In this document: piece after piece, positions 1 to 64,000 of the stretch | Numbering within the stretch: the first letter of the stretch is position 1 | Layout: the number at the start of each line of letters is the position of its first letter | Virus record (IMG/VR): IMGVR_UViG_3300017963_000190 | Location: 1 to 64,000 of that record | Direction: 5' to 3' (one strand) | Length of the DNA stretch: 64,000 nucleotides | Translations under genes and position numbers: made by a program | The notes under the pieces: generated by a model | Told to the model about the DNA's origin: nothing | Database searches by the model: none | The model's input: the letters and a program-made list of their open reading frames with translations, nothing else

Positions 1-164
1 CTAGTGTAGAAGTGCTTGCACTCAACACAGACAAGTGGCAGCTCAATAACAGGTTTGTAGACTTTGACTACTTTTCCACACTTGGGGCAGGCGACCGGTA
101 CCAACTCTCTCTTCCCGAGATGAAGTTCGGCTGTGTGTCCGAGTGTTTTGATTCCGTATTTCAT
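1..164 (-). CDS. hypothetical Zn-finger protein (runs off window)
   Basis: ATG at 164 overlaps upstream TGA (ATGA); reads MKYGIKTL..CPKC..CVEC and stays open to the window edge. Confidence 0.65.
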   Translation of the reverse strand, partial: MKYGIKTLGHTAELHLGKRELVPVACPKCGKVVKVYKPVIELPLVCVECKHFYT

Positions 165-439
165 GTGTGTTCTCTTTCAAAAAAGCAATCGTGTCCAACA
201 AAACCATAGCTGTCTGGAATCTCTTCGCGCTCTCCTTGCGAGTAGGGCACATAATGCGCATGCAGAGCTCCAGTAGGATCCCTAAAAATCAAGAAGACGC
301 GTTTCTCATTGGAAGGGACGACTTCCAGATCAAGTTCGTGGTCCTTAACCAGAAGAAACTGCAGGCCACATGTTGGGCACTTCTCCATTTTATTGGAGAG
401 TGCATCCCAACTTTTCGCTATGCGTAGCAGCTCCCTCAT
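161..439 (-). CDS. hypothetical protein
   Basis: ORF coupled to both neighbours by 4-bp overlaps. Confidence 0.7.
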   Translation of the reverse strand: MRELLRIAKSWDALSNKMEKCPTCGLQFLLVKDHELDLEVVPSNEKRVFLIFRDPTGALHAHYVPYSQGEREEIPDSYGFVGHDCFFEREHT

Positions 440-1050
440 ACTTTCTTATCCAGAATCTTAAGCACTTCAGCAGCGGCCTCTCCATGGCTGGTTTCGTTTG
501 CCCATTTTGCTATCTGCCGGATCTTGATCCATTCTTGTACATGATCGGACAACACAGGCGCCACAGTCTCTGCCGCTTGAAGGAGCTCTTTTGCCGCGCC
601 CATAAGCTTGTCGGCAACCAATGAATTACGACGCACGGCTTCCCGTAGAGCCTGATCCTTGGTGACAAGTAGCGGCGTAAAGTGTCCTGTCCCATCGCAG
701 ACAGGATCGGCATCTGGGAACGACCACCCTTCGTAGTCTAGGCGACGTAGGGTGTTTGCATTGGTGGCTTTGTACGCCTTGTGCTTTTGTATCCACAGAT
801 CCATGACTTTGAGGTCGTTACGGAATAGCGCGTAGGCGCCTTCATTCTCTACACGTCTCTGCTCATCCTCACTCCAACGATTTTCGATGGGGCCTTTACT
901 GTGTTTTCGTTTTCTGTCGTCGTAACCACACAGCAGGCAGTAATGCCCATACCCATTGCTTCGGGTAACGGAGGAATGGAGAACTTCTTGGAGAGTTCCC
1001 CAGCTAAATTCCCTGCCGCAGTAGGGACACTTGAACTGGTGGTACTCCAT
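436..1050 (-). CDS. hypothetical protein, N-terminal Zn ribbon
   Basis: 204 aa; CPYC..CLLC. Confidence 0.75.
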   Translation of the reverse strand: MEYHQFKCPYCGREFSWGTLQEVLHSSVTRSNGYGHYCLLCGYDDRKRKHSKGPIENRWSEDEQRRVENEGAYALFRNDLKVMDLWIQKHKAYKATNANTLRRLDYEGWSFPDADPVCDGTGHFTPLLVTKDQALREAVRRNSLVADKLMGAAKELLQAAETVAPVLSDHVQEWIKIRQIAKWANETSHGEAAAEVLKILDKKV

Positions 1051-1052
1051 GC

Positions 1053-1586
1053 CTACTTCCCTTTCTCCTGCTCTAGCAGTTTGCGCACCTTATTGAGCTC
1101 ATCCTTGGTGTGCACGACACCCCCATCGTTGAGTTCCAGGTACCACTGAAGAACCTGCACTCTGGTGGCCAGCTTGTTGACGTGGAACTTGGTGGCAATG
1201 TGTATCAAGTTCCCCTTGTATTCTGAGCGTAGCTGGCCAAATGCAGGGATCTCATCGGTCAGAAACCTGGTGATGGCTTGCACCCGCTGCTTCCCATCGA
1301 CCAGCACCATTGGGCCGCGAAAGTCTCCCATCCATCCTGGGCAATTCCAGTGAAGAATATTGCCAGACTGTCCCGCGCGCAGGCAGAATTCCACGTAAGC
1401 GATCTGCTGCTTCTCTGTCCAAACATGCGCTCTCTGAAAGTCCGGATCCAGCTGCGCCTCGTGTTCGGTAATGTAACGGTCCAGGTGTTTCAGGAAATGC
1501 CCCCACGAAACATCAACCAGGTAACCGCTCCATGGCGTAAAAGACGGTATGTCAAAAAAGCTTTTATATTTCTTCTGGGAGGGCAT
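1053..1586 (-). CDS. DUF262 (GmrSD N-terminal/ParB-like) domain protein
   Basis: motifs PDFQRAHVW and VDGKQR typical of DUF262. Confidence 0.8.
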   Translation of the reverse strand: MPSQKKYKSFFDIPSFTPWSGYLVDVSWGHFLKHLDRYITEHEAQLDPDFQRAHVWTEKQQIAYVEFCLRAGQSGNILHWNCPGWMGDFRGPMVLVDGKQRVQAITRFLTDEIPAFGQLRSEYKGNLIHIATKFHVNKLATRVQVLQWYLELNDGGVVHTKDELNKVRKLLEQEKGK

Positions 1587-1935
1587 CTTTTTCCTCTAGG
1601 AGTTTCCCTTCTCCCTTTTGCTCGAAGACTAAAGCATGGCCCAGGACCTGCAGACGATAGCGCTTTGCTGGAACAGGGCTGCCACTTTCGTGAGCAACTT
1701 CTACTTCCTCTGCCTGCCCATCATGCAGCTCGGCTACACTGTCGACGATTTGACGAAGGTACTTGACCACGTAATAGTCCACACAGTACAGATCCGCCCA
1801 CAAACCAATGGCCTCGTTAAGCATCTTTTTTGTGGGCATCGTCTGGTAAAATTGAAAGGTGTACTTGCACGTTGGGTTATCCAGGCAAGTGACGACAACT
1901 CGCGGCTGCATCGAGCAGCGTACCCATTTAGGCAT
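1564..1935 (-). CDS. hypothetical protein
   Basis: start moved to ATG 1935 behind AGGAGG. Confidence 0.7.
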   Translation of the reverse strand: MPKWVRCSMQPRVVVTCLDNPTCKYTFQFYQTMPTKKMLNEAIGLWADLYCVDYYVVKYLRQIVDSVAELHDGQAEEVEVAHESGSPVPAKRYRLQVLGHALVFEQKGEGKLLEEKDALPEEI

Positions 1936-1981
1936 AGTACTCAACCTCCTGCGGGAATTATAACCAGGCTGCTTGACGACG

Positions 1982-2323
1982 TCAAGGTTTACCGCCACAA
2001 TCCCACGGGTGCATGCGGCGGAACGTTTCCCAGAAGAGAATACGGTACACGTCTCGGCCAAGGTCCGTGAAGCGCACACGCACCCACGAACGCTTCTCTA
2101 GCAAGCCGTGACGTAGAAGCACTTTTATAGTGTTCTTGCTTGGCTTCTCTTGGAAGTGATCGCCTTGGGGGTCAAACCACTGCCGAAGACTTTCTGGGAT
2201 CGTGCGGAAAGCGAGGCAATGCCCCATACCGCCGTACATGAAAATAGTGCGGCGCTGCCTGGCATTGAGCTGTCCGAGGATTTTGTAGGGTTCGAAGACG
2301 GAGTGGGTAATGTTGCTGGGCAT
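1982..2323 (-). CDS. hypothetical protein (possible winged helix)
   Basis: LLRHGLLE..VRFTDLG C-terminal pattern. Confidence 0.65.
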   Translation of the reverse strand: MPSNITHSVFEPYKILGQLNARQRRTIFMYGGMGHCLAFRTIPESLRQWFDPQGDHFQEKPSKNTIKVLLRHGLLEKRSWVRVRFTDLGRDVYRILFWETFRRMHPWDCGGKP

Positions 2324-2342
2324 GGGATGCCTTCGGGAGCAG

Positions 2343-2534
2343 TTATTCTTGAAGTAGCTCCCTCTTCAGACTTTTGTGGAACCTGATGCACACCTTACAG
2401 ACTTGTTCTTCTGATTGGCTATACCTAGGGTTGCATATATCATAGTACACCTTAGTTAACTGCACGGCCGAACGTAGAACATCAGCTTCAGTAAGCTCAC
2501 CTTTGCGTCGGCCAGAGCTCGGTTTGTTTTCCAT
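2343..2534 (-). CDS. hypothetical protein
   Basis: 63 aa ORF in operon. Confidence 0.6.
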   Translation of the reverse strand: MENKPSSGRRKGELTEADVLRSAVQLTKVYYDICNPRYSQSEEQVCKVCIRFHKSLKRELLQE

Positions 2535-3138
2535 CTGGTTTCCTTTCCTCCCTGATCTTTATTTCCCATCCCTCTCTTTTCGCGAGCCTGCGTCGAGCGT
2601 GGAAGTGCGCGTTCAGCCACGGGCTTTCGTCCACGAAGTCGCGTACCACAGGAGGTCTTTTTGGAGGAGGCGGTGTGGGTGGAATAATGAGGCGCGTTCT
2701 ACCAAGCCAACTCGTCCTGTTCGGCGTCAGCATGTACAGCGCATCAAAGGCCCCAACGAACTTCCGAGAGTAGAGGTACACGTCGATGGCCTTGGAAGCA
2801 AGCAAAATTTGCTGCTCCCCCTTCCCGATCTTCGTGAAGATGTCTGCCCGCTGTGCCTCCTTGGTGCGGCCATCCAAGATATCGATGTCGCTGGATCCGA
2901 GGTGCGTTCGTATCGCACGTAGGTATGAGAGCCGGTCGCTGACGCAAAGAACCTTGCGCCCTTGTTCGAGATCCCCCTTGATTAAGGAGGCAATAAAACG
3001 AGCGCGTTCATCGCAACCCACTACCTTCCTAAGCAGCTCATTCCAACGGTAGTGAGACGGCCAGCTTTGCGGTAGCTCTTGAAAAGTGCAGCCCGTGTTA
3101 ATGAACGTGACCTCTGGAGTAGTTTTACTTTCTGTCAT
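2497..3138 (-). CDS. SF2 helicase C-terminal-like domain protein (degenerate)
   Basis: ER..FIA..I, KVLCVSDR, LDGRTKEAQR, V.DFVD pattern; no Walker A/DEAD half. Confidence 0.6.
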   Translation of the reverse strand: MTESKTTPEVTFINTGCTFQELPQSWPSHYRWNELLRKVVGCDERARFIASLIKGDLEQGRKVLCVSDRLSYLRAIRTHLGSSDIDILDGRTKEAQRADIFTKIGKGEQQILLASKAIDVYLYSRKFVGAFDALYMLTPNRTSWLGRTRLIIPPTPPPPKRPPVVRDFVDESPWLNAHFHARRRLAKREGWEIKIREERKPDGKQTELWPTQR

Positions 3139-3334
3139 CGATCTCTATCTTCATGGGCTCCCAAATAGAGCCGGTACTGTCCCATGTAAAGGTGCGTCCA
3201 CAAAAACACTTATGGTAGCGTTTCACAGGAGGAAGCCCAGATCCGCATAAGCATTTCATCTGACCCGCCGCTATGATGGCGTTGGACATCATCATAGCAA
3301 ACTTGTAGACACTGTCTTCATCTTCGCGGGACAT
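3125..3334 (-). CDS. small Cys-rich hypothetical protein
   Basis: CLCGSG..CFCG. Confidence 0.6.
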   Translation of the reverse strand: MSREDEDSVYKFAMMMSNAIIAAGQMKCLCGSGLPPVKRYHKCFCGRTFTWDSTGSIWEPMKIEIDDRK

Positions 3335-3343
3335 GGACTCTTC

Positions 3344-4009
3344 CTATGGTGAGCTAGTGAGCCCAAGTCTACGTATACACACTCTACGGGCAGCGTTTAT
3401 TTCGTGCGTGTCTGTATCTGCGTCCAACGTAAAGTAAGACTTGTGCATGTCTCGTTTACATTCACCGGCTAACGTTGCGCGTTTTACTGAAGTGTTGGCA
3501 GCTTTGCTTTTATCGAGAATCATTCCAAACATGTAGTAGTAGGATTTTCTCGTCTCACGCGCATTTCCTGGACCGATGATGTAGCTAGCATGACAAGCCT
3601 CCAGGGCTAGCTTAACGCTGCAGCTGCGCGTTTTTGTTACAGCTAAAATTGATTTAACTGATGAAACGGTGGCGGTGGCCTTTATGAGGCAGTACGCAGC
3701 AGCACTTCGTGCACCTGCTGTACTAGATCGTGCTGTGGATACATCTTTTACCATAGACAACATGACGTTACATGATCCCAAAATCGAGGCGGTTTTGCGT
3801 GCCGCTTTCAATTTCTCTAGGTGCAGGCTCATACTATGGTACCACAACAAACTCTTACCTCTGAATGCTTCGCCGCTCTTTGGATGTGTAGCAGAACATC
3901 GCAGAACGTTGAGGGCTTTGTAGCAAGTTTTTGGGTACGTCGCTTCAGCAGTCGGGGCGGCGAAGCAAAGCGCAAGAAAGATTAGTACGGCGGTCAACGT
4001 GGTTTTCAT
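3344..4009 (-). CDS. putative secreted Cys-rich protein
   Basis: signal-peptide-like MKTTLTAVLIFLALCFAAPTAEA. Confidence 0.7.
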   Translation of the reverse strand: MKTTLTAVLIFLALCFAAPTAEATYPKTCYKALNVLRCSATHPKSGEAFRGKSLLWYHSMSLHLEKLKAARKTASILGSCNVMLSMVKDVSTARSSTAGARSAAAYCLIKATATVSSVKSILAVTKTRSCSVKLALEACHASYIIGPGNARETRKSYYYMFGMILDKSKAANTSVKRATLAGECKRDMHKSYFTLDADTDTHEINAARRVCIRRLGLTSSP

Positions 4010-4287
4010 TACGTTCCTCCTCCATCAGAAAGCAAGCCGCTTATCTGCAGCCGCTTCTCTAGCTTCTTTTGTTGCATCCCAGACTTTTCTTCAGCCAGGT
4101 AGCGATCGGCGAGGAGCTCGCAGATTTTTGTGGCATTCAATCCCATAGCCAGCGGTCCGAGGGTGTCGGCGATCACCTCTACTATTTTCGCGCACTCTGC
4201 TCGGCTCACGTTGCATTGAATACCATCCGCTGCTTCGGTGCGCAGGTAATCGTAGGCGTAGGTAAATGGGTATCTGCTGTCACTCAT
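4009..4287 (-). CDS. hypothetical protein
   Basis: AAGGAG RBS, follows promoter at 4310-4337. Confidence 0.75.
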   Translation of the reverse strand: MSDSRYPFTYAYDYLRTEAADGIQCNVSRAECAKIVEVIADTLGPLAMGLNATKICELLADRYLAEEKSGMQQKKLEKRLQISGLLSDGGGT

Positions 4288-4309
4288 ACTAATCGTTCTC
4301 CTTGCCTCA

Positions 4310-4337
4310 AGTATAAACGGCTAGCTTGCGATGTCAA
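4310..4337 (-). promoter_or_regulatory. sigma70-type promoter
   Basis: TTGACA-N16-TATACT. Confidence 0.75.
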
Positions 4338-4354
4338 GGTACACAGAATTTTCG

Positions 4355-4984
4355 TTATTCTACAGTAATGACCTGTGGTTCCGCTCCTCCGTGAGCGGGC
4401 TCCAAATTAAATACCTCATCGAAAGCATCTTGAGGTTCGTCAAAAATGCAGATCGTGTGGACAGGTACATTGAAGCCCTCGCCTACGTGCTCAGCATCTG
4501 CCCACACATAAGACCGCAGATGGCCACGAACGCGGTAATCATCTTTCGCCGCCTCCACGCACACCCGGAAATAATCGCGCAACAGGAACACGCGACCGTC
4601 TACTAAGGATTTAAAGGGATATCCTTTACGCAGAACTAGATCTCCGGTTGGCGGTCGACGGCGTATCAACGTCAACACCACCTTCGCACGCGCTCCTGAT
4701 GGATTCGGGCCTTTGTTCTTCTCCACCTCAAAGTGCGTGTAAAGTGGCTCTGATGTATTATTGTCGAGCAGCTTCAGCTCCGCGCGCTTTTCAGCTTCCG
4801 GTTGATACCAAGGCTGTTTTTGTTTTGGGAAATGCCTTTGCAGCAGATCAGTAATCATTTGCGCAGGCACCCGGACTGGCTCCCATCCACTAGAATAAAA
4901 ATCCTTGTACATGGCATTCCTACTCCAGGGCAATCCAGTGAGAGGGGTGCTGCGCAAGAGATCTCGCAGAAACATCGCCGGCAC
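4355..4984 (-). CDS. hypothetical protein (possibly the 3' part of a gene starting at 5176 with an in-frame TGA)
   Basis: 209 aa ORF; see finding. Confidence 0.65.
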   Translation of the reverse strand: MPAMFLRDLLRSTPLTGLPWSRNAMYKDFYSSGWEPVRVPAQMITDLLQRHFPKQKQPWYQPEAEKRAELKLLDNNTSEPLYTHFEVEKNKGPNPSGARAKVVLTLIRRRPPTGDLVLRKGYPFKSLVDGRVFLLRDYFRVCVEAAKDDYRVRGHLRSYVWADAEHVGEGFNVPVHTICIFDEPQDAFDEVFNLEPAHGGAEPQVITVE

Positions 4985-5162
4985 TTTGACCGTTCGATCC
5001 TCATGCAGGCTGCGTCGACTGTACTTCCTTTCACTGCGATCCGCGCTGGCAACGATTCACTGGCAACGCAGAAGAAGCTTGTCAAGATCGACAGTCTCCA
5101 AAGGACCGCCCTCCCGAAGCCTTCCTCGCCAAACGCACGTTCCTGCGTTGGTTACTATGTGG

Positions 5163-5534
5163 CTATTCTTGCTCATCGTCTTCTACCTCTTCTGGATTCT
5201 TCTGGTAGGCCAAAACAAAAGCTCTGCGCAGCGCAGCGTTCTCTTCTTTGATCGCGGCCACCTCGTCAACCTTTGGGTCCCCGCGGCCCAAAAACTTGCA
5301 TGTGAGGCAATCAGCTAGCCCCTCGCGGGCGAGAAGGAGCTGATCCTCTAAGGAGAGTTTTTGCTCGCTAAGCGCCTTCCATGCTTGTGTAGGAACAGGT
5401 GGCATTGGACAATCATGCAGGTTGATGCAGCTAACGACATCGTTCATTGGGACTTCCCAAGGACCTCCACATAGAGGGCACACATGCTTTTCTGTGATCT
5501 TTGCGATCACACCCATTCTCTTGTCAGTCATCAT
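5163..5534 (-). CDS. hypothetical Zn-finger protein
   Basis: CPLCG..C..C; coupled. Confidence 0.7.
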   Translation of the reverse strand: MMTDKRMGVIAKITEKHVCPLCGGPWEVPMNDVVSCINLHDCPMPPVPTQAWKALSEQKLSLEDQLLLAREGLADCLTCKFLGRGDPKVDEVAAIKEENAALRRAFVLAYQKNPEEVEDDEQE

Positions 5535-5718
5535 CCAGCTCGCTTTCTATTTTGTCCCATTTTTTAGTGCCCCGATTAGTTTTCCACTGCTCCAAGCCGT
5601 CGCTACCAGACATGACCCCAACAGCAGTAAAGGCAAGAATTATCCGGATGCGAAAATAGCCGACCACAATCACAACTATAGACAGAACGAAGTATAGAAG
5701 GAAAGTTCCAAAGCTCAT
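5524..5718 (-). CDS. small membrane protein
   Basis: hydrophobic N-terminus. Confidence 0.65.
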   Translation of the reverse strand: MSFGTFLLYFVLSIVVIVVGYFRIRIILAFTAVGVMSGSDGLEQWKTNRGTKKWDKIESELDDD

Positions 5719-5720
5719 AA

Positions 5721-5993
5721 CTACCCCCTAAAAGCCCACCAGGCAATTTGTCTAATGCGTGCGTACTGTGATTTCCACCGAGCTATTACATCAGGCCCAT
5801 CGCACGCTCCGCAGATCAATGCATTGAATGCGCCTGTGGTGTCGTCGCTGTTCATGTAGAGGAACCTCCAGCGGTCGCCTACTTGGAACTTGTGGCCGCA
5901 TAAGTAGCAGCGGAAGTTTTTGGGATCACCGCTCCACCGTCGTTTGAGGTCCTCTTCGGTAGCAATCCGTGGTTTACCATCTACGAAGGACAT
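5721..5993 (-). CDS. hypothetical Zn-finger protein
   Basis: start at MSFVDGK; CYLCG..CGAC. Confidence 0.7.
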   Translation of the reverse strand: MSFVDGKPRIATEEDLKRRWSGDPKNFRCYLCGHKFQVGDRWRFLYMNSDDTTGAFNALICGACDGPDVIARWKSQYARIRQIAWWAFRG

Positions 5994-6001
5994 ACGCTCT
6001 C

Positions 6002-6337
6002 TCACTCTTGCCCAAGGATGCGAGTCTTCACAGCCTTGAACGCTTCGCGGCAAATGTCTTTCCTCGTTCCTTCCGGCAACTGTTCCATCAACGCGTGCGC
6101 CCACGTGCTCCAGATTTGGAATTGCTGCTCTGGTGTGAGGTCCCCTCCGGTGAATCCATCGAGCGAGACAATAACAGTACTTAAACCACCAGGGCCACCT
6201 GGACGTCCTATGATGGATGCCACGACAATGCAATCGCATCCACCTACCCGACGTTCTGCGAGCTCTTCCTTGGTGATCCCATTTTCAGGAAGTTCCACCT
6301 GGTAGGCAATTTTATATCGGTGTTCTTCGTCTGGCAT
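6002..6337 (-). CDS. hypothetical protein
   Basis: TAATG coupling. Confidence 0.7.
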   Translation of the reverse strand: MPDEEHRYKIAYQVELPENGITKEELAERRVGGCDCIVVASIIGRPGGPGGLSTVIVSLDGFTGGDLTPEQQFQIWSTWAHALMEQLPEGTRKDICREAFKAVKTRILGQE

Positions 6338-6588
6338 TACATGTCGTCCTTTCTTGCGTAGGTTGCATTACCGTACCTACGCTCGTTCTCCTCTTCGATC
6401 TGCTCAACAGGCTTTCCATCCAAGACTTGTAGGAGATCGGACGCACAGCCATCGATAGCCCACTCCTCTTCAGCAGAGAAGTTGTCGGCTGCATCTGCGG
6501 ATTGGTTACGCCAGTATTCCACCAGCTGCCGCAGTTGAGATCGAAGCGCTTTCAAATCGCCTTCGTGGTCTGGTATTACCTTTGCCAT
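6337..6588 (-). CDS. hypothetical protein
   Basis: coupled ORF. Confidence 0.7.
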   Translation of the reverse strand: MAKVIPDHEGDLKALRSQLRQLVEYWRNQSADAADNFSAEEEWAIDGCASDLLQVLDGKPVEQIEEENERRYGNATYARKDDM

Positions 6589-6821
6589 GGGAGGGGAGCT
6601 CCTTCTAATTGCTCCTCGATAGCCATCTGCCTATGAGGAGCGGCTTCCTTGTTCATTGGTCGGCAGCCCTCGGGAAGCTTATCGACGTAGCGGATGCACA
6701 GAAAACCTGGTACCGCCTTATGCTCCCCCGCAATGAGCCACCTTCCTCGGGGCTTGTCAACCCGGAAGACCTCCGCCTGGAAATCAGGTTCTTCTTTGGG
6801 TCTCCAGATATACGCAGCCAT
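6576..6821 (-). CDS. hypothetical protein
   Basis: GGAGG RBS. Confidence 0.7.
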   Translation of the reverse strand: MAAYIWRPKEEPDFQAEVFRVDKPRGRWLIAGEHKAVPGFLCIRYVDKLPEGCRPMNKEAAPHRQMAIEEQLEGAPLPWQR

Positions 6822-6830
6822 TTATGCCTC

Positions 6831-7049
6831 CTAGCTGTTCATAAGGATGAACAGGATAAGTATGATGATGTTGACGCTCGACAGCGCAATGCTCACCCAG
6901 AAGATGTGCTTAGCGCGGTGCGCGAGCAGCAGTACCTCGTTCATACGCTGTGCTGTTGGACGCTCACACTCGTAGAATTCCCGTACGCCGTCACGTACTG
7001 CCAGGTGTTCCACATTTCCATAGTGATTGATTCGCTCCACGTATTTCAT
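6831..7049 (-). CDS. small membrane protein
   Basis: ATGA overlap; C-terminal TM helix. Confidence 0.65.
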   Translation of the reverse strand: MKYVERINHYGNVEHLAVRDGVREFYECERPTAQRMNEVLLLAHRAKHIFWVSIALSSVNIIILILFILMNS

Positions 7050-7537
7050 ACGCCACCTTTCTTGGGCCAACCTTCCACCGTCCACTTGAAGGTGGGTACC
7101 CAGTTTCCGAGCTCCTTGTCCTCAATATATTTCCGGCCGTCTAGGTACTGTTTCTCGAAACGCTTCTGCGCTATCTTTGGGTACGGTGTAAAGTCAACGG
7201 TGGCAAGCGGAGTTTCCACACCAGGCACGTGAACCTCCCACCACTTTTTGATGCGATCTGTACCGAAAGGAACTTGGACAAACGTCTCCCGATAGATGAG
7301 CAGGAGGTTTACCTCTTCTGTAGGAAGCTTCTTAATCGCCGCGTCCTTCAAAGGAGCCTTCTGTACGTGCCCCTCAATCTCGTACCCGTTCTGCATGAGG
7401 ATAGGGCTGAAGTAGATGCGCGCACCATTGTCCAGCTCCAAGCTCTGTACCGCGTACACCTGACGCTTCAGCTCATCTGTCACACGTTCTTGGTGAACAG
7501 CTACTATCCGTTTTCCTACGACGTCACGCGATCTCAT
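7046..7537 (-). CDS. hypothetical protein
   Basis: ATGA coupling. Confidence 0.7.
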   Translation of the reverse strand: MRSRDVVGKRIVAVHQERVTDELKRQVYAVQSLELDNGARIYFSPILMQNGYEIEGHVQKAPLKDAAIKKLPTEEVNLLLIYRETFVQVPFGTDRIKKWWEVHVPGVETPLATVDFTPYPKIAQKRFEKQYLDGRKYIEDKELGNWVPTFKWTVEGWPKKGGV

Positions 7538-7824
7538 TGCGTCTCCCCTACCTTTGGCATAGGCATGGCATCCAGCAATTCCTGATTTTCTGCTTCGAGC
7601 TCTTCTATACTTCGTTCTAGTGCACTAATGTGGTTCTGTAGTTCTTCTACCTCTGCATCGCGAGAGCTGTATCCCTCTTCCTTCCCTTCCTCAAAGGCCC
7701 GGTCCATGCATTGACTGCAGGGATCGACTGTGATCTCAACGCCCTCCACACTGGTCTGTGTGCACAAACCCTCTCCACACTCACACCAGATCTCGAATTT
7801 CACAGCGGCGTCTAATGTTGGCAT
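7534..7824 (-). CDS. hypothetical coiled-coil/Zn protein
   Basis: CECG..C..C plus coiled coil. Confidence 0.7.
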   Translation of the reverse strand: MPTLDAAVKFEIWCECGEGLCTQTSVEGVEITVDPCSQCMDRAFEEGKEEGYSSRDAEVEELQNHISALERSIEELEAENQELLDAMPMPKVGETQ

Positions 7825-8423
7825 TCCTTCGGCTCCAGGATTACCTGTGTTTTTACGGTCACCTTAGAAATCGGAATCCCCTCAACGTAGGTATGTGCGA
7901 GCGTAGACCCGCGCATTACCCGCATAGCTTCTTCTGACAGGCTCACATGTGAGACACGGTTCCTTTCTATGCGATCCTGCGACTCGTGTTTACGCGGGCA
8001 CCAAAACTTTCCCCAGTGCTTTGGATGCGGATAAAGCAGGGCGTGAACAAGATTGTCCTGGAGACAGTGCGCGCACAAATGATCGGTATCGATACGCGTA
8101 GCGGTATAGTGGGCGTCATGGCCAAATACGACCCTGCATTTGGGACACACCGCAATGGCCCCTCCCTTCGACATCTCGAAGGAATTTTCTATTAGCCACA
8201 CGTAATCCATTCTGTAGAAGTGTAGAGAATCCATGTAAGGCCCCTTACGACAATTGGGGCACTTTGCGTACAATGAGACGGCCTCTTCGGGGGCAATTCT
8301 CGGCAAGAACGACTTCACCTCCTTGTGCAAGCTAGGAGGAAGTTGATCATGCACGGCAGCCAGCATCTTGTACGTGTGCTGCTTGATGATCTGCGGCATC
8401 TCTATCTTCGCTGGTTTAGGCAT
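7812..8423 (-). CDS. hypothetical Zn-finger protein
   Basis: three CxxC motifs. Confidence 0.7.
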   Translation of the reverse strand: MPKPAKIEMPQIIKQHTYKMLAAVHDQLPPSLHKEVKSFLPRIAPEEAVSLYAKCPNCRKGPYMDSLHFYRMDYVWLIENSFEMSKGGAIAVCPKCRVVFGHDAHYTATRIDTDHLCAHCLQDNLVHALLYPHPKHWGKFWCPRKHESQDRIERNRVSHVSLSEEAMRVMRGSTLAHTYVEGIPISKVTVKTQVILEPKECQH

Positions 8424-9252
8424 CGTCCTTCTCCGTTGCGCGGTAGACGCCCTTTCGAACCAACTCCACCATGTCCTTTTGAACGCAGCGATACAAAAAA
8501 CTGGTAACCGCCGATCGTGACAGTTCAGGGAAACCAGCGTATTCCATACCCTTAGCCAAGCTCTGCCAAGAAAACGGTTTCCTAGCTAGCATGGTTTTTC
8601 CTCGCACGGACATCCAGGCGGTAGCTGCTTCCGTCCATTTACCGGTACGTGCCCATGCGTACCATCCCCTACGTACGCGGTGGAGCCTTCCTTGCTTCAT
8701 CTGCGCCCAAAGGAACTTGGACACTTGCTTGCGGTTCTTGATCTCGAAGTTGTCTTTGCCAGTCAGCAAAAGGAAGAGATCTTCCGATCGACGTCCGCTC
8801 CCGTAGGCTTCCTCTAAATACTGAAGTGCGCGTACCTGCCATTCAGATAGAGTATTGTCTAGGTAGGCAGCCTCTTCATCTGCACTCAGCTTGTCCTTTA
8901 CTTTCTTCTCCTTTTCAGGAGCTGGCGGAGCGGAAGCTTTCTCCAACAAAACATCGATCTCGTGGTCGTCTTGAACCATCAACGCTTCCATTGCATCGTT
9001 GTGCTTTTTCGCAAGTAGATCGGCAGACAATTCGCTTCCCAATGGCTTAATAGGAGGAGCCGTGTACGATTCCCGCAATGCCAGGAGCATGCGCAGCTCT
9101 GCCTGGCAGATATCGATTTGCCGCTCTTCTCGATGCAGCAGACTCTGCGCATCCTCGATCTGCTTCCGTATGCGCTTGGCTGTATCGGAGGACTCTTTCA
9201 ACCGTGCGAGCGTGGAGTTCACCAGCTCTTGTAGTAGGGCTCTCTGGGACAT
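8416..9252 (-). CDS. coiled-coil protein with two winged-helix-like repeats
   Basis: repeats RLHRVRRGWY and VELVRKGVY. Confidence 0.7.
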   Translation of the reverse strand: MSQRALLQELVNSTLARLKESSDTAKRIRKQIEDAQSLLHREERQIDICQAELRMLLALRESYTAPPIKPLGSELSADLLAKKHNDAMEALMVQDDHEIDVLLEKASAPPAPEKEKKVKDKLSADEEAAYLDNTLSEWQVRALQYLEEAYGSGRRSEDLFLLLTGKDNFEIKNRKQVSKFLWAQMKQGRLHRVRRGWYAWARTGKWTEAATAWMSVRGKTMLARKPFSWQSLAKGMEYAGFPELSRSAVTSFLYRCVQKDMVELVRKGVYRATEKDDA

Positions 9253-9785
9253 TATGTCTCCTTTTCTGTACGGAATTCTTTGAATGCTGTTCCAGCTTTG
9301 TCTGCGAACTCAAGGGCCTTTTGCCATATCGTGTAGCTATACTCTTTGAGTTTTTTGTTTTCGTGTCTGAGGCGACGGATCATTGCTGGGAAATCCCCAG
9401 GCGTAATTTGAGGGGTGCCAAGTGCCTCGGCGATTGCTAGCAGCACGTTGTGCTTCTGCACGTTCTGCTCTCGGAGGTAAGGAATCATGAGCGCGTGGTT
9501 AGAGGGGATGTCTTTTACTTGAGCCTCGATGACGTAGTTCCCATCAGTAGGTTTCGTGGTGAACACTTCATGTTCTCCAACGGCTGATTCTCGCAGCCAC
9601 ACAGACATAAGCATCTCCGCTGGACTGGGAGGATTTTCCAACTGCTCTGTAAGGTCCTCCACCTGCTTTTCAAGCCGCTCTATTGTCGCCTCGTGCTCCT
9701 GGACACTCTTGTACAAGACGTCTCTGTCGGCGATGAGCCGTTTTAGTTCCAACTCAATGTTGGTCCGCCCTTCGGAATTATTCAT
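9252..9785 (-). CDS. hypothetical coiled-coil protein
   Basis: coupled ORF. Confidence 0.7.
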   Translation of the reverse strand: MNNSEGRTNIELELKRLIADRDVLYKSVQEHEATIERLEKQVEDLTEQLENPPSPAEMLMSVWLRESAVGEHEVFTTKPTDGNYVIEAQVKDIPSNHALMIPYLREQNVQKHNVLLAIAEALGTPQITPGDFPAMIRRLRHENKKLKEYSYTIWQKALEFADKAGTAFKEFRTEKET

Positions 9786-10543
9786 TTGCGCCCCTCGTCG
9801 AGATGTCTACGATCAGTGTCCACCGAGCCCATGAAATAGCTGATCACAATGAACCACACCATAGCAAATATAGCGGTCCAGTGGTAGCCATCTTCTGGCT
9901 TAAACACGAACGGAATCCAGATACCTGGCAGAACTAGCAGCATCAGCACGGCACGAAGAATCCTGAACCTGCGTTGTAGTATACCCCGACGCTGCTTGCG
10001 TGACTCTATTTGAACCATGACTCCCAGCGATGTTTCCGGCTCTGTCTGTTCCTGCTCCACCAAACTCTCGGGTTTCTCCACCACGCGGAATTCTGATTCA
10101 TGTCTGTGCCACGTACGCTCTCGATCTGGTTTTTCGTCCACACTGCGCATAAGCACTAGATGGTCCCCAATGGCGGTAATCACGAAGCGTTCCCAATTAC
10201 CATCTTCGTAGTAGTCTTCGTGTTCAATAATAGTACCAACTGTGAGTCCGTGCTCATCAGCTGTCTGTCTTTGGGTTTTTATTGCCATGCTTTTGCTTTC
10301 CTTGTAACGTTGCGAGCAATCCATCTTGTGCCCACTACGTTGGCGGCACTCAGGGCATCTCGTGTGGCGTCCCTTCCAGTGATCTGGGAGCATATACTTT
10401 CTATAGTCCGGGCAGCCTTTAGTATTGCAGAAAAGACGCAGCTTGCTGTTTACCCACTGAGTAAACGGCTGCGCTTTGCAGTAGCGACATTTAACCGCAA
10501 ACGCATCCAAGTAGAGCTCTGGATCTTTCACACCACTAGACAC
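9782..10543 (-). CDS. Zn-finger membrane protein
   Basis: N-terminal CxxC motifs, two C-terminal TM helices. Confidence 0.65.
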   Translation of the reverse strand: MSSGVKDPELYLDAFAVKCRYCKAQPFTQWVNSKLRLFCNTKGCPDYRKYMLPDHWKGRHTRCPECRQRSGHKMDCSQRYKESKSMAIKTQRQTADEHGLTVGTIIEHEDYYEDGNWERFVITAIGDHLVLMRSVDEKPDRERTWHRHESEFRVVEKPESLVEQEQTEPETSLGVMVQIESRKQRRGILQRRFRILRAVLMLLVLPGIWIPFVFKPEDGYHWTAIFAMVWFIVISYFMGSVDTDRRHLDEGRK

Positions 10544-10726
10544 CTATTGCTCCTTCTTGATCCTCTTGTATGCTTTATAGCGAGCGTGGGTCATGTTCCC
10601 ACATTCCGGAAGCAGGTCCACCGACAGCTTCTTCAAGTAGCTTTTCATGGCAGGAGACCACCTACTGACCTCCGCTTCCATGCGCTCGATGCGGCGCCAG
10701 ATGTTACCGTTCTTTTGTTTGGGCAT
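10544..10726 (-). CDS. hypothetical protein
   Basis: 60 aa ORF. Confidence 0.6.
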   Translation of the reverse strand: MPKQKNGNIWRRIERMEAEVSRWSPAMKSYLKKLSVDLLPECGNMTHARYKAYKRIKKEQ

Positions 10727-11024
10727 CTTGTGCCTCTGAGAAAAAGCTGTGCAGCCCCGCTCGCTGCTTTTCTATCTCTTGGGCCTTAGCCACCGCTTCC
10801 GGAAAGAGCTCCCGATAATAATTGCGTTCCGTCTGCACCGCCAGAATATCATCGCCCGAGATGACTAGCTCATCTACGGCTAGATTCGCAGCCGCCACGG
10901 CATTGACTGCGACAAATCCCGCTTTGGGTCTAAGACTCAGTCTCTGGTGGTGCATCTCCAACGCAACCGCGGCGCCGTATGTCGCGATCCAAACAGCTTT
11001 TTCGTTTTCCGTTAGCTTCCGCAT
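10704..11024 (-). CDS. hypothetical protein
   Basis: GAGGA RBS. Confidence 0.7.
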   Translation of the reverse strand: MRKLTENEKAVWIATYGAAVALEMHHQRLSLRPKAGFVAVNAVAAANLAVDELVISGDDILAVQTERNYYRELFPEAVAKAQEIEKQRAGLHSFFSEAQDAQTKER

Positions 11025-11470
11025 TTCTTCCTCTTATCGTCCAGGGACTTGATCCCGATGATGGTCAGGGCCGCAATGCCTACCAGACCCTCCCGGTAAC
11101 CGCGGTTAAATTTGTAGACAAGGTCTGCCACGCGAATGCTGAGCTCTGTGTACCAATCAGGCTCATCCGCGCTCCACCTCTCTTTGTTGTCCTCGACGAT
11201 TTTGATATATGCTTTGACTACATCTCGCCAAATAGGCTCCAGCATCCTTTTTTGATTGACCAGCTGTTGTACAAGTTCGTGAGACTTCCGCGCCTTTCGT
11301 ACCGCATCGACACCCGTCTCAGCCTCCGTAAAAATGTACCAGGATTTATGTTGGCCACAGCTAGTGCAGACATGATCTGTCTCGCGCCTGCGGAACTGCT
11401 GCTCATCGATTTCCTCTGTAGAGATGCCCTCGTCAGGCTTTTTTGTCACATGTACGCGCCAGTATTTCAT
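11012..11470 (-). CDS. hypothetical protein
   Basis: 152 aa ORF. Confidence 0.7.
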   Translation of the reverse strand: MKYWRVHVTKKPDEGISTEEIDEQQFRRRETDHVCTSCGQHKSWYIFTEAETGVDAVRKARKSHELVQQLVNQKRMLEPIWRDVVKAYIKIVEDNKERWSADEPDWYTELSIRVADLVYKFNRGYREGLVGIAALTIIGIKSLDDKRKKCGS

Positions 11471-11483
11471 TTATCACACCCAA

Positions 11484-11642
11484 CTACTCCATCGGATTTT
11501 CGTCGTCATCGTCGTCCAGCACCCATTCCAAAGCTGCTTGTACACCCTGCTCGTAGGTCATGCCATGAAACTTTGAGCGGCCCTCGTCGGTGTAGGGGTA
11601 GGTTTTTTCGAGCTCTTCCTGAATCTCTTTTTGGGATTTCAT
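11484..11642 (-). CDS. small hypothetical protein (not in ORF track)
   Basis: 52 aa MKSQKEIQEE..GMTYEQGVQAALEWVL; AAGGAG RBS; fills gap. Confidence 0.75.
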   Translation of the reverse strand: MKSQKEIQEELEKTYPYTDEGRSKFHGMTYEQGVQAALEWVLDDDDDENPME

Positions 11643-11644
11643 GA

Positions 11645-11857
11645 CTACTCCTTCCCTTCACTTACGACTTCGTTGTCGCCATCGTTCCAGAAAAAGATGC
11701 TGGTTTCTTTATCCTCTCCATCCCACAATACCCACCACCAACGATCTTGCCCGCGCAACTCGCACCGGGTAATGGTGCCAATCTTCTTGGAGGAGGCTAG
11801 GGACCTCACGCGAAATCCCTTAAAATCGGTGGTGTCTGGATAGTCACGTAGTTTCAT
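11645..11857 (-). CDS. hypothetical protein (SH3-like barrel?)
   Basis: GFRVR..GTI..VLWDG pattern. Confidence 0.65.
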   Translation of the reverse strand: MKLRDYPDTTDFKGFRVRSLASSKKIGTITRCELRGQDRWWWVLWDGEDKETSIFFWNDGDNEVVSEGKE

Positions 11858-12231
11858 GCTTCCTCAATTTCCTCTTGCTGATCGAGCTCAATTTCTTTTT
11901 GCACGAATTTGGCAGCGGCGGCTAAAGCGGCAGCGTTCTCCGCAGTCATCTGCACCGCAAATTCACACACGTCGCAGATCAAGTAATAAACTTCTGGTGC
12001 CCATTCGTCAAGCTTGTTCAGCTGGCCGCCTTCGCAGTTTGGGCATTTTAGCCGCAGTGGCTTGCGCACGGTGTATCTGGCAAACCTTGGAAGACGGGCG
12101 CAAGAAGCGCACAGATGCCAGTCTCCTTTGGCGCCAATGGACCACACCGCATCGTTGAGGCACCCAAAATGCCCTGATGTTCCTGCCGCACGGTTGTTCA
12201 CCGGATCCCACTCACAACGTTCTCTAGGCAT
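11854..12231 (-). CDS. hypothetical Zn-finger protein
   Basis: start at MPRERC behind GAGGAGG; multiple CxxC. Confidence 0.7.
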   Translation of the reverse strand: MPRERCEWDPVNNRAAGTSGHFGCLNDAVWSIGAKGDWHLCASCARLPRFARYTVRKPLRLKCPNCEGGQLNKLDEWAPEVYYLICDVCEFAVQMTAENAAALAAAAKFVQKEIELDQQEEIEEA

Positions 12232-12598
12232 CTGTATCCTCCTCAAGCAACGCCTGCAGCATCTCACGCACGTGGGAGCGGAAACCATCCTCGTACGCGC
12301 TGAGCTGCTTTCGGATCTCCGTGCGCTTCCGTTTTGCCATGTGTAGCTCTTCCTCCAAACGGGGAATGTCGTTGTCCAGCTGCTCCAGCAGGGTGAACTT
12401 ATCGCGAACGATGTTGAGGGTTCTCAGTAGAAATGGAATCTTCTCTCCCAACTCTACGCGTAGCGTTGTGATCAACTCATCGAGCTCGGTTTGCAAACTC
12501 CGTAGCGACTCTGAAAGTGGTTCTGGCTCGTAATCCTTATTGCGCTCAAGAGTCACCATGGAATGCTTCGTTGGTGTACTATGCAAAGGTGTTCCCAT
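12224..12598 (-). CDS. coiled-coil hypothetical protein
   Basis: heptad-rich. Confidence 0.7.
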   Translation of the reverse strand: MGTPLHSTPTKHSMVTLERNKDYEPEPLSESLRSLQTELDELITTLRVELGEKIPFLLRTLNIVRDKFTLLEQLDNDIPRLEEELHMAKRKRTEIRKQLSAYEDGFRSHVREMLQALLEEDTDA

Positions 12599-12602
12599 TT
12601 CC

Positions 12603-13184
12603 TTACTCCCCGTTCGTATTCCCGTAGGCGTTGGCTATGTCCCGGTATCGTTTTTCTTCTGTGCGATCGTAAAGCTCGGTGGCGATCGTAACGATTTTTG
12701 GTTTGATCTCCTCCGCCTCTTTAGCAATAGGCCCAGAGAAATTGTCTTGCTCAGGGCCAGGACTAAGCAGCTTGAGCTGACCTTCTAGCTTCTCCATATT
12801 CTCGTGTAAATCTTCAACAGACATACTACGGACGAAAGTTATGGTAAGCCTAGCCGTCGCGCCTGCGTTAAAGATCCTCTCTAAGCCTGCTTTCTTGATT
12901 GCCAGAAGCACCTCAAGGTCAGCCACGGTCAACTCGGTGGCGTCTGTCGAGGAGGCTGCATCTACTCGACGCTTCACGCATTTGAGGCATAAATCGCGCA
13001 TCCAGGCGACGCCTCTTTCATCGTAGCATCTGTCTACACACAGCCAATTGGCTCCGGTCAACACAGCAGCATGCTTTTCCTGCACATTACTACTAGCAAG
13101 TGGATCTTGATGAAAGGCTTCTTCCGAATATAAAGTGTCGCCACAATCATCGCAGGTGAAACAGATCACTTTTTTCCTACTCAT
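12603..13184 (-). CDS. hypothetical Zn-finger protein
   Basis: CDDCG..DLCLKC. Confidence 0.7.
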   Translation of the reverse strand: MSRKKVICFTCDDCGDTLYSEEAFHQDPLASSNVQEKHAAVLTGANWLCVDRCYDERGVAWMRDLCLKCVKRRVDAASSTDATELTVADLEVLLAIKKAGLERIFNAGATARLTITFVRSMSVEDLHENMEKLEGQLKLLSPGPEQDNFSGPIAKEAEEIKPKIVTIATELYDRTEEKRYRDIANAYGNTNGE

Positions 13185-13197
13185 AGGTGTATTTCCC

Positions 13198-13866
13198 TTA
13201 CAGCATGTCGTCTTCGATGATCAACTGCGCCAGGTATTTTTCTTTTTCGCCAGTGCGCAGACCCAAAGCGCAAACGATTTTGTTGATGGAGTTTCTCAAA
13301 GCAATACGCTGACGCTCGGTAGAGGGATCGGAGGCGTCGTGACGCTCCAGCAGCAAACGCATTTGCGTCTTTCGATCCTCTAAGGCATACTCAAGCTCAT
13401 GGTTGCCCAGCAGCTTGGTGTCCAAGTCGGGCCATTCTCCAGAGTTCTCAACCTTCTGGAGCTCTTCCACCTCTCGTCCGTAATCCTCCAGCTCTTCCTC
13501 TAACTCCTCGATTTCACTGTCTCTTTGGATCAGCGCACGCAGTAGGGTTTTTATAATGCTGCCGCGGATTGGCACGTGCAGCTGACGTAGAATTCCCTCA
13601 GCTTCGCGTAGATCACGTTTCAACGAGCTCACGGTGTACGAACCCTCGATGATTTGCCATGGACTAGCGCCCTCTGGTATCTTGCCCGCCTTCACCGCAT
13701 CGTGCCTTTCCAAGGTGGTGTCTACCATGGCACAGTCATAGAGTTCGTAAGCCGCACTAACTTTTTCGATGGCAGTACCCAGTTCCTCGAAAGAACATTT
13801 GAGCAAACAGTCAACAGCTGAGGCCAGGCGCCCAGCACGTTGGAGTAATTCTTTGTCCGTTAGCAT
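13198..13866 (-). CDS. hypothetical protein
   Basis: 222 aa, GGAG RBS. Confidence 0.75.
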   Translation of the reverse strand: MLTDKELLQRAGRLASAVDCLLKCSFEELGTAIEKVSAAYELYDCAMVDTTLERHDAVKAGKIPEGASPWQIIEGSYTVSSLKRDLREAEGILRQLHVPIRGSIIKTLLRALIQRDSEIEELEEELEDYGREVEELQKVENSGEWPDLDTKLLGNHELEYALEDRKTQMRLLLERHDASDPSTERQRIALRNSINKIVCALGLRTGEKEKYLAQLIIEDDML

Positions 13867-13867
13867 T

Positions 13868-14170
13868 TTATTCTCCGTATCTATGGGCCCAGTATTTCCG
13901 GCAACCCAGCCGGCGTTTGTACATCATTTTCTCGTACCGGGCGATCTTAGGAATCGGACCGTCTATGGTAGCAAGTGCGGAGTAGATAAAAGCATTTCGA
14001 TCTTCTATGTGCTCTCGTAGCTTGACGCATTCTTCATTGGACATATCATCTGGCAAAATGGACCACAAGTAGGATATGGCTCTCCTGCAGGTTTCACACA
14101 CCTGCGCATCGTCAAACTCACCAGTGGCTTTTTCTTTTCGACAAGCTACGCACTTCATGGCAAACCTCAC
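13868..14170 (-). CDS. hypothetical Zn-finger protein
   Basis: CVAC..CETC; start uncertain. Confidence 0.65.
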   Translation of the reverse strand: MRFAMKCVACRKEKATGEFDDAQVCETCRRAISYLWSILPDDMSNEECVKLREHIEDRNAFIYSALATIDGPIPKIARYEKMMYKRRLGCRKYWAHRYGE

Positions 14171-14505
14171 ACCAGAATAGAGTCCACCAATCCCTTCATC
14201 TTGATGGTAGCGTCGTTTAAGCGCTTGAGCTGCTCTGGGGACAACTCCTTATCCTCAAACGGACCACCTACCAGCTGCTGCCACAGATACCAAACCAAAA
14301 TGGATTTTTCGATCTGGTCCGCTAGGTCGTTGTGCGTCCGGCAGATGCGTTTCAAATCCAAGGTACCTGCCCCTTCCTTCTCAGCTTGGACTAGCGCTTC
14401 GCGTAGGGCCTGCAGCCTGCGTAGGTCCCCAGTCAAGCGCGTTATGTGGCGAGAGGCCAACTTGTCCGGATCGACCAGGATATCGAAAATGTGTTTGTCG
14501 AGCAT
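14167..14505 (-). CDS. hypothetical protein
   Basis: 112 aa ORF. Confidence 0.65.
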   Translation of the reverse strand: MLDKHIFDILVDPDKLASRHITRLTGDLRRLQALREALVQAEKEGAGTLDLKRICRTHNDLADQIEKSILVWYLWQQLVGGPFEDKELSPEQLKRLNDATIKMKGLVDSILV

Positions 14506-14520
14506 CGTTCTTCTAAGCCC

Positions 14521-14682
14521 CTATTTCTTGCCACTCTGTACTAGATAATGCATCGCTACAGCGAAGAGCTCGGAGAGATTCACCATTTTTGTGGCGTTGT
14601 TATCCTCCAGGTAGCGCAGAACGTCTTTGTCATATTCAAACGTTTCGGCTGGATTCTTCATGGCTTTTTTGGCTTTCGGCAT
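14521..14682 (-). CDS. small hypothetical protein (not in ORF track)
   Basis: 53 aa MPKAKKAMKNP..; GGAGG RBS. Confidence 0.65.
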   Translation of the reverse strand: MPKAKKAMKNPAETFEYDKDVLRYLEDNNATKMVNLSELFAVAMHYLVQSGKK

Positions 14683-14684
14683 TT

Positions 14685-14837
14685 CTAAAGTCCTCCCATT
14701 TGATTATCGGGGTAGTAAGGTGACAGCGCATATACCGCACAAGAGGTAGCTATTCCTAACCATGCGCTCCCTGTGTAGATACCCACACCGACTCCCGACA
14801 TAACGACCGGGACCAGCATAATGATCGCATGTGCCAT
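14685..14837 (-). CDS. small membrane protein
   Basis: MAHAIIMLV..; GAGGAGG RBS. Confidence 0.65.
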   Translation of the reverse strand: MAHAIIMLVPVVMSGVGVGIYTGSAWLGIATSCAVYALSPYYPDNQMGGL

Positions 14838-14839
14838 TT

Positions 14840-15844
14840 TTAATCCTCCTCGTGCGCAGTCATATAAATGAATTGCTGCGATCTGCAGCAACCCTCACAG
14901 TAGCCCCACACAAAAGGTCCGTGGCGCTCTGAGCGGCTGTACTTAATGTTGGCGCACCCGATACACTGGTAAGTGTAGGTGAAATCTGGGTTTTGTGGCA
15001 AAGGCTTGTGATGGGTTTCCACAAGCTCCTCGTCGTCGCAGCGCTCGCAATGAAGCAGCGTACCACCAGGTTTCAGCTCCTTCGCCGTTATTTGAGCAGA
15101 TTTACACTTGGAACACTCAGCGAGGTACACAAGGTTATTGGCGGTGCTCTCTTTCTTTTCCACGGGTTTAGGAGGCATGATTCCCAGCTCGGGGTTGAGC
15201 TCCCGGAACTTGTCCAGCAGTTGCTGCAGGTGCAAAGCTTTTCCTTCCAAGGTCCTCACCGAAGCTTCCGCGTGCTCTGCCGCCAGCTTCTTCTGGTTGG
15301 CTATCTCTTTTTGCTTTTTGATTTCCCCTTTGATCCGCTGCGCTTCTCCCTTGTACTCCCAGTAGAGCTCGCGGTAAGACTTCTCATCATCCCCCACCGG
15401 TGCAAGTACAGCATCCTCGGTCAAGGTAACTGGTACTCGACCATCTTCATTGGGCTTCCCAACTTCCGCTTCCACATCAACGCTTGGCTGAAAAGAAGTC
15501 AACCCTGTAGGCGGAGGCTCCGAAGACACGGTTCCTGTTCCAACAGGAGATCGGTAGTCCTCTTCCCAGGGGTCCTCTACTTCTTCCTCATTGCACTCGC
15601 GAAGGACGTCCACAAACGTTCCCACCTCTTGCTGCAGCTTTTCCGATTTCTCGATGAGGAACTTAAGCTTATTATTGGTCTGCGCCAGCAGGGTCAGCTT
15701 CCGCGAGAGAACCTGGAGGATCATGCTCCCGAAATCACCAGGACGCTCTTGATTAAATTCCACGATACCAGCAATGTCCAAGCCGCAGGATTCGCAATAG
15801 GCCAGCACGTTCTCAGGGACGGGCGTTTTATTGGTTTGCTGCAT
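14840..15844 (-). CDS. coiled-coil/Zn-ribbon protein (GLDx paralogue family)
   Basis: N-terminal CGLDI helix, four C-terminal CxxC. Confidence 0.75.
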   Translation of the reverse strand: MQQTNKTPVPENVLAYCESCGLDIAGIVEFNQERPGDFGSMILQVLSRKLTLLAQTNNKLKFLIEKSEKLQQEVGTFVDVLRECNEEEVEDPWEEDYRSPVGTGTVSSEPPPTGLTSFQPSVDVEAEVGKPNEDGRVPVTLTEDAVLAPVGDDEKSYRELYWEYKGEAQRIKGEIKKQKEIANQKKLAAEHAEASVRTLEGKALHLQQLLDKFRELNPELGIMPPKPVEKKESTANNLVYLAECSKCKSAQITAKELKPGGTLLHCERCDDEELVETHHKPLPQNPDFTYTYQCIGCANIKYSRSERHGPFVWGYCEGCCRSQQFIYMTAHEED

Positions 15845-15858
15845 ACTGGATACACCTT

Positions 15859-16203
15859 TTAATTCGAAGGGGGATCAGGATCATCGCTACTACCTGCGTC
15901 GTACATGTAGCAGGCACGCATGATTGCTTCCGTTTCTCTCGCGTCACTAAGAAAAGCCCTACACTTTTCCAGCTTAGCGGAGGTTTCCTCTGTAGCTTCT
16001 TTCTCTAGTTGGGCTTGGAGAGCTCGCTCCTCGTCTTCCGATTTCTTGATGAGTTCTTGCAGGAAGCGTAGCCGTTTGCCTAGCTGCTCCCTTAGCATTA
16101 AGGTGGCAGCATCAGGGTCGTGTTCTAGCTTATGAAGGAACTCCTGTAGATCGAGGCCGCACGCCACCACCATTCCAACAAGCTCTTTTGCGAAGACATC
16201 CAT
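15859..16203 (-). CDS. hypothetical protein (GLDx paralogue family)
   Basis: CGLDL N-terminus. Confidence 0.75.
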   Translation of the reverse strand: MDVFAKELVGMVVACGLDLQEFLHKLEHDPDAATLMLREQLGKRLRFLQELIKKSEDEERALQAQLEKEATEETSAKLEKCRAFLSDARETEAIMRACYMYDAGSSDDPDPPSN

Positions 16204-16217
16204 TTAGAAAATCCTTT

Positions 16218-17483
16218 TCATTTAACGTGCACAATAATAGGCCCGTACACTACTAGATCCCCATTCTCTGCGCCGCCCTCACGCACTATGGATTCCGTAG
16301 CGCCAGCTAACAACTCAGTTTTGTTGTCCACGACTCGCATTCCCACCCATACTTCAGACGGAAGAGCGCCCGATCGGTAAGAGTGCACTTCCTTTTCAAG
16401 TGTATCGTGCGCTTTTACAGCCGCTTTTACCGCGGTGTTCAGACGCCACTCTAGAGGAGAGTTGGGATCTTTTGGCTCCCATTTGTGTAACACAGGTATC
16501 ATATCGCCGATGAGGTCTAATAGAGCTACTGACCGATCTTCCGTGGCCGACCGTTGTTCCTGTGCAATGCGTAGGCTCCGTTTAAGACACCTATTCTTTT
16601 CCTGAAGAGCACGTATCTCTGCTTTTTGCTTTACCAGTTTTTTGGCTGCAGACTCCTTGTCGCCAAAGACCAAGTCGCTGGATTGTAGATGGAGAATCTT
16701 ATCCTTCACGTTTTTAGGAAGACTTCGGAAGTATTGGGCGCGAGGATTAAACACGGCGGCTAGATCGTAAAGCAGCGCCTCAGCAGCATCTCTATGCTCT
16801 TCCTCTCTCCGGAGGTCTTCCTCTAGCTCTTCTACGCATTTGGCTTCTTGAGGAGATAATGCAGCACGTTCGGTTTCGACTTCATCAAGAGTCTCTGCGA
16901 TCCACCATAGCTCATACTCTAAGCGCCGCTCAGCTACACCTACTCGTACACCCATTTTTGTTATACAACGCCCCAGCTCTTTTACCGCCTCTTGTCTATC
17001 CTCGGGCAACCCTGGAATATTGGTTGTTAGCCAGCCAAGCGGACCGACCACGTTGTAGGGGTCCTCCCAATCGGCCTCCTCATCCCAATCTGGATTGCAT
17101 TTGGGGCAACAGATGCTAAATGTGAACTCGTGCTCTTCTCCCCCCGTGTCCCAAGAAAAGGTGTTTTCGGGTACCGTACCACATTCTTTGCAGGGCACAA
17201 AGCGGCACAAAGCGCAAAGAGCTCTATATTCTGCGTACTCGTTTTCGTAGGAAAGCGCATCTTTATCTAGCCCTTCTTGCCGCACCACCCCTATCTTGCG
17301 CAGGTGCTCTGCCAAAGTAGCCTGCTCCTTTTGAATGGATTCGGCCGCTTTAGACAACGAGCTAAGGTTATCCAGTAAGCGTTCGCTAAGCTCTTCCTGG
17401 CTTAAACCAGCTACGTCTTTCGTGAAGAAGGTTCGGAGCTGCACGTTGCGCAAACTACGAAGTCGGATATTACGGTCTCCCAT
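16218..17483 (-). CDS. coiled-coil/Zn-finger protein
   Basis: 421 aa. Confidence 0.75.
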   Translation of the reverse strand: MGDRNIRLRSLRNVQLRTFFTKDVAGLSQEELSERLLDNLSSLSKAAESIQKEQATLAEHLRKIGVVRQEGLDKDALSYENEYAEYRALCALCRFVPCKECGTVPENTFSWDTGGEEHEFTFSICCPKCNPDWDEEADWEDPYNVVGPLGWLTTNIPGLPEDRQEAVKELGRCITKMGVRVGVAERRLEYELWWIAETLDEVETERAALSPQEAKCVEELEEDLRREEEHRDAAEALLYDLAAVFNPRAQYFRSLPKNVKDKILHLQSSDLVFGDKESAAKKLVKQKAEIRALQEKNRCLKRSLRIAQEQRSATEDRSVALLDLIGDMIPVLHKWEPKDPNSPLEWRLNTAVKAAVKAHDTLEKEVHSYRSGALPSEVWVGMRVVDNKTELLAGATESIVREGGAENGDLVVYGPIIVHVK

Positions 17484-17496
17484 CTAAAAATCCTTT

Positions 17497-18228
17497 TCAT
17501 TTTGGCGCAAGAGAAAAACGAGACCCTTCCACAGGGAGATGGAGAGTACCCACACCTTCAAGGTTACAGCTCACACACGTAGCGTAGATACCCTTAGAGG
17601 TATTGTGCGAAGCAGCTACGGTAGAACCACACCCTACACAGCGGTAGACAAAGAGATGGTCCTTATCCACAGGGATAAAGGAATGGACACACGTGTTCTC
17701 ACATTGTCTACACTTCCACCCAGTCACCCGACCGATCAGACGTTCTCTATCCTCGGCATCCATAAGGATGTTGGACGTTACGCCACCACATTCCTCACAC
17801 ATGAGGACGTCCACTAGCCTAGGTGCCTCCTCTTCGTCATCGTCCTCTTCATCTTCACCATCTATTAGCCGCTCTCTATTCTCTAGCTCCCTCTCCTCCT
17901 CAGCATTGAGATCGATGCCCCACTCACATAAGAGTTGTTTGTCCCTACTGGTGATGTGGGTACGCTGGCACCCTTGATGACAGTCCTTGAGGATCTGTAA
18001 GAAGCAGTTGAGGTCCTCTCGGCTTTTATCCAGAGCTTTTTTCCTGTGCTCCAAATCCTCTTCTCGGTATTTGATACTCTCCATTTCTGAGGAAATCATT
18101 TTCAGAAGGTAGAGGAGTAGATACTCAGGAGCTCGGTAGGTGGACTCGGTGAAACTGCGAAGGTCTAGCCCCGAGGCTTTTACCGCGTCGAGTATTTCGT
18201 CTGATATTTTATCTGATGGTCGCGTCAT
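17497..18228 (-). CDS. Zn-ribbon protein (GLDx paralogue family)
   Basis: SGLDL N-terminus, four CxxC. Confidence 0.75.
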   Translation of the reverse strand: MTRPSDKISDEILDAVKASGLDLRSFTESTYRAPEYLLLYLLKMISSEMESIKYREEDLEHRKKALDKSREDLNCFLQILKDCHQGCQRTHITSRDKQLLCEWGIDLNAEEERELENRERLIDGEDEEDDDEEEAPRLVDVLMCEECGGVTSNILMDAEDRERLIGRVTGWKCRQCENTCVHSFIPVDKDHLFVYRCVGCGSTVAASHNTSKGIYATCVSCNLEGVGTLHLPVEGSRFSLAPK

Positions 18229-18231
18229 TAT

Positions 18232-18693
18232 TTACCGAGCCTCCTTTACCCTGGCTGGCTTCCAATTAAACCACAGGTCCGTGATGAGCTCAGGTTGCCG
18301 TACCCAATCGTCTAGTAGCTCTAAGGGGAACCTGAGGTGACCAAGCGTCCTGACGTAGGGTATCTGCCTGGCATTGACCTTCCGCCTGATGGTCTTCTCT
18401 GAGACCCCGAATTTCTCGGCTACCTGCCCGATGGTGACGTAGCGATAGCGGTACTTGGCTCTTGTTGGCATCCCTAGTAGATGGAGGACCTCGTTGAGAT
18501 GATCCGTTAGTCGGTCCCGTTGGGAGACCAGGTCATCTATTTGGTTCTCTAGCTTGTCCTCTTCTTCCTGTAATATGCGAGCGCATAATGCTAGACCTCT
18601 CGTGGACCTTTGCTGTAGCTGTTGCTGGAGGATGTTCGTCCTAATCCCCAGCTTGTCTAATACGTCCAAGGTCTCTTTTGAGAGAAGCATCAC
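18232..18693 (-). CDS. excisionase/MerR-type HTH DNA-binding protein
   Basis: TIGQVAEKFGVSEKTIRR..IPYVR..LRF. Confidence 0.8.
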   Translation of the reverse strand: MMLLSKETLDVLDKLGIRTNILQQQLQQRSTRGLALCARILQEEEDKLENQIDDLVSQRDRLTDHLNEVLHLLGMPTRAKYRYRYVTIGQVAEKFGVSEKTIRRKVNARQIPYVRTLGHLRFPLELLDDWVRQPELITDLWFNWKPARVKEAR

Positions 18694-18765
18694 TTGCCGA
18701 CTCCTTGCTGCGTCTCGAATAATTCTTTGGTCAGCCCATCGAGTAATTGGGTTTCATTGTGGCTA

Positions 18766-18794
18766 ATATTAAGCGGCCTGTATGACGATGTCAA
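18766..18794 (-). promoter_or_regulatory. sigma70-type promoter heading the 18.7-kb operon
   Basis: TTGACA-N17-TAATAT. Confidence 0.7.
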
Positions 18795-19243
18795 GCACAC
18801 ATAGAAAATACTTCCACGCCGCGCTGCTGAACGTCGCTTATTGGTCCCGTGAATTTCTGGAGTCTGTACTCCTGGTGATCTGCACCTGGGATAGTGCCTG
18901 GTTAATTGAATCGATGTAATGTCGCTGGAAGTATTTTACAAGATTAGGTGTGGATTCACTACAACTGATTTTTGCTTTCTTGGTGAGTGAAGTGGTGAAG
19001 GGATTACGTGTGATGTTGTCGTATATGGTGTGAGTCCCGCTGAAGTTGTGCCTCAGAAACCCGGTTCCGCTCTATACAAAATCGGCTTTTTGCGCAGGAA
19101 TGATGTGGGCTGCTGGAGCTCGAACCCTTACAGCACGTAGGTGAACGGTCCACACAAAGCTGGAGTCGGGATGATGGATGAGATTACTTGGTCCTGAGGT
19201 GCCTTGGGTTCCACCGAAGCTCTGTCATTATGCCCCAGAGCCT

Positions 19244-19350
19244 GGATCCCCTATGGATCCCCAAAATAGGCCCTTTTTGGCCATATATAGCCCTTTTACC
19301 CCCTATATAGGGGATCCATAGCGTGTTTGGGGCCTATTTGGGGATCAGAT
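19244..19350. repeat. nested inverted repeats / GGATCC cluster
   Basis: GATCCCCAAAATAGGCCC ... GGGCCTATTTGGGGATC; palindrome CCCCTATATAGGGG at 19300-19313. Confidence 0.75.
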
Positions 19351-19491
19351 CCCCTTTTATACCCCTAAAAAGGTCGGTGTTTAAGTGTGAAAATGGTGCT
19401 ACACTGTGCATATGGATCCCCAATGGAGTAGATCCGTGTACCGATACTGCACCGTTTGTGCGCAAGATTCATTCCATTCACTGGATCCCAT

Positions 19492-19571
19492 GTGACAGCA
19501 ATGTTACAGATGAGTGAATTGTGCGTAACATGGTTGTCACACTTGTAACCTAAGCGTCACACTCCTGTCAC
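19492..19571. repeat. helically phased GTNAC array
   Basis: GTNAC at 19492, 19503, 19525, 19536, 19545, 19556, 19567 and GTGAA at 19514. Confidence 0.6.
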
Positions 19572-20039
19572 ATTACACAACGAGTGAAGCACGACACAGG
19601 GAGTGAACCGTGTCAGTAACGTGTAGTGTACACTTACAGTGACCCCACACGCACACACGTATTACCTTGCAGGTCGCATGCCAACTAGGATCCCCTCGGA
19701 GGCTTCGTGTGCTGGCATGTGTGCGTGTCTATTCTTACACGCTTCACAGTTACCTCGGCTCCGGCCGGGCAGCTACGCCGGAGCCTGCGAGCTAGCAGCC
19801 ATGTGTCACGAACGGACACGGTGTGCGACAAGTAGATCTTGATATTCCTCATGCCCTCATGATACTGATGTGGAGTTACGTGTCAAATTCCGTGCACGTT
19901 CACATAAATTGCAATTAAATTCATTTCGGCTATTGACTCCGGAGCAATGATGGTAACGCGTGAGGGTTTAACCGTGTGCACGCAACGCGGAACGGATCCC
20001 CAATCATTAGGGATCCGTTCGCTGGGGATCGTGGCGGGA

Positions 20040-20339
20040 TTACTTGCGGATCAATTTGGGTGCTTGCACGTTGGTGAACCAACAATCGGGATCGTCGGGG
20101 TTGATCATGTGGCCGAAGTAACCATGGCCCCAGTAGGAATCATCCGCTTCCTGGGCCGTCATGAAAACGGTTTCGTCCGCGGCCTCGCACAGCGCGTCCA
20201 CACCCAGGCCACCGGCCTTCAAGAGCTCACGCACGCGACGCTTGTTGTGCGTGCGGCGTGCCTTGCGGCGCATGTAGCGCTGGTTGCCGTTGGTGTCGCT
20301 GTGACCGAGGCAGGGAGTCTTGCGGTACGAGCGGGCCAT
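20040..20339 (-). CDS. small basic protein
   Basis: start MARSYRKTP behind CCGGAGG. Confidence 0.8.
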   Translation of the reverse strand: MARSYRKTPCLGHSDTNGNQRYMRRKARRTHNKRRVRELLKAGGLGVDALCEAADETVFMTAQEADDSYWGHGYFGHMINPDDPDCWFTNVQAPKLIRK

Positions 20340-20560
20340 TTTATCCTCCGGGGGCGGGGTGGTTAGTATCTCCGCCCGTAGATATAAGGTAAGCATCATT
20401 GATACGTTGTCAATATGTGTGCACGAAAAAGAAAAAGAAATTAAATGCGCTTTGCCTATTGCCTTTTCGGGAAAGATGGTAACGCGTGAGGGTTTAACCC
20501 TGTGCACGTGCACGAAAAAGCCCCGAGCGTTTCCACCCGGGGCTTGCAGGAATCTCGGGG

Positions 20561-20845
20561 CTAGAAGGGGATGCCGTCCCACTTGTCCTTTTCGTACGCG
20601 TCTACGTGCGCGTCATACTCCGTGGTCTCGTAATAATACTTGGTGGCGACGTGAGCATCCTGTTCCAGCCACGCCTCTGAGAAGGCATCCACGGCGGCCT
20701 CGTAAGCCAGGGCATGCGGGCAGTCGAGGTCGTTATGGCGGAAGACGCTAGGGAACCACGCGTTATCTTCATAACACGTGCACGCGTTGTTAAGCGCGTC
20801 TAACTCAGCATCCAGCTTGGCGTTGGCGATTGCATAAGCCGTCAT
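20561..20845 (-). CDS. hypothetical protein
   Basis: CCGGAGGTAA RBS, own promoter and terminator. Confidence 0.8.
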   Translation of the reverse strand: MTAYAIANAKLDAELDALNNACTCYEDNAWFPSVFRHNDLDCPHALAYEAAVDAFSEAWLEQDAHVATKYYYETTEYDAHVDAYEKDKWDGIPF

Positions 20846-21022
20846 CTTGTTACCTCCGGTGGTTTGTGGTATCGTGGCCATGACTAGAACATAAGTCGCC
20901 TTGTTACGATGTCAAGCGCTTCGCAGAAACAAAGAAAAATAATTTTGTGGGTTGACCACAGCGATTTAATGGTAACGCGTGAGGGTTTAACCCTGCCCCT
21001 TAGGGGCGCTTGGCCCCCGGGC

Positions 21023-21217
21023 TTACTCGCCGATATCCAGCATGCCCATGATCATGGCTTGCTCGGCGCCGAGCACGTTGCTACCGCCGCACGAAGGGCA
21101 ATCGTACCCTTCCGCGTCGGGCTCCGTTCCATCGCGCGTGAACTCCGCGCAGTCGGGACAGAAGCCCACATAGTTATAGGTTGCTTCGCGATACTCGATT
21201 TCACTTACTTGCGTCAT
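21023..21217 (-). CDS. small Zn-ribbon protein
   Basis: GFCPDC..EPDAEGYDCPSCG. Confidence 0.8.
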   Translation of the reverse strand: MTQVSEIEYREATYNYVGFCPDCAEFTRDGTEPDAEGYDCPSCGGSNVLGAEQAMIMGMLDIGE

Positions 21218-21227
21218 GGCTTTCCTC

Positions 21228-21668
21228 CTAAAGGGCACCAAGGGTTGCCAGGGATACGTAGTTGCCTCCCTGGGCTGTGATGATATGGTCTAGCACGGGA
21301 ACCCCGAGGAGATCCCCGCATTGCTTCAGACGCGCAGTGAGCTCGATATCATCCCTGCTAGGGGCCGTGTCCCCACTGGGATGGTTGTGCGCGAGGATAA
21401 CGGCGGCGGCCCCAGCGATGACCGCCCCACGGAATACTTCGCGGGGATGTATCTCGACACTGCCCAGCGAGCCCATAGCCACCGTTTGAACGGCCAGGCA
21501 TTGGTGCTTGGTATTGAGATACATCACAACGAAAGTCTCTTGAGCCCGGCTGTGAAGGCCGTAGGCGTCAAGTATTTCGTTGGCGTGCTCTGCCGTACTG
21601 ATCTTGCGCTGGGCATCAATCCTGCGCCCAGTGTAGGTCACTTCCGCTTCTCTTAGAATCATGCCCAT
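21228..21668 (-). CDS. radC: RadC-like JAB domain protein
   Basis: E..V.YLNTK, HPREVF, AHNHPSGD..PS..D, VLDHII. Confidence 0.92.
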   Translation of the reverse strand: MGMILREAEVTYTGRRIDAQRKISTAEHANEILDAYGLHSRAQETFVVMYLNTKHQCLAVQTVAMGSLGSVEIHPREVFRGAVIAGAAAVILAHNHPSGDTAPSRDDIELTARLKQCGDLLGVPVLDHIITAQGGNYVSLATLGAL

Positions 21669-21847
21669 GGTCTTACCTCCGGTAGCATCTAAGATAAGCA
21701 CTATTGACAGCGTAACAAGGGCAAAAGAAAATAAAACTATTTACACTTTGGGGGTTGCGCAAAGTGAAAAGATGGTAACGCGTGAGGGTTTAACCCTGCC
21801 CAGCTACGGAAACGGCGGATCCCCGTTTGGAGATCCGCCTGATGGAT

Positions 21848-23227
21848 CTAGTCCATCAGCCAATCGGTGCCGGCCATCTCAGCCATGATCCCAAAGACGT
21901 CTTCCCACATGGTCTCCTCAGCCGACCGGTGGGAAAGGGATCCATCGCGCCCCTTGTCGTGGGCCAACTCGTGGATCATGGTCCCGAGCAACCGTTGCAG
22001 CTTGCCCGTCACCTGGCGATTGATCCGGATCTCTTTGCTCCCGTGAGAGTAGGTCCCGAGGGGGGCGTCGGGTGCCGTGAATCCGAAACACCGAATCCCA
22101 TCCAGGCGATCCCTATCGGCGACGTCGGCCAGATCCAGGAGATTGATCGCCTTGTTCCAGTTGACGCGTTCCTGGGGATCCAGGTCGGCGACGGCCACGT
22201 AGTCTCCGCTGGAATCGATCGCCTTGTTTAGGATCTCCTCGATCGTCCCGAATTTGTTGGCCAGGACCTTGCCCATGCCGTCGGGAACCACGATACCCTG
22301 CAGACCGTAGAAGGACACCTTGGTGGCTTCGTCTTCGTTGGCCACCGGCACAGCCTTGTCACCGTAGGTATCGGCGAAGGTTGCGGAGATCTGCTCACCC
22401 ACTTCCTTATTAGAGTAGCGGCAGCAACCGGCCAGACGCTTCACGTCGGGCATGTCGGATTCGAGCATACCCCAGACATTGGAGATCCAGTCTTCGTCTT
22501 CGTTGTGCGCGCAAAGGGACGTCCAGAGTTGGGCCGCGGCATAGCCGAGATCATAGTCGTCGACCATGCGGCGATCCCGATCCAGATCCAACCCACTGGC
22601 GAAATCGTAGCCCACCGCCAGCTCGGGTTTGGTGCAGACGTAGATCCCTTTGCAGTAGATGCGCCCCTTCATGTTCTGGCCAAACAGGATGGATCCCGAG
22701 TAGCCAACGCGCTGGATCTCGTGATCGGGGATCTCGATGCACCGCAGGAAACGATCCTTGTAGTCGTTCCACTGCCGTTTGGAGATCTTGATCCGCACAG
22801 TGAAATCGGACGTCGGGCGATCCCCGTAGTAATCCTGGCGACGCTTGCGCACCTTGACAGCCAGGACATCCACGCCAGCGTAATTCTTGGACGCTTCAAT
22901 GGCCGGTGTCCAGATCTCATCCCCATTCAGGAATTTGACTTCGATCCCCTGGCGCAGTAGGGCCAGCACACCCACCTTGAGACCATCGCCATGCTGGCCA
23001 CGCAAGGCGTCGTTGTCGCGCTTGGTTGACTTCCCGAGCAACCACACAGACGTGTCCAGGACACAGTCTCTGTTGGTCACTTCAAGCCATCCGTTGTCGT
23101 GGTTGTAATACGCGGGGTAGCCTTCGTCATGGCTATCCAGGGCATTTTGCATGACTTCCCGCAGTCCTTCCCATACGCTCCAATCGGGGGCGTATTCTGC
23201 GGTGATACTGAGCTCGAAACGTGCCAT
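21848..23227 (-). CDS. GHKL/HATPase-like ATPase with C-terminal HExxH metallopeptidase-like motif
   Basis: LREVMQNALD, GQHGDGLKVG; IHELAH; start moved to MARFEL because the ORF-track start runs through the promoter. Confidence 0.75.
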   Translation of the reverse strand: MARFELSITAEYAPDWSVWEGLREVMQNALDSHDEGYPAYYNHDNGWLEVTNRDCVLDTSVWLLGKSTKRDNDALRGQHGDGLKVGVLALLRQGIEVKFLNGDEIWTPAIEASKNYAGVDVLAVKVRKRRQDYYGDRPTSDFTVRIKISKRQWNDYKDRFLRCIEIPDHEIQRVGYSGSILFGQNMKGRIYCKGIYVCTKPELAVGYDFASGLDLDRDRRMVDDYDLGYAAAQLWTSLCAHNEDEDWISNVWGMLESDMPDVKRLAGCCRYSNKEVGEQISATFADTYGDKAVPVANEDEATKVSFYGLQGIVVPDGMGKVLANKFGTIEEILNKAIDSSGDYVAVADLDPQERVNWNKAINLLDLADVADRDRLDGIRCFGFTAPDAPLGTYSHGSKEIRINRQVTGKLQRLLGTMIHELAHDKGRDGSLSHRSAEETMWEDVFGIMAEMAGTDWLMD

Positions 23228-23451
23228 GTTTTGTCTCCGGTTTGTTGGTTCTCGGTCCGTGCAAATAAGATAAGCACTATTGACAGCGACACAAGGACCA
23301 CTTTGCATTTTCTCAATCTTTTTTCGGCACGGAGTTTGCAACGCGCGCACCTTATATACTGGCAGGGTTAAACCCTCACGCGTTACCATCATATTGACGA
23401 TGTCAAGTATTACAGGCAAGAAAAGCGATTTTTCTTTTTTCGCACAAAAGC

Positions 23452-23479
23452 TTGACTCTGAAACAAGGCTGCTTATATT
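23452..23479 (+). promoter_or_regulatory. plus-strand promoter of the inverted cassette
   Basis: TTGACT-N16-TATATT; RBS CCGGAGGTAA at 23511-23520. Confidence 0.75.
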
Positions 23480-23525
23480 CTATGTACGGCGCCGCAAGTT
23501 AGGGGCCGCACCGGAGGTAAAAGTG

Positions 23526-23561
23526 ATGCGAGATTGGATGTGGACCTGGCTAGGTCGGTAA
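23526..23561 (+). CDS. 11-aa Trp-rich mini-ORF MRDWMWTWLGR
   Basis: consensus phage promoter and RBS directly upstream. Confidence 0.5.
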   Translation: MRDWMWTWLGR

Positions 23562-23858
23562 ACTGGCTCACGGTGTTTACGCTAGGGCAGCGGCCACCGT
23601 GCTACTTAACCGGCAGCGTAGGGATCCAACGCGTAAAGGGATCCCGCGGTACCAGCGCTGAGACCGGCAACGTCAAAGCCCCCAACCTATTAACGCCAGG
23701 ACGCTAGCCACCTGGAGCATTCCGCTCCCGTTTCCCTTTAGGGGTGTAGGTTAAACCCTCACGCGTTACCACGAAAATTACGTTGTCAAGTATTACAGGC
23801 AAAAATAAAGGGCGCCCTTTCAGACGCCCTCAAATGCCCCGTGTTAGGAGCAAGGGTG

Positions 23859-24218
23859 CTAGGCACCCATGAGCCGTTCATAGTAAGCCTCGCGCTCCCA
23901 GGCCGCTTGCTCCCGCTCCTGGGCCACGATTTGATCGTGCAGCTTGGGGTCCTGGTTTTTCAGCGCGGACCAGTCGATACAGTGGACCTTGCCCGTGCCC
24001 TTGCAATGGGGACACGCGCGATCATAGCGACCGGCCATGTAGTCCTCCTGGAAATCGGGATCTTCCTGGGCCCACTCGCTAGCGGTCCAGGAGCCCATGT
24101 GCGCGGACGTGCGCCCGTCCCCTTCGCAGTCGTCACAGATGCGCCACTTACCAGGCAGCGTCACCTCGTAGCTGTCCCCGTCTTCGTCATAGACCGTGTA
24201 TTCGATATCCTTGGGCAT
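23859..24218 (-). CDS. DnaJ-type Zn-finger (CxxCxGxG) protein
   Basis: CDDCEGDG, CPHCKGTG. Confidence 0.75.
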   Translation of the reverse strand: MPKDIEYTVYDEDGDSYEVTLPGKWRICDDCEGDGRTSAHMGSWTASEWAQEDPDFQEDYMAGRYDRACPHCKGTGKVHCIDWSALKNQDPKLHDQIVAQEREQAAWEREAYYERLMGA

Positions 24219-24375
24219 GGTTTTTCTCCGGTGGTTGGGTTGTAGCCAGAATATAATCACTATTGACAGCGAAACAAGGGCAAAAGAAAAATAATTTTGT
24301 GGGTTGACTTCCGAGCTGGAATGGTAACGCGTGAGGGTTTAACCCTGGGAGAAGGCGGGCGCGTGCCCGCGTCTG

Positions 24376-24624
24376 CTATAGAACGCTCCACCTCCCTTTT
24401 TCGTAGAATTCGATCTCCGTGCACCCGAGCCCAGGCATCCCATAATCGTCCAAGGGCTCGAATTCCGTTTCGGGAGTGCAGACACCGGAGACGTAAACTG
24501 CGCCGTCGTCATCGCGCATACGGAAGCGCAGCGGGGCCGTGAGCCCTTCGCGCCAATTGCGGGATGCTACTCCCACACTATCCAGCGCACAGGCCATGTG
24601 CGCTTTGGTGATCTTCCAAGCCAT
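24376..24624 (-). CDS. hypothetical protein
   Basis: FRMRDDDG.VY..G..PLDDYG; GGAGGTAA RBS. Confidence 0.8.
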   Translation of the reverse strand: MAWKITKAHMACALDSVGVASRNWREGLTAPLRFRMRDDDGAVYVSGVCTPETEFEPLDDYGMPGLGCTEIEFYEKGRWSVL

Positions 24625-24636
24625 GGCATTACCTCC

Positions 24637-24921
24637 CTAGCAAAGGTCCTGGTTTAGTGCGATGCGCACGTCGCGCGCCACCTTCCGCTTCAAACGGGTA
24701 GCCGACAGGTTGTCTGCCACCCATCCCCACTCACGCACCGTATTCGCAGCCGCGTCCACCCACGCCTTGTGAGCAGGGATGCAACCGGTGGCAATGAAGA
24801 TCTCCGCCGCGGGTCGGCAGACAGCGCAAAGCTGCGCCCCTGACACGTTAAACCGCGTACGGGCGATCTCCGCCCACTGCCGCCACTCGGAACGTGCTTT
24901 GGTGATCTCGGTCGTGGTCAT
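24637..24921 (-). CDS. hypothetical protein
   Basis: CCGGAG RBS, structured leader. Confidence 0.75.
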   Translation of the reverse strand: MTTTEITKARSEWRQWAEIARTRFNVSGAQLCAVCRPAAEIFIATGCIPAHKAWVDAAANTVREWGWVADNLSATRLKRKVARDVRIALNQDLC

Positions 24922-25143
24922 GGTACTATCTCCGGTTTGATTTTGGGCGCACCTATCCCCCCAAAGGGGCTAAGGTGCGAGCCGGGAGTATTTCTCCCGC
25001 CGTAGGTAAAATATAAGTCGCCTTGTTACGAAGTCAATATAAAAAGAAAAATAATTTTGTGGGTTGCCTTTTCTCGAATCGTGGTAACGCGTGAGGGTTT
25101 AACCTATGCTCGTAGGGGATCCGAGTTGGATCCCATCTTTGGT

Positions 25144-25314
25144 TCACAGATAGAAGCGATACTCGATTGTGGGTTGGAACGATGCCCCTTTGTGGCGCAC
25201 CCTGCGTCCGTAGGAGCATTCCACTCGGCGGACTAGATCAGCGAGATCCGCATCACTGTAGAAAACCTCGCGCATCTTCCCTTGCACGAATACTCTGATC
25301 CTAATCTTGCACAT
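25144..25314 (-). CDS. small hypothetical protein (not in ORF track)
   Basis: 56 aa MCKIRIRV..; AGGAG RBS. Confidence 0.6.
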   Translation of the reverse strand: MCKIRIRVFVQGKMREVFYSDADLADLVRRVECSYGRRVRHKGASFQPTIEYRFYL

Positions 25315-25322
25315 TGGATCTC

Positions 25323-25562
25323 CTAACGGGGGTTGATCCCCATCCGATGGTTGAGATTATCCACGCGGGATTCGAGGATCCCCAGGAATACCTCTGCCGC
25401 TTCACTGTCCGCACGGTAGCCAGCTTGGCACAGCGCAGCAATGGCAGCGGATTCGTCAAGCACGGCCACGGAGTAACCGTACAACTCTTTGACTAGGGGA
25501 TCCGATACCACTGGCAAGGGCATCGTTTCCGCGAGTCGCTCTGCTTTGGGGTAGGTCGTCAT
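25323..25562 (-). CDS. hypothetical protein, probably leaderless
   Basis: ATG lies about 6 nt after the -10 box. Confidence 0.7.
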   Translation of the reverse strand: MTTYPKAERLAETMPLPVVSDPLVKELYGYSVAVLDESAAIAALCQAGYRADSEAAEVFLGILESRVDNLNHRMGINPR

Positions 25563-25709
25563 GCGTATAAGATAAGTCGCGTTGATACAATGTCAATAGA
25601 TGTAAGAAAAATAATTTTGTCTGTTGACTTTCCCGCAGCCGTTGCTACGCGTGAGGGTTTAACCGTACCTGGTAGGACGCACGCCCCCGGTTTCCCAGGG
25701 GCTACGCTG

Positions 25710-26366
25710 CTAAACAGCGCTGCGATTGATGTAATAGACGTCGTAACCGTAGTTGCGCCGTTCGTCCGCATCATTGCGCACGCCTTTACCCTGGCACCGG
25801 AAGCAAATCCCACCGGGGCCTGTGGGCTTCCCGTTCAACATGCCCGTAGTGAACGCACCCGAGCCCGCACAGCGGCGACAAGTGAAGGTCACGTTACGCG
25901 CGGCCCACACCCACTGCTTAGCCGTAGGCTCGGTCACGCCCTTGGTGCCCAGGAGATCGCGACAAGCGGCCTGGAACGCCTTTTTACTCGGCGCGTGGCT
26001 CCGGCCCTGCACTAGCGCGAACTCCCGCCGCAGGTCATCTGTGGACATCTCAGACAATTTTTTCTGCGGCTTCGCTTTGCGACGCGGGGCGGCCTCAGGC
26101 ATGGGCACGCGGTAGCCTTCGCGCTGCATATCACGCGCCGTTTCCCGCGCGTCCGCAAGCTCAGGCCCCAACTCGCGACGCTCGCGCGAGTAGACGTAAC
26201 CCTCGTGACACCCTTTCCAGTATTCAGCGTCCGCGGCAGCATCGCCCGAGGGCTTGCAATTCGCGTGATACTCGCGACCGTCGATCTTGACGACCTCGGG
26301 CGTACGCACGCCATGGTTAAAGGGCACCTTACATCCGTTGCAGTATCCTTCGCGATCGTTGGCCAT
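25710..26366 (-). CDS. Zn-finger protein (CxxCxGxG)
   Basis: CRRCAGSG..CFRCQGKG; start MANDRE. Confidence 0.8.
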   Translation of the reverse strand: MANDREGYCNGCKVPFNHGVRTPEVVKIDGREYHANCKPSGDAAADAEYWKGCHEGYVYSRERRELGPELADARETARDMQREGYRVPMPEAAPRRKAKPQKKLSEMSTDDLRREFALVQGRSHAPSKKAFQAACRDLLGTKGVTEPTAKQWVWAARNVTFTCRRCAGSGAFTTGMLNGKPTGPGGICFRCQGKGVRNDADERRNYGYDVYYINRSAV

Positions 26367-26551
26367 TTTCTTACCTCCGGTTGGTTGCCCGTAAAAGATA
26401 AGTCGCCTTGTTACGATGTCAAGCATTTTTCTTGCGGGCATCGCACGCGCGCCACCGCACAGCCCATGGTTAAACCTTCGCGCGTTACCACGAAAGCCCC
26501 CGCGTCAAGGGGATCCGTGGCGTTTTTCTGTTTTTATTTCGGATCCCCTTT

Positions 26552-26692
26552 TCAGATCCGAGACGCTGCAAAAATGGTTCCTCCCATGAAAGCCAGGAAA
26601 CGGATCCCATTTCCTGTGTGAGTCCACAAGTAGACCGCGCAGAATACCAGCGCAATCGCGAGCACAAGACGGACAACCCTATTGGTACGCAT
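26552..26692 (-). CDS. small membrane protein
   Basis: two TM segments. Confidence 0.6.
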   Translation of the reverse strand: MRTNRVVRLVLAIALVFCAVYLWTHTGNGIRFLAFMGGTIFAASRI

Positions 26693-26855
26693 GACGTTTG
26701 CCTCCGAGGATGCGCGCGGCCAAGTAGCCATTGAAAGCCACGAAGCCAACGACCCGATACCATGCCTGCACCGGATTGGAGATCCAGACGCAAAGCACAA
26801 CGACGATCAGAACGATCAGCCAAATGGCGATCAGCTTTTTGATCCACTCCCACAT
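26679..26855 (-). CDS. small membrane protein
   Basis: MWEWIKKLIAIW.. Confidence 0.65.
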   Translation of the reverse strand: MWEWIKKLIAIWLIVLIVVVLCVWISNPVQAWYRVVGFVAFNGYLAARILGGKRHAYQ

Positions 26856-26862
26856 GACGGAT

Positions 26863-27177
26863 CTACTCCCCAATGGATCCGCTAGCGGTGGCGAAGTCGG
26901 GCACCGTCGGATCCGCAAGGTCCACCGAATAGATCCCACCCATCAAATGGTGCGCGTAGGCTTTGGAGATCGGCCGGAGGATATCCTCTGCCTCCCAGCG
27001 TCCGATCTCTTCGTGATACCAGCGACCACTAGTGGAGCACAGCAGGGTGGACCCGTCACCCAAGGGGACGATAAAATCCACCGTGATCAACTCGCGGGGA
27101 TCCGTGGCGGACATGGGCGCTCCTGTCGGGATCAACTCAAGGGATCCGATGATTTCTTGCTCTGTCTGTAACATCAT
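26863..27177 (-). CDS. hypothetical protein
   Basis: GAGGTG RBS. Confidence 0.7.
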   Translation of the reverse strand: MMLQTEQEIIGSLELIPTGAPMSATDPRELITVDFIVPLGDGSTLLCSTSGRWYHEEIGRWEAEDILRPISKAYAHHLMGGIYSVDLADPTVPDFATASGSIGE

Positions 27178-27180
27178 AAC

Positions 27181-27405
27181 TCACCTCGCAATGATGGCAA
27201 CCACGCGATCCGTTCTGTAAACCGCGCGGTTCCGGTCGGATGTCCAGGAGCTTTTGCCGTAGGTGTTACCGTCCAACGTGACAGCGCTGGGCAACGTACT
27301 GTAAGCCTGGTAGCTATCACAGTACGTTTCGAGATACTTCGCGCTCCTGTCGGGGAATTCCCCGTGGCAGGTGACTGTAACCGCGTTGAGTGCCTGAGCT
27401 TTCAT
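27181..27405 (-). CDS. hypothetical protein
   Basis: start MKAQAL behind GGAGG. Confidence 0.75.
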   Translation of the reverse strand: MKAQALNAVTVTCHGEFPDRSAKYLETYCDSYQAYSTLPSAVTLDGNTYGKSSWTSDRNRAVYRTDRVVAIIAR

Positions 27406-27627
27406 AGTGTGCCTCCGATGCATAGAATATAAGTCGCTTTGATACGGAGTCAATAGGGCAGTGTCAATTTTTACGCGGAAGAAAAATCGAGAAAACACAT
27501 TCGGCGGGGTTGACTTCCGCGCAGGGATGGTAACGCGTGAGGGTTAAACCCTGTCTGAAAATAAAAAGCGGACCGGTGGTTACCTCCAAGGCCACCGGTC
27601 CGAGTTATGTTGCATTGCCCGCGGTAA

Positions 27628-27945
27628 TTATCGCATCACGAGGGCAACGCGGGGAGTAGCGCGCACCCGAGAAGCACGGGCAGCCTTGCGCGCGTTTATA
27701 CGCGCCAGATCGGCCACCGCCTGCGCTCTGTTGTGCGCGTCCGCCTGCCGTGTCCACTGGACCGCGCAAGCGTCGCGCGAAGCCTGCGGGGCGCTGGCGA
27801 ACTCTGGGGAGCACATGAGCTTAACCACGTCCTCAGCCTGCGCGGGAGTGACGGCGCTCATGAGCGCCACCGCGACTTTGCTGCTGAGAAGCATGCTGAT
27901 CAGGAATTGAACGGCTACGTCGTGGGTGGTCGGGTTGGTTGTCAT
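27628..27945 (-). CDS. hypothetical protein
   Basis: start MTTNPT behind CCGGAGG. Confidence 0.75.
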   Translation of the reverse strand: MTTNPTTHDVAVQFLISMLLSSKVAVALMSAVTPAQAEDVVKLMCSPEFASAPQASRDACAVQWTRQADAHNRAQAVADLARINARKAARASRVRATPRVALVMR

Positions 27946-28175
27946 GGCTTTTCCTCCGGTTAGTAGCGGGGTGGTTTGTCTCCCGCTGTGAAACAAATAT
28001 AAGTCGCCCTGTTACGAAGTCAATATTTTCTCGCAAAATAATTTATTTTTCTTTTTCGCGCTTGCGGGGTTGACTTTCGCGCGGGAATGGTAACGCGTGA
28101 CGGTTTAACCCAGGGGACAAAAGGGCAAATGGGGGCACCGCGTAGGCGCTCCCATTTGCGTTGTGCTGGCCGTTT

Positions 28176-28466
28176 TTAGAACGCGTCCGGTTCATACCAC
28201 CGGCTGGCATCCTCGCGACACATGAGGCTATAGGTATTCCAGCGGTGCAGACGGGGCTTGCCCGAGCAGATCCGCACGTTGGACATGTCCGAGCGCCGCC
28301 GTGCGTTGGCCGCTACGGTCTCCGCTTCCCGGTGATCGTCGCAGGGAAGGATCACCCGGTTGTCTTTGCCTTCCGACTGGCCCCACCCCGACAGGAAGGT
28401 ATCAGTGGCGGTCACGTAGAATTTGGCCTTGGGGATCTCGCGCTGGCTTTCGATCATGGTTGACAT
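28176..28466 (-). CDS. hypothetical protein
   Basis: YVTATDTFLSGWG motif. Confidence 0.8.
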   Translation of the reverse strand: MSTMIESQREIPKAKFYVTATDTFLSGWGQSEGKDNRVILPCDDHREAETVAANARRRSDMSNVRICSGKPRLHRWNTYSLMCREDASRWYEPDAF

Positions 28467-28751
28467 TGGCTTTTCCTCCGGTTGCTGGTTTCTGTCCGCT
28501 GCTAGATAAAACATAAGTCGCCTTGTTACGAAGTCAATAGAACAGTGTCGATTTTTACGAACAAAAATAAATCACTTTTCTTGCGCAAAGGGGTTGACCG
28601 CGGCGAAAAGATGGTAACGCGTGAGGGTTAAACCCTAGGGGCGAGGAGAGGAGATCCCCCCGCGGATCCTAATCCTGTTAACTGGGGATCCGAAAGGGGA
28701 TCAAGAGGGGATCTGGCTAGGGATCTGCTTTTGTATAGAGACCTTTTCCTC

Positions 28752-29318
28752 CTATTCCTGGGCTTCTGTGGATCCGATAATCATGGGATCCGTTGGATCG
28801 GGTGCGCCCAGCTCGATTACCTCGAAACCAACGTGATCCTTAAAGGCTTCGTGGCGCGCGTGGTAGCGATCCACGGATTCGCGGGAGCATTCACACTTGC
28901 GCCGGGATCCCAAGCGGCCACAAGGGCAGCTGGGGGCGCCTGCGATAAGATAAAAGTCTGTGTGATCTTCCTTGTCCCCTGCCCGCAGGATCCGCTTGTT
29001 CACGAAACCGTGGCCCACCATTTCGAGCAAGGGCCGTCTGAACTCCGGCATATCGTCAAGGTACAACGTGCCCCCGTTGGCCAGGTGGACTTCGCCGGGG
29101 TATTTCTTGCTCCCCAGCATGCCCGGATTGCTCACGGTATGGTGAGGGGCGCGCAGTGGTCCACCCCTTAGCATGGCCAGCATACGGCCAAAGCGGAGCT
29201 TACCACAGCCCACAGGGCCAACTAGCAGGATAGGCTTGCCTGCGGCCATGGCATTAAGCGCGGCCGTGAGAACGCGCACAGAGACCTTGAGACCGTTGAT
29301 TGTGGTAGTAGGGGCCAT
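28752..29318 (-). CDS. Mg-chelatase-related (ComM/YifB-like) AAA+ ATPase fragment
   Basis: GPVGCGK, PLRAPHHT, PGEVHLANGGTLYLDD.PEF, CPCG. Confidence 0.85.
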   Translation of the reverse strand: MAPTTTINGLKVSVRVLTAALNAMAAGKPILLVGPVGCGKLRFGRMLAMLRGGPLRAPHHTVSNPGMLGSKKYPGEVHLANGGTLYLDDMPEFRRPLLEMVGHGFVNKRILRAGDKEDHTDFYLIAGAPSCPCGRLGSRRKCECSRESVDRYHARHEAFKDHVGFEVIELGAPDPTDPMIIGSTEAQE

Positions 29319-29653
29319 TGCTTTACCTCCGGGTTAGTGCGGGGTGGTTAGCTTCGCTGGGTTTCTCCCGCCGCAAACAAAACATAAGCACTATTGACAG
29401 CGAAACAAGGCGAAAAAGAAAAATAATTAAATGCGCTTTAGGGGTTGACCGCGGCGAAAAGATGGTAACGCGTGAGGGTTTAACCCTTGACGTCCCGCGG
29501 GGCGAGGGGGCGCGGCCGGATCCCCTGGGCCTAATCCTGGTAATCGGGTAGGGTTAACGGATCCCCTTTGGTGTTAGTCCTAGTATCTCATTTTGTATAG
29601 AGGGTGGATCCCCAATGGGGATCCAGGCAGGTTTTGTATAGAGGCCCTTTGGC

Positions 29654-29821
29654 CTATCGGGCAGCTGAGGGCATGATCACCAGGTCGTCGGGCAGGTGAT
29701 CCCCGTAGGGATCCATGAGACGGAGCGCTTGTTTCACCGCCTGGCGCTGTCGCTGCTTGAAACGTCGCCGGGCCTTACCCTTCCCGTTGCCATTGTACTC
29801 TTTTCGATTCGTGCGGGCCAT
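29654..29821 (-). CDS. small basic protein (not in ORF track)
   Basis: 55 aa MARTNRKEY..; CCGGAGGTAAG RBS; resembles 20040-20339. Confidence 0.7.
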   Translation of the reverse strand: MARTNRKEYNGNGKGKARRRFKQRQRQAVKQALRLMDPYGDHLPDDLVIMPSAAR

Positions 29822-29847
29822 TTTCTTACCTCCGGTTGGTTGTTTGG

Positions 29848-30033
29848 TTATTTACGGAGCCCTTCTAGCCATTCCCGATCCAGCTCGTCACGGGCCACGG
29901 CCATTTCCAGGAAATCCCGGAAAGCGTCCGGCGCACCTTGGTTGTCGATGTATTCCAGGGCCAGCGCTAGCGCATCCTCACAGGATAACCCATGGTATTC
30001 TGTGTATTGATCCATGATCATTTCGGCGCTCAT
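29848..30033 (-). CDS. hypothetical protein
   Basis: AAGGAG RBS. Confidence 0.7.
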   Translation of the reverse strand: MSAEMIMDQYTEYHGLSCEDALALALEYIDNQGAPDAFRDFLEMAVARDELDREWLEGLRK

Positions 30034-30038
30034 AGCCT

Positions 30039-30299
30039 TTACTCCTTATCCACCGTTAGTGCCAGCGCCACTTCGCGGCCGTAGCCGGTGAGCCGCATCT
30101 TGATCGGGCCAAAGCTGCCCTCTTTGCGGTGGGCCAGGCCGTTGTTCACCAGGAAATCCGCCTGGTACTCTGCCAGCTCGTGGTGCGAGTAGAAAAACGC
30201 GGGCTTGCACGCGCGCTCATACTCGCCCATTTCCCGCAGGACCTTTGCCGCCGCGGTATTGCAGATCTCGTTGGCCAGTTTCGTTGCTGCCTTGCTCAT
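30039..30299 (-). CDS. hypothetical protein (possible winged helix)
   Basis: LVNNGL..LTGYG. Confidence 0.75.
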   Translation of the reverse strand: MSKAATKLANEICNTAAAKVLREMGEYERACKPAFFYSHHELAEYQADFLVNNGLAHRKEGSFGPIKMRLTGYGREVALALTVDKE

Positions 30300-30360
30300 T
30301 TGCTTTGCCTCCGGTTGAACGTACCAAGAATATAATCACCCTTGATACGTTGTCAATGGG

Positions 30361-30735
30361 CTAGTAGGGCGTATTCTCGAAAACCTCGGGGCCGCCGTCC
30401 GAATCCAAGCTGATGGCCCCTGGAGCCACCGCCCGCGCCAGGGCGAGAATGGAGACCACGACGGCATCGTAGGGGCGATAGGCTGTCTTGCAGAACGAGA
30501 ATCCCGACCCCTCACGTTCCAGGCAGAACGTCTCGTAATCGTCATCCTCTGCCCCGTTGAGCCAGATCTTGTCTTTGGATACCTCCGGCTTGGATCCACT
30601 ATTGGCCAAGCCATCGGCCAGCTTGATCCTGTCATTCCCGGCGGCCTCGATGACATACTTGGCGCCGTCCATGATGCGCGTCCACTGCTTTTCGGTGAAA
30701 GGCTTGCTCTGTTCCCAGTAATGTGTGTAACCCAT
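30361..30735 (-). CDS. conserved phage protein (MGYTHYW family)
   Basis: MGYTHYW..FCKT..PYD..SDG. Confidence 0.8.
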   Translation of the reverse strand: MGYTHYWEQSKPFTEKQWTRIMDGAKYVIEAAGNDRIKLADGLANSGSKPEVSKDKIWLNGAEDDDYETFCLEREGSGFSFCKTAYRPYDAVVVSILALARAVAPGAISLDSDGGPEVFENTPY

Positions 30736-30900
30736 TTGCTTGTCTCCGGTTGGTTAGGGTTTCTTGCTTCGTGTGTAAAAGATAAGTCGCTTTGTTACGA
30801 TGTCAATATAGACAAGCGCAAAAAGAAAAACAAATAAAACGCACGCAGGAGGTTGACCGAGCTCGAAAGATGGTAACGCGTGAGGGTTAAACCTAGGTAG

Positions 30901-30996
30901 GAAAGTGAGCAGCCGAGCAAGCGACCTTCCCGGTATGCCCTAGGCTGTGCACCGCTAAGGGCTGCGTGGGGTCGGCGGATTGCTCGGTCTACTCTA
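30901..30996 (-). ncRNA. putative rod-like small RNA
   Basis: own promoter at 31003-31030, no ORF or RBS, terminal stem GAGTAGACCGAGCAA / TTGCTCGGCTGCTC. Confidence 0.55.
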
Positions 30997-31033
30997 ACCG
31001 TTATGATAAGCGGTTATTATACGTTGTCAAGTT

Positions 31034-31453
31034 TTACAGATACCCCAGGGCACGCCCCCACCGCTTCACACCGTGGTGCTCCGCCTTGGGAATGCAGTCG
31101 GCGATAGCTTCGGCGATGGCCATACCGCGATCCTGGGCGACCTTGACGCGCTCGTTATCGTACCCGTCGCTTTCCGCGTCCAAGTAGAACGTGGCGCTAA
31201 AGGGCATACACTGATGTTCACCCCGAGGGGAACACAGGAAAGCAGCCAGACGCCACGCGTAATAGATGAGCCCTTGACGGTTGCGCTTGTCCTTGGCCAC
31301 CTTGTAGGGCTGCTTAGGGCTGGACGCGCGCAGACGGCCCTTGTTCTTCCCACGGGATACCAAAGCCCCCTGGGCAATGAAGAAATCCTCGGCGCTCAGC
31401 TTGGCCCTGAGGGCTTCCACGTTGACCATTGGCATTTGACTGGTGAAATACAT
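31034..31453 (-). CDS. hypothetical protein
   Basis: CCGGAGGTAG RBS. Confidence 0.8.
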   Translation of the reverse strand: MYFTSQMPMVNVEALRAKLSAEDFFIAQGALVSRGKNKGRLRASSPKQPYKVAKDKRNRQGLIYYAWRLAAFLCSPRGEHQCMPFSATFYLDAESDGYDNERVKVAQDRGMAIAEAIADCIPKAEHHGVKRWGRALGYL

Positions 31454-31633
31454 CTGGCTACCTCCGGTTTAGCGGGGTTGGTTTAGTTTCTCCCGCTGTG
31501 AAAACAAATATAAGCACGCTTGATACGGTGTCAATATGGACAAGCGAAAAAGAAAAAAGAAATAAAGCGCACGATGCCCCTTGCCAAATTCGTTTTCGTG
31601 GTAACGCGTGAAGGTTAAACCCTACCCGCAGAC

Positions 31634-31706
31634 AAAAACGGACCGGCTAGCGTAACTGCCACGGGGCAAGGAATAGGACCCCGCTTGAAACCGCTAGCCG
31701 GTCCGT
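31634..31706 (-). terminator. intrinsic terminator with large structured loop
   Basis: 15-bp stem ACGGACCGGCTAGCG plus U-tract. Confidence 0.65.
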
Positions 31707-31715
31707 GCGCGCTTT

Positions 31716-31979
31716 TTAGAGCGCCTTGGCTGTGGCGCTTTCCAGCTCCACCAAGTCTGCCATGACGGCTTCCGAGTCGCCCCCGAAACCGGAGATGGTA
31801 ACCCAGCCACCCTTGCCCCGGAGCACCCAGCACCCGTTACGGGTTACCTCGGGCGTGCCCCCGTGGTATCTGTCATTGGGCCGCAAGAGGGCGTCGATCA
31901 GCTCCCGCTTGGCCTGGACCTTCACGGCCGTGTCCGAGATAACGGTGAATTTGACTTCGTTGGTTGTCGTGGTGGCCAT
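31716..31979 (-). CDS. hypothetical protein
   Basis: CCGGAGGTAAG RBS. Confidence 0.8.
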   Translation of the reverse strand: MATTTTNEVKFTVISDTAVKVQAKRELIDALLRPNDRYHGGTPEVTRNGCWVLRGKGGWVTISGFGGDSEAVMADLVELESATAKAL

Positions 31980-32165
31980 TGTCTTACCTCCGGCGGGGCT
32001 GGTTGGTTTATTTTCTCCCGCGTTAGATACAAGATAAACACTATTGACAACGTAACAAGGGGCAAAAGGAAGAAAATCGAAAATAGTTTTTACGAAAAAG
32101 TGACCTGTAAGACTTGACGCGATGGATTTAATGGTAACGCGTGAGGGTTTAACCCTTTATGGGGT

Positions 32166-32285
32166 GGGCTCGCGGGGTGCGCGGATCCCCTTCTACGGTG
32201 TTAGTCCTGTAAGAGCGTGGATTAGGGATCCGTTGGGGTGGATCTAGTAACGGATCCCCATTTTGTATAGAGCCGGGGTGGCCCT
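32166..32285. repeat. ~120-bp GGATCC-rich intergenic element, copy 1
   Basis: ends near-identical to 35005-35123. Confidence 0.8.
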
Positions 32286-32296
32286 AGTAGAGCGGA

Positions 32297-32944
32297 TTAA
32301 AGCTCCGACAAGGGGGGATCTTCGTCGGGGTTGTCCTTTTCCCACTGCTCGCGCGCCATTTGGGATCTATGTTGCGCCATGACGTGGTGCTCCCCCTTGG
32401 AGATCAGATAGCGACGCAGCCGTTCTGTCCTGCAATCCAAGCAATCGCAGTCAATCTCTTCCCATAAGCTGAATTCCTCACTGTAGCGATCCAGCTCCCC
32501 TTGTTCCAGCGTTAGGGAGTTGAGGGGGATTGAGGTATCAGCGTAATAGGCTGAGAAAAACAGGTATTGCTTCGTGACACACAGCCGGGGCATTTCGGTC
32601 CTGATGTTTTCGTCGCCAGTGCATGCTTCGGTGATGGCATTGTACAGTTTGGGATCCTCATCTTGATCTACAACGAAGGTCTCGTGCTCCAAGAGGGCAT
32701 CCATTAGACGCTCCGGGATACTACCGGCCATTGGGTGAAACCACATGGCCTCTGTGTCGACCAATTCGATCAGCTGGATCCCCGGCGCCGCTTCCTGGGC
32801 GCGCTCGAAAGCTCCCAGGGCTTCCTGCAATCGGTTGGCGATGATGGGATCCCAGCGGATCACACAGGCTAGGGGATCTGCAGCGTCGCCTTGACCCAGC
32901 TCGTTAGCGTAGATCACCAGGTACTTGTTCATAGTGGCGGTCAT
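32297..32944 (-). CDS. hypothetical protein (paralogue of 46723-47199)
   Basis: NKYLV.YA.ELG..PLACV..MP.L..T..SAYY. Confidence 0.8.
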   Translation of the reverse strand: MTATMNKYLVIYANELGQGDAADPLACVIRWDPIIANRLQEALGAFERAQEAAPGIQLIELVDTEAMWFHPMAGSIPERLMDALLEHETFVVDQDEDPKLYNAITEACTGDENIRTEMPRLCVTKQYLFFSAYYADTSIPLNSLTLEQGELDRYSEEFSLWEEIDCDCLDCRTERLRRYLISKGEHHVMAQHRSQMAREQWEKDNPDEDPPLSEL

Positions 32945-32954
32945 GGTTGATCTC

Positions 32955-33473
32955 CTAGGCGGCTTTGGCCGGTTTCCATTTCTTGGGGATGCGCCCCTCG
33001 AAAATCATTTTGTCCTGGGGCTTCGTGGTGAGCTTATCCCAGAGCTTGCGGTTTTCGGTAGTGTCCCCAGGGGTCTCGTAGGCTTCAACGGCGCCGTCGC
33101 GGATCACATAGGCATATGCAATATCCGCATTGATCCAGGGGTGGATACAGAATCCCAGAAAATCGTTGCCGTTGGTATCGAAGATCTGCTTAATGTAGGT
33201 GCTCTTGGGCATGCTTGGATTGTTCTCTTCGTAGGCCCGCTCTTTTTCCGCGTAGGCCAGGCGATCCTCTGCAGCTCTTTGCACCAGGAACACTAGCAGC
33301 TGGGCGGCGTAATGACCGATGTCAAAATAGCCGCGGCGCTCCCGATACAGCTTGGAGAACTCGGCGATCAGTGGCACCATTTCCTCAGGGTAGCCGTCGC
33401 TGTGGATGTACAGATACACAGGGGTATCCAAGGACATGGTCTCTTCAATGATGATGTTGGCTCGCGTACCCAT
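32955..33473 (-). CDS. conserved phage protein (HxDGYP family)
   Basis: MGTRANI..YIHSDGYP. Confidence 0.8.
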   Translation of the reverse strand: MGTRANIIIEETMSLDTPVYLYIHSDGYPEEMVPLIAEFSKLYRERRGYFDIGHYAAQLLVFLVQRAAEDRLAYAEKERAYEENNPSMPKSTYIKQIFDTNGNDFLGFCIHPWINADIAYAYVIRDGAVEAYETPGDTTENRKLWDKLTTKPQDKMIFEGRIPKKWKPAKAA

Positions 33474-33571
33474 GGCTTCTACCTCCGGTTGCTTGCGGGG
33501 TGGTTTGTGTCCCGCGTTAGATACAAGATAAGTCGCTTTGATACGCTGTCAAGTTTGACGCGCAACAAAAA

Positions 33572-34309
33572 TCATTTTTCTCGGTTACTGTAGCAACGCG
33601 GGCAGTGCCAGCCTTCCTTGTGAGGGGTAAAGGTATGGTTGTCTCCTGTGGTCCCGCAGGTATCGCACGTAAGCGTTGCCAGCTCCCGCCACTCGTGATA
33701 GCATATCTCGCATGCTACGGTGACTGTGCCGTACTCTCGGGGCCTATCAGACAGCATACAGTCATGTTCTGCGCCGCACTTGGGGCAGTTGACTTGTGGG
33801 TCCTTGGTAAGCTCCGCCGCTTCCATGATATGGGTAAGGAGTCGGGAGTTAATTGGACCGGCTACCATACGCTTACCTGATTTGTGGGTGGCGGTGTAGG
33901 CTATGCGCCCCAAGAGTAAAGTGTGGGAGACTTCTACTGCGTAGCTCTCCATGGATATCACAGCGCCACCGGCTTTAATGCGCACTTGGCTTTGCGCGAG
34001 GATATGCTTGCCCTCGGGGGTGTTGGGATCAATTTCCACGGGGCCGTCAAGGTCCGTAACGGATTTAACGATGGGTTTTACCCCTGGCACGTTTTCATCT
34101 AGGGAGTAGAGATCAATCCACGTCGCCCAATTGTCGGTAAACACCAAACGTTCTAGGGAATGGTGCTCGTGTAGTGAGCTGTGCAGAAAAGAGATCCGCT
34201 CTAGCAGCTCGTGTGCATACTTCGGCACCATATGAACTAGCACCGCTGGTCCGTATTGCAGCCCGTAATAGTCACCAGGCAGTAGTAGGATCGTGGTGGG
34301 GTCAGGCAT
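33572..34309 (-). CDS. hypothetical protein with C-terminal Zn module
   Basis: N-terminus similar to 34302-34817, C-terminus similar to 37899-38504. Confidence 0.8.
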   Translation of the reverse strand: MPDPTTILLLPGDYYGLQYGPAVLVHMVPKYAHELLERISFLHSSLHEHHSLERLVFTDNWATWIDLYSLDENVPGVKPIVKSVTDLDGPVEIDPNTPEGKHILAQSQVRIKAGGAVISMESYAVEVSHTLLLGRIAYTATHKSGKRMVAGPINSRLLTHIMEAAELTKDPQVNCPKCGAEHDCMLSDRPREYGTVTVACEICYHEWRELATLTCDTCGTTGDNHTFTPHKEGWHCPRCYSNREK

Positions 34310-34817
34310 CGCTCTTATCTCCGGTAGCAGTGGCTTGCTCTAGCAGCCACGCGGGCCGTAGGGCTTCGGTCTCCAGGTGCCTATCGCCCAAGTTTGCGCT
34401 GTAATACACGTAACCAGGGGAAATAGGGCTAGCGTAGACCTTCGCGCGGTTACCGTCTGCTTTTAACGCAGCTCCCCCGTGGTCTGTGCGCTCCCGGCTT
34501 TGCTTGATGACGTGTTCGCCTGCGGTAGTGGTGGGGTCTACGCGTACACAGTAGTCGCGGTCGCCCTCTGGGTCCATGTCCACAACCCCCGGGATGTTAT
34601 AGTCCAGGGAGTTAAGGTCAACCCATACCCCTTGATTCTCGTAGTAGGCCATACTCGATAGACCATTGTCCTCTAAACTGCGGAAGATATCCACGCGGTT
34701 TAGCAGCTGCTTTGCATACTCCGAGTCAAATTCGAGGAGCAATGCAGGGGACTCGTTGCCAGTGTTGGGAGTAACGCTCGCATGCACTAGCAGATAGGTG
34801 GTTTTCTTGCGTGGCAT
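34302..34817 (-). CDS. hypothetical protein
   Basis: paralogue of neighbour (W.DL.SLD.N.PGV). Confidence 0.8.
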   Translation of the reverse strand: MPRKKTTYLLVHASVTPNTGNESPALLLEFDSEYAKQLLNRVDIFRSLEDNGLSSMAYYENQGVWVDLNSLDYNIPGVVDMDPEGDRDYCVRVDPTTTAGEHVIKQSRERTDHGGAALKADGNRAKVYASPISPGYVYYSANLGDRHLETEALRPAWLLEQATATGDKSDA

Positions 34818-35004
34818 TCTTACCTCCGGTTGCGGCGATTAGTTTCTCCCGCCGTGCAAATAGTTTAAGCACTATTGACAGCGAGTCAAGGCGGCTTAGC
34901 AAGAAAATCGAAAAAGAATCGAAAGAAAATACGTAAAAATAGACGCCAGGGGTTGACGGGGACGAAAAGATGGTAACACGTGGGGTTAAACCCTTCAGGA
35001 CCAG

Positions 35005-35123
35005 GGGCTCGCGGGGTGCGCGGATCCCCTTCCACGGTGTTAGTCCTGTAAACGGATCTAGTGGCGGGCTAGGGGATCCATTTTAGCTCGGATCCCCATT
35101 TTGTATAGAGCCGGGGTGGCCCT
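35005..35123. repeat. ~120-bp GGATCC-rich intergenic element, copy 2
   Basis: see 32166-32285. Confidence 0.8.
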
Positions 35124-35129
35124 TGGGGA

Positions 35130-35531
35130 TCAATAGCTAGTGCCGTAAGCAGCGAAATCCTCACAGTCCAGCTTTTCGCCACGTAGGATCTGCTCTAGCA
35201 CCTCGATTATGCGTTTCTCGTCATCACTGTAGCCCGCAATACCCTGGCTAAGCTTAGCCATGATCTTGTAGTACCGCAGATTGTTGACCAGCGTGGCCAT
35301 GATATCGTCCGAGCACGCTTTCATCAGCTCGTTGGTACGCTCGAAGTGCTCCAGCTCGTTCTGCAAGGGCCGTAGGCGTTCTACCACGTCACTTACGCCC
35401 GCGTGATAGCCCTTATCGAGGTAGCGACTGTGCTTTTCGGTGCTAGGGAACAAGGAACGGCCTCGCTTGTAGCAGCCCCTAACCACGTCCCGGAGTTGCT
35501 CAGTCAATGATTTCTCGTTGTCGGTTGTCAT
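35130..35531 (-). CDS. hypothetical protein (tandem paralogue)
   Basis: EHFERT..ACSDDI.ATLVNNL shared with next gene. Confidence 0.8.
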   Translation of the reverse strand: MTTDNEKSLTEQLRDVVRGCYKRGRSLFPSTEKHSRYLDKGYHAGVSDVVERLRPLQNELEHFERTNELMKACSDDIMATLVNNLRYYKIMAKLSQGIAGYSDDEKRIIEVLEQILRGEKLDCEDFAAYGTSY

Positions 35532-35541
35532 GATGGATCTC

Positions 35542-35928
35542 CTAAAGCCTAAACTCGTATTTCTCGCCCTTCAAACAATCCTCAAGGGCTTTGATAGCAC
35601 AGTCGGTGCCGTAGGTGGGCTCACCTTCACAGCTGAGGACCGAGCGAGTGTTGCGGTACACCTTCAGATTGTTGACCAGGGTGGCCACGATATCATCCGA
35701 GCAGGCCGCTAGCACGTTGTCTGTGCGCTCGAAATGCTCCACGTCTTGACGTAGGGGCAGGAGCTTATCCGCCACGTGACGCACGCCGCACATAAAGCCC
35801 AGCTTGTACTCCCGGCTAGCGGTTTCCAGGCCGCCGCCGTTGAAGGTGCGGGCGAGTTGGTTAGCGTACTGAATAACGCCTAGGAGACGAGCGGACAGGG
35901 AATCGGGTTTGCGTTGTGTGTTGGCCAT
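35542..35928 (-). CDS. hypothetical protein (tandem paralogue)
   Basis: same motif as 35130-35531. Confidence 0.8.
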   Translation of the reverse strand: MANTQRKPDSLSARLLGVIQYANQLARTFNGGGLETASREYKLGFMCGVRHVADKLLPLRQDVEHFERTDNVLAACSDDIVATLVNNLKVYRNTRSVLSCEGEPTYGTDCAIKALEDCLKGEKYEFRL

Positions 35929-35944
35929 TGATCTTTCCTCCGGT

Positions 35945-36175
35945 TTAGGCGAGCACTGCCATAGCAGCGTTTACACCGTCCACATAGGGATCACTATCCA
36001 CGTCAATTCCGGCGCAGGCGTGAGCCAGGATCATGGACACAACGGCTTCCACGCCTTCGTTGTGTCGCGAGATATCGAGCACCTTGGGCAGCTTCACAGA
36101 TCCAGCCCCGGTGTCCGTGTCGGCTTCCACGATGATATCGCCGAAGGGCGTGGAAATTATCATTGTCTTTTGCAT
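35945..36175 (-). CDS. hypothetical protein
   Basis: ILAHACAGIDV motif; consensus RBS. Confidence 0.8.
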   Translation of the reverse strand: MQKTMIISTPFGDIIVEADTDTGAGSVKLPKVLDISRHNEGVEAVVSMILAHACAGIDVDSDPYVDGVNAAMAVLA

Positions 36176-36268
36176 GGCTTGTTACCTCCGGTTGCGGCGG
36201 GGTGGTTTATCTCGCTTTCGCGGCCCGCTGTGCAACAAACATAAGTCGCTTTGATACGGTGTCAAGTC

Positions 36269-36865
36269 TTACGCGCAAGAAAAAGCGAAATGGGTTTGGG
36301 GATCCGAAAGCTCCGCCTCTTCCATGGCTTCCTTGACTACCTCTGGATCTACTTCGCCGTAGAATCCCCAGCAGGAGTCAACGATCTCGCCGTCGCGTTC
36401 GATCTGGTAGCCGTAGACGTTCCCTTGCAGGTAATCGTCCAGGAGCTTGACGGTGGATCTCATGATCTCTTCTAGGAAGCGCCTACGCTTGGCGCTGATT
36501 TTTTCCCACTGATAGATTTGACGCGCTTCCCTACAGGTAATGAAGATCCACCCGATCTGGCCGCTATCCCAAGGGCAACCGAAACCCGTGGTATTAACGG
36601 ACAAGCCGGAGTGATCTATCATGTAGATCGGCAACCGGACCACGGGGTGGGATTTACAGTAATCCTCGAAGTCATGGGGAGTAGCGAAGTCGTTGCAATT
36701 TCCGAAGTCATAGCCACGATGCCACATAACCACGCGCACGTCGTGATCCCATTCCTGGATCGGGTTTTCCGCATAGCCTGGATCGTCCAGCATGAATTTG
36801 ATTGTGGCTCCACAGTGAGTGAAGGGCTTGAAGGGATTCGCTAAGATTGCTTCCATCGTATTCAT
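36269..36865 (-). CDS. conserved phage protein
   Basis: LPIYMIDHSG..WDSGQIG..DSCWGFYG. Confidence 0.85.
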   Translation of the reverse strand: MNTMEAILANPFKPFTHCGATIKFMLDDPGYAENPIQEWDHDVRVVMWHRGYDFGNCNDFATPHDFEDYCKSHPVVRLPIYMIDHSGLSVNTTGFGCPWDSGQIGWIFITCREARQIYQWEKISAKRRRFLEEIMRSTVKLLDDYLQGNVYGYQIERDGEIVDSCWGFYGEVDPEVVKEAMEEAELSDPQTHFAFSCA

Positions 36866-36881
36866 GATTGTTACCTCCGGC

Positions 36882-37088
36882 TTAGTCTTCGTTGCGGCTG
36901 TTCATAGCGCCCAGAATAGCGCCCATGACGCCTTCGGGATCCTCGGCCCATTCCTGGGAATCCCAGTAGGCCACCTCGCCCACAATTGGATCCACAATGC
37001 GCACGTAAGCACACGGTTCTGGATACGACGGGCACCGCAGTTCTGCACCCGTTTCGAGGGGGATCTTGGTTTCGTTGCTACTTGGCAT
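36882..37088 (-). CDS. hypothetical protein
   Basis: EVAYWDSQEWAEDP; consensus RBS. Confidence 0.8.
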   Translation of the reverse strand: MPSSNETKIPLETGAELRCPSYPEPCAYVRIVDPIVGEVAYWDSQEWAEDPEGVMGAILGAMNSRNED

Positions 37089-37271
37089 GGCTCTTACCTC
37101 CGGTTAGCGGGGGTTGGTTTCTCCCGCCGTGCAACTAACATAAGCACTATTGACAGCGTAACAAGGGGCGCAACGAAAATAAATAAAAATAGTTTAGGGG
37201 TTGACGGCCCGCGGATCGTGGTAACGCGTGACGGTTTAACCGTGGCCGGAGCGGGGCCGTAGCCCCAGGGC

Positions 37272-37574
37272 TTACCAGTCGAACACGGGGAGCTGCACAG
37301 CCTGGGGCACCGTTGCGTCAAAACGGACAAACGAGCACCCTTCGTCGAAGGCTAGACCGATGATCTCACAAAATGAATCGCTGAACCCAGCGCTGCGCAG
37401 ATCTGCTAAGCGCTCAGCAATGCTCTGCCCCGGGCAGTTGATCTGTACCAGCCACCCCGCGCGTTCGATAGGATAGACCAGCACCCACCCTTTCAACTCC
37501 TGCATTAACTGTTGATCTTCCCGGGTGTGGTGCGATGGGGACACTCGCATAGTGGTTTCTATTCGTGGGAACAT
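37272..37574 (-). CDS. hypothetical protein
   Basis: paralogue of the C-terminus of 37899-38504. Confidence 0.75.
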   Translation of the reverse strand: MFPRIETTMRVSPSHHTREDQQLMQELKGWVLVYPIERAGWLVQINCPGQSIAERLADLRSAGFSDSFCEIIGLAFDEGCSFVRFDATVPQAVQLPVFDW

Positions 37575-37587
37575 AGATCACCTCCGA

Positions 37588-37809
37588 CTAGGGCTTGAAA
37601 GCTGTGTCGTTGGCTTCTAGCCACTTCAGGAATTCCGGTGGATACTCCAGGCCACCCGAGCCTATCTCAGCGTCCCGCACCGCCGCCTGGATACGCCCCA
37701 AGTATTTGAAGGGCAAGCGGTAAGTGTAGTAATTGGAAGGCGCTTTGGAGCGCTTGAGTTTCCACACGCCGGTCTGGGGCGTGAAGTACAGGTGCTCGTT
37801 TTTAGACAT
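37588..37809 (-). CDS. hypothetical protein
   Basis: start MSKNEH behind consensus RBS. Confidence 0.75.
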   Translation of the reverse strand: MSKNEHLYFTPQTGVWKLKRSKAPSNYYTYRLPFKYLGRIQAAVRDAEIGSGGLEYPPEFLKWLEANDTAFKP

Positions 37810-37898
37810 TGGCTTTACCTCCGGTTGGCGTTGGTTTTCTTGCGCCGTTAGATACAAGGTAATCATCCTTGTTACGGTGTCAATAGGCAGATTGACTT

Positions 37899-38504
37899 TT
37901 ACCAGTTATACGTGGGGAATCCGTCAAGCACGGTGGCGTCGCAGTCGAAACGAACGTGCGTACACTGGTTTTTGTGCGCCGCTTCCAGGATGTTGCGAAA
38001 GGCTTTGCTGAAACCGTAGTGTTTAAGGGTCTCCAGGTATTCGTCCAAACCCACCTGGGGCACGTAGACAATGTGCCCCTCACCCAGAAACGTTGCCACG
38101 TCCGGGTTATCGTCCATCAGCTCGTTGTCCAGCTCGCTATGGTGGGCGGTGGAAATGGTGAGTACCCGGGTAATGCAGTCCTGGATCGTGGACCCTTCGG
38201 GCTTGTAGGGCTTGTTACGCTTGGAGTAGCAGCATTCACCGTACCATTGGCCATCGTGGGGAGTAGCGGAGTGAGTAGGCGCCGGCTTACCACAACGGCA
38301 ACAGGTGATCTCCAAGGGCTCTTTCCACTCGTGATGGCAGATCTCACAATCTAGCACGATGTAATCCTTGCCCACAAAACCATCCCACAGGATACACTCG
38401 TATTCCACCCCGCACTTGGGGCAGTTGGCTTGGGGATCCATCATTTCCAGCTCGTCTTCGATCTCCTGGATTACTTCCTGCGTGGTCTTTTGATCGGTCG
38501 TCAT
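37899..38504 (-). CDS. Zn-module fusion protein
   Basis: start MTTDQK; LTISTAH..VRFDCDA. Confidence 0.8.
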   Translation of the reverse strand: MTTDQKTTQEVIQEIEDELEMMDPQANCPKCGVEYECILWDGFVGKDYIVLDCEICHHEWKEPLEITCCRCGKPAPTHSATPHDGQWYGECCYSKRNKPYKPEGSTIQDCITRVLTISTAHHSELDNELMDDNPDVATFLGEGHIVYVPQVGLDEYLETLKHYGFSKAFRNILEAAHKNQCTHVRFDCDATVLDGFPTYNW

Positions 38505-38675
38505 TGGCTTTACCTCCGGTTGGCGTTGGTTTCTTCCGCCGTGCAAATAAGATAAGTCGCTTTGATACGGTGTCAAGTCTTACGCGCAGAAAATAAAAAC
38601 AAATAAAAGCACGGTGGCCCCTTGACCGAGCTCGGATCGTGGTAACGCGTGAGGGTTTAACCCATGGTGCGGAAG

Positions 38676-38730
38676 AAAAAGCCCCCGGTGACCTTTGCAG
38701 CGGGTAACCACTCCCGCTAGTCACCGGGGG
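38676..38730 (-). terminator. intrinsic terminator with branched loop
   Basis: 11-bp stem CCCCCGGTGAC plus U-tract. Confidence 0.65.
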
Positions 38731-38745
38731 ACCGGAGATTACTTG

Positions 38746-39015
38746 TTAACCGTCGTCGCTAACGCGACAGAGTATCAGCTCGTCTAGCCTACCCTCGGCT
38801 TCCATCGCATCCATAAGCGCCCAGGGTACTTGTTTGTAGTGACCGCAAGGGCCGCGTTTAGGCGTGAGCCATACGATACCGTGCCAAAGGTGCGGCCGAG
38901 CACAGCAGCCGTTGTAACCGTACTTGCCCATGGGCTGCAAGTCTTCGCGCATATCCGCGATCGGTAGGAAGTGGATACACGTTGGGCAGTGCTTGTCAAT
39001 CTTGACGCTAGGCAT
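38746..39015 (-). CDS. Cys-rich hypothetical protein
   Basis: CPTCIHF..GCC..C. Confidence 0.7.
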   Translation of the reverse strand: MPSVKIDKHCPTCIHFLPIADMREDLQPMGKYGYNGCCARPHLWHGIVWLTPKRGPCGHYKQVPWALMDAMEAEGRLDELILCRVSDDG

Positions 39016-39739
39016 CGCAGCCATCCTCCCGCACCATTGCGTCAACCTTGCGTTTCTGCGGACCGTGAGCCGGGAAAGCGATGATCACGTTGCGCTTGCC
39101 CCGAGCACAAGCCTTGCACTGCTCACAGGTGAGGCCGCGCGTTACCGCGGGGCAGACGATAACCTTGCGGCCCGCGGGGGTTGTGGTGGCTTTGGTGACG
39201 TCCGAGGGCACAATGGCGACCACTGGCCCGATATCCAGCTCCGCGAGTTGATCGGCGTGGTGGAGATTGTCACCCGACAAATTCACAGTGAATCCGTTGG
39301 TGTTCATAGCGGCGATCACTTCCGCGTTATGTTTGGCCACAGTAGGCGTCACTCCCGCCGTGGGCAGCGGGGAGTAATGCGTGTAGGTGAACCCACCCCT
39401 GTTAGCCCCGCCGTCCCTATTGGCTTCCACGAGCCCCATGCAGCGGGTTTTATTAAGGCGATTCTTGAACCCGGGGAGATCCCCGGACTCGTTGTGTCGC
39501 CAGATCTTCGTGTTCTCAGGCAAAGCCTTAACGTTGGCCAGGAAGTCACCCCAGGGGGTACCGATGTCCCCTCTGTCCAGCTTGTTCCACGTCCAGGACA
39601 TATGGCCGTAGGCTGAATAGCAGCCGTCCCTAAGGGGACAGGAAGGGGGACAGGTGCCCCGGTGAGACATACTCACGGGGATCGGGCCGGTTTTCTTGTT
39701 ACCGCTTTTTGGGGTGACTGTGTAATGCGGCGTTAGCAT
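39008..39739 (-). CDS. conserved phage protein (possible metal/Fe-S enzyme)
   Basis: SGNKKTGPIPVS, TCPPSC..CY, WRHNESGDL, CPA..TCEQCKAC..FPAHG. Confidence 0.8.
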   Translation of the reverse strand: MLTPHYTVTPKSGNKKTGPIPVSMSHRGTCPPSCPLRDGCYSAYGHMSWTWNKLDRGDIGTPWGDFLANVKALPENTKIWRHNESGDLPGFKNRLNKTRCMGLVEANRDGGANRGGFTYTHYSPLPTAGVTPTVAKHNAEVIAAMNTNGFTVNLSGDNLHHADQLAELDIGPVVAIVPSDVTKATTTPAGRKVIVCPAVTRGLTCEQCKACARGKRNVIIAFPAHGPQKRKVDAMVREDGCDA

Positions 39740-40019
39740 GGCTTTACCTCCGGTTGGCGGGGGGTTGGTTAGTTTTTCTCCCGCCGTGTGAAAAAGATAA
39801 GCACGCTTGACAGCGACACAAGGCCAATTGAGCAAAAAAGTGAAAATAGTTTTTCGGCGCCTATCATTTTCGATTTATTTTCGCTTTGTGGGTTGACCGC
39901 GGCGAAAAGATGGTAACGCGTGAGGGTTAAACCCTACCCCGCGAGGGGCGCTCAGGGCTCCCGAGGGGTCACCCTGAGCGTTAGTCCTCTAATATTCTAT
40001 ATTAGAGTGCGCCGCAGTG

Positions 40020-40274
40020 CTATTTGGTAGGCTTATCTGATTTTGTATAGAGGTCCTTTGGGGTTTGATGTAGGGCCGCTTGTCCAGTATCGCGCAGCGT
40101 TTCAGCAGCCATAAGCACCTGTTCATAGATTGCTAGCGCGTCCGAGGTTTCCGCGTACTTAAACCCCTTTATTACGTCAATTGCATGGATCAGCTGGGCT
40201 CGCCAGTCTTCAATGGCTTCCTGCATAGCCTTGTAGCCGGCTTCCCAGTTGGGGTTATCGTGCTCGGTTGCCAT
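40020..40274 (-). CDS. hypothetical protein
   Basis: AAGGAG RBS. Confidence 0.7.
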   Translation of the reverse strand: MATEHDNPNWEAGYKAMQEAIEDWRAQLIHAIDVIKGFKYAETSDALAIYEQVLMAAETLRDTGQAALHQTPKDLYTKSDKPTK

Positions 40275-40286
40275 CGTGGTCACTCC

Positions 40287-41177
40287 TTAGGCTGCTAACT
40301 CAGTTGCCAGCTCCGCTTCTGTTGTGGCTACCTCCCGCAGGTCCCGCACCCCGAAAAATTCCTTGGCCTTTTTGCGCACGGTAGCGTCTACGTATTGGAC
40401 CGCTTGTCGACTGCAGCCGGTGAGATCTGCTACCTCTTGAAGGGTGAGGGGATCATCGGAAAGTACCCGTAGGTCTAACACGATCCGTTGCTTTGGGGAA
40501 AGGGTCTGGGCGAACTCGTTGAACATCTGGCGCAGCTCTGATTTCCATTCCACGCGGCGGTAGACTTGCTCAGGGGTGGGGATGTTGCCTTGTAGAGTAT
40601 CGCCAAAGGTGACTCTATGCTCTCGCCTGGAGTAGGATGCGGTAGATACCTCATTTTTACCGCGCAATCGAACAAGCATAGCCTTGACGGTGGGGATGTC
40701 TACGTCAAGCGCTTTGGCTAAGCGCTCCGGGGTTGCTTCGATACCCTGGGCTTCTAGGGCAGCTTGCGTCTTAGACAGACCCCACAGACATTTACGCTGG
40801 CCTCCCGTGGTACCCGTGCGCACAATAAACAGGTTATCTCGAAAGGCTTCGAGCACGCGAGCCCTAACCCACTGCATAGCGTATGTGGTAAACCGCGTGC
40901 CCTTGTCTGTGTCGAATCTGTCGATGGATTCCATGAGGCCCACGTTGCCCGCTTGGATCAGGTCTAGCAGGGTTTCCTTGCAGCCGTTGCTATACCGCTT
41001 GGCTACCTTCACGACCAGGCGTAGGTTGTGCTCCGCGAGCCGTTGCCTAGCGCGTTGGTTGCCGTCGGTGGCCCGCTCTAGCAGCGCCCTTTCATCCTCG
41101 GCGGATAGCAAGGGGAATTTGCCCGCGGCTTGCATGTAAAAATTGAGAGTATCGAGATCGGTTGAAGTATTGGCCAT
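40287..41177 (-). CDS. RNA polymerase sigma factor, sigma-70 family (RpoH/sigma32-like)
   Basis: PLLSAEDE, HNLRLVVKVA, DLIQAGNVGL, RFTTYA.QW, RpoH-box-like IVRTGTTGGQRK, TLQEVA region 4. Confidence 0.92.
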   Translation of the reverse strand: MANTSTDLDTLNFYMQAAGKFPLLSAEDERALLERATDGNQRARQRLAEHNLRLVVKVAKRYSNGCKETLLDLIQAGNVGLMESIDRFDTDKGTRFTTYAMQWVRARVLEAFRDNLFIVRTGTTGGQRKCLWGLSKTQAALEAQGIEATPERLAKALDVDIPTVKAMLVRLRGKNEVSTASYSRREHRVTFGDTLQGNIPTPEQVYRRVEWKSELRQMFNEFAQTLSPKQRIVLDLRVLSDDPLTLQEVADLTGCSRQAVQYVDATVRKKAKEFFGVRDLREVATTEAELATELAA

Positions 41178-41565
41178 TTTTACCTCCGGTTGTTAGCGCG
41201 CTTTTCTTGCCCGCTCGATATAGGTTAATCACGCCTTGCTACGGAGTCAATAGAAAAAACACAACCGAGTGTCGATTTTTTCGCAGGCGGGCGCCGGACG
41301 GCAGGGTTAAACCGTCACGCGTTACCATTCCCCTTTACGTTGTCAAGGTAGCAAAGCGAAAAAATCGGATTATACTGGGGTCGGAAGGTTTCACGGGCTG
41401 GAAAAACGATCGGTCTAGTAGGAGATCTGCGCGCGGCGGGGGCCGCCCGCCACTTTTGCTCTAAGAACGTCTGGAAGGGGAGCTGCTGTAAGGGTTTTGA
41501 GCTCAGGCCAGATTTTGTATAGAGAGGGGATTGCGTATTTTGTATAGAGGGGAGGGGCTGAAATT

Positions 41566-42063
41566 CTAGCGTCTTCTCAGCTTTTCCGCTATGCGCGTAG
41601 CCCAGCAGCTATCGAAAGCCTGACACGACGTCCTATGGCCACAGGATCGGGATAGGTTATTAAGCTCGGACCAGGTTTCTTTGCAGCTGCGCAGACAATC
41701 CTCGTGGCTCTTGATCCAGCGCTCGTTTACGTACGATTGGTAGCCAAGGGGGCCGCAGCTTTTGGTCATCTTGCAGGTGTTCTCACACTTCGCAGCCACG
41801 ATGCCCTTTGAAGAGCTCGTCTTAGATGCGCTGCCACAGCTAGTCGCCTTCCATACCACAAATACTAGTGCAATAACCAACACGATTCCCACCACGCCGC
41901 CAATAGTCATCCACATATCGTCGGGCTCCTCTTGTTCAGTAGAGGCTGAAGGGTCGTCGAATGGGAAAACGTGGCAACGGGGGCAGTAAAGTTTGTTGTG
42001 TTCAGGGATGAATTCTACATCACTGTTACAGTGCGGGCATCTTAGTGGCTGCTTGTCTGTCAT
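41566..42063 (-). CDS. membrane protein with Zn ribbon and Cys-rich C-terminal domain
   Basis: CPHC..CPRC, one TM, eight or more C-terminal Cys. Confidence 0.75.
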   Translation of the reverse strand: MTDKQPLRCPHCNSDVEFIPEHNKLYCPRCHVFPFDDPSASTEQEEPDDMWMTIGGVVGIVLVIALVFVVWKATSCGSASKTSSSKGIVAAKCENTCKMTKSCGPLGYQSYVNERWIKSHEDCLRSCKETWSELNNLSRSCGHRTSCQAFDSCWATRIAEKLRRR

Positions 42064-42129
42064 TTTGCGTAAACCTCCAAATAAATAGCACCCAGATTAT
42101 AAACGGCTGTGCTTCGGTGTCAAGCTCGG

Positions 42130-42206
42130 AGAAATAAAAATGGCCCCTAGGCGGGGGATGTGCCTAGGGGCCCCACATGGGTGGAAGCACAAGTGCCTCC
42201 ATTGTC
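42130..42206 (-). ncRNA. putative ~75-nt transcript (sRNA or leaderless 14-aa ORF)
   Basis: promoter at 42213-42242, two hairpins, U-tract. Confidence 0.4.
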
Positions 42207-42252
42207 ATTCAGAGTATAACCAGGAGCTCTGGTCCTTGTCAAGTTGGTAGGG

Positions 42253-42440
42253 AAAATAAAATGAGCCCCCAAGCGGCCAAACTTGAGGGCTCCCGGAGGT
42301 AAGAACGATACTCGAAGTGGGCACTCGAAGGCTAGGTGCGGGGCAAGTGGAGAATCGGGCTCCCTTGCGCGCTACCCAAGGAGGCCTCCCGTTATGCGTA
42401 ACCTTGGGGCCTGAGTCGCTGGCTTCTTTCTCGTTCAGCC
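42253..42440 (-). ncRNA. putative structured sRNA with anti-RBS segment UUCUUACCUCCGG
   Basis: promoter at 42447-42474, three hairpins, terminator GAGCCCTCAAG/CTTGGGGGCTC plus U-tract; no credible ORF. Confidence 0.6.
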
Positions 42441-42479
42441 AAGTAGAGTATAACCAGCAAAGCTCCGTTGTCAAGTCAC

Positions 42480-42728
42480 CTAGACGTTTTCGTAGGTGCA
42501 GAGAAACTTACCGATGCTTACCGTGAAGATCTTCCCCACCTCGTCTGGGTTGGCCTCGTCTTCCACGACTTCGCAGCGCACCGGGATAGGTCTGGGCCGC
42601 GCGATCACACGCACCAGCTGTCCAGTTTTACACTCTCGGTAGACCTTCCCTACCTCGACGCGGTTTAGGATCTCCCTAGCTTCTTCAACGTCGATGGCTT
42701 TCGGGATACGTTTGGGTGCGAGTGGCAT
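42480..42728 (-). CDS. hypothetical protein
   Basis: AAGGAG RBS. Confidence 0.7.
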   Translation of the reverse strand: MPLAPKRIPKAIDVEEAREILNRVEVGKVYRECKTGQLVRVIARPRPIPVRCEVVEDEANPDEVGKIFTVSIGKFLCTYENV

Positions 42729-42731
42729 TAG

Positions 42732-43367
42732 TTACTCCTTTTTGTTCTTGGACGGAAAAGGTGAAAGGTGCGTAGCAGCGTATTTTACGCCTTCCTCTAT
42801 TTTCTCTTGGAACGTAGGCGTTCCCTTCTTGTCTTGCGTTGCTGGAGGTTCGTTCTTTTCGATCTTGGCGATCAACTGCTCGCTGACGTGCAGGGACTTG
42901 AGGACAGCGCGCAGGTTATCGAGAGCTTGCTTGGCCTCGTGCATCTCTGTGATTTTTACGCTGGCCTCCTCCAACTCCTCGGTCAGGTCCGTTTCTTGCT
43001 GAAGCGCTATGGAAAGCTCCATCTCTGCAGAGTTACGGCGTTCATTCTCCAGGCGCAGCGCCTGCCGCAGCTTGTAGGTTTCCCTTTGCGCTTCGTCGCG
43101 CGCCTCTTCCATAGCCCTCGCTCGTAGCTCGTGGCGCTGCATCTCCTTGAGAAGGGTATTGACCTCTTGCTCAAGTTGGGTGACCTTGTTTGTGGGCGCG
43201 TAGTGCTTGTAGGCTTCGTCGAAGCATCTACTTGCAGCGTCGAAGAGGGCAGACCTCTCCATGGAATACTGCCCTTTAATGTTAACGCGGTCGTACAGCT
43301 TGCGCTTCAGGAGGTCTAGGAACAGCTTTTTCAGCTCGGCCTGCTGGTTGCCTTTGGTATCGGACAT
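42732..43367 (-). CDS. coiled-coil protein
   Basis: 211 aa, promoter upstream. Confidence 0.75.
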   Translation of the reverse strand: MSDTKGNQQAELKKLFLDLLKRKLYDRVNIKGQYSMERSALFDAASRCFDEAYKHYAPTNKVTQLEQEVNTLLKEMQRHELRARAMEEARDEAQRETYKLRQALRLENERRNSAEMELSIALQQETDLTEELEEASVKITEMHEAKQALDNLRAVLKSLHVSEQLIAKIEKNEPPATQDKKGTPTFQEKIEEGVKYAATHLSPFPSKNKKE

Positions 43368-43436
43368 GATATACTGTCTCCGTAGTGATCAGAGGCAGTA
43401 TAATCGGTGGGATTTACGCTGTCAAGGTTGCCGTGA

Positions 43437-43604
43437 TCAATCGTCTCGGATAACGCGTCCTCGGCAGGCTTTACGGGAGCGCTCTTTGCGCTGGTCAGTG
43501 TGCCTGCCAGCTCCCGAGCGGAGCCGGGCAGCCGTGGCGTAGGGATTACGGGGCTTCACTTCACCCTTTTCAATCACGAAGCTATTCTTTTTGCGCTTGC
43601 TCAT
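43437..43604 (-). CDS. small basic protein (not in ORF track)
   Basis: 55 aa MSKRKK..PRNPYA..AGRH; ATGA overlap. Confidence 0.7.
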   Translation of the reverse strand: MSKRKKNSFVIEKGEVKPRNPYATAARLRSGAGRHTDQRKERSRKACRGRVIRDD

Positions 43605-43795
43605 GGGTTTTGTCTCCGGTTTTTGTTGGCTGGGTTGTCCTTTGTAGTTGGGTGTTCGTTTTTACGCTCCAACTCGGTGCACACTTTACATTCATGCTCC
43701 CAGTAACCGTTGAAGTCCAGCTTACCCCAACCGTGGGTGAAGCCCTCGTGCACACCCCACGAGGTTTTACAGTCTGGGTTGCCGCAGGGCTTCAT
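43601..43795 (-). CDS. small Cys-rich protein
   Basis: CGNPDC..CKVC. Confidence 0.7.
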   Translation of the reverse strand: MKPCGNPDCKTSWGVHEGFTHGWGKLDFNGYWEHECKVCTELERKNEHPTTKDNPANKNRRQNP

Positions 43796-44130
43796 TCGTC
43801 ACCGTCCCCGAGATCCAGATCCTTCGCGCTCCACATTGCGCTCAAGGTCTCCTGGTCAATCTCCCGTACTAGTTTGGACGACAACCAGAAGTGCTCCCTT
43901 TCCTTGAAAGTAGGGTTTTCGCTCCACACCACGCACACCTTTACCATAGGGTGGCCATAATCCGGTCCACCGTCGCCTACATCGTAGAGCTCCTTAGGGT
44001 TTTCTGCATCCATTACACAGCGATCGATCACTACCCCTGAGACATCCCGGCCGCCGATAAATACCATGTCTCCGGCTTTGAAAGGCTGCCCTTTTTCTTT
44101 ATCTATCTTTGGTTTCTTCGCTTTAGCCAT
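43792..44130 (-). CDS. hypothetical protein
   Basis: coupled ORF. Confidence 0.7.
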   Translation of the reverse strand: MAKAKKPKIDKEKGQPFKAGDMVFIGGRDVSGVVIDRCVMDAENPKELYDVGDGGPDYGHPMVKVCVVWSENPTFKEREHFWLSSKLVREIDQETLSAMWSAKDLDLGDGDE

Positions 44131-44134
44131 GGCG

Positions 44135-44560
44135 TTACCCCCAAGTAATGTGCTCGCCCTTCTCCTGGGCGTAGGTAATCAGCTCCCGAAAGGCCGTCAG
44201 TTGCCGCAGGAGTCGCGCATCAGAGCGTCCGCAGTCAATCACCCGGCCGTTCTGGTACGCGTCCAGAACGTAAGGAGCGCGGGCTGACAGCTGGTTTATG
44301 AATCGCATCAGCTTTTGCTGGATACGTGGGTACTCTGTGATCTTGATCATGCCGCCGTGGTCGAATTCGATGTCCAGCATTTCCAGCAGCGCCCGCGCGT
44401 TGACGTTGGCTAGGTTCACCGAAGGGGTGAGGCACACGTCGTTCATGCCGTCGCAGTAATGCGAGACACCTTCACCCTCGGTGCGGTACCGGCACGGCGT
44501 GCAGAACTCGCAGGGGCGCTTCTCTACGATGAAATTGGCGACGTCAAACGTGATAGACAT
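44135..44560 (-). CDS. hypothetical protein
   Basis: AACGGAGGTAAA RBS. Confidence 0.8.
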   Translation of the reverse strand: MSITFDVANFIVEKRPCEFCTPCRYRTEGEGVSHYCDGMNDVCLTPSVNLANVNARALLEMLDIEFDHGGMIKITEYPRIQQKLMRFINQLSARAPYVLDAYQNGRVIDCGRSDARLLRQLTAFRELITYAQEKGEHITWG

Positions 44561-44609
44561 TGGCTTTACCTCCGTTGTTGGTGACAGTGTAACCAGGAAG
44601 CAGAGCGTG

Positions 44610-45059
44610 TCAAGTTTTACGTCGTACTTTTGCGGTTGCTACTCGAAGAGTGCTGCCGCGTTGCTCTTTTCTGCAGGGGCACCGCTCACTTTGTAGGATC
44701 CGCTCCAGCTTTCCCTGCATCGTCCAGTTGCTGAGCCATGACCTGAGGATTCCTAGGGAAACCTTCTTGTCCTGTTCTTGCACTTTAGGCAAAATCTCTG
44801 CAGCTCTAGCGCCTGGATTTTCAGCGATGAACTGCAGAGCCTTGTTCTTGGTGCGGTTTGAGTAACGTCTCCTCTTCTTTTTCTTCGCCTTTTCGTTCTC
44901 TGGAGAGCTGCTTTGCTTAGGTACAGGCAATCGCGCCTTTCTGCTCTTCTCTCCCTTCAGCATGTCGACATCTCTTCTGAGGGATGTCAGGATTTTTGTG
45001 AGGCGCTTGATCTCGCTCTCTAGGATCTGTACTCCAGGACTGGGGTGATGGGTTGACAT
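44610..45059 (-). CDS. basic protein, possible winged HTH
   Basis: ALQFIAENPG.RAAEI. Confidence 0.7.
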   Translation of the reverse strand: MSTHHPSPGVQILESEIKRLTKILTSLRRDVDMLKGEKSRKARLPVPKQSSSPENEKAKKKKRRRYSNRTKNKALQFIAENPGARAAEILPKVQEQDKKVSLGILRSWLSNWTMQGKLERILQSERCPCRKEQRGSTLRVATAKVRRKT

Positions 45060-45075
45060 GTTTGCTTCCTTTTTA

Positions 45076-45312
45076 CTACGCCTTTTCTGGTAGTCTATCT
45101 TCGTTGTCCTCGATGAATTCGCGGATCGTGTCCGCCATTGCCAGGAGCTTGCGCCACTGGCTCTTGTAGAGCGTTACGGGGTAGCGTTGGATTCCGTAGA
45201 CGGACACGCCGCCCTTGGCGCTTACTCGCAGGGTGGTACCTTGCTTCTGAAACTCTGCTAGCAGGGCTCGGGTTGCTTCCAATTCTCTTCGCAGTTGATC
45301 TTCGTTGGCCAT
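45076..45312 (-). CDS. conserved hypothetical protein
   Basis: VSAKGGVSVYG..RYPVTLY..QW. Confidence 0.8.
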   Translation of the reverse strand: MANEDQLRRELEATRALLAEFQKQGTTLRVSAKGGVSVYGIQRYPVTLYKSQWRKLLAMADTIREFIEDNEDRLPEKA

Positions 45313-45446
45313 GGTGTACCTCCGTTCTTGTTACGTGCACAGCGTAATCAGAGGTATTGACTGCGTCAAGTTTATCGCTTATTAAAATGGGGCGCAGCCG
45401 CTTATCTCTCGTAGGGACACGTGGTCTTTGGCAGCTGCGCCCCCGG

Positions 45447-45842
45447 CTAATTCGATTCGTCCAATGAAATCCCCAACGCGTGGGCTGCTGATTCCGCGTC
45501 GCATACTACGGACGATTGCATAATACCCCATTCTTTGACTTTTGGTAGCCACTCGACGACTTGCGCGTCTGTGAGCCCCACTGTTTCACCCATGCCATCG
45601 TTGGCCGCGATGAACATATTGCCGAAGATAGGCTGCGAGTAGCCGTAGTCTGTCGTTACCTGTCGGTTAGGCTCGCATGCGTAGAAGCCCTCGTCGTTGG
45701 CCCACAGGTCCACGCCGGGTACAAGGTGCAGGCAGGTAATAAGCCCTCCAACGATCTCTTGCATGGCGTCGAGGGTGTTTTCCATTTCTTCAACGCAAGG
45801 CGGCTCACCCATGCGCAGGGTGATAATCTTGATCTTAGCCAT
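45447..45842 (-). CDS. DUF3846-like protein
   Basis: LDAMQEIVGGLI..NDEG..PNR..I.G. Confidence 0.75.
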   Translation of the reverse strand: MAKIKIITLRMGEPPCVEEMENTLDAMQEIVGGLITCLHLVPGVDLWANDEGFYACEPNRQVTTDYGYSQPIFGNMFIAANDGMGETVGLTDAQVVEWLPKVKEWGIMQSSVVCDAESAAHALGISLDESN

Positions 45843-46041
45843 CGGCTTCCTCTTCAACAGAGTTAAGGAACGCTACAGCTTCCACCAATCCCATCCCGGT
45901 AGTTCTTCTGATGTACAGAATCACCGCAGGTTTGTTGCGCGTCGACAGCTGCCGCAGCAAAGGAAGCTCCAGGTCCATGCCGTCGTTGTAGGCCATTTCC
46001 AGAAAACTTCCGACGATGGTTTTCTTCTCGTAATCGCTCAT
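45835..46041 (-). CDS. small protein with ribosomal bL12-CTD-like motif
   Basis: NKPAVILYIRRTTGMGLVEA. Confidence 0.6.
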   Translation of the reverse strand: MSDYEKKTIVGSFLEMAYNDGMDLELPLLRQLSTRNKPAVILYIRRTTGMGLVEAVAFLNSVEEEADG

Positions 46042-46156
46042 GGTAGCTAAACCATCCTTGAAATAGGAAGGAGCAGCCCAGTCACTGGTTTGGATACTGG
46101 GTTTTCTCGGTGAGATAACCGGGCTGCTCCTTCGATAGGAATTAACTAGCGGTTTG

Positions 46157-46414
46157 TCACTTCGCTCGTGGGTAGACCACGTAGCCCATACCAAGAGTTT
46201 CCCACTGGCAGGGTACCTTGGTACAGCCCAGAGCGTCCTGCACGTCGTCGACGGACACAGCCGGGCCTTCCCAGAACCATCGACCCTTATAGTGCATCAA
46301 TTCTCCAGCACAGGAATCCTGCATATCGCGGACGAACCGCTGGTGGTCTGGGTGCGTGTAGTCTTCTGGGCGTACACCACGAGCTTCGTCATCATCAAAA
46401 GCGTTGTCCGTCAT
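46157..46414 (-). CDS. hypothetical protein
   Basis: HYKGRWFWEGPAV..GMGYVVYP. Confidence 0.8.
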   Translation of the reverse strand: MTDNAFDDDEARGVRPEDYTHPDHQRFVRDMQDSCAGELMHYKGRWFWEGPAVSVDDVQDALGCTKVPCQWETLGMGYVVYPRAK

Positions 46415-46440
46415 CTTGTTACCTCCATTTAGCCGAGAGC

Positions 46441-46662
46441 TTATTGGAGCTCGATCGTCCCATTCGCGATCATCGTGGCCGTCTCCACCATTTGAGCGAA
46501 CACCCTGGCCAGCTCTGGTGTCATATCCGCAGTGGCCGAAGCATTTACGTAGCGCTTTCCCATTGATGCTTTGTGTACTGTAACCCGGATATTCGAGTTA
46601 AGGTTTTCCAGGGACAAGACTGCTACCTCGTCGATGAGATTTGATTTCTTGATCGTAAACAT
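46441..46662 (-). CDS. hypothetical protein
   Basis: consensus RBS and promoter. Confidence 0.75.
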   Translation of the reverse strand: MFTIKKSNLIDEVAVLSLENLNSNIRVTVHKASMGKRYVNASATADMTPELARVFAQMVETATMIANGTIELQ

Positions 46663-46722
46663 GGCTCTTACCTCCGTTCGTTGATGGTATCAGTATAAGC
46701 GGCATTGTTACGCTGTCAAGTC

Positions 46723-47199
46723 TTACACGCGTTCCAGGAGCGCCTCGATTTCCCGCTGGTTGATGGGGATAGAGTTGAGCAAGCAAAAGGTGTTTTCGTA
46801 ATAGGCAGACCAGAATGCACCGTGCCGGGTAATGGTGAGCTTGGGCATGTCAACCTTCACGCTGTGTTCCATCGCTTCCAAGAGGCTCTTGTGCAGCTCT
46901 GGCTGCTCTTCCATATTCACCAGGGCAGACTCCTCTTCCATCCATTCGGTGAGGAATTCACCATTGCCATCTACGTTGGTTGGATCGATCCACACTGCAT
47001 TGCTGTCGGTGAACTCGATCGCCTCTACAGAGCGATCGTAACCAACAGCCGTGTGGAATACGAGGAGCTTATCCAGCAACCGGTTCACTAACTGACCGGT
47101 GCATGGTAGCACGCATGCGAGCGGCACGTTTGGGCTTTCTTCGTCAAAGCCTGAGCCTAGCTCCATCGCGTACAACACCAAATATTTATTGTGGGTCAT
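46723..47199 (-). CDS. hypothetical protein (paralogue of 32297-32944)
   Basis: shared motifs. Confidence 0.8.
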   Translation of the reverse strand: MTHNKYLVLYAMELGSGFDEESPNVPLACVLPCTGQLVNRLLDKLLVFHTAVGYDRSVEAIEFTDSNAVWIDPTNVDGNGEFLTEWMEEESALVNMEEQPELHKSLLEAMEHSVKVDMPKLTITRHGAFWSAYYENTFCLLNSIPINQREIEALLERV

Positions 47200-47319
47200 T
47201 ACGTTACCTCCATGTACATGCCCAGTTTAATCAGCTATGCTACGTAGTCAAGTTGGATGGAAATAAAAATGGGGCCACGCAGCAGAACGTGACCCCCAGG
47301 AGGAAAGCGATGCCAGTAA

Positions 47320-47727
47320 CTACTCAGCGTCGCGCGGATAGTCTTGTGGGTTGAGGCCGATGCCTTTGATGGACTGGAGCAGCAGATCGTAGTTGTGCTC
47401 GATGCGGCTCCCGAAGCGCCGGACGAACGATCCCAACGGCTCCATGTGCGTCTCTGCCTCGCTCATAACGGCGGCGACATAGACGGTGGCAGTGCATGAT
47501 GGCATCATATACATGCCGCCATCGTTTTTGCAGCAGTCGATTTCGCATTGGTCTACCCCAGAACCGAATTTGTAGTGCACCGCCTCGTTGTCCACCACCA
47601 GAATACCGTCGGGGCCTTCCAAGATGGCCCAGCTGGCGTCGGTTCCATAGGCGGTGAGGTTGCGATCATCGCAGTTGTCTTCGATGAACTTGGCCACGTT
47701 GTAGACTTTGACCTGTTTCATTGGCAT
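47320..47727 (-). CDS. hypothetical protein
   Basis: start MPMKQ behind AACGGAGGTAA. Confidence 0.75.
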   Translation of the reverse strand: MPMKQVKVYNVAKFIEDNCDDRNLTAYGTDASWAILEGPDGILVVDNEAVHYKFGSGVDQCEIDCCKNDGGMYMMPSCTATVYVAAVMSEAETHMEPLGSFVRRFGSRIEHNYDLLLQSIKGIGLNPQDYPRDAE

Positions 47728-47796
47728 TTTTGTTACCTCCGTTCGTTGTTGCACCTAGTATAATCGGCTTTGTTGCACTGTCAAGCCTTTACTAGG

Positions 47797-48408
47797 CTAG
47801 TAGTACCGGCATACCGGGCGCTTCCATACGCATCCAGCAACGGTATCTCGGAAGAGCTTTTTTAGGTTGGCCTTGACGAACCCCTCCTTGAGGGAATACT
47901 TGTTTCCATCGTAATCCTCTGCGAGGTAATAAAATTGGCCATTAGTGTCCTGCATCTGCTTGAGAACGCGGAGGTTTATACAACCGTTCACGTCAAATAC
48001 AGCTAGATCGCCTGGCCACAGCATGAAGAGAGAAGGCAGCGGCCCCGCATCCTGGCATGCCTTGCCGAAATCCTCCGAGAAGTAATCCTGGAGATTATCC
48101 TGAATGCACTTTTTGAGCTGGGCCTCCGATTCTCTGTAAACAGGCTGCAGCTTCGGGTGCTCAAAGCACACGACCGCCCTTTCACAGTCGTTTTCGTACC
48201 AGAGACGGCCACTGTAATGCTGCCCAATGTACTGAGCTTGCAACGAAAGATTCTGCTCCGCCCACTTGTAGGTTACCGCGAGACCTCCATCGCCGTCCTC
48301 GGTATCGTACTGGACCACCCCCGGGAAAATATGGACCGCGTAGTCGGCCCTTCCCCATGGGGTTTGTGTTCCTTTCTTAGGCTCGAAGCTTTTCACCTTC
48401 ACGTTCAT
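47797..48408 (-). CDS. conserved MGE protein (TPWG..WYExDC motif)
   Basis: motifs; consensus RBS. Confidence 0.8.
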   Translation of the reverse strand: MNVKVKSFEPKKGTQTPWGRADYAVHIFPGVVQYDTEDGDGGLAVTYKWAEQNLSLQAQYIGQHYSGRLWYENDCERAVVCFEHPKLQPVYRESEAQLKKCIQDNLQDYFSEDFGKACQDAGPLPSLFMLWPGDLAVFDVNGCINLRVLKQMQDTNGQFYYLAEDYDGNKYSLKEGFVKANLKKLFRDTVAGCVWKRPVCRYY

Positions 48409-48461
48409 GGCTGTTACCTCCGTTCGTTTTTGTTCTTACATTATCAGTATAAGCAGCTTTG

Positions 48462-48668
48462 TTACGCTGTCAAGCCAAGCTCCTCAGGAGTCTTAGTTGG
48501 TTTTCTGCCGCTCCAGTGCGTTGTCTCTGTCCCACATTTTTTGTGCCGTTGCTGGACCCACTGCCTTTTCTCCTCGCAGTAGTAAGCCTCCCAGCACTGG
48601 CGCCGGGGTACCCAGCGCCTGCACTCAGGGCACCAGAAGTGATCGTCGTAGCCAACGTATGGTTCCAT
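48462..48668 (-). CDS. small Cys-rich protein
   Basis: GGAGG RBS. Confidence 0.65.
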   Translation of the reverse strand: MEPYVGYDDHFWCPECRRWVPRRQCWEAYYCEEKRQWVQQRHKKCGTETTHWSGRKPTKTPEELGLTA

Positions 48669-48669
48669 G

Positions 48670-49020
48670 CTAGCATCCTCCTGCGCACGTGCACACACGG
48701 CAGCCGTTTTCGTCGTAGCTCTCAGGCATGTGGACACTGACGCCCAGTTTCTTTTTCAGCAGTGCCAGAAGCGCGGCACCGTCGGCTTCATTGACGTGCA
48801 TCTTTTCCATGATGTATCCAATATCGACAGTTTGGTACGCACGAACGGCCATCACGGTGCCTCCGCTTCCGCCGTTGCGCATCCACGCGATCATGCTGCC
48901 GAAGTCGCAGTCGTCCTCAAAGCTCACCTTGTCAGAAAGGATGCAGCCGTACCGCGTCCCATTACCGGGCTCCCAGATGACAAAGCGCGTAGACTCTCCT
49001 TCAATAAATCGTGTAGGCAT
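48670..49020 (-). CDS. hypothetical protein
   Basis: EPGNGTRY motif. Confidence 0.75.
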   Translation of the reverse strand: MPTRFIEGESTRFVIWEPGNGTRYGCILSDKVSFEDDCDFGSMIAWMRNGGSGGTVMAVRAYQTVDIGYIMEKMHVNEADGAALLALLKKKLGVSVHMPESYDENGCRVCTCAGGC

Positions 49021-49032
49021 CCTCTTACCTCC

Positions 49033-49665
49033 TTAGAACTGGCCGCTGTCTTTCATGGCCTGGTCAAGCTGCTCTACGAGCTGGATAACTTGCTGCTCCA
49101 GTCGCAGCCATGGGGCAATCGTGCGCGTCTTGAACCGCTTGGGGCGATCGTAATAATCAGAAGAGGACCCCACGTAACCGCCGTCTAGTTTTTCAGCTGC
49201 AGCATGCACCCGCAACGACAACTGGCGCCGTTTAACTGCCAGCTCCCCACGTCCCATCATTGGGATATCCTTAACATGGGGAGCCTCTGGCTTTACATCG
49301 TCCCACACGAGCCGCGCTTGGACGATCTTACATTCGGTACCCGTGAATACGTAGCGCCACCGCTCCCCTTCCTCCCCAGCCATCTCGATGAAGGAGCCCG
49401 CTTCCACGAAAGGCCCTAGGGCCTTAAAAAAAGCGTCGTCATCTACAGATGCTTTTTCGCCAGCGAAACCGATGTCCTCGATGTTCCCCTCGGCGTCGGT
49501 GGAGTACACCTCCCATCCCATCTCGAACAAGATGTCATCGAAAGACGCGCGTTTGCTGGGGTTGCCTGTCTGCCACTCCATGTTGATGAGGGCCTGGCGC
49601 GCGGGCTCGATCTTCTCGGCTCTCATGAAAAAGCTAGTCGCGATGCAGTTGATTCCGTATCCCAT
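49033..49665 (-). CDS. hypothetical protein
   Basis: LGPFV..GSFIEM.GEEGERWR. Confidence 0.8.
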   Translation of the reverse strand: MGYGINCIATSFFMRAEKIEPARQALINMEWQTGNPSKRASFDDILFEMGWEVYSTDAEGNIEDIGFAGEKASVDDDAFFKALGPFVEAGSFIEMAGEEGERWRYVFTGTECKIVQARLVWDDVKPEAPHVKDIPMMGRGELAVKRRQLSLRVHAAAEKLDGGYVGSSSDYYDRPKRFKTRTIAPWLRLEQQVIQLVEQLDQAMKDSGQF

Positions 49666-49934
49666 GGCTTACCTCCGTTTGTTTCATCCGGCCACAGGAT
49701 AATCAGACGGGCAGCGTGCGTCAAGTTTGACAGGTGCCTCAGAGAAAATAAGACAAAATGCATTTTCGGGGTTGCGCTAGCCAGAATAATGGTAACGCGT
49801 GAGGGTTTAACCCTTTATGGGGAGGGTGTGGGGTGCCCTCGGCGAGGACGATTAAGATAATAAGTTTCTAAGAGCGACGATTTGTTGGCGCGTAGAGTTT
49901 GACAGGGAGCCAGGCGGGTTTTGTATAGAGGGGG

Positions 49935-50609
49935 TTAGTCCTTTTTTACGGAGCTCTCCAGGAGGTCAGCCAGCTTTTCCGCGGTCTCTAGCTTCATTGC
50001 GAGCTGGGTATGCCAGGCGTAGCAGTATTCGGCGTCACCAAGGAAAGCATCCAGCCGGTTTTTTACATTTTTCAGCCGACGCATCCGCTCCATTGCTTCT
50101 TGTTCATCTTTTTCCGCGTCTTGCTTCAGCTTGCGCACACGCGCAAGCGCATCCTTGCGCCGAAGGTACCCTGGTCCATCGGGATCTTGGAGGAGTTTGA
50201 CATGTTGTTGCAGTGCTGCAACTATGCCGTTGTCCGCATCGGATGTGGACAGTTGCGCCAGGGTTGTCTTCGGTGCTTGGTCGTGATAGACAGATATGCC
50301 GTGTGGTCGGTACGCGTCCAATATTTGATCGATGAGGCTTAGGGTCTCGTTGCGCAGAGGTATCACAACTTGCCGCTCCCGATTACTATGCATGTGGTTG
50401 TAGCTTCCTCCGGATGCGCGTACGCTAGGGCCAAAGCGCCGCGTGAAGCTACGTTCCATCTCAAAAACCAATACCACTGTTGTGGGGGTATCCACGCGCC
50501 GCACCACTGGGATCTGGCATCCACAATACGTGGAGCTATGGCTACTATAATCCAGCCTGTAATAGGGCGGGATCTTTGGGAGCATATACTTCGGCGCGAC
50601 CTTAGTCAT
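49935..50609 (-). CDS. hypothetical protein
   Basis: 224 aa, AGGAG RBS. Confidence 0.75.
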   Translation of the reverse strand: MTKVAPKYMLPKIPPYYRLDYSSHSSTYCGCQIPVVRRVDTPTTVVLVFEMERSFTRRFGPSVRASGGSYNHMHSNRERQVVIPLRNETLSLIDQILDAYRPHGISVYHDQAPKTTLAQLSTSDADNGIVAALQQHVKLLQDPDGPGYLRRKDALARVRKLKQDAEKDEQEAMERMRRLKNVKNRLDAFLGDAEYCYAWHTQLAMKLETAEKLADLLESSVKKD

Positions 50610-50618
50610 GGAATTCTC

Positions 50619-50837
50619 CTAGTTCTCCTTTTGGGGGATCCACTCTGTTTTACCTAGGTGTCGTACCCACGCTTGCTTGACCACATCGTTGACCGTCAGC
50701 ACAGCCATCGTGTACGTGCGCTCCCGTGCTTTAAGCTCTGTCTTCACTTCATCGAGGTTGCGCAGCTCTAAGAGTTTCGGTGGAAGAATATCCGTTTCCA
50801 GATCTCGAAAGTGAAGTTGCATTGTAGGGGGAAGCAT
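50619..50837 (-). CDS. hypothetical protein
   Basis: start MLPPT behind ACGGAGG. Confidence 0.7.
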   Translation of the reverse strand: MLPPTMQLHFRDLETDILPPKLLELRNLDEVKTELKARERTYTMAVLTVNDVVKQAWVRHLGKTEWIPQKEN

Positions 50838-50883
50838 GTTGTAATCCTCCGTGATTAGTGCTGGCACAGTATAAGCAGATATG

Positions 50884-51150
50884 CTACCGCGTCAAGTTCA
50901 GCTTCCCGGTTACCAGCAGCTCCTTGTCAGGTTTATGTAACCGCTTGATGCGGTACTCCAGCTTGCAAGCAGCACTGCGCGTAGGCTGCTTCATAAACCA
51001 GGCCAGCGAAACAGGACGCCTCCCCCTGGTATACTTGGCTCCCTTGTCGCTGGAGTTGTGCTCGTCTAGGCGTCTAGGTAGGTCGATGGTAACTCCGCAG
51101 TACAGAGAGTCGTCTGCGCAGCGTAGGAGGTACACGTACCACGGTTTCAT
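50884..51150 (-). CDS. GIY-YIG nuclease (UPF0213/YhbQ-like)
   Basis: WYVYLLRC.D.SLY.G.T.D..RRL.EHN..GAKYT..E..IK. Confidence 0.9.
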   Translation of the reverse strand: MKPWYVYLLRCADDSLYCGVTIDLPRRLDEHNSSDKGAKYTRGRRPVSLAWFMKQPTRSAACKLEYRIKRLHKPDKELLVTGKLNLTR

Positions 51151-51857
51151 GCAGCAGCTCGAAGCGATGCTCTTTCATAGCCGTGTCGGAGGCGTCGGTA
51201 GTGTGGGCCTAGGAACTCGATCTTTCCTCCGCAGCGCGCATGCATTTTTACGAGGAACTTGTAGAAGCGTCGGTCATACCCTGCTGGTGTGTACGGTAAC
51301 GACTGGCAGATAAATACCTGATCGTAGACACGAGCCAAATCATCCTGCTTAAGGCTGGACCATTGGCCCACCCACCGCATGGAGATCTCTTTGTGTTCTT
51401 CAGCAAAGCTACACCAACAGCCGCAGTGAAGGAAATGCCAAGGGTTTACTTTCCCATCGATCAGTTTGGGCTCGAACGGAGAGTCAAGCCAGTGGGCTTC
51501 GCGGTCCTCGTGCGCATCGATATTCAACACGTGGCAGTTTCTTGAAAGCACCGGCCAGATGTCTGCGTGGCACTCTGCTACAGATACGGGAGCTCCTTTT
51601 TTGATTTGGAGCTCCCGTAAGAAATCCACAGGGCTAGACGTTGACCCCTGTAGGTATTCTCCTGCATCCAATTGGTGTAGCATTCTTGATGGAGCTGTAA
51701 CCCTGCTAATTAGGGGTCGAGGGTGGTCTCTGAAGAGATTTCCTCCATCGCAGTACACGTCCAACCAGGAGCACGGGACGCAAGATCCAGCTATGTCTCC
51801 TGCGCCATCGAAGAAAAAGTCCCAGTCGATGCTAAGAACGTTGGCGTTATTCTTCAT
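51147..51857 (-). CDS. putative metal-dependent hydrolase (arginase/UPF0489-like)
   Basis: LSIDWDFF, ECH, NIDAHED. Confidence 0.6.
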   Translation of the reverse strand: MKNNANVLSIDWDFFFDGAGDIAGSCVPCSWLDVYCDGGNLFRDHPRPLISRVTAPSRMLHQLDAGEYLQGSTSSPVDFLRELQIKKGAPVSVAECHADIWPVLSRNCHVLNIDAHEDREAHWLDSPFEPKLIDGKVNPWHFLHCGCWCSFAEEHKEISMRWVGQWSSLKQDDLARVYDQVFICQSLPYTPAGYDRRFYKFLVKMHARCGGKIEFLGPHYRRLRHGYERASLRAAA

Positions 51858-52090
51858 CAGTCTTCTGTGGATTCCAGCTTCTTGTGCCCGGCGCGCATGA
51901 CAGCTCGCAGGTGCGCTGCTACCCCCCGACAGACCCGAGCGTATTCTTCCTCATCGGACCGCGCGGCTTCCTCCGCTTCACCGAGCTCTTGCTTTTCCCA
52001 CTGCGCCAGCAGTTGCATCATCTCCAGATAGCCAGCTTTCCAGTTGGTTGCGGTGGTCAGGATCTTTCTGGTGTGTGGCGGGGTAGGCAT
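51857..52090 (-). CDS. hypothetical protein
   Basis: TGATG coupling. Confidence 0.65.
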   Translation of the reverse strand: MPTPPHTRKILTTATNWKAGYLEMMQLLAQWEKQELGEAEEAARSDEEEYARVCRGVAAHLRAVMRAGHKKLESTED

Positions 52091-52094
52091 CGTT

Positions 52095-52388
52095 TTAGTT
52101 TACCGTGGTGTGCTCTTCGTTGTAGATCTGGTCCCAGAATTTCTGCTCTTTCTCTCGTGCCTCGTCCCAGTTATTGACCGCCTGCTGGACCGTGGTGGCG
52201 GAATCCCCGTAGATGTCACAGCAGGTGCACCCAACGCGGAACCGCTTGCCATCGACGTGGCGGTCAACCACCACATCGGTCTTGTCGCCGCAGTCGGAGC
52301 AAGGGAATGTCCCGATCTTGAAACGCCGCGTCAGCTTTGGGTCTGCCTTCCATTCTTGCACGTAGTCATCTGTTGTGTCGTTGTACAT
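52095..52388 (-). CDS. Lar-like (restriction alleviation) Zn-ribbon protein
   Basis: PCSDCG..V.CTCC..AVNNW. Confidence 0.6.
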   Translation of the reverse strand: MYNDTTDDYVQEWKADPKLTRRFKIGTFPCSDCGDKTDVVVDRHVDGKRFRVGCTCCDIYGDSATTVQQAVNNWDEAREKEQKFWDQIYNEEHTTVN

Positions 52389-52442
52389 TGCCGAAAACCT
52401 CCGTTTGTTGATGGCTAGAGTATAATCAGCGATGTTACATTG

Positions 52443-52793
52443 TCAAGGTGGAAGGATTAAATCCACAATGGCGCCCACGTTAACCGTATCGTCCTTGCGG
52501 ATACGGAAGCAGTGCGTACTTCCTATATCTGGATCGGCGAACTTCACCGTGAAGTTTCGCGGTTTGTCTGATCTCCAGCTCACGATCGTAGGGCCACACC
52601 GCAGCTCGAATACATCCCAAGCCTTTGAGCCGCGTCTCTCAAAGCCCTGCTGGATAAAAATGGAGCTGTCCGACACACCTTTGCTATGCAGCAGCTTTTT
52701 AATGCCATCAACAACCGATTGCAGATCAATGACTGGGTTGTAGACCACCGCCTTAACCAATCTAGGTGGCTTTTTGCGAGCGGCTTTTACCAT
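52443..52793 (-). CDS. hypothetical protein
   Basis: 116 aa. Confidence 0.65.
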   Translation of the reverse strand: MVKAARKKPPRLVKAVVYNPVIDLQSVVDGIKKLLHSKGVSDSSIFIQQGFERRGSKAWDVFELRCGPTIVSWRSDKPRNFTVKFADPDIGSTHCFRIRKDDTVNVGAIVDLILPP

Positions 52794-53008
52794 TGATCTG
52801 GATCCTCATCTGGCGAGAGCTCCGGTTGATTGTCTTGCTTGCGTCCGACGCTGCTGAAGTCTTTTGCGGTGCCCTCGTACCCACAGCCGCGGCAGCTCAT
52901 CGGCAACTTTTCTACGTTCTTACCCTTAGCGTTCAGAAACGCATTCGGGTCTACGTTGAACATTCGACCGTTGCATTGTGGGCAGGAATAGTTTTTCAGG
53001 CTCAACAT
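52787..53008 (-). CDS. small Zn-ribbon protein
   Basis: CPQC..CRGC. Confidence 0.7.
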   Translation of the reverse strand: MLSLKNYSCPQCNGRMFNVDPNAFLNAKGKNVEKLPMSCRGCGYEGTAKDFSSVGRKQDNQPELSPDEDPDQW

Positions 53009-53009
53009 C

Positions 53010-53447
53010 TCAGCCTCCTAGCTCTTGTGGGGAACCAATGTCCGCATTCGCGCCTGCCGCAACGAGATTCCTGTGCATGATTTGGAGCTGCGCGTTCGAC
53101 AGGTGTATCATAGATGAGATCTCGGCGATGGAATCCACCACCCGTATCGGTGCTGAGTCCACCAGTAGCTTGGCTTCCTTTAAACCAAGCCCTGTTGCTT
53201 CCCGCATCACCTTGATCACCTGGATCTTTTTGTCACCAACGCGACGCAGAAGGATCTCCAGTTTCATCTCTGCGAGACGAGCACGTTGTGTAATCGGGGC
53301 AGTTGCCGCCTCCACCACCATCTTTGCGATCCCATCTACAGCACTCTGCCCGCTGTCCTGCTGGATATGGTGCATGACTAGCATGACTTCGGGCATGGTC
53401 ATGGCTTGTAGATCTCTGGCCAACCGCCGTGCTCTAGCTCTGTTCAT
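53010..53447 (-). CDS. ribosomal protein bL12 (L7/L12) C-terminal domain protein
   Basis: GDKKIQVIKVMREATGLGLKEAKLLVDSAP..L..AGA. Confidence 0.85.
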   Translation of the reverse strand: MNRARARRLARDLQAMTMPEVMLVMHHIQQDSGQSAVDGIAKMVVEAATAPITQRARLAEMKLEILLRRVGDKKIQVIKVMREATGLGLKEAKLLVDSAPIRVVDSIAEISSMIHLSNAQLQIMHRNLVAAGANADIGSPQELGG

Positions 53448-53731
53448 TGTCTGTGTCCTTTCTTTTGTTGATCTGCCGCGGCCTGCATCTCAGCCAAGGT
53501 GCTGAATACCTCTGCAAACTCCTCAGGAGCATCAGGTGACATAATGTGCACCTTGTCTATTTCATCTCGATAGGCGACCGTGCGCACCACTGTAGGTGTT
53601 TTCGACGGCGGTATTTGGTGCATGGCATACAGCGCATCACGGAACTCTATGAATGGATGGTCGATGGCTAGCTGAAGCTGCCCAAGCTTACCGCCTTTTC
53701 CGATATCGCCACGGCACAGTATGTAGTACAT
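53444..53731 (-). CDS. hypothetical protein
   Basis: TAATG coupling. Confidence 0.65.
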   Translation of the reverse strand: MYYILCRGDIGKGGKLGQLQLAIDHPFIEFRDALYAMHQIPPSKTPTVVRTVAYRDEIDKVHIMSPDAPEEFAEVFSTLAEMQAAADQQKKGHRQ

Positions 53732-54129
53732 TATCGTTGGAGCTCCAAAACTTCTGCGTTGTCCATTGCCTTCTCGATGTGATCCCACAGGTCGGGAGAC
53801 TCAGACAGCCATCCTACCAAGTGGTCAAGGTGCCTGCGGGGCCACCCGTACTTGGTGTACGCTACGATGGAGTAGGAGAAGCTCCTAAGCAGGAACTCCT
53901 GCACATGCTCTGGAAGCTCTTCCCACTTTTCTGTTTCCTTGAGCATCTGTTGTTGCATGCCCACTCGTGTACATAGTACAACATCCCCAGCAAGAATTCG
54001 CCGCATACGTCGTTGTTGTAGCCAAGGCTGAATCCATCGGTTGACGTGCCCAAGCGTGCGCCCGATGACCACGTAGGCTAAGCCAACCGCGAGGATGATT
54101 AGGACGTAAAAGAAAATGGAGTTGTTCAT
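53731..54129 (-). CDS. membrane-anchored hypothetical protein
   Basis: N-terminal TM. Confidence 0.75.
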   Translation of the reverse strand: MNNSIFFYVLIILAVGLAYVVIGRTLGHVNRWIQPWLQQRRMRRILAGDVVLCTRVGMQQQMLKETEKWEELPEHVQEFLLRSFSYSIVAYTKYGWPRRHLDHLVGWLSESPDLWDHIEKAMDNAEVLELQR

Positions 54130-54202
54130 GTCGTCTCCTCGCGCTCAATCCTTCTGGGTTTAGCATAAGCTGGCTTGATGTCACCGTCAAGTTCGCTGGC
54201 AA

Positions 54203-54760
54203 CTAGTTTGCGTCCGAGGGGTCTGGTTTGGGAAGGGTTGAAGAGAGACCAAGCCCGCTGTTGAGCAGCGTGGCGAAATCCAATGGGTTGCCTAATAGCT
54301 CACCGTCTAGCATATCCTTGAGCGGCATTTTAGTCGGCCCCTTCGCCATAACTTCCAGCAAGGAGCCAAGTGGAATGCGTAGGGGTTTCGTGTCCGAGGC
54401 GATCCGTCCACGAAGGTTTTCGTAGATCAGAACTCGCGCCAGCAGTGCAGGCTCTTCGCCTTCCATTGAGTGAGTTATCAAGGTCAAGACGTATGCGTTA
54501 GTAGCGCTGAGCAGCTCACAAAACGCTTCCGCTTCGTCTTGGTCAAGTGGGAACATGCACACCACGGCATCCTGATCACGGACGAGCGCCATGTGCCCTG
54601 GCTGTTCCGAGTCTACTACCTGGAGACGTTCTGGTGCGAAGGACGCCACCTCGGCGATGCTTAGCTTTGAGGGTGGGAATATCACGGTAATGGCGGGGTA
54701 TTCCACGCCACCGAAGGCGTGAACGTTGAGTTGTAGGCTCGCGTCTGTTGGTATTTCCAT
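54203..54760 (-). CDS. hypothetical protein
   Basis: own promoter, ACGGAG RBS. Confidence 0.75.
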   Translation of the reverse strand: MEIPTDASLQLNVHAFGGVEYPAITVIFPPSKLSIAEVASFAPERLQVVDSEQPGHMALVRDQDAVVCMFPLDQDEAEAFCELLSATNAYVLTLITHSMEGEEPALLARVLIYENLRGRIASDTKPLRIPLGSLLEVMAKGPTKMPLKDMLDGELLGNPLDFATLLNSGLGLSSTLPKPDPSDAN

Positions 54761-54820
54761 GTGGGCGCTCCGTTTCTGTAGTTTGCTTACGTTAATAGTG
54801 TAATCAGCGCCCTATCTGTG

Positions 54821-55138
54821 TCAAGCCTGCCCTCTTTCTACTCTGTAGAGCTCGCTGCGGAGCAGGAATACGTCACGTAGCATGTCGAACCGTTCTTTGT
54901 AGGGGATCATTCGGAGAAAAGCCAGGAGCTCTTTTTTGTAGGGCAGTACGATTCCGAAGGTCATGAACTCCCGGCCATCTTCTGTTTCAATCACAGGAAC
55001 CACTTGCCCCATCTGACCGACGTGGGCAAACTTTGTGATGTGCCCAACCGAGATCGGTTGATCCTCATTGGACACAATCATCACCTTTCCTTTTAGTAGG
55101 TCTGTACAGTATGTGTGGATTTCGTCTACCGGGATCAT
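54821..55138 (-). CDS. hypothetical protein
   Basis: GGAGG RBS. Confidence 0.75.
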   Translation of the reverse strand: MIPVDEIHTYCTDLLKGKVMIVSNEDQPISVGHITKFAHVGQMGQVVPVIETEDGREFMTFGIVLPYKKELLAFLRMIPYKERFDMLRDVFLLRSELYRVERGQA

Positions 55139-55196
55139 GGTTCCCCTCCCCGCCTGAGATGGAGCAGTGGGGGATTTACCTCACTGCTCCTGTTTT

Positions 55197-56054
55197 TCAG
55201 TCGATGAGCAGGAAAGGGCTATCGCCGTTCTCCGTGGCAGTCAGGTAACTCGGCAACTCCTCCCCTTCCTCATCAGCGGCATCCTCCAGCAGGATACCAG
55301 CTCCCCGTTCCTCTGCATGCGCTTCCATCAACCGACGCTGCAGCAGCTCATTGTCAACGTCGTCCAGCTGCGAGCCGGGCTCCATCAGTGCGAAGCGCGC
55401 GAAGTCGATGCTGGAGGTGTTCATACGGTCCTGTACCTGCTTGAGGTCCTCTCCGTGCTTCTCCAGGCTTTTACGTACGTCGATAGCCTGAGCCTTGGCA
55501 TTTGCCACCGCGCGCTGCAGGAAGTCTGCCGCGTCTTCTGGCAACACCATATCGTAACCTCTGAGTCTGGTCACGACGCTGCGGATGCTTTTGTAGTCAG
55601 CGTTTTTGACTGCCACTTTCAGCTCGTCCACCAAGCCGCGCAGATCCACCAGCATATCCTGTAGCACTTCCTCGTTTTCACCTTCCACCTTCCAGCGCGC
55701 CACGCGAAAACGAATTACAGAGTGCTGGGCTTCCTGGTTGAACTTGTCAATTTTTACGGTCCATTTGCGCACCGCTTTATCGATCTCCCTGCGCGAGTCG
55801 CGGGTGCAGAAAATACCCAGATCCCCAGGGACACCCAGATTAGCGATGGCTCGTTTGATACGGTTGCGCAGCGCTTGAGCTTTGTTGTACTCGGCTCGGT
55901 TCTGGATCACCCGGTCTGTGGTCCAGGTGGCCTCCTCCCGCTCGTCTTCTGTGACGACGTCTTCATCCGACCGCCTGTAGGTAAGCCCGCCGTGCACGCT
56001 GCAGCGCACGTTCAGCAGGTAGCATGGTTTCATTTTCTTATAGGTGGTTGGCAT
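55197..56054 (-). CDS. helical hypothetical protein next to AAA ATPase
   Basis: 285 aa, AACGGAGGTAA RBS. Confidence 0.8.
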   Translation of the reverse strand: MPTTYKKMKPCYLLNVRCSVHGGLTYRRSDEDVVTEDEREEATWTTDRVIQNRAEYNKAQALRNRIKRAIANLGVPGDLGIFCTRDSRREIDKAVRKWTVKIDKFNQEAQHSVIRFRVARWKVEGENEEVLQDMLVDLRGLVDELKVAVKNADYKSIRSVVTRLRGYDMVLPEDAADFLQRAVANAKAQAIDVRKSLEKHGEDLKQVQDRMNTSSIDFARFALMEPGSQLDDVDNELLQRRLMEAHAEERGAGILLEDAADEEGEELPSYLTATENGDSPFLLID

Positions 56055-56154
56055 TGGTTACCTCCGTTCACTGTGGTCTGTTTTGCCTGTGTCCTGTACA
56101 GAGTATAAACAGCGGGAGCGTCCGTGTAAAGTTTGACGCTCCCGCTATGGTGAT

Positions 56155-57810
56155 TTAGTTGGCGTCGGTGGGAACGAAGACTTGGCGGTAGTCGTCCACA
56201 TCGATGTTGGAGGCTTCTGGATCGTTGGGATCGTTGGCTTTGCGCTGCTTAGCACCCCACTGGCGCACACGTTCCAGGGTGCCGTCTCCCTGCCAACCTT
56301 CGAGGACTGGACGGATCAGCTTGGAAGCATTGACGACGTCTTCCTCGGTCAAGGCCCGGTCTTCGTAGTTGGCAAGCATGAGAGCATCCGTCACAGCCTG
56401 CTCAACCTCAGCTGGGGTGTATCCAGCAAGCTGTTTGGCGACCTGTCCAAAGTCCAGCTCCAGCTCAGAGACGAGCTTGTCTGCGGCTACTGAGCGCCAC
56501 TTTTTGGAGATGACACTAAGAACCTTCACTCGATCCGCGGTGTTAGGTACATCGATCCAGAATTTGGTGTCGAAGCGGCCGGCGCGGAAGAACTCCGCGG
56601 GTACCTTCAACGGATCATTGGCGGTACCGATGATGTAGATGGGTTTGTCAACTTCTGCCAACCAAGTCAGAAAATCATTACCAACGCGCGCCGTCGTGCC
56701 GCCGTCCGTCTCCGATGCACCCCCGCCGAATCCCTGCAGGCCCTTCTCGATCTCATCGATCCACAGGATGCAGGGAGCCAGCGCTTCCACCACCTGGCGG
56801 GCCTGGCGCCAGTTACTCTCAGATTGCCCCTGGAATTTTCCAAAGAGCGCGCCAATGTTCAGCCGGATGACCGGCAGCTTCCAGGCAATGCCTACGCATT
56901 TTGCGGTGAGGCTCTTGCCCACGCCAGGAGGTCCGGCGAAAAGGGCGCCACGTGGGCGTGGGGTCTTCGTTTCGCGCTGTGAGAGCACGAAAGAGGAGTG
57001 GGCGATGATCAGGTAGTCCTTGAGCAGGTCAAGGCCACCGATGTCATCCATACCCGAAAGCAGGGGCTCAATCCATTCTAGCGCTTCGCTCTTGAGGAGT
57101 GCGCGCTTTGACTTCAAGAGCACCTCAGGCTCCACCGTGCCTACCTCAGCCAGCGAAACAGCTAGGGCCTGCTGCGCCTGCTGGTCTTCCAGACCAACCA
57201 ACGCGTCCAGCACCTGGTCCATTTTACCCTCTGCCTCGATTGCCTTTTGGATACGGTCACCCGCTTCGCCAGGAATAGATTCCACCATACCGGTGACAGT
57301 GCGCCGCAGCTCCTCTCGGTTTGGCAATGCCAGCTCCACCTCAATGAATTCCTGTGGCGCCGCTTCTTTGTCCACCACCACTACCTGCACCCAGTCCTGT
57401 GGCTTAGATGAGCGTGCCTGCTTGGCCAGGTCTTTGAGCAGCCGGGCAGCCTGGAGTCGGTTGGGAGAGTTTTCAGCGATGTGGCCGGAGAGATCTTCCA
57501 TGATGACCATGATCGGCCCACCGCGTTTGAAGTCGATCAGGTACTCAAGGATGCCGTCGGCCTGCTGGTCCAGTGGACCGAAGGCTGGGTTTTTGCACAG
57601 CGTGGCCAGGTCCGTACGCGGCTTCGTGTCTTTACCAACCTCCAGGAGGCCAGTGGACGACTTCCAAATAAACACACTCCGGAACTTCAGTGCGGCTGCC
57701 GCTCCAATGAGGTGCCCCTCAGCTCGCTTTTCTTCGTTGGTGCGCGCCCAGATAAGGCCGGAGCGGGCGCGGATGAGCATCTGAACTGTGTTGGAGAATT
57801 TCTTACACAT
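56155..57810 (-). CDS. AAA+ ATPase (Ycf46/SpoVK-like)
   Basis: GPPGVGKS, WIDEIEKG, TANDP..PAEFFRAGRFD. Confidence 0.9.
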   Translation of the reverse strand: MCKKFSNTVQMLIRARSGLIWARTNEEKRAEGHLIGAAAALKFRSVFIWKSSTGLLEVGKDTKPRTDLATLCKNPAFGPLDQQADGILEYLIDFKRGGPIMVIMEDLSGHIAENSPNRLQAARLLKDLAKQARSSKPQDWVQVVVVDKEAAPQEFIEVELALPNREELRRTVTGMVESIPGEAGDRIQKAIEAEGKMDQVLDALVGLEDQQAQQALAVSLAEVGTVEPEVLLKSKRALLKSEALEWIEPLLSGMDDIGGLDLLKDYLIIAHSSFVLSQRETKTPRPRGALFAGPPGVGKSLTAKCVGIAWKLPVIRLNIGALFGKFQGQSESNWRQARQVVEALAPCILWIDEIEKGLQGFGGGASETDGGTTARVGNDFLTWLAEVDKPIYIIGTANDPLKVPAEFFRAGRFDTKFWIDVPNTADRVKVLSVISKKWRSVAADKLVSELELDFGQVAKQLAGYTPAEVEQAVTDALMLANYEDRALTEEDVVNASKLIRPVLEGWQGDGTLERVRQWGAKQRKANDPNDPEASNIDVDDYRQVFVPTDAN

Positions 57811-57887
57811 CGTCGTTACCTCCGTTGGCGTTAACTTCTAGGCAAACTATAATCGGAGGTATTGACCGCGTCAAGTTTGACGTCGTA

Positions 57888-58190
57888 TTATTTTTGATGC
57901 ATCGCGTTGTGCATGTGCACGAAGTTAGTGCCCTGCATTTGGGCCTGCTGCACTGCGCGCCGAAAAGCAGGGTGGTTACGTTCCTGTAGAGCTGCCATCA
58001 CGCAGACATCCTTCATCCCATTGGGAAGGGCAGCGCCCACCAGGCGTACTGCGCCATTGGGCATTTTTACGACGCGGGCTGTGCCTTGGGCTAAAGCTTC
58101 CTCGATTTTGGCGAGCGCTTTGCGCCTAGCAGCTTCCTCGCACCGACGTTGCGCTGCTTGCATTTCTTGTAGTCTTCTGTCACACGGCAT
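57888..58190 (-). CDS. hypothetical protein
   Basis: AAGGAGGT RBS. Confidence 0.75.
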   Translation of the reverse strand: MPCDRRLQEMQAAQRRCEEAARRKALAKIEEALAQGTARVVKMPNGAVRLVGAALPNGMKDVCVMAALQERNHPAFRRAVQQAQMQGTNFVHMHNAMHQK

Positions 58191-58371
58191 GTCGTACCTC
58201 CTTCATCACGCAAAGGATAATCTGGTAGCCATGTGGTGTCAAGCCTGTGTGCGGACGTACTAGGGGTATTAGGGGGTAGGGTTACACCCTTTAAGGTAAT
58301 AGATTTACAAAGAGGGCGGGGATGGCCAGCAGGAAAGCCAACCGACTGGAAATGGATTTTGTGTAGAGAGG

Positions 58372-58713
58372 CTACATGCCTCCCATACCCTTGTGCCCCA
58401 CGATGGTGTTGGCCTGATCCAGCAGTTCTGTTGCTTGCTCTTTGATCTCTTCCGCAAACTTCGGCGCATTGGTCACCAGCGTCTGCAAAATAGATACTGC
58501 CTTGGTGGCCATTTGCGGGTTCTCGGCCAGAAGAGCTTGGTGTGCCTGAGTGAGCGTCTTGTCGATGATCTTTACCGCTTCTGTCATGCTACGCCGTAGC
58601 TTGTCAGAGTCAGTTTCATACGCTTGTAAAAACTGCTGCAGCTGCGCAGTCTTGGTTTGCTTCCGGTACAGGACTCCACCAACACGAATGGCGTCTGCAG
58701 GTTTGTCTGCCAT
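58372..58713 (-). CDS. hypothetical protein
   Basis: 113 aa helical. Confidence 0.7.
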   Translation of the reverse strand: MADKPADAIRVGGVLYRKQTKTAQLQQFLQAYETDSDKLRRSMTEAVKIIDKTLTQAHQALLAENPQMATKAVSILQTLVTNAPKFAEEIKEQATELLDQANTIVGHKGMGGM

Positions 58714-58819
58714 GGCTAAATCCTTCCTGATAGTCGTCTGGATTATCCGACGAACGGTTCACGTTGTTTTGGGATGATCAGTATATAGTAATCAGGAAGT
58801 GAAGAGACGCAGGAATGAA

Positions 58820-59218
58820 TCAGGCAGCTTTTTCTTCGGCACGCAGCTCCTTACGCACGCGAGCATGGATTTCTTTTGCAGATTTCTTACCCAGCTCATG
58901 CAGGGATATCAGCGATACCGCCCACAAGATGAAGCGCGTATGCGGAATCATCATGCGCTTCGCGGCGGCTTGGGTGAGCTCCAGATCTTGCGGGTACATG
59001 GTGATGGTGACCATCTTGCGGTCCCGCTCGTCCGGCTCGAACCATTCCGGAAGAAGTTTGAGGGACTTTCCGGAGTTGAAAATACCATTGGCTGCCTCTG
59101 TTGCGCAGGAGGCTATGAACTGGGCCCGTGACATCTGGGTGCGGTTGCAGGCTGCAGTGATGATCTCTCTCATCTGTCTGGGAACACGGATTGACAGTGT
59201 GGTTACGCTATCGGACAT
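58820..59218 (-). CDS. tandem ribbon-helix-helix DNA-binding protein
   Basis: LSIRVP..I..AC..MSRAQFI and a second repeat VTITM..RFI. Confidence 0.65.
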   Translation of the reverse strand: MSDSVTTLSIRVPRQMREIITAACNRTQMSRAQFIASCATEAANGIFNSGKSLKLLPEWFEPDERDRKMVTITMYPQDLELTQAAAKRMMIPHTRFILWAVSLISLHELGKKSAKEIHARVRKELRAEEKAA

Positions 59219-59291
59219 GCTTTCTCTCCTAATCAGTACTAGGACTAGCATAATCATTGGACATTACAGCGTCAAGTTATTTTATTGGATT

Positions 59292-59537
59292 TCAAGGTTC
59301 GGAGAGGAGACGGTCGTCGGATTTGATGCGAACAGTGGCGACATCGCCTGTAGTATTGGTGAGATAGACCTCAGTCTCTCCCCACCAGTAGCGGCAGTCT
59401 TCGAGCTCCGAGTCGATCCTGCCGCAGGCTCTCCGCACCACGTTCAGGTCGGCTTGGTTGCCTCGCGTGATGAAGTGCGCCGGGCGAAAGGTTTTCTTGT
59501 TGACGATCTCGATACGGCGATTAGGGACGGGGCGCAC
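59292..59537 (-). CDS. hypothetical protein
   Basis: fills gap; weak start. Confidence 0.5.
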   Translation of the reverse strand: MRPVPNRRIEIVNKKTFRPAHFITRGNQADLNVVRRACGRIDSELEDCRYWWGETEVYLTNTTGDVATVRIKSDDRLLSEP

Positions 59538-59566
59538 AGTAACTGCTGCCCCGTCCCTGGTGTCTG

Positions 59567-60616
59567 CTACTCGTCGTCGAACAGACTCGCCATCGCCGAA
59601 GGGACCGCGGCGTCAACCTCCTGCTCATCGTCTGGGTCCTCATCCATGACGTCGTCATCGTCCACCATTTGCTCCTCAGGCGCTTCCGTTTCCACCGCCT
59701 GTGTCTCCACAGGCTCCTCGGTTTCCTCAACCCCAGAAGTTTCCTGCACCTCCTCAGCGTCATCTGCGGGGCGCCGCAGTTTCAGCTGCTCAGCGCATGC
59801 AGTCAGGAGCGCATCGCGGTCGGATTCCCCTGTCGCATAGCTCAGCGCCAGCATGACCAGCTCCCGAGCAGTGTACACATCGACGGTGTCCTCTTCCACC
59901 TCCTTGGTGGATAGTGCTGCCACTACCTTGCGCAGCTCCTTCTTGCCAGGGCGCACTGCTGTTCCAGTGATACCTGATGCCGCCTTGGTAGTCTTGGACT
60001 TCTTGCCGCCGGCAGCCTCGATGACACGCTGGACAGCTCGGGGCTGCGCAGCCTCTTTCTTCTTGCGGGCGATCATCAGCGCCGCACTAATAGTGATTTT
60101 GTTACCGTCGACTGCCTGGAGGACTGCCTTCGCGGCACCCGCCAGAGTAATCATTTGGTCTACCCAACCGGGACTGCGGTGGAAGCACTCACCGATTTCT
60201 TTGGAGTCCAGCCCACGTTGCTGATACCGCTGCACCAGGCCGATCTTCTCTGCATAGGTGAGGTCATCCTTGTCCAAGAAGGACTTGGTCATCATGTCCT
60301 CGGCCTGTTCCTCGTTCACATGGAACACGCGCAAAGGAATGGAGATCTTCGCGTTCGGGTCCTTCTCGAAAACCTTGCGCAGGGCTCGGATCCGGCGCTC
60401 ACCGTCGATCAGGATGAAGGGCTGCTCTTTGTTCGCACGGTCCGGCCGCACCCACAGCGCATCGTACAGGCCGTTCTCGGCAATGTCCTCGGCGAGCTCT
60501 GCGATGCGTCGGAACCGCTTGCGTGCGTTGAATCCTTTGCGCACCTGGACCAGTCCGGGGTGATCGATTGAGTAACCGCGGCTGCGATGCACGCCTTCAG
60601 GTAGTTTCTGTCCCAT
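59567..60616 (-). CDS. ParB/Srx N-terminal domain DNA-binding protein with acidic tail
   Basis: FNAR..ELAEDIAENG..LIDGERRIRA; HTH KEIGECFHRS..WV. Confidence 0.85.
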   Translation of the reverse strand: MGQKLPEGVHRSRGYSIDHPGLVQVRKGFNARKRFRRIAELAEDIAENGLYDALWVRPDRANKEQPFILIDGERRIRALRKVFEKDPNAKISIPLRVFHVNEEQAEDMMTKSFLDKDDLTYAEKIGLVQRYQQRGLDSKEIGECFHRSPGWVDQMITLAGAAKAVLQAVDGNKITISAALMIARKKKEAAQPRAVQRVIEAAGGKKSKTTKAASGITGTAVRPGKKELRKVVAALSTKEVEEDTVDVYTARELVMLALSYATGESDRDALLTACAEQLKLRRPADDAEEVQETSGVEETEEPVETQAVETEAPEEQMVDDDDVMDEDPDDEQEVDAAVPSAMASLFDDE

Positions 60617-60718
60617 AAGTAATCCTCCGTTCGTAATTGGGTCGCTGTGCGACCGTTTTTGTTTTCACGTTTTGAGCTTAACCAGCTCGGTTGCGCGTGT
60701 AAAGGTAGCCGGTCAAAT

Positions 60719-60964
60719 TTATTTTGCCGGCAGCTCCAGACGCCCCTCGGCGAAAGCGATGGCGGTTTCGAGCATCAGGATCAACTCCTTGGTCTTCTCA
60801 ACCGTCATGGTTCCAGTGCCTGACACGTTGACGCCATTGAACGCGCGCCTTCCCGGCCGTTCAGGGACTCTTTGTACGGCTACCTGAATCTCCACGTTGC
60901 CTGTGTTATCGGTGGCCAGCGTTACTAGCTCATCGTTGAATGTGTTGGTTCTGATTTCTGCCAT
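60719..60964 (-). CDS. hypothetical protein
   Basis: AGGAGGT RBS, promoter. Confidence 0.75.
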   Translation of the reverse strand: MAEIRTNTFNDELVTLATDNTGNVEIQVAVQRVPERPGRRAFNGVNVSGTGTMTVEKTKELILMLETAIAFAEGRLELPAK

Positions 60965-61031
60965 AACACACCTCCTGTGTGTTTAGTATAAGCCGCTCTG
61001 ATACGCTGTCAATATTGAAAGGCAAATTTTT

Positions 61032-61238
61032 TTACATCCCGAAGAATGTGCTGAGGTGGTCATCCATGCGTCGCCTGAGCTCAGCCTCCATCGTTGGGAT
61101 CGTCTCTGGTGAGAATGAAACGACACCAGTCTGAGACAGATCCTGCATCGTTCTGATCGTGTCCACGAGCTCCGCATCAGTCATCGTTTTGAAGTAGCCC
61201 CGTACTGTCGTTGCATATTTAATTTGATCGTGATTCAT
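61032..61238 (-). CDS. hypothetical protein
   Basis: ACGGAG RBS. Confidence 0.7.
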   Translation of the reverse strand: MNHDQIKYATTVRGYFKTMTDAELVDTIRTMQDLSQTGVVSFSPETIPTMEAELRRRMDDHLSTFFGM

Positions 61239-61264
61239 CGTAATTTCTCCGTTGTCAGTTAAAA

Positions 61265-61390
61265 TGGGAGCGCCGGGAGTCGAACCCAGATCAGAAGAGC
61301 TTGATGAACGGAGGTAAATCGATAACCAAGCCGCGAAGCTCCACGTGTCGGTCGAGGAGTGGTGCTTTTCCGATAGACCACCTCGCTCCT
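61265..61390 (-). ncRNA. tRNA-like RNA (126 nt) with anti-RBS loop
   Basis: acceptor AGGAGCG/CGCTCCC-A, T-arm CTGGG-TTCGACT-CCCGG, D-like arm, own promoter at 61397-61425; no canonical anticodon loop. Confidence 0.7.
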
Positions 61391-61421
61391 GGGCAAAGGA
61401 TAAGCAGATGATACTACAGCG

Positions 61422-61883
61422 TCAAGCTCCGACAGCTGCTTTCTTTTTCCTAGGAGCCTTTTTGGTTTTCTTTGGGGCCGCTTTCTTCTTGGGAGCCTTG
61501 GCAGTTTTACTAGATGCTTTCTTCTTGGGAGCCTTACTAGACTTAGCAGACTTAGCAGACTTTGCAGTTCTCTTCACCGTCCTCTTGGGTTTCGCGAAGG
61601 CGAGCTCCCACGGAGCTCGCGTGGGGAAGGCGTTGTAGATATACTTGGCGGTCTCCTCGTCGATCTGCTTGGTGAGCACGTGGCCACCAGGGCACGAGGC
61701 TACAAGGAAGTACATGGAGGTATTATGTCGCCGTCGCAGCCAAAAAACAGAGTGCATTCCTGCATCTGCTGCTAGGTCCATCCACTTCTTGTTGTCCGCT
61801 CCTACCCAAGGCTTTCCGTCAAGGGGGATGTGCACCTTGCTGGTGGGAACCTCTACATCCGGATTGGATTTTTTTGATGGCAC
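61422..61883 (-). CDS. protein with histone H1-like K/A-rich tail
   Basis: repeated APKKKA/SAK C-terminus. Confidence 0.75.
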   Translation of the reverse strand: MPSKKSNPDVEVPTSKVHIPLDGKPWVGADNKKWMDLAADAGMHSVFWLRRRHNTSMYFLVASCPGGHVLTKQIDEETAKYIYNAFPTRAPWELAFAKPKRTVKRTAKSAKSAKSSKAPKKKASSKTAKAPKKKAAPKKTKKAPRKKKAAVGA

Positions 61884-61963
61884 TGTAATAACTCCTACGA
61901 TAGTAGTAAGGGAACGTCAGCTTTGACAAGCAGGTAAGCGAGCTCGGGAGGAGGCATTGTGGC

Positions 61964-62416
61964 TTATCGAGGTACGCCGAGCCGCTGCGCGTTCTTGTAC
62001 CACTCGGTGAAGGGCTTCCACTCACCTCCGTTGGGCCCACTCAGACGAAATCCCTTGACGAGCACATTAATGTACCTGCCTTCGTCTTTCGCTTTGAGTA
62101 CCATACCATCCAGCTTGGCGTTGTAGTGCGCTCGTAGGCGATCCTCAATCGCCAGGATGGTAGCCAGCCGGGGGTTTTGTAGGACGAAAGTACTGAGATA
62201 CGAATGCGTACGCTTGTTTTCCAGTCCAGTGACCTCGCTTTTGCAGTCTTCGCTAAGACCCTCGGTGAGGAGCTTTTTCACACGGGCTGTTATTCGAGCG
62301 GTAATGCTCTCCCAGTTGAAGTCACCGCGTTTGTATTTTGCGTCTTTTGCCACCGCTAGCTTCTTGGGATGTGGCCTTACCGTGAAATCGATCACGACGA
62401 ACGTTGGTTGTGGCAT
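61964..62416 (-). CDS. hypothetical protein
   Basis: GGAGG RBS. Confidence 0.75.
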   Translation of the reverse strand: MPQPTFVVIDFTVRPHPKKLAVAKDAKYKRGDFNWESITARITARVKKLLTEGLSEDCKSEVTGLENKRTHSYLSTFVLQNPRLATILAIEDRLRAHYNAKLDGMVLKAKDEGRYINVLVKGFRLSGPNGGEWKPFTEWYKNAQRLGVPR

Positions 62417-62472
62417 CTTGGCCTCCGATTGCTGGTTCTGTGTACCTGTATTTTACAATACACGCTCACGAA

Positions 62473-62778
62473 TCAGTCGGTAAGGCCAATCTCTCGCATC
62501 ATCTCTTCTCGCCACGTGCTTCTGTCCTCACCTTTCTTCGCGGCTTTTTTCTTTGCCGTACCTTTTTTCTTGCTCTTGGTGGCGGCATGCCTCCCCCACA
62601 AAAGTTCCCCTCGCTGTTTTGCTTGCGTGTACACCCGGCAAGCTTCTGCCACCGAGATGCGATCTGCTGATCCATTCGTTTTGACGAGGTAATATTCGTC
62701 CTGCGCTTTTGTGGTAGATAGTGTTAGGCCACGCCCAGCCTTTGCCAATGGAGTAAATCCTTCTGATCTCTTACCCAT
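62473..62778 (-). CDS. basic hypothetical protein
   Basis: start MGKRSE, coupled. Confidence 0.7.
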   Translation of the reverse strand: MGKRSEGFTPLAKAGRGLTLSTTKAQDEYYLVKTNGSADRISVAEACRVYTQAKQRGELLWGRHAATKSKKKGTAKKKAAKKGEDRSTWREEMMREIGLTD

Positions 62779-63034
62779 CTTTTTTATCCCCGTTCTTGTC
62801 AATCCCGTCGCTTCGTTTGAACCTGGCCATAAGGGCTTCCCTGTTCTTCCGCAGGTGGCTCCCCTCTTCACGCCAGCGCAAATCCACTTCGTGTTTCTTG
62901 TAAGGCTGCCAGGTATAAAGAGGGCATCCAGTTACTTGGCAGTCAATTCTGCCATCCACCATGTCTCCGCAGCAAATGAAGCACATGGCGCGCATGGCCT
63001 CTTTGCGTCCAGGTTTGTTTGTCTTGGTGCTCAA
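62771..63034 (-). CDS. small Cys-rich protein
   Basis: AMRAMCFICCG..DC...CPLY. Confidence 0.75.
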   Translation of the reverse strand: MSTKTNKPGRKEAMRAMCFICCGDMVDGRIDCQVTGCPLYTWQPYKKHEVDLRWREEGSHLRKNREALMARFKRSDGIDKNGDKKDG

Positions 63035-63279
63035 TGCCCAAGTCCTCCGTTCACTTCCTGTGCACGTCTGCGGCCATTGCGGTCACAGAAGACGCGGATC
63101 TCCGCAACGAAGTCTTCCTCTGAAACGTCTTCGTGCAGCTCTAGTGCGATGACCTGCACGCGTGTTTCTTTTTTACCGTTGCGCTTTTTGATCACGCGTG
63201 AGCCGTGGTGCTCCAGGTTGTAGAAGCTGCCTGGCTCCAGTTGGTTTCCGTTAATAATTTCCATCCCTTTAAAAAGCAT
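63031..63279 (-). CDS. hypothetical protein
   Basis: AAGGAG RBS. Confidence 0.7.
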   Translation of the reverse strand: MLFKGMEIINGNQLEPGSFYNLEHHGSRVIKKRNGKKETRVQVIALELHEDVSEEDFVAEIRVFCDRNGRRRAQEVNGGLGH

Positions 63280-63287
63280 AGCTCTCC

Positions 63288-64000
63288 TTACGATACAGCA
63301 AGATGTGTTTTAGGTGTGATGATGAAGGGCGCAGCCTCGAACTCCCCTGGAGCCATCACTGCCAGCTGGGCGTTGACACGCTCTCTCAGCGTTGCCGCGG
63401 TCTGCGCCAGCCAGCGGACATCTTTCTGCTCGTAACGGTCGTGGGGGTAAAGTAGCTTGGCCAGCGCGGACGTGGTCTTCTCGATAGCAACCACATCCCG
63501 TCGGGTGGCCGCTGCAGGCATCTGCAGATCATTTATGAGATGTCGCCGGCTCCGGCCGCGTAGCTTCCCCAGCACCTGGCCAAGGTAGTCCACGATCAAC
63601 CCGTAACCGGAGCTAAGAGACCGTGGAGTGATCTTGGGGATCTCCCACCCAGGCAGGTAAGCGTGGATCCTGTCGAGAAGTGCGGTGTCCTGCACAACAG
63701 TTGGGAGCTCCTCGAAAAGATGTTTGTAGCGTGAAGCCGGGGAGCTCCCTTCGACTTCCAGGTTACCTGTCATGACCAGCGAGGCATCTGAGGAGTAGGT
63801 CTTTCCTCCGCGAGCAAATTGCCCACTCTCCAGGTAGTCCTTCAGCATGGAGATTGTCGTCACGCTATCGAATTGTGTATCCGCAATCTCATCAAGCACC
63901 ACTACCTTGAAGCTTCCGACAATGCCCAGCTCGCCGCTGGACACGTTGGCGAAAAGGGATGCGGCGGACACGTTGGCACCAGACGCAGTATAGACGCTAG
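63288..64000 (-). CDS. brxL: BrxL-like ATPase (BREX Lon-related), 5'-truncated by window, lacking the C-terminal Lon domain
   Basis: A.LF.N..G.VG..VVLDEIA, LKDYLESG.FARG, DTALLDRIHAYLPGWEIPK, YG.IVDY. Confidence 0.85.
   Translation of the reverse strand, partial: SVYTASGANVSAASLFANVSSGELGIVGSFKVVVLDEIADTQFDSVTTISMLKDYLESGQFARGGKTYSSDASLVMTGNLEVEGSSPASRYKHLFEELPTVVQDTALLDRIHAYLPGWEIPKITPRSLSSGYGLIVDYLGQVLGKLRGRSRRHLINDLQMPAAATRRDVVAIEKTTSALAKLLYPHDRYEQKDVRWLAQTAATLRERVNAQLAVMAPGEFEAAPFIITPKTHLAVS

What the first reader, a model, noticed from the sequence alone, without database searches (positions are those of the whole stretch)
28635..49930. Second dispersed motif TTTTGTATAGAG within a GGATCC-rich ~120-bp module adjoining the element
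Seen: nine exact copies, one inverted copy (19070) and one variant (58357). Most lie about 100-240 bp to the right of a 23-bp element, at or just after the 3' end of a gene. The intervening DNA shares GGATCCCC and TTARTCCT blocks, and 32166-32285 and 35005-35123 are near duplicates. Inference: read on the minus strand (CTCTATACAAAA) it could be a -10-like box for the phage RpoH-like sigma or a late promoter giving short RNAs. It could instead be a second binding site of a bipartite element.
Basis: partly seen in the sequence, partly recalled or inferred. Interest (0 to 1): 0.6.

Follow-up and report, generated by a model that had tools for sequence, protein, structure and literature searches.

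The report
Invariant boundary motif in phage cassettes
A 12-17-base sequence that never varies marks the front edge of about a dozen control regions between early genes of an uncultured giant phage and its relatives; it takes the place of an ordinary transcription terminator and is probably a new kind of polar transcription signal, but no data show which strand reads it.

Summary
TTTTGTATAGAG occurs 9 times exactly on the + strand, once inverted and once as a variant (0.17 expected). The window is the first 64 kb of a 260-kb jumbo-phage contig, and all its genes lie on the minus strand. In gene sense the motif reads (TTCT)CTCTATACAAAAT and usually lies 3-24 nt after a stop codon.

A relative with only 60% DNA-polymerase identity carries 10 exact copies, all on one strand, and lacks the RpoH-like sigma. 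About 30 metagenome contigs carry the motif 62-119 nt from the GGTTWAACC palindrome that forms the core of the 23-bp element. Variants are almost absent.

The motif heads a rigid unit with a TAGNCT site exactly 60-61 nt away. The unit stays with the gene on its palindrome side, not with the gene whose stop codon it follows. It excludes the U-tract terminator that heads other cassettes (0/52 against 27/78). The GGATCC richness is specific to this subfamily.

Best reading (about 0.37): a factor-dependent polar stop or insulator for early transcription. Rivals are a minus-strand phage promoter and a plus-strand antisense promoter, each about 0.2. Transcript-end mapping would decide between them.

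The parts
28729..28740 (-). Motif B copy (gene sense CTCTATACAAAA), 11 nt after the stop of gene 28752-29318
29591..29643 (-). Tandem pair of B copies (29591-29602 and 29632-29643), 51 and 10 nt after the stop of gene 29654-29821, with a GGATCCCC/GGGGATCC inverted repeat between them
32261..32272 (-). B copy, 24 nt after the stop of gene 32297-32944
35099..35110 (-). B copy, 19 nt after the stop of gene 35130-35531
40041..40052 (-). B copy inside the last 33 nt of a predicted 84-aa ORF (read as LYTK); it heads the cassette of the DUF7227 gene 39008-39835, as in G001 and L182
41513..41549 (-). Tandem pair of B copies (41513-41524 and 41538-41549), 335-360 nt upstream of the RpoH-like sigma gene 40287-41177
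49919..49930 (-). B copy, 4 nt after the stop of gene 49935-50609
58357..58368 (-). Only variant copy (TTTTGTGTAGAG), 3 nt after a stop; same position as exact copies in G001 (20284) and L163, ahead of the 100-aa 'MPCD' gene and the AAA ATPase operon; its palindrome has decayed
19070..19081 (+). Only inverted copy, in the 1.35-kb non-coding region 18691-20039; the next ~50 nt resemble the stretch that follows copy 41513
28637..28728 (.). Module between palindrome and B (92 nt, 2 GGATCC, 6 GATC)
32157..32260 (.). Module (104 nt, 3 GGATCC); TTAGTCCT site at 32201, 60 nt from B; partial duplicate of 34995-35098
34995..35098 (.). Module (104 nt, 3 GGATCC); TTAGTCCT at 35040
39936..40040 (.). Module without GGATCC (105 nt); TTAGTCCT at 39981; GC-rich hairpin next to the palindrome
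49815..49918 (.). Module without GGATCC (104 nt)
28613..28636 (.). 23-bp element with GGGTTAAACC palindrome core partnering B 28729; equivalent partners at 29464-29487, 32133-32156, 34971-34994, 39912-39935 and 49791-49814
28510..28537 (-). Sigma-70-like promoter of the downstream gene (TTGACT-16-TATGTT); equivalents at 32031-32058, 34862-34889, 41222-41250, 49696-49724 and 58214-58242

Best explanation
The motif, called B here, reads TTCTCTCTATACAAAAT in gene sense. It is the invariant outer end of a rigid unit of about 80 bp. The unit comprises B, an optional TAGNCT site 14 nt away, a T-rich centre about 35 nt away, and a TAGNCT site exactly 60-61 nt away.

The unit sits where the other early-gene cassettes of this phage lineage carry an intrinsic terminator: between the stop codon of the preceding minus-strand gene and the GGTTWAACC palindrome of the next cassette.

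I propose that it is a factor-dependent, polar stop or insulator for leftward early transcription. A lineage-specific factor, not the RpoH-like sigma, would recognise B either as DNA (like a stoperator roadblock with helper sites) or in the nascent G-free RNA (like a loading site for a termination factor). RNA polymerase arriving from the upstream gene would then be halted before it enters the cassette on the palindrome side.

Shown: invariance, strand polarity, position, fixed spacing, exclusion of U-tract terminators, linkage to the palindrome-side gene, and independence from sigma-1. Inferred: that the unit stops transcription, and that the stop is conditional.
For: 1. B is conserved exactly across deep divergence. 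G001 has 10 exact copies, all on one strand, while its PolA is 60% and its HNH protein 54% identical. Sixty-one unique copies were collected from about 30 contigs. Their flanks were not forced by the search yet are also conserved: A at -1 in 56/61 and A at +12 in 51/61. Only 1-2 variants occur in 301 kb, whereas the promoter-like motif A has 10 exact and 10 intergenic single-mismatch copies.
2. B follows a stop codon by 3-12 nt in 28 of 49 cases and by at most 27 nt in 36 of 49. The preceding genes are unrelated: 46 ORFs fall into 38 clusters.
3. B occupies the terminator slot. A T-run of 4 or more within 30 nt before the palindrome occurs in 0/52 B cassettes against 27/78 cassettes without B (Fisher 2e-7; seen by eye).
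4. The unit stays with the gene on its palindrome side: 47 such genes fall into 30 clusters, and one family recurs in 8 contigs. There are four shared positions between G000 and G001.
5. In G001, three B units lie between convergent genes, where neither neighbouring gene has its start facing the unit, so it cannot act as their upstream region.
6. The spacing to helper sites is fixed, as expected for a nucleoprotein assembly.
Against: No transcript data could be obtained, so stopping of transcription is not shown.

Two conserved 'bare' copies fit poorly. One lies 15-22 nt before the HNH start codon with no other promoter in between. The other lies inside the deacetylase reading frame. A constitutive stop would silence these genes, so the stop must be conditional, or masked by translation if B is read as RNA.

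No binding factor was identified. The fixed sites all lie on one side of B, and stop codons next to B are TAG or TAA but never TGA; both features also suit a + strand promoter. Hairpin folding shows no strand bias. The + strand genes of G001 have weak codon scores.
Confidence: 0.37

Rival explanations
1. B is a phage-specific single-element promoter on the minus (gene) strand, with CAAAAT as its -10 and TTCTCTCTATA as an upstream extension. It would give the downstream gene a second transcription start that does not depend on host sigma-70.
For: Of 22 exact copies in G000 and G001, 21 point the same way as the genes. B stays with the downstream gene. No U-tract terminator lies between B and that gene, as a promoter would require. 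B is the only signal in the 15-22 nt before the HNH start codon in both phages. The conserved block ends sharply at a T, as a -10 element ends at T-7, and shares AAAAT with motif A. Single-element phage promoters are known, for example phiEco32 gp36 with AATGTA (PMC12276001).
Against: B is far more invariant than motif A. In three G001 units B would fire into the 3' end of a convergent gene. One conserved copy lies inside a reading frame, 45 nt past its start. The helper sites at fixed spacing would lie downstream of the start point. No cognate factor was found: sigma-1 is absent from G001 and sigma-2 is RpoD-like. Every full cassette already has a sigma-70-like promoter.
Confidence: 0.2
2. 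B is a promoter on the + strand, with TATAGA as its -10 and a start near the conserved TA. It would fire back into the preceding early operon, so that antisense RNA or head-on collision shuts off early genes.
For: All auxiliary features lie upstream of B in this orientation and at promoter-like distances. These are TTAATA exactly 17 bp before TATAGA in about 12 of 61 copies, a T-rich block where an UP element would sit, and a distal site about 77 nt before the putative start. Stop codons next to B give YTA on this strand and are never TGA. B shares TTGTA with motif A and resembles the AATGTA of phiEco32. The only inverted copy (19070) would then point with the genes, 137 nt upstream of a motif A copy.
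Against: It would mean about ten conserved promoters per genome that are all antisense to genes, which I know of no precedent for. TATAGA lacks the T at -7. The loss of the sense-strand terminator is not explained. B stays with the gene behind it, not with the gene it would silence. No T7-like polymerase was found, although the controls for that search also gave no signal.
Confidence: 0.2
3. B is an RNA-level processing or stability site in read-through early transcripts. It would play the role of the RNase III sites of T7 but would be linear and sequence-specific.
For: B lies between genes in cassettes that lack terminators, so polycistronic RNA is expected there. It is G-free and strand-specific.
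Against: The helper sites at exact DNA spacing and the copy inside a conserved reading frame fit poorly. No structure signal or RNA family match was found. The linkage to the downstream gene is not explained.
Confidence: 0.07
4. B is a DNA target of a phage enzyme, for example a single-strand nick or homing site of the HNH endonuclease whose gene it flanks.
For: The HNH gene is flanked by two direct B copies, 685 and 690 bp apart, in the two phages. The invariance and the single-strand orientation suit an enzyme site.
Against: Exclusion of terminators, linkage to particular genes, and fixed spacing to the palindrome and TAGNCT sites are all transcription-like features. The copies are confined to the early region.
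Confidence: 0.06

Closest known systems
Stoperators of cluster A mycobacteriophages (L5 gp71 type; PMC9283540, PMC6550527)
   Same: An asymmetric site of about 13 bp, present in many copies per genome, in short gaps after genes. Its orientation is tied to the direction of transcription, and it is proposed to halt elongation in a polar way.
   Different: Here the phage is an uncultured jumbo phage with no repressor identified. The site never overlaps a promoter. It is longer (12-17 nt) and essentially invariant. It has helper sites at fixed spacing and is confined to the early region.
PeSL cassettes of T4-type phages (PMC2839356, PMC4122927)
   Same: Repeated composite terminator-plus-early-promoter cassettes between small genes of a hyperplastic region, which move together with genes. 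The cassettes without B in this phage fit that description well.
   Different: B cassettes lack the U-tract terminator. In its place they carry B and its helper sites, and they add a palindromic operator-like element.
Single-element phage promoters (phiEco32 gp36 AATGTA, PMC12276001; T4 late TATAAATA, from my own knowledge)
   Same: A short conserved element without a -35 box that is specific to the phage.
   Different: B is longer and invariant, is not spread over middle or late genes, and no cognate sigma was found.
Lambda nutR/tR1 region (boxA, rut sites, Rho-dependent terminator; from my own knowledge)
   Same: A pyrimidine-rich, G-poor sequence just after a stop codon, ahead of a termination zone 60-100 nt downstream. 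CUCU..ACAA recalls boxA.
   Different: Alignment to boxA needs a gap. There is no boxB hairpin. No terminator lies downstream for an antiterminator to override (0/52). Natural rut sites are degenerate, not invariant.

Membership tests
Sigma-70-family phage promoter (-10-like element) | Lies upstream of genes and points the same way | tested here: met
   21 of 22 exact copies in G000 and G001 are co-oriented with the genes; B stays with the downstream gene. However, three G001 units face convergent genes.
Sigma-70-family phage promoter (-10-like element) | Cognate phage sigma conserved wherever the motif occurs | tested here: not met
   The RpoH-like sigma-1 is absent from G001, which has 10 copies. 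Sigma-2 is conserved but RpoD-like, so its link to B is open.
Sigma-70-family phage promoter (-10-like element) | Copies are degenerate around a consensus | tested here: not met
   1-2 variants in 301 kb against about 60 exact copies; motif A in the same genome shows the usual degeneracy.
Sigma-70-family phage promoter (-10-like element) | Primary transcript 5' end a few nt downstream | not testable with these tools
Stoperator (polar repressor roadblock) | Asymmetric multi-copy site whose orientation follows transcription, located after genes | tested here: met
Stoperator (polar repressor roadblock) | The same site also serves as an operator at an early promoter, with a cognate repressor encoded | tested here: not met
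   No B copy overlaps a promoter-like site. No repressor was identified: the small conserved early proteins gave no informative Pfam hit.
PeSL-type terminator-promoter cassette | Stem-loop terminator directly followed by an early promoter, repeated in a plastic region | tested here: not met
   Met by many cassettes without B (27/78 have a T-run). B cassettes have a GC hairpin but no U tract (0/52). The region is shuffled between G000 and G001.
Intrinsic terminator | GC-rich hairpin directly followed by a U run | tested here: not met
   Only 32261 and 35099, and loosely 29632, have a hairpin before the TTTT of B on the + strand; the others do not.
Lambda-type nut site | boxA consensus, boxB hairpin, and a downstream terminator to override | tested here: not met
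   boxA aligns only with a gap (my own reading). The repeats after B are direct in some copies and inverted in others. No U-tract terminator lies downstream. No NusG-like gene was found.
T7-type single-subunit polymerase promoter | A phage RNA polymerase gene is present and the promoters point with the genes | tested here: not met
   PF00940 was not found in G000 or in the complete G001, but the controls also gave no signal, so absence is not proven. The TATAGAGAGA resemblance is on the strand opposite to the genes.
Known RNA family | Match to an Rfam covariance model | tested here: not met
   No match at gathering scores over 64 kb, and none at E<=1 over 28.4-35.2 kb.

The most novel reading that the evidence does not exclude
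B units are a previously undescribed class of programmable polar transcription boundary in lytic jumbo phages. An invariant 17-nt signal with phased helper sites replaces intrinsic terminators at chosen cassettes. A lineage-specific factor uses it to cut off, or to oppose from the other strand, early transcription at about ten defined points.
Probability: 0.3. Interest if true: 0.7.

Novelty: new variant of a known kind. Interest (0 to 1): 0.55.

Why it matters
Gene regulation in uncultured jumbo phages is almost unknown. This work defines a conserved, testable regulatory grammar for a whole sediment phage lineage. Its parts are the palindrome, the phased TAGNCT sites, the invariant boundary motif B, sigma-70-like early promoters, and a separate genome-wide motif A.

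If B is a factor-dependent polar stop, or a conserved set of antisense promoters, it would be a new way for a lytic phage to end its early programme. It would also be a compact orthogonal part for synthetic biology.

The composite pattern of palindrome, a gap of about 100 nt, and B is also a sensitive marker for finding members of this lineage in metagenomes.

Tried and rejected
- 23-bp element as a 17-mer in viral contigs: no hit.
- B as a 14-mer in viral contigs: only single chance hits.
- 17-mer in 185,579 species genomes: 99 scattered single hits, at chance level. This gives no host mimicry, prophage or host clue.
- Megablast of the region against cultured phages: nothing. By PolA protein the best match is 27%.
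- Relatives sought through sigma-1, HNH and the 478-aa protein: only G001 and G003, plus distant phages without B.
- RNA ideas: no tRNA or Rfam match. The fold energy of the hairpin next to the palindrome shows no strand bias, 21 against 27.
- Phage polymerase or antiterminator: no T7-like polymerase, no NusG-like domain, no beta-prime motif, and no PHROG polymerase among the giant proteins.
- A fixed -35 box on either side of B: none.
- Weaker sigma-70-like promoters in B cassettes: no difference, 8.9 against 8.9.
- B as part of a conserved 3' end of a gene family: rejected, because the upstream genes are unrelated.
- Copies with two mismatches genome-wide are at chance level.
Full report
**1. 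The observation**

TTTTGTATAGAG occurs nine times exactly on the + strand, once inverted (19070) and once with one mismatch (58357). The expectation is 0.17. The window is the first 64 kb of a 260,067-bp IMG/VR virus record, estimated 74% complete, so it is a jumbo phage. That record holds 12 exact copies, the other two at 65397 and 66082, and none beyond 66 kb. Copies with two mismatches are at chance level.

**2. Gene context**

I called genes with a codon-usage caller trained on the genome's own long ORFs. It places every gene from 0.4 to 178 kb on the minus strand. In gene sense the motif, called B below, reads CTCTATACAAAA.

Printing the intergenic regions in gene sense shows a repeated cassette in this order:
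- the stop codon of the upstream gene;
- either a GC hairpin with a U run, or B followed by about 100 nt;
- the 23-bp element, AGGGTTWAACCCTCACGCGTTACC, whose core is a palindrome;
- an A/T-rich tract;
- a sigma-70-like promoter, TTGACA-N16/17-TATNTT, with a conserved spacer;
- a 5' UTR hairpin;
- the ribosome-binding site AACCGGAGGTAA.

B lies 3-24 nt after the stop codon in most copies. The GGATCC richness is real but holds for only five of the nine window modules. The two 'near duplicate' modules share two nearly identical blocks around a diverged middle.

**3. Relatives**

No cultured phage is close; the best PolA match is 27% identical. Searching by PolA found a complete 349,793-bp relative, G001, at 60% identity. 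G001 carries 10 exact B copies, all on one strand and all clustered in its early region. It shows the same layout of stop codon, B, about 100 nt, a GGTTWAACC palindrome and then a promoter.

A composite search for GGTTWAACC-N88-118-B in metagenome contigs returned 55 stretches. About 32 of these are true relatives, with GC of 0.47-0.62 and shared architecture. They come from many different samples. About 17 are low-GC chance hits. The search also identified my own record and G001 by their contig names.

From 61 unique copies the motif extends to ATTTTGTATAGAGAGAA. The flanking bases were not forced by the search pattern. In 301 kb of related DNA there are only one or two variant copies.

A second motif, A (CTTGTAAAATA), behaves differently. 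It lies upstream of genes and points with them across both genomes. It is conserved in G001, with 17 exact copies against 0 for the control pattern. It shows ordinary promoter-like degeneracy.

**4. Which factor reads B**

G000 encodes two sigma factors:
- Sigma-1 (window 40287-41177) has regions 1.2 to 4.
- Sigma-2 (184.8 kb) has a C-terminal half that resembles RpoD-like phage sigmas.

G001 has only sigma-2. B therefore does not depend on sigma-1.

No T7-like polymerase, NusG-like protein or beta-prime motif was found. A 17-mer scan of 185,579 species genomes gave only chance-level single hits, so there is no sign of a host motif or a prophage.

**5. What constrains the function**

(a) The genes that end just before B are unrelated: 46 ORFs fall into 38 clusters. 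The genes on the palindrome side recur: 47 fall into 30 clusters. One family of about 115 aa appears in 8 contigs. The DUF7227 gene, the 'MPCD' plus AAA-ATPase operon and a 296-aa gene each recur behind B in several phages.

(b) B excludes the intrinsic terminator. A T-run of 4 or more within the 30 nt before the palindrome occurs in 0 of 52 B cassettes against 27 of 78 cassettes without B (Fisher 2e-7).

(c) B is one end of a rigid unit. A TAG[AGT]C[CT] site starts exactly 61 or 60 nt from B in 31 of 61 copies, and within a wider window (52-68 nt from B) in 40 of 61. A second copy starts 14 nt from B in 14 of 61 copies, and a T-rich block lies about 35 nt away. The palindrome, in contrast, lies at a looser 62-119 nt.

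(d) Two 'bare' copies flank an HNH endonuclease gene in both phages. One lies 15-22 nt before its start codon. The other lies inside the signal-peptide codons of a translationally coupled polysaccharide deacetylase gene.

(e) In G001, three B units lie between a minus-strand gene and the 3' end of a probable + strand gene. These + strand genes are paralogues sharing the N-terminal motif M..LP.YIRVNG..Y.L, although their codon scores are weak.

(f) Stop codons next to B are TAG (21) or TAA (9) and never TGA. The background counts are 93, 68 and 48.

(g) Folding of the GC hairpin shows no strand bias, and there is no Rfam match.

**6. Interpretation**

The most general properties of B are these: it follows the end of a minus-strand gene, it replaces the terminator, it belongs to the cassette on its palindrome side whichever way that gene points, and it is read with near-absolute sequence specificity.

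The reading that explains most of these together is a factor-dependent polar stop or insulator. It resembles the stoperators of cluster A mycobacteriophages (PMC9283540), built into PeSL-like cassettes (PMC4122927). I give this about 0.37.

If B is read in the nascent RNA, translation would mask the two bare copies, which removes the main objection. If B is read as DNA, the stop must be conditional.

Two promoter readings remain open, each at about 0.2:
- The minus-strand promoter fits gene orientation, the HNH copy and the lack of downstream terminators. It does not fit the convergent units, the invariance, or helper sites lying downstream of the start.
- The + strand promoter fits the one-sided, promoter-like layout of the helper sites and the TA bias. 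It implies about ten conserved antisense promoters per genome.

RNA processing and a nick or homing site are less likely. No read data could be obtained, so the orientation of action is not settled.

**7. Verdict**

The feature is real and strongly conserved. It is coupled to the 23-bp element. It is not a target of the RpoH-like sigma and not a late promoter. It is a new variant among phage regulatory cassettes, with an unusually invariant boundary signal whose mechanism can now be tested directly.

Noticed in passing
window 18933-18941 (-), 62450-62458 (-); G000 82616, 159744, 186295, 210477, 215275, 217367, 224846, 230619, 233956, 239055, 245719, 250829: A second conserved motif, A: (g)TCTTGTAAAATAc. 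It lies 7-150 nt upstream of genes and points with them on both genome arms. G001 has 17 exact copies against 0 for the control. It shows ordinary promoter-like degeneracy. At 230619 the spacing TAAAAT-N6-ATG suggests a leaderless start. It is a likely middle or late promoter whose factor is unknown.
   Followed up: partly
window 20000-62000, e.g. 28510-28537, 30329-30356, 31507-31534, 33525-33552: The early promoters are sigma-70-like but have a conserved spacer (TTGACAnCGTAaCAAgGCGAcTTATnTT). An A/T-rich tract precedes them. A conserved 5' UTR hairpin (GCGGGAGA...CCCCGC) and the ribosome-binding site AACCGGAGGTAA follow. The scan found 36 promoter-like sites against 11.4 expected.
   Followed up: partly
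window 19952-49807 (21 copies; inverted at 23371, 23754, 26473 and 41310): In this phage and in contigs L208 and L210, the 23-bp element extends to TTGAC-N13-GGTAACGCGTGAGGGTTWAACCC, which is promoter-like with a spacing typical of sigma-32. G001-type relatives, which lack sigma-1, have only cGTTcGGTTWAACC. A link between this extension and sigma-1 is possible but was not tested.
   Followed up: partly
window 18691-20039: A 1.35-kb non-coding region lies where GC content steps from 0.50 to 0.56 and GC skew changes sign. It holds GGATCC clusters, repeated GTGTGACA-like words, two sigma-70-like sites, the inverted B copy and a motif A copy. It may be a replication origin or a major control region. 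The block to its left (0.4-18.7 kb) has almost no homologues in the 160 kb of G001 that I compared.
   Followed up: no
G000 64800-66093 (L010:800-2093), just right of the window: An HNH endonuclease gene (65458-66066) is flanked by two direct B copies. A polysaccharide deacetylase gene is translationally coupled to it and carries B in its signal-peptide codons (LYTK). The same arrangement occurs in G001, where the proteins are only 54% identical.
   Followed up: yes
window 40287-41177 (-); G000 184831-186264 (+): The phage has two sigma factors. Sigma-1 has regions 1.2-4 and is absent from the complete relative G001. Sigma-2 (477 aa) has a long N-terminal extension and an RpoD-like C-terminal half, is conserved in G001, and is followed directly by a motif A copy.
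   Followed up: partly
G001 5201-5863, 8510-8947, 348939-349202 (L026, L029), + strand: Probable + strand paralogous genes (N-terminal motif M..LP.YIRVNG..Y.L) are embedded in the otherwise minus-strand early region of G001. Each ends just before a palindrome. A shared TTATTnTCTAGCA lies about 25 nt before their start codons. A fourth copy near 345.4-345.8 kb looks frameshifted.
   Followed up: partly
whole G000; window 20000-40000: GGATCC occurs 162 times, 2.4 times the base-composition expectation, with 43 sites in 20-40 kb, in both coding and non-coding DNA. GATC is 1.4 times expectation.
   Followed up: partly
G000 87608-90595 (L011:3608-6595, -): The family A DNA polymerase carries an N-terminal uracil-DNA glycosylase superfamily domain in the same 995-aa protein. 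This fusion is conserved at 60% identity in six IMG/VR contigs.
   Followed up: no
window 28752-29318 (-): A 188-aa protein matches only the central part of the Mg-chelatase ChlI / sigma-54-activator AAA+ fold. Its gene lies between two B cassettes.
   Followed up: no

What the first reader, a model, noticed from the sequence alone, without database searches (positions are those of the whole stretch)
30901..31030. RNA-only transcription unit: ~95-nt rod-like RNA inside the cassette array
Seen: a consensus promoter (TTGACA-N16-TATCAT) reads into sequence with no RBS or ORF. It folds as nested stems GAGTAGACCGAGCAA/TTGCTCGGCTGCTC, CGACC/GGTCG and GCCCTTAG/CTAGGGC with a central bubble, and ends just before element copy 30871. 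Inference: an early ncRNA, such as a protein decoy, antitoxin mimic or 6S-like open-promoter mimic.
Basis: partly seen in the sequence, partly recalled or inferred. Interest (0 to 1): 0.62.

Follow-up and report, generated by a model that had tools for sequence, protein, structure and literature searches.

The report
Promoter firing into a long hairpin
In the early-gene array of an uncultured jumbo phage, a strong bacterial-type promoter reads straight into an 88-base hairpin with no gene behind it, so a short hairpin RNA is probably made, but the hairpin sits where the upstream gene's terminator belongs and nothing shows a special function.

Summary
On the minus strand, TTGACA (31030-31025), a 16-nt spacer and TATCAT (31008-31003) form a promoter. 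It belongs to the array's own promoter family: it scores 22.9 bits on a matrix built from 30 other copies, and only 34 of 520,058 genome windows score as high. About 7 nt downstream begins an 88-nt hairpin (30994-30907) with 28 pairs, -44 kcal/mol and z -3.35. It has no credible RBS or ORF, and it ends 13 nt before the 23-nt element copy at 30893-30871.

The hairpin occupies the slot that terminator hairpins fill in most other cassettes, and it is the only 3' structure available to the upstream 139-aa gene. Its U-tail is weak. It has no Rfam match, no paralogue and no counterpart in seven related metagenomic contigs. No RNA data exist for this phage.

ORF-less promoter-to-terminator mini-units do recur in this genome (P42474, P42242) and in relatives, so a short primary transcript is plausible. 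The 6S-like, antitoxin-mimic and tRNA-like readings fail their tests.

Best reading: a dual-use 3'-end hairpin with a real promoter upstream. It would give a hairpin-only RNA plus read-through into the 124-aa gene. This is an ordinary phage sRNA candidate of modest interest.

The parts
31034..31453 (-). Upstream gene of 139 aa with no known function. Its stop codon lies 3 nt before the -35 hexamer.
   Evidence: ORF with GGAGG RBS. It has 7 metagenomic homologues at 59-69% identity and a weak match to Salicola phage SCTP-2 gp302.
31003..31030 (-). Sigma-70-type early promoter P31030: TTGACA, 16-nt spacer, TATCAT. The predicted TSS is at about 30996-30994.
   Evidence: 11 of 12 consensus positions, 22.9 bits on the family PWM, and a family-like spacer.
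30996..31015 (-). Small imperfect dyad (AACCG..CGGTT arms) overlapping the -10 hexamer and the TSS. On read-through mRNA from the 139-aa gene it would form a small first hairpin.
   Evidence: It is unique in the genome, but the count is within chance (1 seen, 1.45 expected), so I make no operator claim.
30907..30994 (-). 88-nt rod-like hairpin. It has a 14-bp outer stem with one bulged A, weakly paired internal loops, an apical GCCCU/AGGGC stem, and a loop containing the palindrome GUGCAC.
30894..30906 (-). 13-nt tail ACUUUCCUACCUA, a weak U-tract.
   Evidence: T-score 0.98, against 2.6-4.3 for canonical terminators of the same array.
30852..30893 (-). Copy of the array's 23-nt element (30893-30871), a 13-nt spacer and the GTCAAC box (30857-30852). 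It marks the upstream border of the next cassette.
30779..30806 (-). Proximal promoter P30806 of the next cassette (TTGACA, 16-nt spacer, TATCTT), preceded by a T-rich UP-like stretch.
30361..30735 (-). Downstream gene of 124 aa with no known function. Transcripts from P31030 would reach it if the hairpin does not terminate.

Best explanation
The 88-nt hairpin is first of all the 3'-end structure of the 139-aa cassette: a terminator, a barrier to 3' exonucleases, and possibly an RNase III site. A genuine copy of the phage's sigma-70-type early promoter sits between that gene's stop codon and the hairpin.

Two RNAs therefore share the hairpin. The 139-aa mRNA ends or is trimmed there. Host RNA polymerase starting at about 30996-30994 makes a primary transcript that is essentially the hairpin alone, roughly 90-105 nt, whenever termination or processing occurs at the weak ACUUUCCU tail.

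Because that tail is weak, part of the P31030 transcripts should read on through the 23-nt element and P30806 into the 124-aa gene. P31030 would then also act as a distal second promoter for that gene.

Shown here: the promoter's family membership, the hairpin, the absence of an ORF, and the hairpin's position in the terminator slot. Inferred: promoter activity, the TSS, partial termination, and the stability of the hairpin RNA. No trans-acting function is required by this reading.
For: - The promoter is a family member beyond its two hexamers.
- A promoter abutting a stop codon is normal for this phage; P46719 does the same.
- The hairpin starts at about +1 to +3 of the predicted transcript.
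- It lies 13 nt upstream of the 23-nt element. Most of the other element copies also have a hairpin just upstream, ending 4-30 nt away by the automated scan.
- The 139-aa gene has no other 3' structure.
- In all seven relatives the homologous gene is followed directly by hairpins in that same slot.
- Long nested terminators exist next door, at about 31700-31631 and upstream of element 38640.
- The tail score of 0.98 predicts leaky termination.
- ORF-less promoter-to-terminator units recur in this genome and in relatives.
- Short promoter-proximal RNAs made by premature termination are documented in virulent phages (PMC10914365).
Against: - No transcript data exist.
- The U-tract is poorer than in canonical terminators, so the hairpin may not terminate at all.
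- The hairpin is about twice as long as the terminators that follow the homologous gene in relatives. None of those relatives has a promoter in front of the terminator. The arrangement is therefore a lineage-specific novelty that could have been selected for the RNA itself.
- No covariation test is possible, because only one sequence is known.
Confidence: 0.45

Rival explanations
1. This is the first reader's view: a free-standing, trans-acting early small RNA. P31030 exists to make an abundant, very stable hairpin RNA of about 95 nt. The RNA would act on a host or phage factor, for example as a decoy for a dsRNA-binding enzyme or sensor.
For: - The promoter is near-consensus.
- The hairpin is far longer than termination needs and replaced the ancestral short terminator.
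- The family has other ORF-less early units. One of them, from P42474, carries a perfect anti-RBS stretch.
- The structure z-score is better on the gene strand, -3.35 against -2.02.
Against: - No Rfam family matches.
- There is no homologue in about 44 kb of relatives' arrays, no paralogue, and no match in phage or plasmid collections.
- Complementarity to phage translation-initiation regions shows no excess.
- An exact-pattern scan of 185,579 species genomes found no host look-alike of the apical hairpin.
- The weak U-tail gives no defined 3' end.
Confidence: 0.2
2. The hairpin is a leader or processing element. P31030 would be a distal promoter of the 124-aa gene. The hairpin would be a 5'-terminal stabiliser or an RNase III processing site, as in the T7 early region, where strong host promoters are followed by the R0.3 hairpin (my own knowledge of T7).
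For: - The weak U-tail favours read-through.
- The helix is irregular, 28 bp long, with internal loops, and begins at the 5' end of the transcript.
- Many 5'UTRs of the array also begin with a stem-loop.
- In the folded long leader the RBS of the 124-aa gene is mostly paired (unpaired probability 0.19). In the short leader from P30806 the figure is 0.86. This hints that the two promoters could give differently translated mRNAs, but it is a weak, long-range prediction.
Against: - The gene already has its own full promoter module 200 nt downstream.
- The hairpin's spacing to the element matches the terminator slot, not the 5'UTR layout of other cassettes.
- Duplex energy between the hairpin and this gene's initiation region is not significant: 9% of shuffles do as well.
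Confidence: 0.2
3. The unit is a relic. A former cassette lost its 5'UTR and ORF by deletion, leaving its promoter fused to its terminator. Any RNA made would be a by-product without function.
For: - Cassette content after the 139-aa gene differs in every relative, so the array turns over quickly.
- The unit is unique and unconserved.
Against: - The stems are almost perfect: a 14-bp outer stem with one bulge and one G-U pair.
- The promoter is among the best in the array.
- No remnant of a UTR, RBS or ORF can be aligned.
Confidence: 0.1
4. The plus strand or the DNA itself is the functional form. Examples would be an antisense transcript starting from the reverse reading of the neighbouring element (TTGAC, 13 nt, TGGTAAC), or a cruciform.
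For: - The plus strand folds equally well, -46.2 kcal/mol.
- The element can be read as a promoter-like site on the opposite strand. Four copies in the array are inverted.
Against: - The z-score is poorer on the plus strand.
- No consensus promoter lies on the plus strand here.
- All genes and family promoters nearby are on the minus strand.
Confidence: 0.05

Closest known systems
Promoter-proximal (5'UTR-derived) ncRNA candidates of virulent phages, made by premature termination (29 candidates in six Pseudomonas phages; PMC10914365)
   Same: It has its own promoter, a short structured RNA, no ORF with a Shine-Dalgarno sequence, and lies upstream of a protein gene in a dense phage transcription map.
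   Different: Those candidates were seen as transcripts and are conserved within genera. Here there are no RNA data and no conservation. The hairpin also serves the upstream gene and is separated from the downstream gene by a full second promoter module.
Intrinsic terminators, and 3'UTR-derived sRNAs that have their own promoter and share the mRNA's terminator (the DapZ/MicL type; my own knowledge)
   Same: A GC-rich hairpin at the end of a gene, directly before the next unit. A promoter just upstream of it would give an RNA that consists mainly of the terminator.
   Different: The U-tract is weak (4 U in 8, T-score 0.98). The hairpin is 88 nt with internal loops. The promoter lies after the stop codon, not inside the gene. 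No seed region or target was detected.
RNase III processing hairpins of the phage T7 early region (R0.3, R1.1 and others; my own knowledge)
   Same: An irregular double-stranded hairpin with internal loops. It lies behind strong host-type promoters and between early genes.
   Different: No sequence similarity was tested or expected, and cleavage was not tested. T7 sites are shorter (about 50-60 nt) and are not followed by a new promoter module.
6S RNA
   Different: It is about half the length. No match to any Rfam 6S model appears even at E<=10. The central 'bubble' is partly paired in the MFE structure.

Membership tests
Intrinsic (Rho-independent) terminator | Stable GC-rich hairpin at the 3' end of a transcription unit | tested here: met
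   The hairpin is 88 nt, -44 kcal/mol, and starts 40 nt after the stop codon of the 139-aa gene. It ends 13 nt before the next cassette's element.
Intrinsic (Rho-independent) terminator | U-rich tract directly after the stem | tested here: not met
   The tail ACUUUCCU has 4 U in 8 and a T-score of 0.98. Canonical terminators of the same array and the two mini-units score 2.6-4.3. About half of the cassette-end hairpins are equally poor or poorer, so this phage may not rely on U-tracts.
6S RNA | Match to an Rfam 6S covariance model | tested here: not met
   No family reached its gathering score in the whole window. At E<=10 on 30700-31150 the only match is a chance hit to UCA1.
6S RNA | Length of about 150-200 nt with a large open central bubble | tested here: not met
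   The hairpin is 88 nt, at most about 105 nt with its tail. The internal loops are 5-7 nt in the MFE structure.
Type III antitoxin RNA (ToxI-like) or a phage mimic of it | Tandem direct repeats of about 34-36 nt | tested here: not met
   No tandem repeat was found in 30700-31200, even at minimum score 30.
tRNA, tmRNA or tRNA-like | Cloverleaf detectable by ARAGORN | tested here: not met
   No gene was found in the window. None was found with relaxed thresholds on 30700-31200. The same tool finds tRNA-Asn and tRNA-His in the relative L128.
Phage promoter-proximal ncRNA (as in PMC10914365) | Own promoter or TSS | tested here: met
   Met by sequence only: 11 of 12 consensus positions and 22.9 bits on the family PWM. 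Promoter activity was not measured.
Phage promoter-proximal ncRNA (as in PMC10914365) | [quoted passage not shown] | tested here: met
   Only a 19-codon GTG frame without an SD, and a 41-codon TTG frame behind GGGAAGG that runs through the repeated element.
Phage promoter-proximal ncRNA (as in PMC10914365) | Discrete short transcript observed | not testable with these tools
   No RNA run holds this phage. The two DNA runs give identical contigs.
RNase III processing site of the T7 early type | Irregular helix of about 20 bp or more with an internal loop, lying in an early transcript | tested here: met
   28 pairs with a 14-bp lower stem and internal loops.
RNase III processing site of the T7 early type | Cleavage by RNase III | not testable with these tools
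   This needs an enzyme assay or 5'/3'-end mapping.
Conserved structured RNA family (any) | Homologues with compensatory base changes | tested here: not met
   A single-sequence covariance model finds only itself in the genome and in 11 relatives' loci. BLAST of the unit against relatives matches the promoter only.

The most novel reading that the evidence does not exclude
The hairpin RNA is a dedicated early product. It would be an abundant double-stranded RNA rod that starts with a 5' triphosphate and acts in trans, for example by occupying host RNase III or an RNA-sensing defence protein. It would be one of several small early RNAs that this group of sigma-factor-carrying jumbo phages uses, alongside RNAs that carry anti-RBS sequences.
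Probability: 0.12. Interest if true: 0.6.

Novelty: new member of a known kind. Interest (0 to 1): 0.3.

Why it matters
Taken alone, this is one more unverified small-RNA candidate in an uncultured phage. Its value lies in the context. This jumbo phage has no RNA polymerase of its own that I could detect, but it carries two sigma factors. It runs an array of about 40 early cassettes built from the same parts: a hairpin, a 23-nt element, an UP-like stretch, a host-type promoter, and a 5'UTR stem with a strong RBS. Several cassettes carry RNA instead of protein. If the short RNAs are real, the array would be a compact natural system for studying how a phage uses promoter-terminator mini-units and anti-RBS sequences during host takeover. 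It would also be a source of well-insulated promoter and terminator parts.

Tried and rejected
- Rfam, whole window at gathering scores and 30700-31150 at E<=10: nothing but a chance lncRNA hit.
- ARAGORN at default and relaxed settings: no tRNA or tmRNA.
- Paralogue search by BLAST and by covariance model in the 260-kb genome: only the unit itself.
- First IMG/VR pattern scan with a rod-arm motif: too loose, chance hits only, discarded.
- IMG/VR scans for the 23-nt element and for the element plus GTCAA box: no related virus record.
- Protein-guided search for relatives: seven lineages found in metagenomes, none in IMG/VR. None has the hairpin.
- Alignment of the unit with the other mini-units (L123, L126, U1, U2): not significant, z -1.1 to 1.6.
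- Homology of the 3' half of the hairpin to the relatives' terminator (shared GGGAA, UUGCU, ACUUU): suggested by MAFFT but too weak to claim.
- Anti-RBS or sRNA-target idea: duplex energies of four hairpin segments against 390 translation-initiation regions equal those of shuffles.
- Operator idea for the dyad over the -10 hexamer: unique, but within chance.
- MITE idea: no other copy and no target-site duplication.
- Phage and plasmid collections in distant BLAST mode: no match.
- Exact-pattern scan of GTDB species genomes for the apical hairpin: none.
- Sequencing runs: only two DNA runs, with identical contigs, zero variants in 29458-32154 and no RNA.
- Relatives cannot be drawn for a virus record.
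- Function of the flanking proteins: no Pfam, PHROG or PDB lead.
- Not needed: the large representative protein search, structure prediction and complex prediction.
- No alternative genetic code was used.

Full report
CONTEXT. The window is the first 64 kb of a 260-kb IMG/VR virus record, which CheckV rates as about 74% complete. The same sequence was seen in one sediment run and one seawater run, and their contigs are identical. Nearly all genes lie on the minus strand.

The phage has no detectable T7-like or multisubunit RNA polymerase. It encodes two sigma factors, one inside the window at 40287-41177. Early transcription should therefore depend on the host polymerase.

From about 19.9 to 49.8 kb the genome is an array of small, mostly orphan genes. 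Read on the minus strand, each class-A cassette has the same order of parts:
- a hairpin;
- a 23-nt element, GGTTWAACCCTCACGCGTTACCA, present in 21-22 copies found only in this region of the 260-kb record;
- a 13-nt spacer and a GTCAAC box;
- a T-rich stretch;
- a sigma-70-like promoter with a conserved spacer;
- a 5'UTR with a stem and a CCGGAGG ribosome-binding site;
- the gene.

From 42 to 64 kb a second promoter class (TTGACA, 16 nt, TATACT) sits directly between genes, without the element.

THE OBSERVATION. Three nt after the stop codon of the 139-aa gene (31453-31034) lies TTGACA, a 16-nt spacer and TATCAT (31030-31003). It matches 11 of 12 consensus positions. On a weight matrix built from 30 other promoters of the array it scores 22.9 bits, and only 34 of 520,058 genome windows score as high. 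The spacer and flanks alone, without the hexamers, fall in the top 0.05%. It is therefore a true copy of the phage's promoter family, not a chance match. Abutting a stop codon is normal for the second promoter class; P46719 does the same.

The predicted start at 30996-30994 falls at the foot of an 88-nt hairpin (30994-30907). The hairpin has 28 pairs and -44 kcal/mol. A 106-nt fold gives z -3.35, with 0 of 200 shuffles as good. The outer and apical stems have pair probabilities of 0.9-1.0. No credible ORF or RBS follows the promoter, and a leaderless reading is impossible because there is no start codon at the TSS. The hairpin ends 13 nt before the element copy at 30893-30871.

WHAT THE HAIRPIN'S PLACE SAYS. 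Most of the other element copies have a hairpin just upstream, ending 4-30 nt away by the automated scan. Several are classical terminators with U-runs, upstream of the element copies at 20477, 27528, 31599 and 38640. Two of those, at 31599 and 38640, are long nested hairpins much like this one. The hairpin of the finding occupies exactly that slot. It is also the only 3' structure the 139-aa gene has.

Its tail, ACUUUCCU, is weak. It scores 0.98, against 2.6-4.3 for the canonical terminators. About half of the cassette-end hairpins are as poor or poorer.

RELATIVES. The 139-aa protein has homologues at 59-69% identity on metagenomic contigs. Seven lineages could be read. They share the same architecture:
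- a terminator;
- a variant of the element, with the CACGCGT core conserved (CACGCGTTACCA in most), a 13-nt spacer and GTCAA;
- a TTGACA promoter;
- a sigma-factor gene, a Mg-chelatase-like gene and a RadC gene nearby.

In all seven, the gene is followed by short hairpins, in most a small one plus a terminator with a U-run. None has a promoter before them, and none has the long hairpin. A covariance model of the hairpin finds nothing, and BLAST matches only promoters. The promoter-plus-rod arrangement is therefore specific to this phage. No covariation test is possible.

ARE RNA-ONLY UNITS PLAUSIBLE HERE? Yes.
- In the window, P42474 is followed by about 185 nt and a canonical terminator.
- P42242 is followed by about 75 nt and a canonical terminator. 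These two units hold only 15- and 8-codon frames.
- In L123 and L126 the unit right after the 139-aa cassette is also a promoter, a short structured RNA and a terminator, with no called gene.
- In L128 the corresponding unit is a promoter followed by tRNA-Asn and tRNA-His.
- Short promoter-proximal RNAs produced by premature termination are documented in several virulent phages (PMC10914365).

WHAT IT IS NOT.
- No Rfam family matches.
- It is not a tRNA or tmRNA.
- It has no tandem repeats, so it is not ToxI-like.
- It has no paralogue and no match in the phage or plasmid collections.
- The apical hairpin has no exact look-alike in the GTDB species genomes.
- Complementarity to the phage's translation-initiation regions shows no excess.
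- The dyad over the -10 hexamer is within chance.
- Both strands fold about equally well, with a better z-score on the gene strand.

MOST LIKELY MECHANISM (confidence about 0.45). The hairpin is the 3'-end structure of the 139-aa mRNA, and a real early promoter lies in front of it. Host polymerase starting at about 30996 makes a transcript that is little more than the hairpin. Such an RNA, closed at its 5' end, should be stable. Because the U-tail is weak, a fraction reads on through the element and P30806 into the 124-aa gene.

The rivals are:
- a dedicated trans-acting RNA (0.2);
- a leader or RNase III processing site for the 124-aa gene (0.2). In the long leader that gene's RBS is predicted to be mostly paired, 0.19 unpaired against 0.86 in the short leader, but this long-range prediction is weak;
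- a relic of a cassette that lost its ORF (0.1);
- a plus-strand or DNA-level role (0.05).

These readings are not fully exclusive. The chance that some discrete hairpin RNA is made is about one half by my estimate.

VERDICT. The idea of an RNA-only unit is reasonable. The proposed functions are unsupported or fail their tests, and the terminator alternative stands. The finding is a new member of a known kind, a phage small-RNA candidate or dual-use terminator, of modest interest.

No alternative genetic code was used. The large representative protein search was not used.

Noticed in passing
window 19951-49812 (22 sites listed): A 23-nt element, GGTTWAACCCTCACGCGTTACCA, is followed at a fixed 13 nt by GTCAAC/G. 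It has 21-22 copies, all confined to the early array, against 0.02 expected by chance. It is conserved in relatives (CACGCGT core, CACGCGTTACCA in most, 13 nt, GTCAA). Most copies lie upstream of a cassette's promoter in the gene's orientation; four are inverted (23366, 23749, 26468, 41305). Read on the opposite strand it is TTGAC, 13 nt, TGGTAAC. In the inverted copies that reading points towards the genes, including the sigma-factor gene. From memory, its first half resembles the T3 RNA polymerase promoter core (TTAACCCTCAC), but no such polymerase was found. Its function is open: a phage-sigma promoter, a regulator binding site or an insulator.
   Followed up: partly
window 42474-42250 and 42242-42128, minus strand: Two further ORF-less units, each with a consensus promoter and a canonical terminator. 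P42474 gives about 185 nt and carries CUUACCUCCGG, the exact complement of the phage RBS context CCGGAGGUAAG, just 5' of its terminator. P42242 gives about 75 nt. These are better small-RNA candidates than the finding itself.
   Followed up: partly
L123 2689, L125 4571, L126 6467 and 6723, L128 2430, L133 2951 and 3207; similar loops in L138 and L141: In relatives, the loops of terminator hairpins carry a conserved (A)AUUGCUACCUCC. This is the reverse complement of those phages' own RBS plus spacer, GGAGGUAGCAA. It could be an anti-RBS display on 3' ends. Its meaning is unknown.
   Followed up: partly
window 23366-23771, plus strand: An inverted cassette on the opposite strand. It has an element, an UP-like stretch, promoter P23452, a 5'UTR and a strong RBS, but only a 12-codon Trp-rich ORF (MRDWMWTWLGR). 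About 200 nt of untranslated sequence follow, then a second element copy. It lies in a 630-nt gap between minus-strand genes.
   Followed up: no
window about 18800-19900: A 1.1-kb ORF-free region at the boundary where GC content steps from about 0.50 to 0.56. It is rich in GGATCC and GTGTGACA-like repeats and is entered by promoter P19886 (TTGACA, 16 nt, TATCAT). GGATCC occurs 162 times in the genome against about 64 expected. It could be an origin, an end region or a long ncRNA.
   Followed up: no
window 40287-41177 (minus strand); genome about 185.5 kb: There are two phage-encoded sigma-70-family factors, one inside the early array. No phage RNA polymerase was detected (PF00940, PF00562, PF00623). 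The relatives' arrays also carry the sigma gene, next to Mg-chelatase-like AAA+ and RadC genes.
   Followed up: partly
L128 2585-2734: In one relative, the unit after the 139-aa cassette is a promoter followed by tRNA-Asn(GTT) and tRNA-His(GTG), embedded in the leader of a small basic protein gene. The window itself has no tRNA.
   Followed up: yes
window 25596-25310, minus strand; L125 about 4640; L138 about 1335: Probable leaderless genes, with an ATG only about 6-11 nt after the -10 hexamer. In the window this is an ORF of about 90 codons. In the relatives it is a small Arg/Lys-rich protein (MSRRRKRKQQ...).
   Followed up: no
window about 31700-31631, minus strand: The neighbouring cassette ends in a nested hairpin of about 70 nt (15-bp outer stem, 7-bp inner stem) followed by UUUUUG. 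It is a long compound terminator that resembles the finding's hairpin in design.
   Followed up: yes

Follow-up and report, generated by a model that had tools for sequence, protein, structure and literature searches.

The window analysed here is the first 64 kb (64,000 nucleotides) of the genome of a 260-kb uncultivated phage. Its minus strand carries two blocks of genes with uniform ribosome-binding leaders, together with three predicted ORF-free transcripts, termed RNA1, RNA2 and RNA3, which contain antisense copies of these leaders. The features are as follows.

20339–41272 (minus strand): class-1 block of at least 21 repeated cassettes, each with a promoter (TTGACA/TTGTTA ... CTTATCTT), a 5'UTR that usually carries a GCGGG...CCCGC hairpin, and an invariant CCGGAG(G) followed by TAA.
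44560–63048 (minus strand): class-2 block of genes behind TTGACA-16-TATACT promoters, with 5'UTRs of about 30 nt ending in (g)AACGGAGGTAA.
42447–42474 (minus strand): RNA1 promoter of the sigma-70 type, TTGACA-16-TATACT (11 of 12 matches).
42253–42441 (minus strand): RNA1, a predicted stand-alone sRNA of about 190 nt, made of a structured 5' domain, a single-stranded seed and an intrinsic terminator.
42293–42305 (minus strand): RNA1 seed UUCUUACCUCCGG, complementary to class-1 leaders of the ...CCGGAGGTAAGA(A) subtype.
42253–42292 (minus strand): RNA1 intrinsic terminator, a 12-bp stem (42292–42263) plus the U-tract AUUUUAUUUU.
61397–61425 (minus strand): RNA2 promoter, TTGACG-17-TATCCT (9 of 12 matches).
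61266–61389 (minus strand): RNA2, a predicted RNA of about 123 nt with a tRNA-like acceptor/T-arm half and a seed hairpin, at the 5' end of the transcript that continues into gene 61238, with ParB further downstream.
61298–61332 (minus strand): RNA2 seed hairpin, an 8-bp stem and a 19-nt loop (61306–61324); the loop carries UUUACCUCCGUUC (61306–61318), complementary to the class-2 leader GAACGGAGGTAAA.
61267–61289 (minus strand): RNA2 T arm (CUGGG-UUCGACU-CCCGG) and the 3' strand of the acceptor helix, whose 5' strand is at 61384–61389.
23440–23766 (minus strand, approximate): RNA3, a predicted ORF-free transcript of about 330 nt behind a "type-3" promoter-like repeat, with a 3' end not defined by a clear terminator.
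23510–23522 (minus strand): RNA3 seed UUUUACCUCCGGU, in a predicted 12-nt hairpin loop, complementary to class-1 leaders of the ACCGGAGGTAAA(A) subtype.

The sequence CGGAGGTAA occurs 25 times in the window, against 0.37 copies expected from shuffled sequences. Twenty-one copies are minus-strand ribosome-binding sites, each 5–9 nt before an ATG, and fall into two classes: aaCCGGAGGTAA at 20–41 kb and gAACGGAGGTAA at 44–63 kb. CCGGAGGTAA was found 14 times on the minus strand, always between 20859 and 41189, and AACGGAGGTAA 7 times on the minus strand, always between 44576 and 57826. The remaining four copies are in the reverse orientation. Three of them lie in the transcripts RNA1, RNA2 and RNA3, whereas the fourth, at 9472, is located inside an ORF. 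About 19% of the window is intergenic by a crude gene map, so that three of four copies falling there corresponds to a binomial p of about 0.02. The genes at 23–32 kb are simply small: we considered stop-codon recoding as the cause of the fragmented ORFs in this region, but no single reassigned stop restored long ORFs.

The observation of the earlier note, that RNA1 and RNA2 each carry the exact antisense of one leader class, was confirmed, and both antisense segments lie where it had placed them. Some details need correction. RNA3 had been missed. The description of RNA2 as tRNA-like holds only for a 6-bp acceptor helix and a T arm with a GGUUCGA loop. The note had further placed each RNA just upstream of the block with its matching leader. 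This is exact for RNA1, but class-2-type leaders also occur upstream of RNA2, at 62029, 63048 and contig position 64735.

Perfect complements of 11 nt or more are largely class-specific. RNA2 matches 8 start regions, all at 44–64 kb, and RNA3 matches 12, all at 20–41.5 kb. RNA1 matches 7 start regions at 20–41.5 kb and 1 at 44–64 kb; its matches to the start regions of genes 37088, 34817, 31979, 29821, 26366 and 21668 are perfect over 12–13 nt. No such complement was found in about 41 start regions below 20 kb. Calculated duplex energies agree with this pattern.

The antisense segments are predicted to lie in single-stranded or loop positions. The fold of RNA1 in the window is, however, not exceptional (z = −1.55), and neither is that of RNA3 (z = 0.06). 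Part of the RNA2 seed can pair within its own loop in the window (unpaired probability 0.2–0.3 at two positions).

To see whether these elements are kept, we compared the window with related phages. A homolog of RNA1 with the same architecture lies upstream of the sigma gene in an ~80% relative (L115, positions 3934–4122), where no gene is called. In both sequences a 5' domain closed by a GAACGA/UCGUUC-type helix is followed by the unpaired (A/C)UUACCUCC and a terminator, and the L115 fold has a z-score of −4.9. The body of RNA1 is largely different between the two phages, but the seed-plus-terminator module is kept. The same UUACCUCCGGG lies before a terminator in a 3'UTR of a further relative, L004. 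Homologs of RNA2 were found at the same syntenic site in two related phages, L006 (2852–2975) and L119 (923–1026). The L006 homolog has the promoter TTGACA-17-TATACT. The RNA2 loop is 18/19 identical in L119, while the 5' part is only 24/50 identical and 19 nt shorter.

The helices of RNA2 show compensatory changes. All 11 of 11 acceptor and T-stem pairs are formed in three homologs, and 2 pairs changed on both sides (acceptor C:G to U:A, T stem G:C to A:U), although with only three sequences the shuffle control is weak (52/500). The seed stem shows compensatory changes in L119 and L006 (U:A to C:G, and G.U to G:C to C:G). In a MAFFT/RNAalifold analysis of the seed hairpin the homolog of the 350-kb phage was misaligned; the pairs were therefore checked by script. 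The 350-kb phage uses the leader GAAACGGAGA (GAAACGGAG occurs 16 times) and its RNA2 loop reads UCUCCGUUUC, whereas the window uses GAACGGAGG and its loop reads CCUCCGUUC. Two co-varying positions link these genomes. In L115, on the other hand, the two visible class-1 leaders read CCGGAGGAAA, with AAA rather than TAA, while the seed keeps UUA. Only three lineages carry RNA2 and two to three carry the RNA1 module, so the co-variation rests on few events.

Searches for known families gave no match. ARAGORN found no tRNA or tmRNA gene, and only a spurious partial call under relaxed settings. None of the three RNAs matched an Rfam family, including C4, at gathering score or at E ≤ 1 to 10. On a 251-nt region containing RNA2, Rfam reported no tRNA even at E ≤ 10, only a weak sub-threshold resemblance to mascRNA and a chance-level partial hit to permuted tmRNA (E = 6.1). 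RNA2 as a tRNA, an intron-containing tRNA or a tmRNA was therefore rejected. Wider searches with acceptor/T-arm patterns in viral, metagenome and genome collections returned only the phage of the window and the 350-kb phage lineage; the other metagenome hits are chance matches in GC-rich DNA. A descriptor scan of 1.6 Mb of collected loci gave no further homolog. No relatives at the DNA level were found among deposited phages, and the AAA-ATPase reaches only about 30% identity to cluster-O mycobacteriophages. The complement of a second conserved loop of RNA2, CCGACA, is not enriched, which speaks against a second seed. A 75-nt unit at 42135–42205 was considered as a sponge for RNA1, but by eye only its GGAGG core would pair. 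Literature searches for a phage sRNA with an anti-SD seed, or for a tRNA-like phage sRNA, revealed no direct precedent in the literature searched.

Based on these results we propose that the phage encodes three trans-acting regulatory RNAs, on the same strand as its genes, which occlude the ribosome-binding sites of its early genes. Each presents a 12–13 nt antisense copy of the translation-initiation leader shared by one class of phage mRNAs. RNA1 and RNA3 match two subtypes of the CCGGAGGTAA leader of about 20 small-gene cassettes at 20–41 kb, and RNA2 matches the GAACGGAGGTAA leader of the strongly promoted genes at 44–63 kb. As an RNA accumulates it would pair across the Shine-Dalgarno sequence and its flanks. 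The duplex of 11–13 bp would compete with the roughly 6 bp that the leader can form with 16S rRNA, so that 30S binding would be blocked and a whole gene class turned down together. In this view RNA1 is a classic promoter-seed-terminator sRNA. RNA2 would be the 5' portion of an operon transcript, with an acceptor/T-arm minihelix that probably lets host tRNA-processing enzymes (RNase P, RNase Z) cut it out and stabilize it. The analysis itself establishes the sequences, their class-specific complementarity, their predicted exposure, and their conservation and co-variation in the few relatives; expression, processing, pairing and regulation in vivo and the repressive sign of the effect are inferred. 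One sRNA gene would have to titrate 10–20 strongly transcribed mRNAs, and the relatives L004 and L005 have aacGGAGG leaders but lack RNA2 at the syntenic site. We give this reading a probability of about 0.5.

The interpretation of the earlier note, an RNA-guided translational switch or a 16S anti-SD mimic that also titrates host mRNAs, is thus partly supported. The antisense segments are not chance, are class-specific and are conserved while the rest of each RNA diverges, but whether they would occlude or license translation does not follow from these data. A pure 16S anti-SD mimic is unlikely, since RNA2 of the 350-kb relative carries UCUCC, which matches its own GGAGA leaders, and not CCUCC. 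The suggestion that the RNAs explain the conservation of the leaders is weakened: both leader classes are embedded in repeated promoter-plus-5'UTR cassettes, which explain leader uniformity independently, L004 and L005 keep their leaders without RNA2 at that site, and other phages that share the AAA-ATPase have equally uniform leaders with no antisense copy in the 14–22 kb examined.

Other explanations appear less likely. The seeds might pair with the leaders without simple repression: they might protect or stabilize the mRNAs, guide a nuclease (an RNase III-type cut in the leader), activate translation by remodeling the structured class-1 5'UTR, or titrate strong host Shine-Dalgarno sites as part of host shut-off. 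This is a tentative alternative that shares the complementarity and conservation evidence. The 3' strand of the GCGGG/CCCGC hairpin could alternatively pair with the SD, all seeds contain the universal ACCUCC/CUCC core and so could touch host SDs, and the phage encodes an L7/L12 C-terminal-domain protein, which suggests that it manipulates translation. Pairing directly over the SD is, however, most simply inhibitory, the UCUCC seed of the 350-kb phage fits its own leaders better than canonical host GGAGG sites, and no nuclease or chaperone partner was identified. It is unlikely that the reverse motifs are mere by-products, either cassette fragments inserted in inverted orientation or sequence preferred next to terminators. 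The region is indeed built of repeated cassettes, a sense GGAGGTAA also sits in a terminator loop at 27569–27602, one reverse copy lies inside an ORF, and L004 and L005 lack RNA2. But similarity to the cassette does not extend beyond the 12–13 nt seed, the seed is the best-conserved part of RNA1 and RNA2 across relatives with diverged flanks, the stems of RNA2 keep pairing through compensatory changes, and the seed changes in step with the leader in the 350-kb phage.

A purely cis-acting role of RNA2, with the tRNA-like module as a processing or stability signal and the loop pairing only with ribosome-binding sites on the same transcript, as in the P1 c4-icd-ant arrangement, also seems improbable. 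RNA2 has no clear terminator of its own (only the acceptor stem followed by UUUU) and lies 16–27 nt upstream of the next gene's SD in all three phages, and in L006 the first downstream SD matches 9–10 nt of the loop. This SD is a poor match in the window (7 nt, GGAGA) and in L119 (AAGGAGC, about 4–5 nt), whereas the majority leader of the block matches 11–13 nt; the loop tracks the majority leader and not the adjacent gene. Least likely is that the plus-strand GGAGGTAA copies are ribosome-binding sites of small plus-strand genes, a possibility that the earlier note had named as a refutation. At RNA3 the plus strand reads GGAGGTAAAAGTGATG, followed by an 11–12 codon ORF, and mechanical plus-strand ORFs overlap all three loci. 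However, there is no start codon at workable spacing after 42295 or 61310, the nearest ATG in the homologs is 2 nt (L115) or 0 nt (L006) from the SD, and no ORF is conserved. A gene call on this strand in L006 is absent from the identical L007. RNA1 is overlapped only by mechanical TTG/GTG ORFs, and no credible ORF on either strand explains the motifs.

The closest known system for RNA2 is the C4 antisense RNA of phages P1/P7, with the related P4 CI RNA. C4 is a phage-encoded small RNA made from the 5' part of an operon transcript and released by RNase P; its loops pair with downstream mRNA, and one loop occludes a ribosome-binding site (PMC5320573). RNA2 likewise lies between a promoter and the next gene in three phages, has a helix/T-arm module of the kind RNase P recognizes, and presents a predicted anti-RBS loop. 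It differs in lacking any match to the C4 model, in having one seed loop and not two, and in that its predicted targets are a class of at least 8–12 genes sharing a leader and not one immunity operon. RNA1 resembles terminator-proximal-seed sRNAs of bacteria, including 3'UTR-derived ones, and the C-rich anti-SD sRNAs of Gram-positive bacteria such as RsaE/RoxS: its seed is pyrimidine-rich, short, conserved above the rest of the RNA and predicted to be accessible, it complements the SD regions of many mRNAs, and in L004 the module lies in an mRNA 3'UTR. In contrast to these, it is encoded by a lytic-type jumbo phage and would be aimed at the phage's own uniform leaders, the complementarity extends into flanks that 16S rRNA cannot pair with, and no chaperone is known. 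With tRNA and tRNA-like RNAs (mascRNA, the tmRNA tRNA-like domain, bacterial Y-RNA-like YrlA) RNA2 shares an acceptor-type helix stacked next to a 5-bp T stem with a UUCGA(N)U loop. It has no anticodon arm or canonical D arm, its middle region is variable (L119 lacks 19 nt of it) and no CCA is encoded. Protein-based control of phage early translation, such as the T4 RegA repressor and the T4 RegB nuclease, which cuts GGAG in SDs, also shuts off many early mRNAs together through a shared feature of their ribosome-binding regions; here the proposed effector is RNA and the specificity would come from base pairing.

A more far-reaching possibility, which we consider unlikely, is a modular, RNA-programmed translation schedule, in which interchangeable seeds on stable scaffolds (a tRNA-type minihelix for RNA2, a terminator module for RNA1 and RNA3) each address a whole promoter/leader class. 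The tRNA-like half of RNA2 might then dock on the ribosome or recruit RNase P to leader-bound mRNAs, acting as an adaptor and not as a passive blocker. Together with the 17 antisense "type-3" promoters facing the class-1 cassettes, this would be a genome-scale antisense switch from early to later expression.

Temporal control in large phages is usually ascribed to promoters, sigma factors, phage RNA polymerases and a few RNA-binding proteins. A set of phage sRNAs that each recognize the shared leader of a gene class would add a translational layer acting on dozens of genes at once, and would give a natural example of a seed displayed on a tRNA-type scaffold. The seed-leader rule could also be used to find similar systems in other uncultivated phages.

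The window equals positions 1-64000 of a 260-kb uncultivated phage (IMG/VR contig UViG_3300017963_000190), has a G+C content of 53.8% and carries almost all of its genes on the minus strand. No deposited phage is similar at the DNA level. The following products were identified:

40287-41177: sigma-70-family factor of 296 aa
56155-57810: AAA ATPase
59567-60616: ParB-like protein
53010-53447 (minus strand): protein with a ribosomal L7/L12 C-terminal domain (E = 1.6e-14, above the Pfam cutoff)
28752-29318 (minus strand): 188-aa product matching only the middle of the Mg-chelatase ChlI / AAA domain (profile positions 73-191 of 207), possibly a fragment or a minimal ATPase

A DUF7227 protein is encoded as well. 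The L7/L12-type protein is conserved in relatives (L004:15443-15844 and L112:5781-6173), which hints that the phage lineage manipulates translation.

The core leader motif CGGAGGTAA occurs 25 times in the window, whereas 0.37 occurrences are expected. On the minus strand CCGGAGGTAA was found 14 times, always between 20859 and 41189 (class 1), and AACGGAGGTAA 7 times, always between 44576 and 57826 (class 2); looser aacGGAGG forms reach 63 kb and beyond. Each copy precedes an ATG by 5-9 nt. The flanks of the motif (CC or AAC upstream, TAA downstream) cannot pair with a canonical 16S 3' end. The earlier note was therefore right in stating that the conservation of the leaders exceeds what SD pairing needs.

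To find out why the leaders are so uniform we aligned the upstream regions, which showed that each class is the end of a repeated promoter-plus-5'UTR cassette. Class 2 follows near-consensus TTGACA-16-TATACT promoters and a UTR of about 30 nt. Class 1 follows promoters of the type TTGACA/TTGTTA...CTTATCTT and a UTR of about 45 nt, which usually holds a GCGGG...CCCGC hairpin and then runs into an invariant CCGGAG. Across the paralogous class-1 cassettes (20339-41272) this hairpin is kept by varied pairs, for example GGCG/CGCC at 38504 and 37809 and GGGCGG/CCGCCC at gene 20339, and its 3' strand could alternatively pair with the SD. Two leader classes thus mean two promoter/UTR classes. Other phages that share the AAA ATPase (loci L058/L059, L066/L070 and L069, plus strand) also have very uniform extended leaders, with TCAATGGAGAAC occurring 13 times, CAAGGAGACCA 16 times and GAAAGGAGAA 11 times. 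In the DNA examined none of them has an antisense copy that is not an opposite-strand RBS; the reverse copies in L066 are RBSs of opposite-strand genes. Leader uniformity therefore does not by itself call for an sRNA.

Only four reverse copies of CGGAGGTAA exist in the window. One of them (plus strand, 9472-9480) lies inside the ORF 9252-9785, where the minus-sense sequence reads CCUUACCUCCGAG, and is probably due to chance. The other three are located in the few ORF-free, promoter-fed minus-strand transcripts predicted from the sequence:

42253-42441 (minus strand): RNA1, with an 11/12 promoter and a 12-bp terminator
61266-61389 (minus strand): RNA2, with a 9/12 promoter
about 23440-23766 (minus strand): RNA3, behind a different, highly conserved promoter-like repeat

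RNA3 had been missed by the earlier note, whose observation of antisense copies in RNA1 and RNA2 is confirmed and extended here. According to a crude gene map 19% of the window is intergenic. No start codon at usable spacing follows the plus-strand motif at 42295 or 61310, and only mechanical TTG/GTG ORFs overlap the loci. Close to RNA1, a second strong promoter (TTGACA-18-TATACT; 42135-42242, minus strand) drives a unit of only about 75 nt that ends in its own terminator and contains AUGGAGG and a possible 12-codon ORF. This unit lies between RNA1 and a perfect 12/12 promoter for gene 42063. A sense SD copy without a gene was found at 27569-27602, in a 13-bp palindromic terminator hairpin whose loop is GGAGGTAA on the minus strand and therefore UUACCUCC on the plus strand.

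In order to assess class specificity we scored the longest perfect complement between each seed region and every SD-preceded start region.

Start regions with a perfect complement of 11 nt or more to each RNA
RNA2: 8 in the 44-64 kb block, 0 in the 20-41.5 kb block, 0 below 20 kb
RNA3: 0 in the 44-64 kb block, 12 in the 20-41.5 kb block, 0 below 20 kb
RNA1: 1 in the 44-64 kb block, 7 in the 20-41.5 kb block, 0 below 20 kb

RNA1 best fits leaders ending ...GGAGGTAAGA(A), with matches of 12-13 nt at six genes, whereas RNA3 best fits ACCGGAGGTAAA(A), so that the class-1 genes split between two RNAs. Calculated duplex energies show the same preference.

RNA1 is predicted to fold into a 5' domain closed by GAACGA/UCGUUC, followed by a largely unpaired UUACCUCC and the terminator. 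The seed of RNA3 falls in a predicted 12-nt hairpin loop, although this RNA as a whole is not unusually stable. The predicted fold of RNA2 comprises a 6-bp acceptor-type helix, a variable middle, an 8-bp hairpin with a 19-nt loop carrying the seed, and a T arm with a UUCGACU loop. RNA2 is not a tRNA as judged by ARAGORN or Rfam. In a distant AAA-linked phage a 123-nt tRNA-shaped sequence (L083:9374-9496, plus strand) has a perfect 7-bp acceptor, T arm, D arm and CCA, but about 45 extra nt in the middle; it may be an intron-containing or long-arm tRNA.

Relatives were found through the AAA ATPase and neighbouring proteins. In a 350-kb phage (L006/L007, 53% AAA identity) RNA2 lies at the same place, between homologs of the 153-aa and 68-aa proteins. 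Its acceptor and T arm are kept with compensatory changes, its seed stem is GCUUGC/GCAAGC and its 16-nt loop reads CUUUCAUCUCCGUUUC. The dominant leader of that phage is GAAACGGAGAaa (GAAACGGAG occurs 16 times) and, apart from 9-mers inside ORFs, the only same-strand reverse copy in 21.7 kb is this loop. Relative to the window, the change from GGAGG to GGAGA in the leaders is matched by CCUCC to UCUCC in the loop, and likewise (G)AAC to GAAAC is matched by GUUC to GUUUC.

In a phage in assembly GCA_024449895.1 (loci L111, L115 and L119; 66-80% protein identity) RNA2 is again at the syntenic site. The acceptor pair changes from C:G to U:A, and seed-stem pairs change from U:A to C:G and from G.U to G:C. 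The loop is 18/19 identical, while the 5' part is only 24/50 identical and 19 nt shorter. The leaders of this phage are aacGGAGGtaa, like those of the window. The same phage has an RNA1 homolog upstream of its sigma gene. Its body has a mostly different sequence, the predicted fold is strong (z = -4.9), and a 9-nt unpaired AUUACCUCC sits directly before the terminator. The two class-1 leaders visible in L115, however, read CCGGAGGAAA while the seed keeps UUA. In L004 (65% AAA identity) UUACCUCCGGG is located between a stop codon and a terminator, that is, in a 3'UTR, with a second copy in the terminator loop. As further counter-evidence, L004 and another relative, L005, lack RNA2 at the syntenic site although they keep aacGGAGG leaders. 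Pattern searches of three large collections yielded no further RNA2 lineage.

The promoter-like repeat in front of RNA3 (type 3) is roughly 40 nt long and occurs 20 times (TTGAC...ATGGTAACGCGTGAGGGTTTAACC). It consists of an A/T-rich stretch, TTGAC, about 12-14 nt and then ATGGTAACGCGTGA(G/C)GGTT(T/A)AACC. Its copies are located as follows:

plus strand, 17 copies pointing antisense into the class-1 gene cassettes: 19958, 20484, 20977, 21780, 24329, 25089, 25649, 27535, 28095, 28619, 29470, 30878, 32139, 37226, 38647, 39918 and 49797
minus strand, three sense copies, before the sigma gene, before RNA3 and before gene 23227: 41320, 23764 and 23381

The repeat occurs nowhere else in the 260-kb contig or in IMG/VR, but one further copy sits before the sigma gene of the NCBI-sourced relative L115. 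The terminator hairpin at 27569-27602 lies just downstream of a plus-strand type-3 element. Terminator-like hairpins on the plus strand (ACCTCCGG...CGGGGGT followed by TGGTTT; 37096-37114, 39746-39765, 27954-27971, 31462-31477, 33483-33500 and 36186-36202) lie exactly opposite class-1 leaders and could stop antisense transcripts just after they cover the SD. In addition, a repeated motif CCCCTCTCTATACAAAAT (TTTTGTATAGAG on the other strand) occurs in tandem upstream of the sigma gene in both the window (41490-41560, minus strand) and L115 (4450-4510), and is scattered downstream of type-3 elements (plus-strand copies near 28720, 29590, 32260, 40040 and 49930). It may be an operator. Given the antisense type-3 copies and the hairpins opposite the leaders, the class-1 cassettes may also be silenced by cis-antisense transcription, with RNA3 under the same control. 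This is speculation, but it fits an antisense-based early-to-later switch.

Based on these results, the interpretation offered in the earlier note, an RNA-guided translational switch or a mimic of the 16S anti-SD, is supported only in part. A pure 16S mimic is unlikely because of the UCUCC seed in the 350-kb phage. The position of RNA2 at the head of an operon and its acceptor/T-arm minihelix parallel the C4 RNA of phages P1/P7, which is cut from an operon leader by RNase P and occludes a ribosome-binding site with one of its loops (PMC5320573), but RNA2 is not a member of that family by sequence or structure. The RNA2 loop follows the majority leader and not the SD of the adjacent gene, which argues for action in trans. 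The support comes from comparative sequence evidence only: conservation, class specificity and predicted exposure of the seeds were observed in the sequences, whereas pairing with the leaders, a repressive effect and any effect on host mRNAs would be inferences from them. The system is best regarded as a putative variant of antisense-RNA control of translation initiation. The seeds are the most conserved parts of otherwise fast-changing RNAs, are displayed in predicted loops or linkers, are class-specific and, in one case, change together with the leader, which is the signature of base-pairing regulators. The simplest mechanism would be occlusion of the SD and its flanks by a duplex of 11-13 bp, by which a class of mRNAs would be shut down together.
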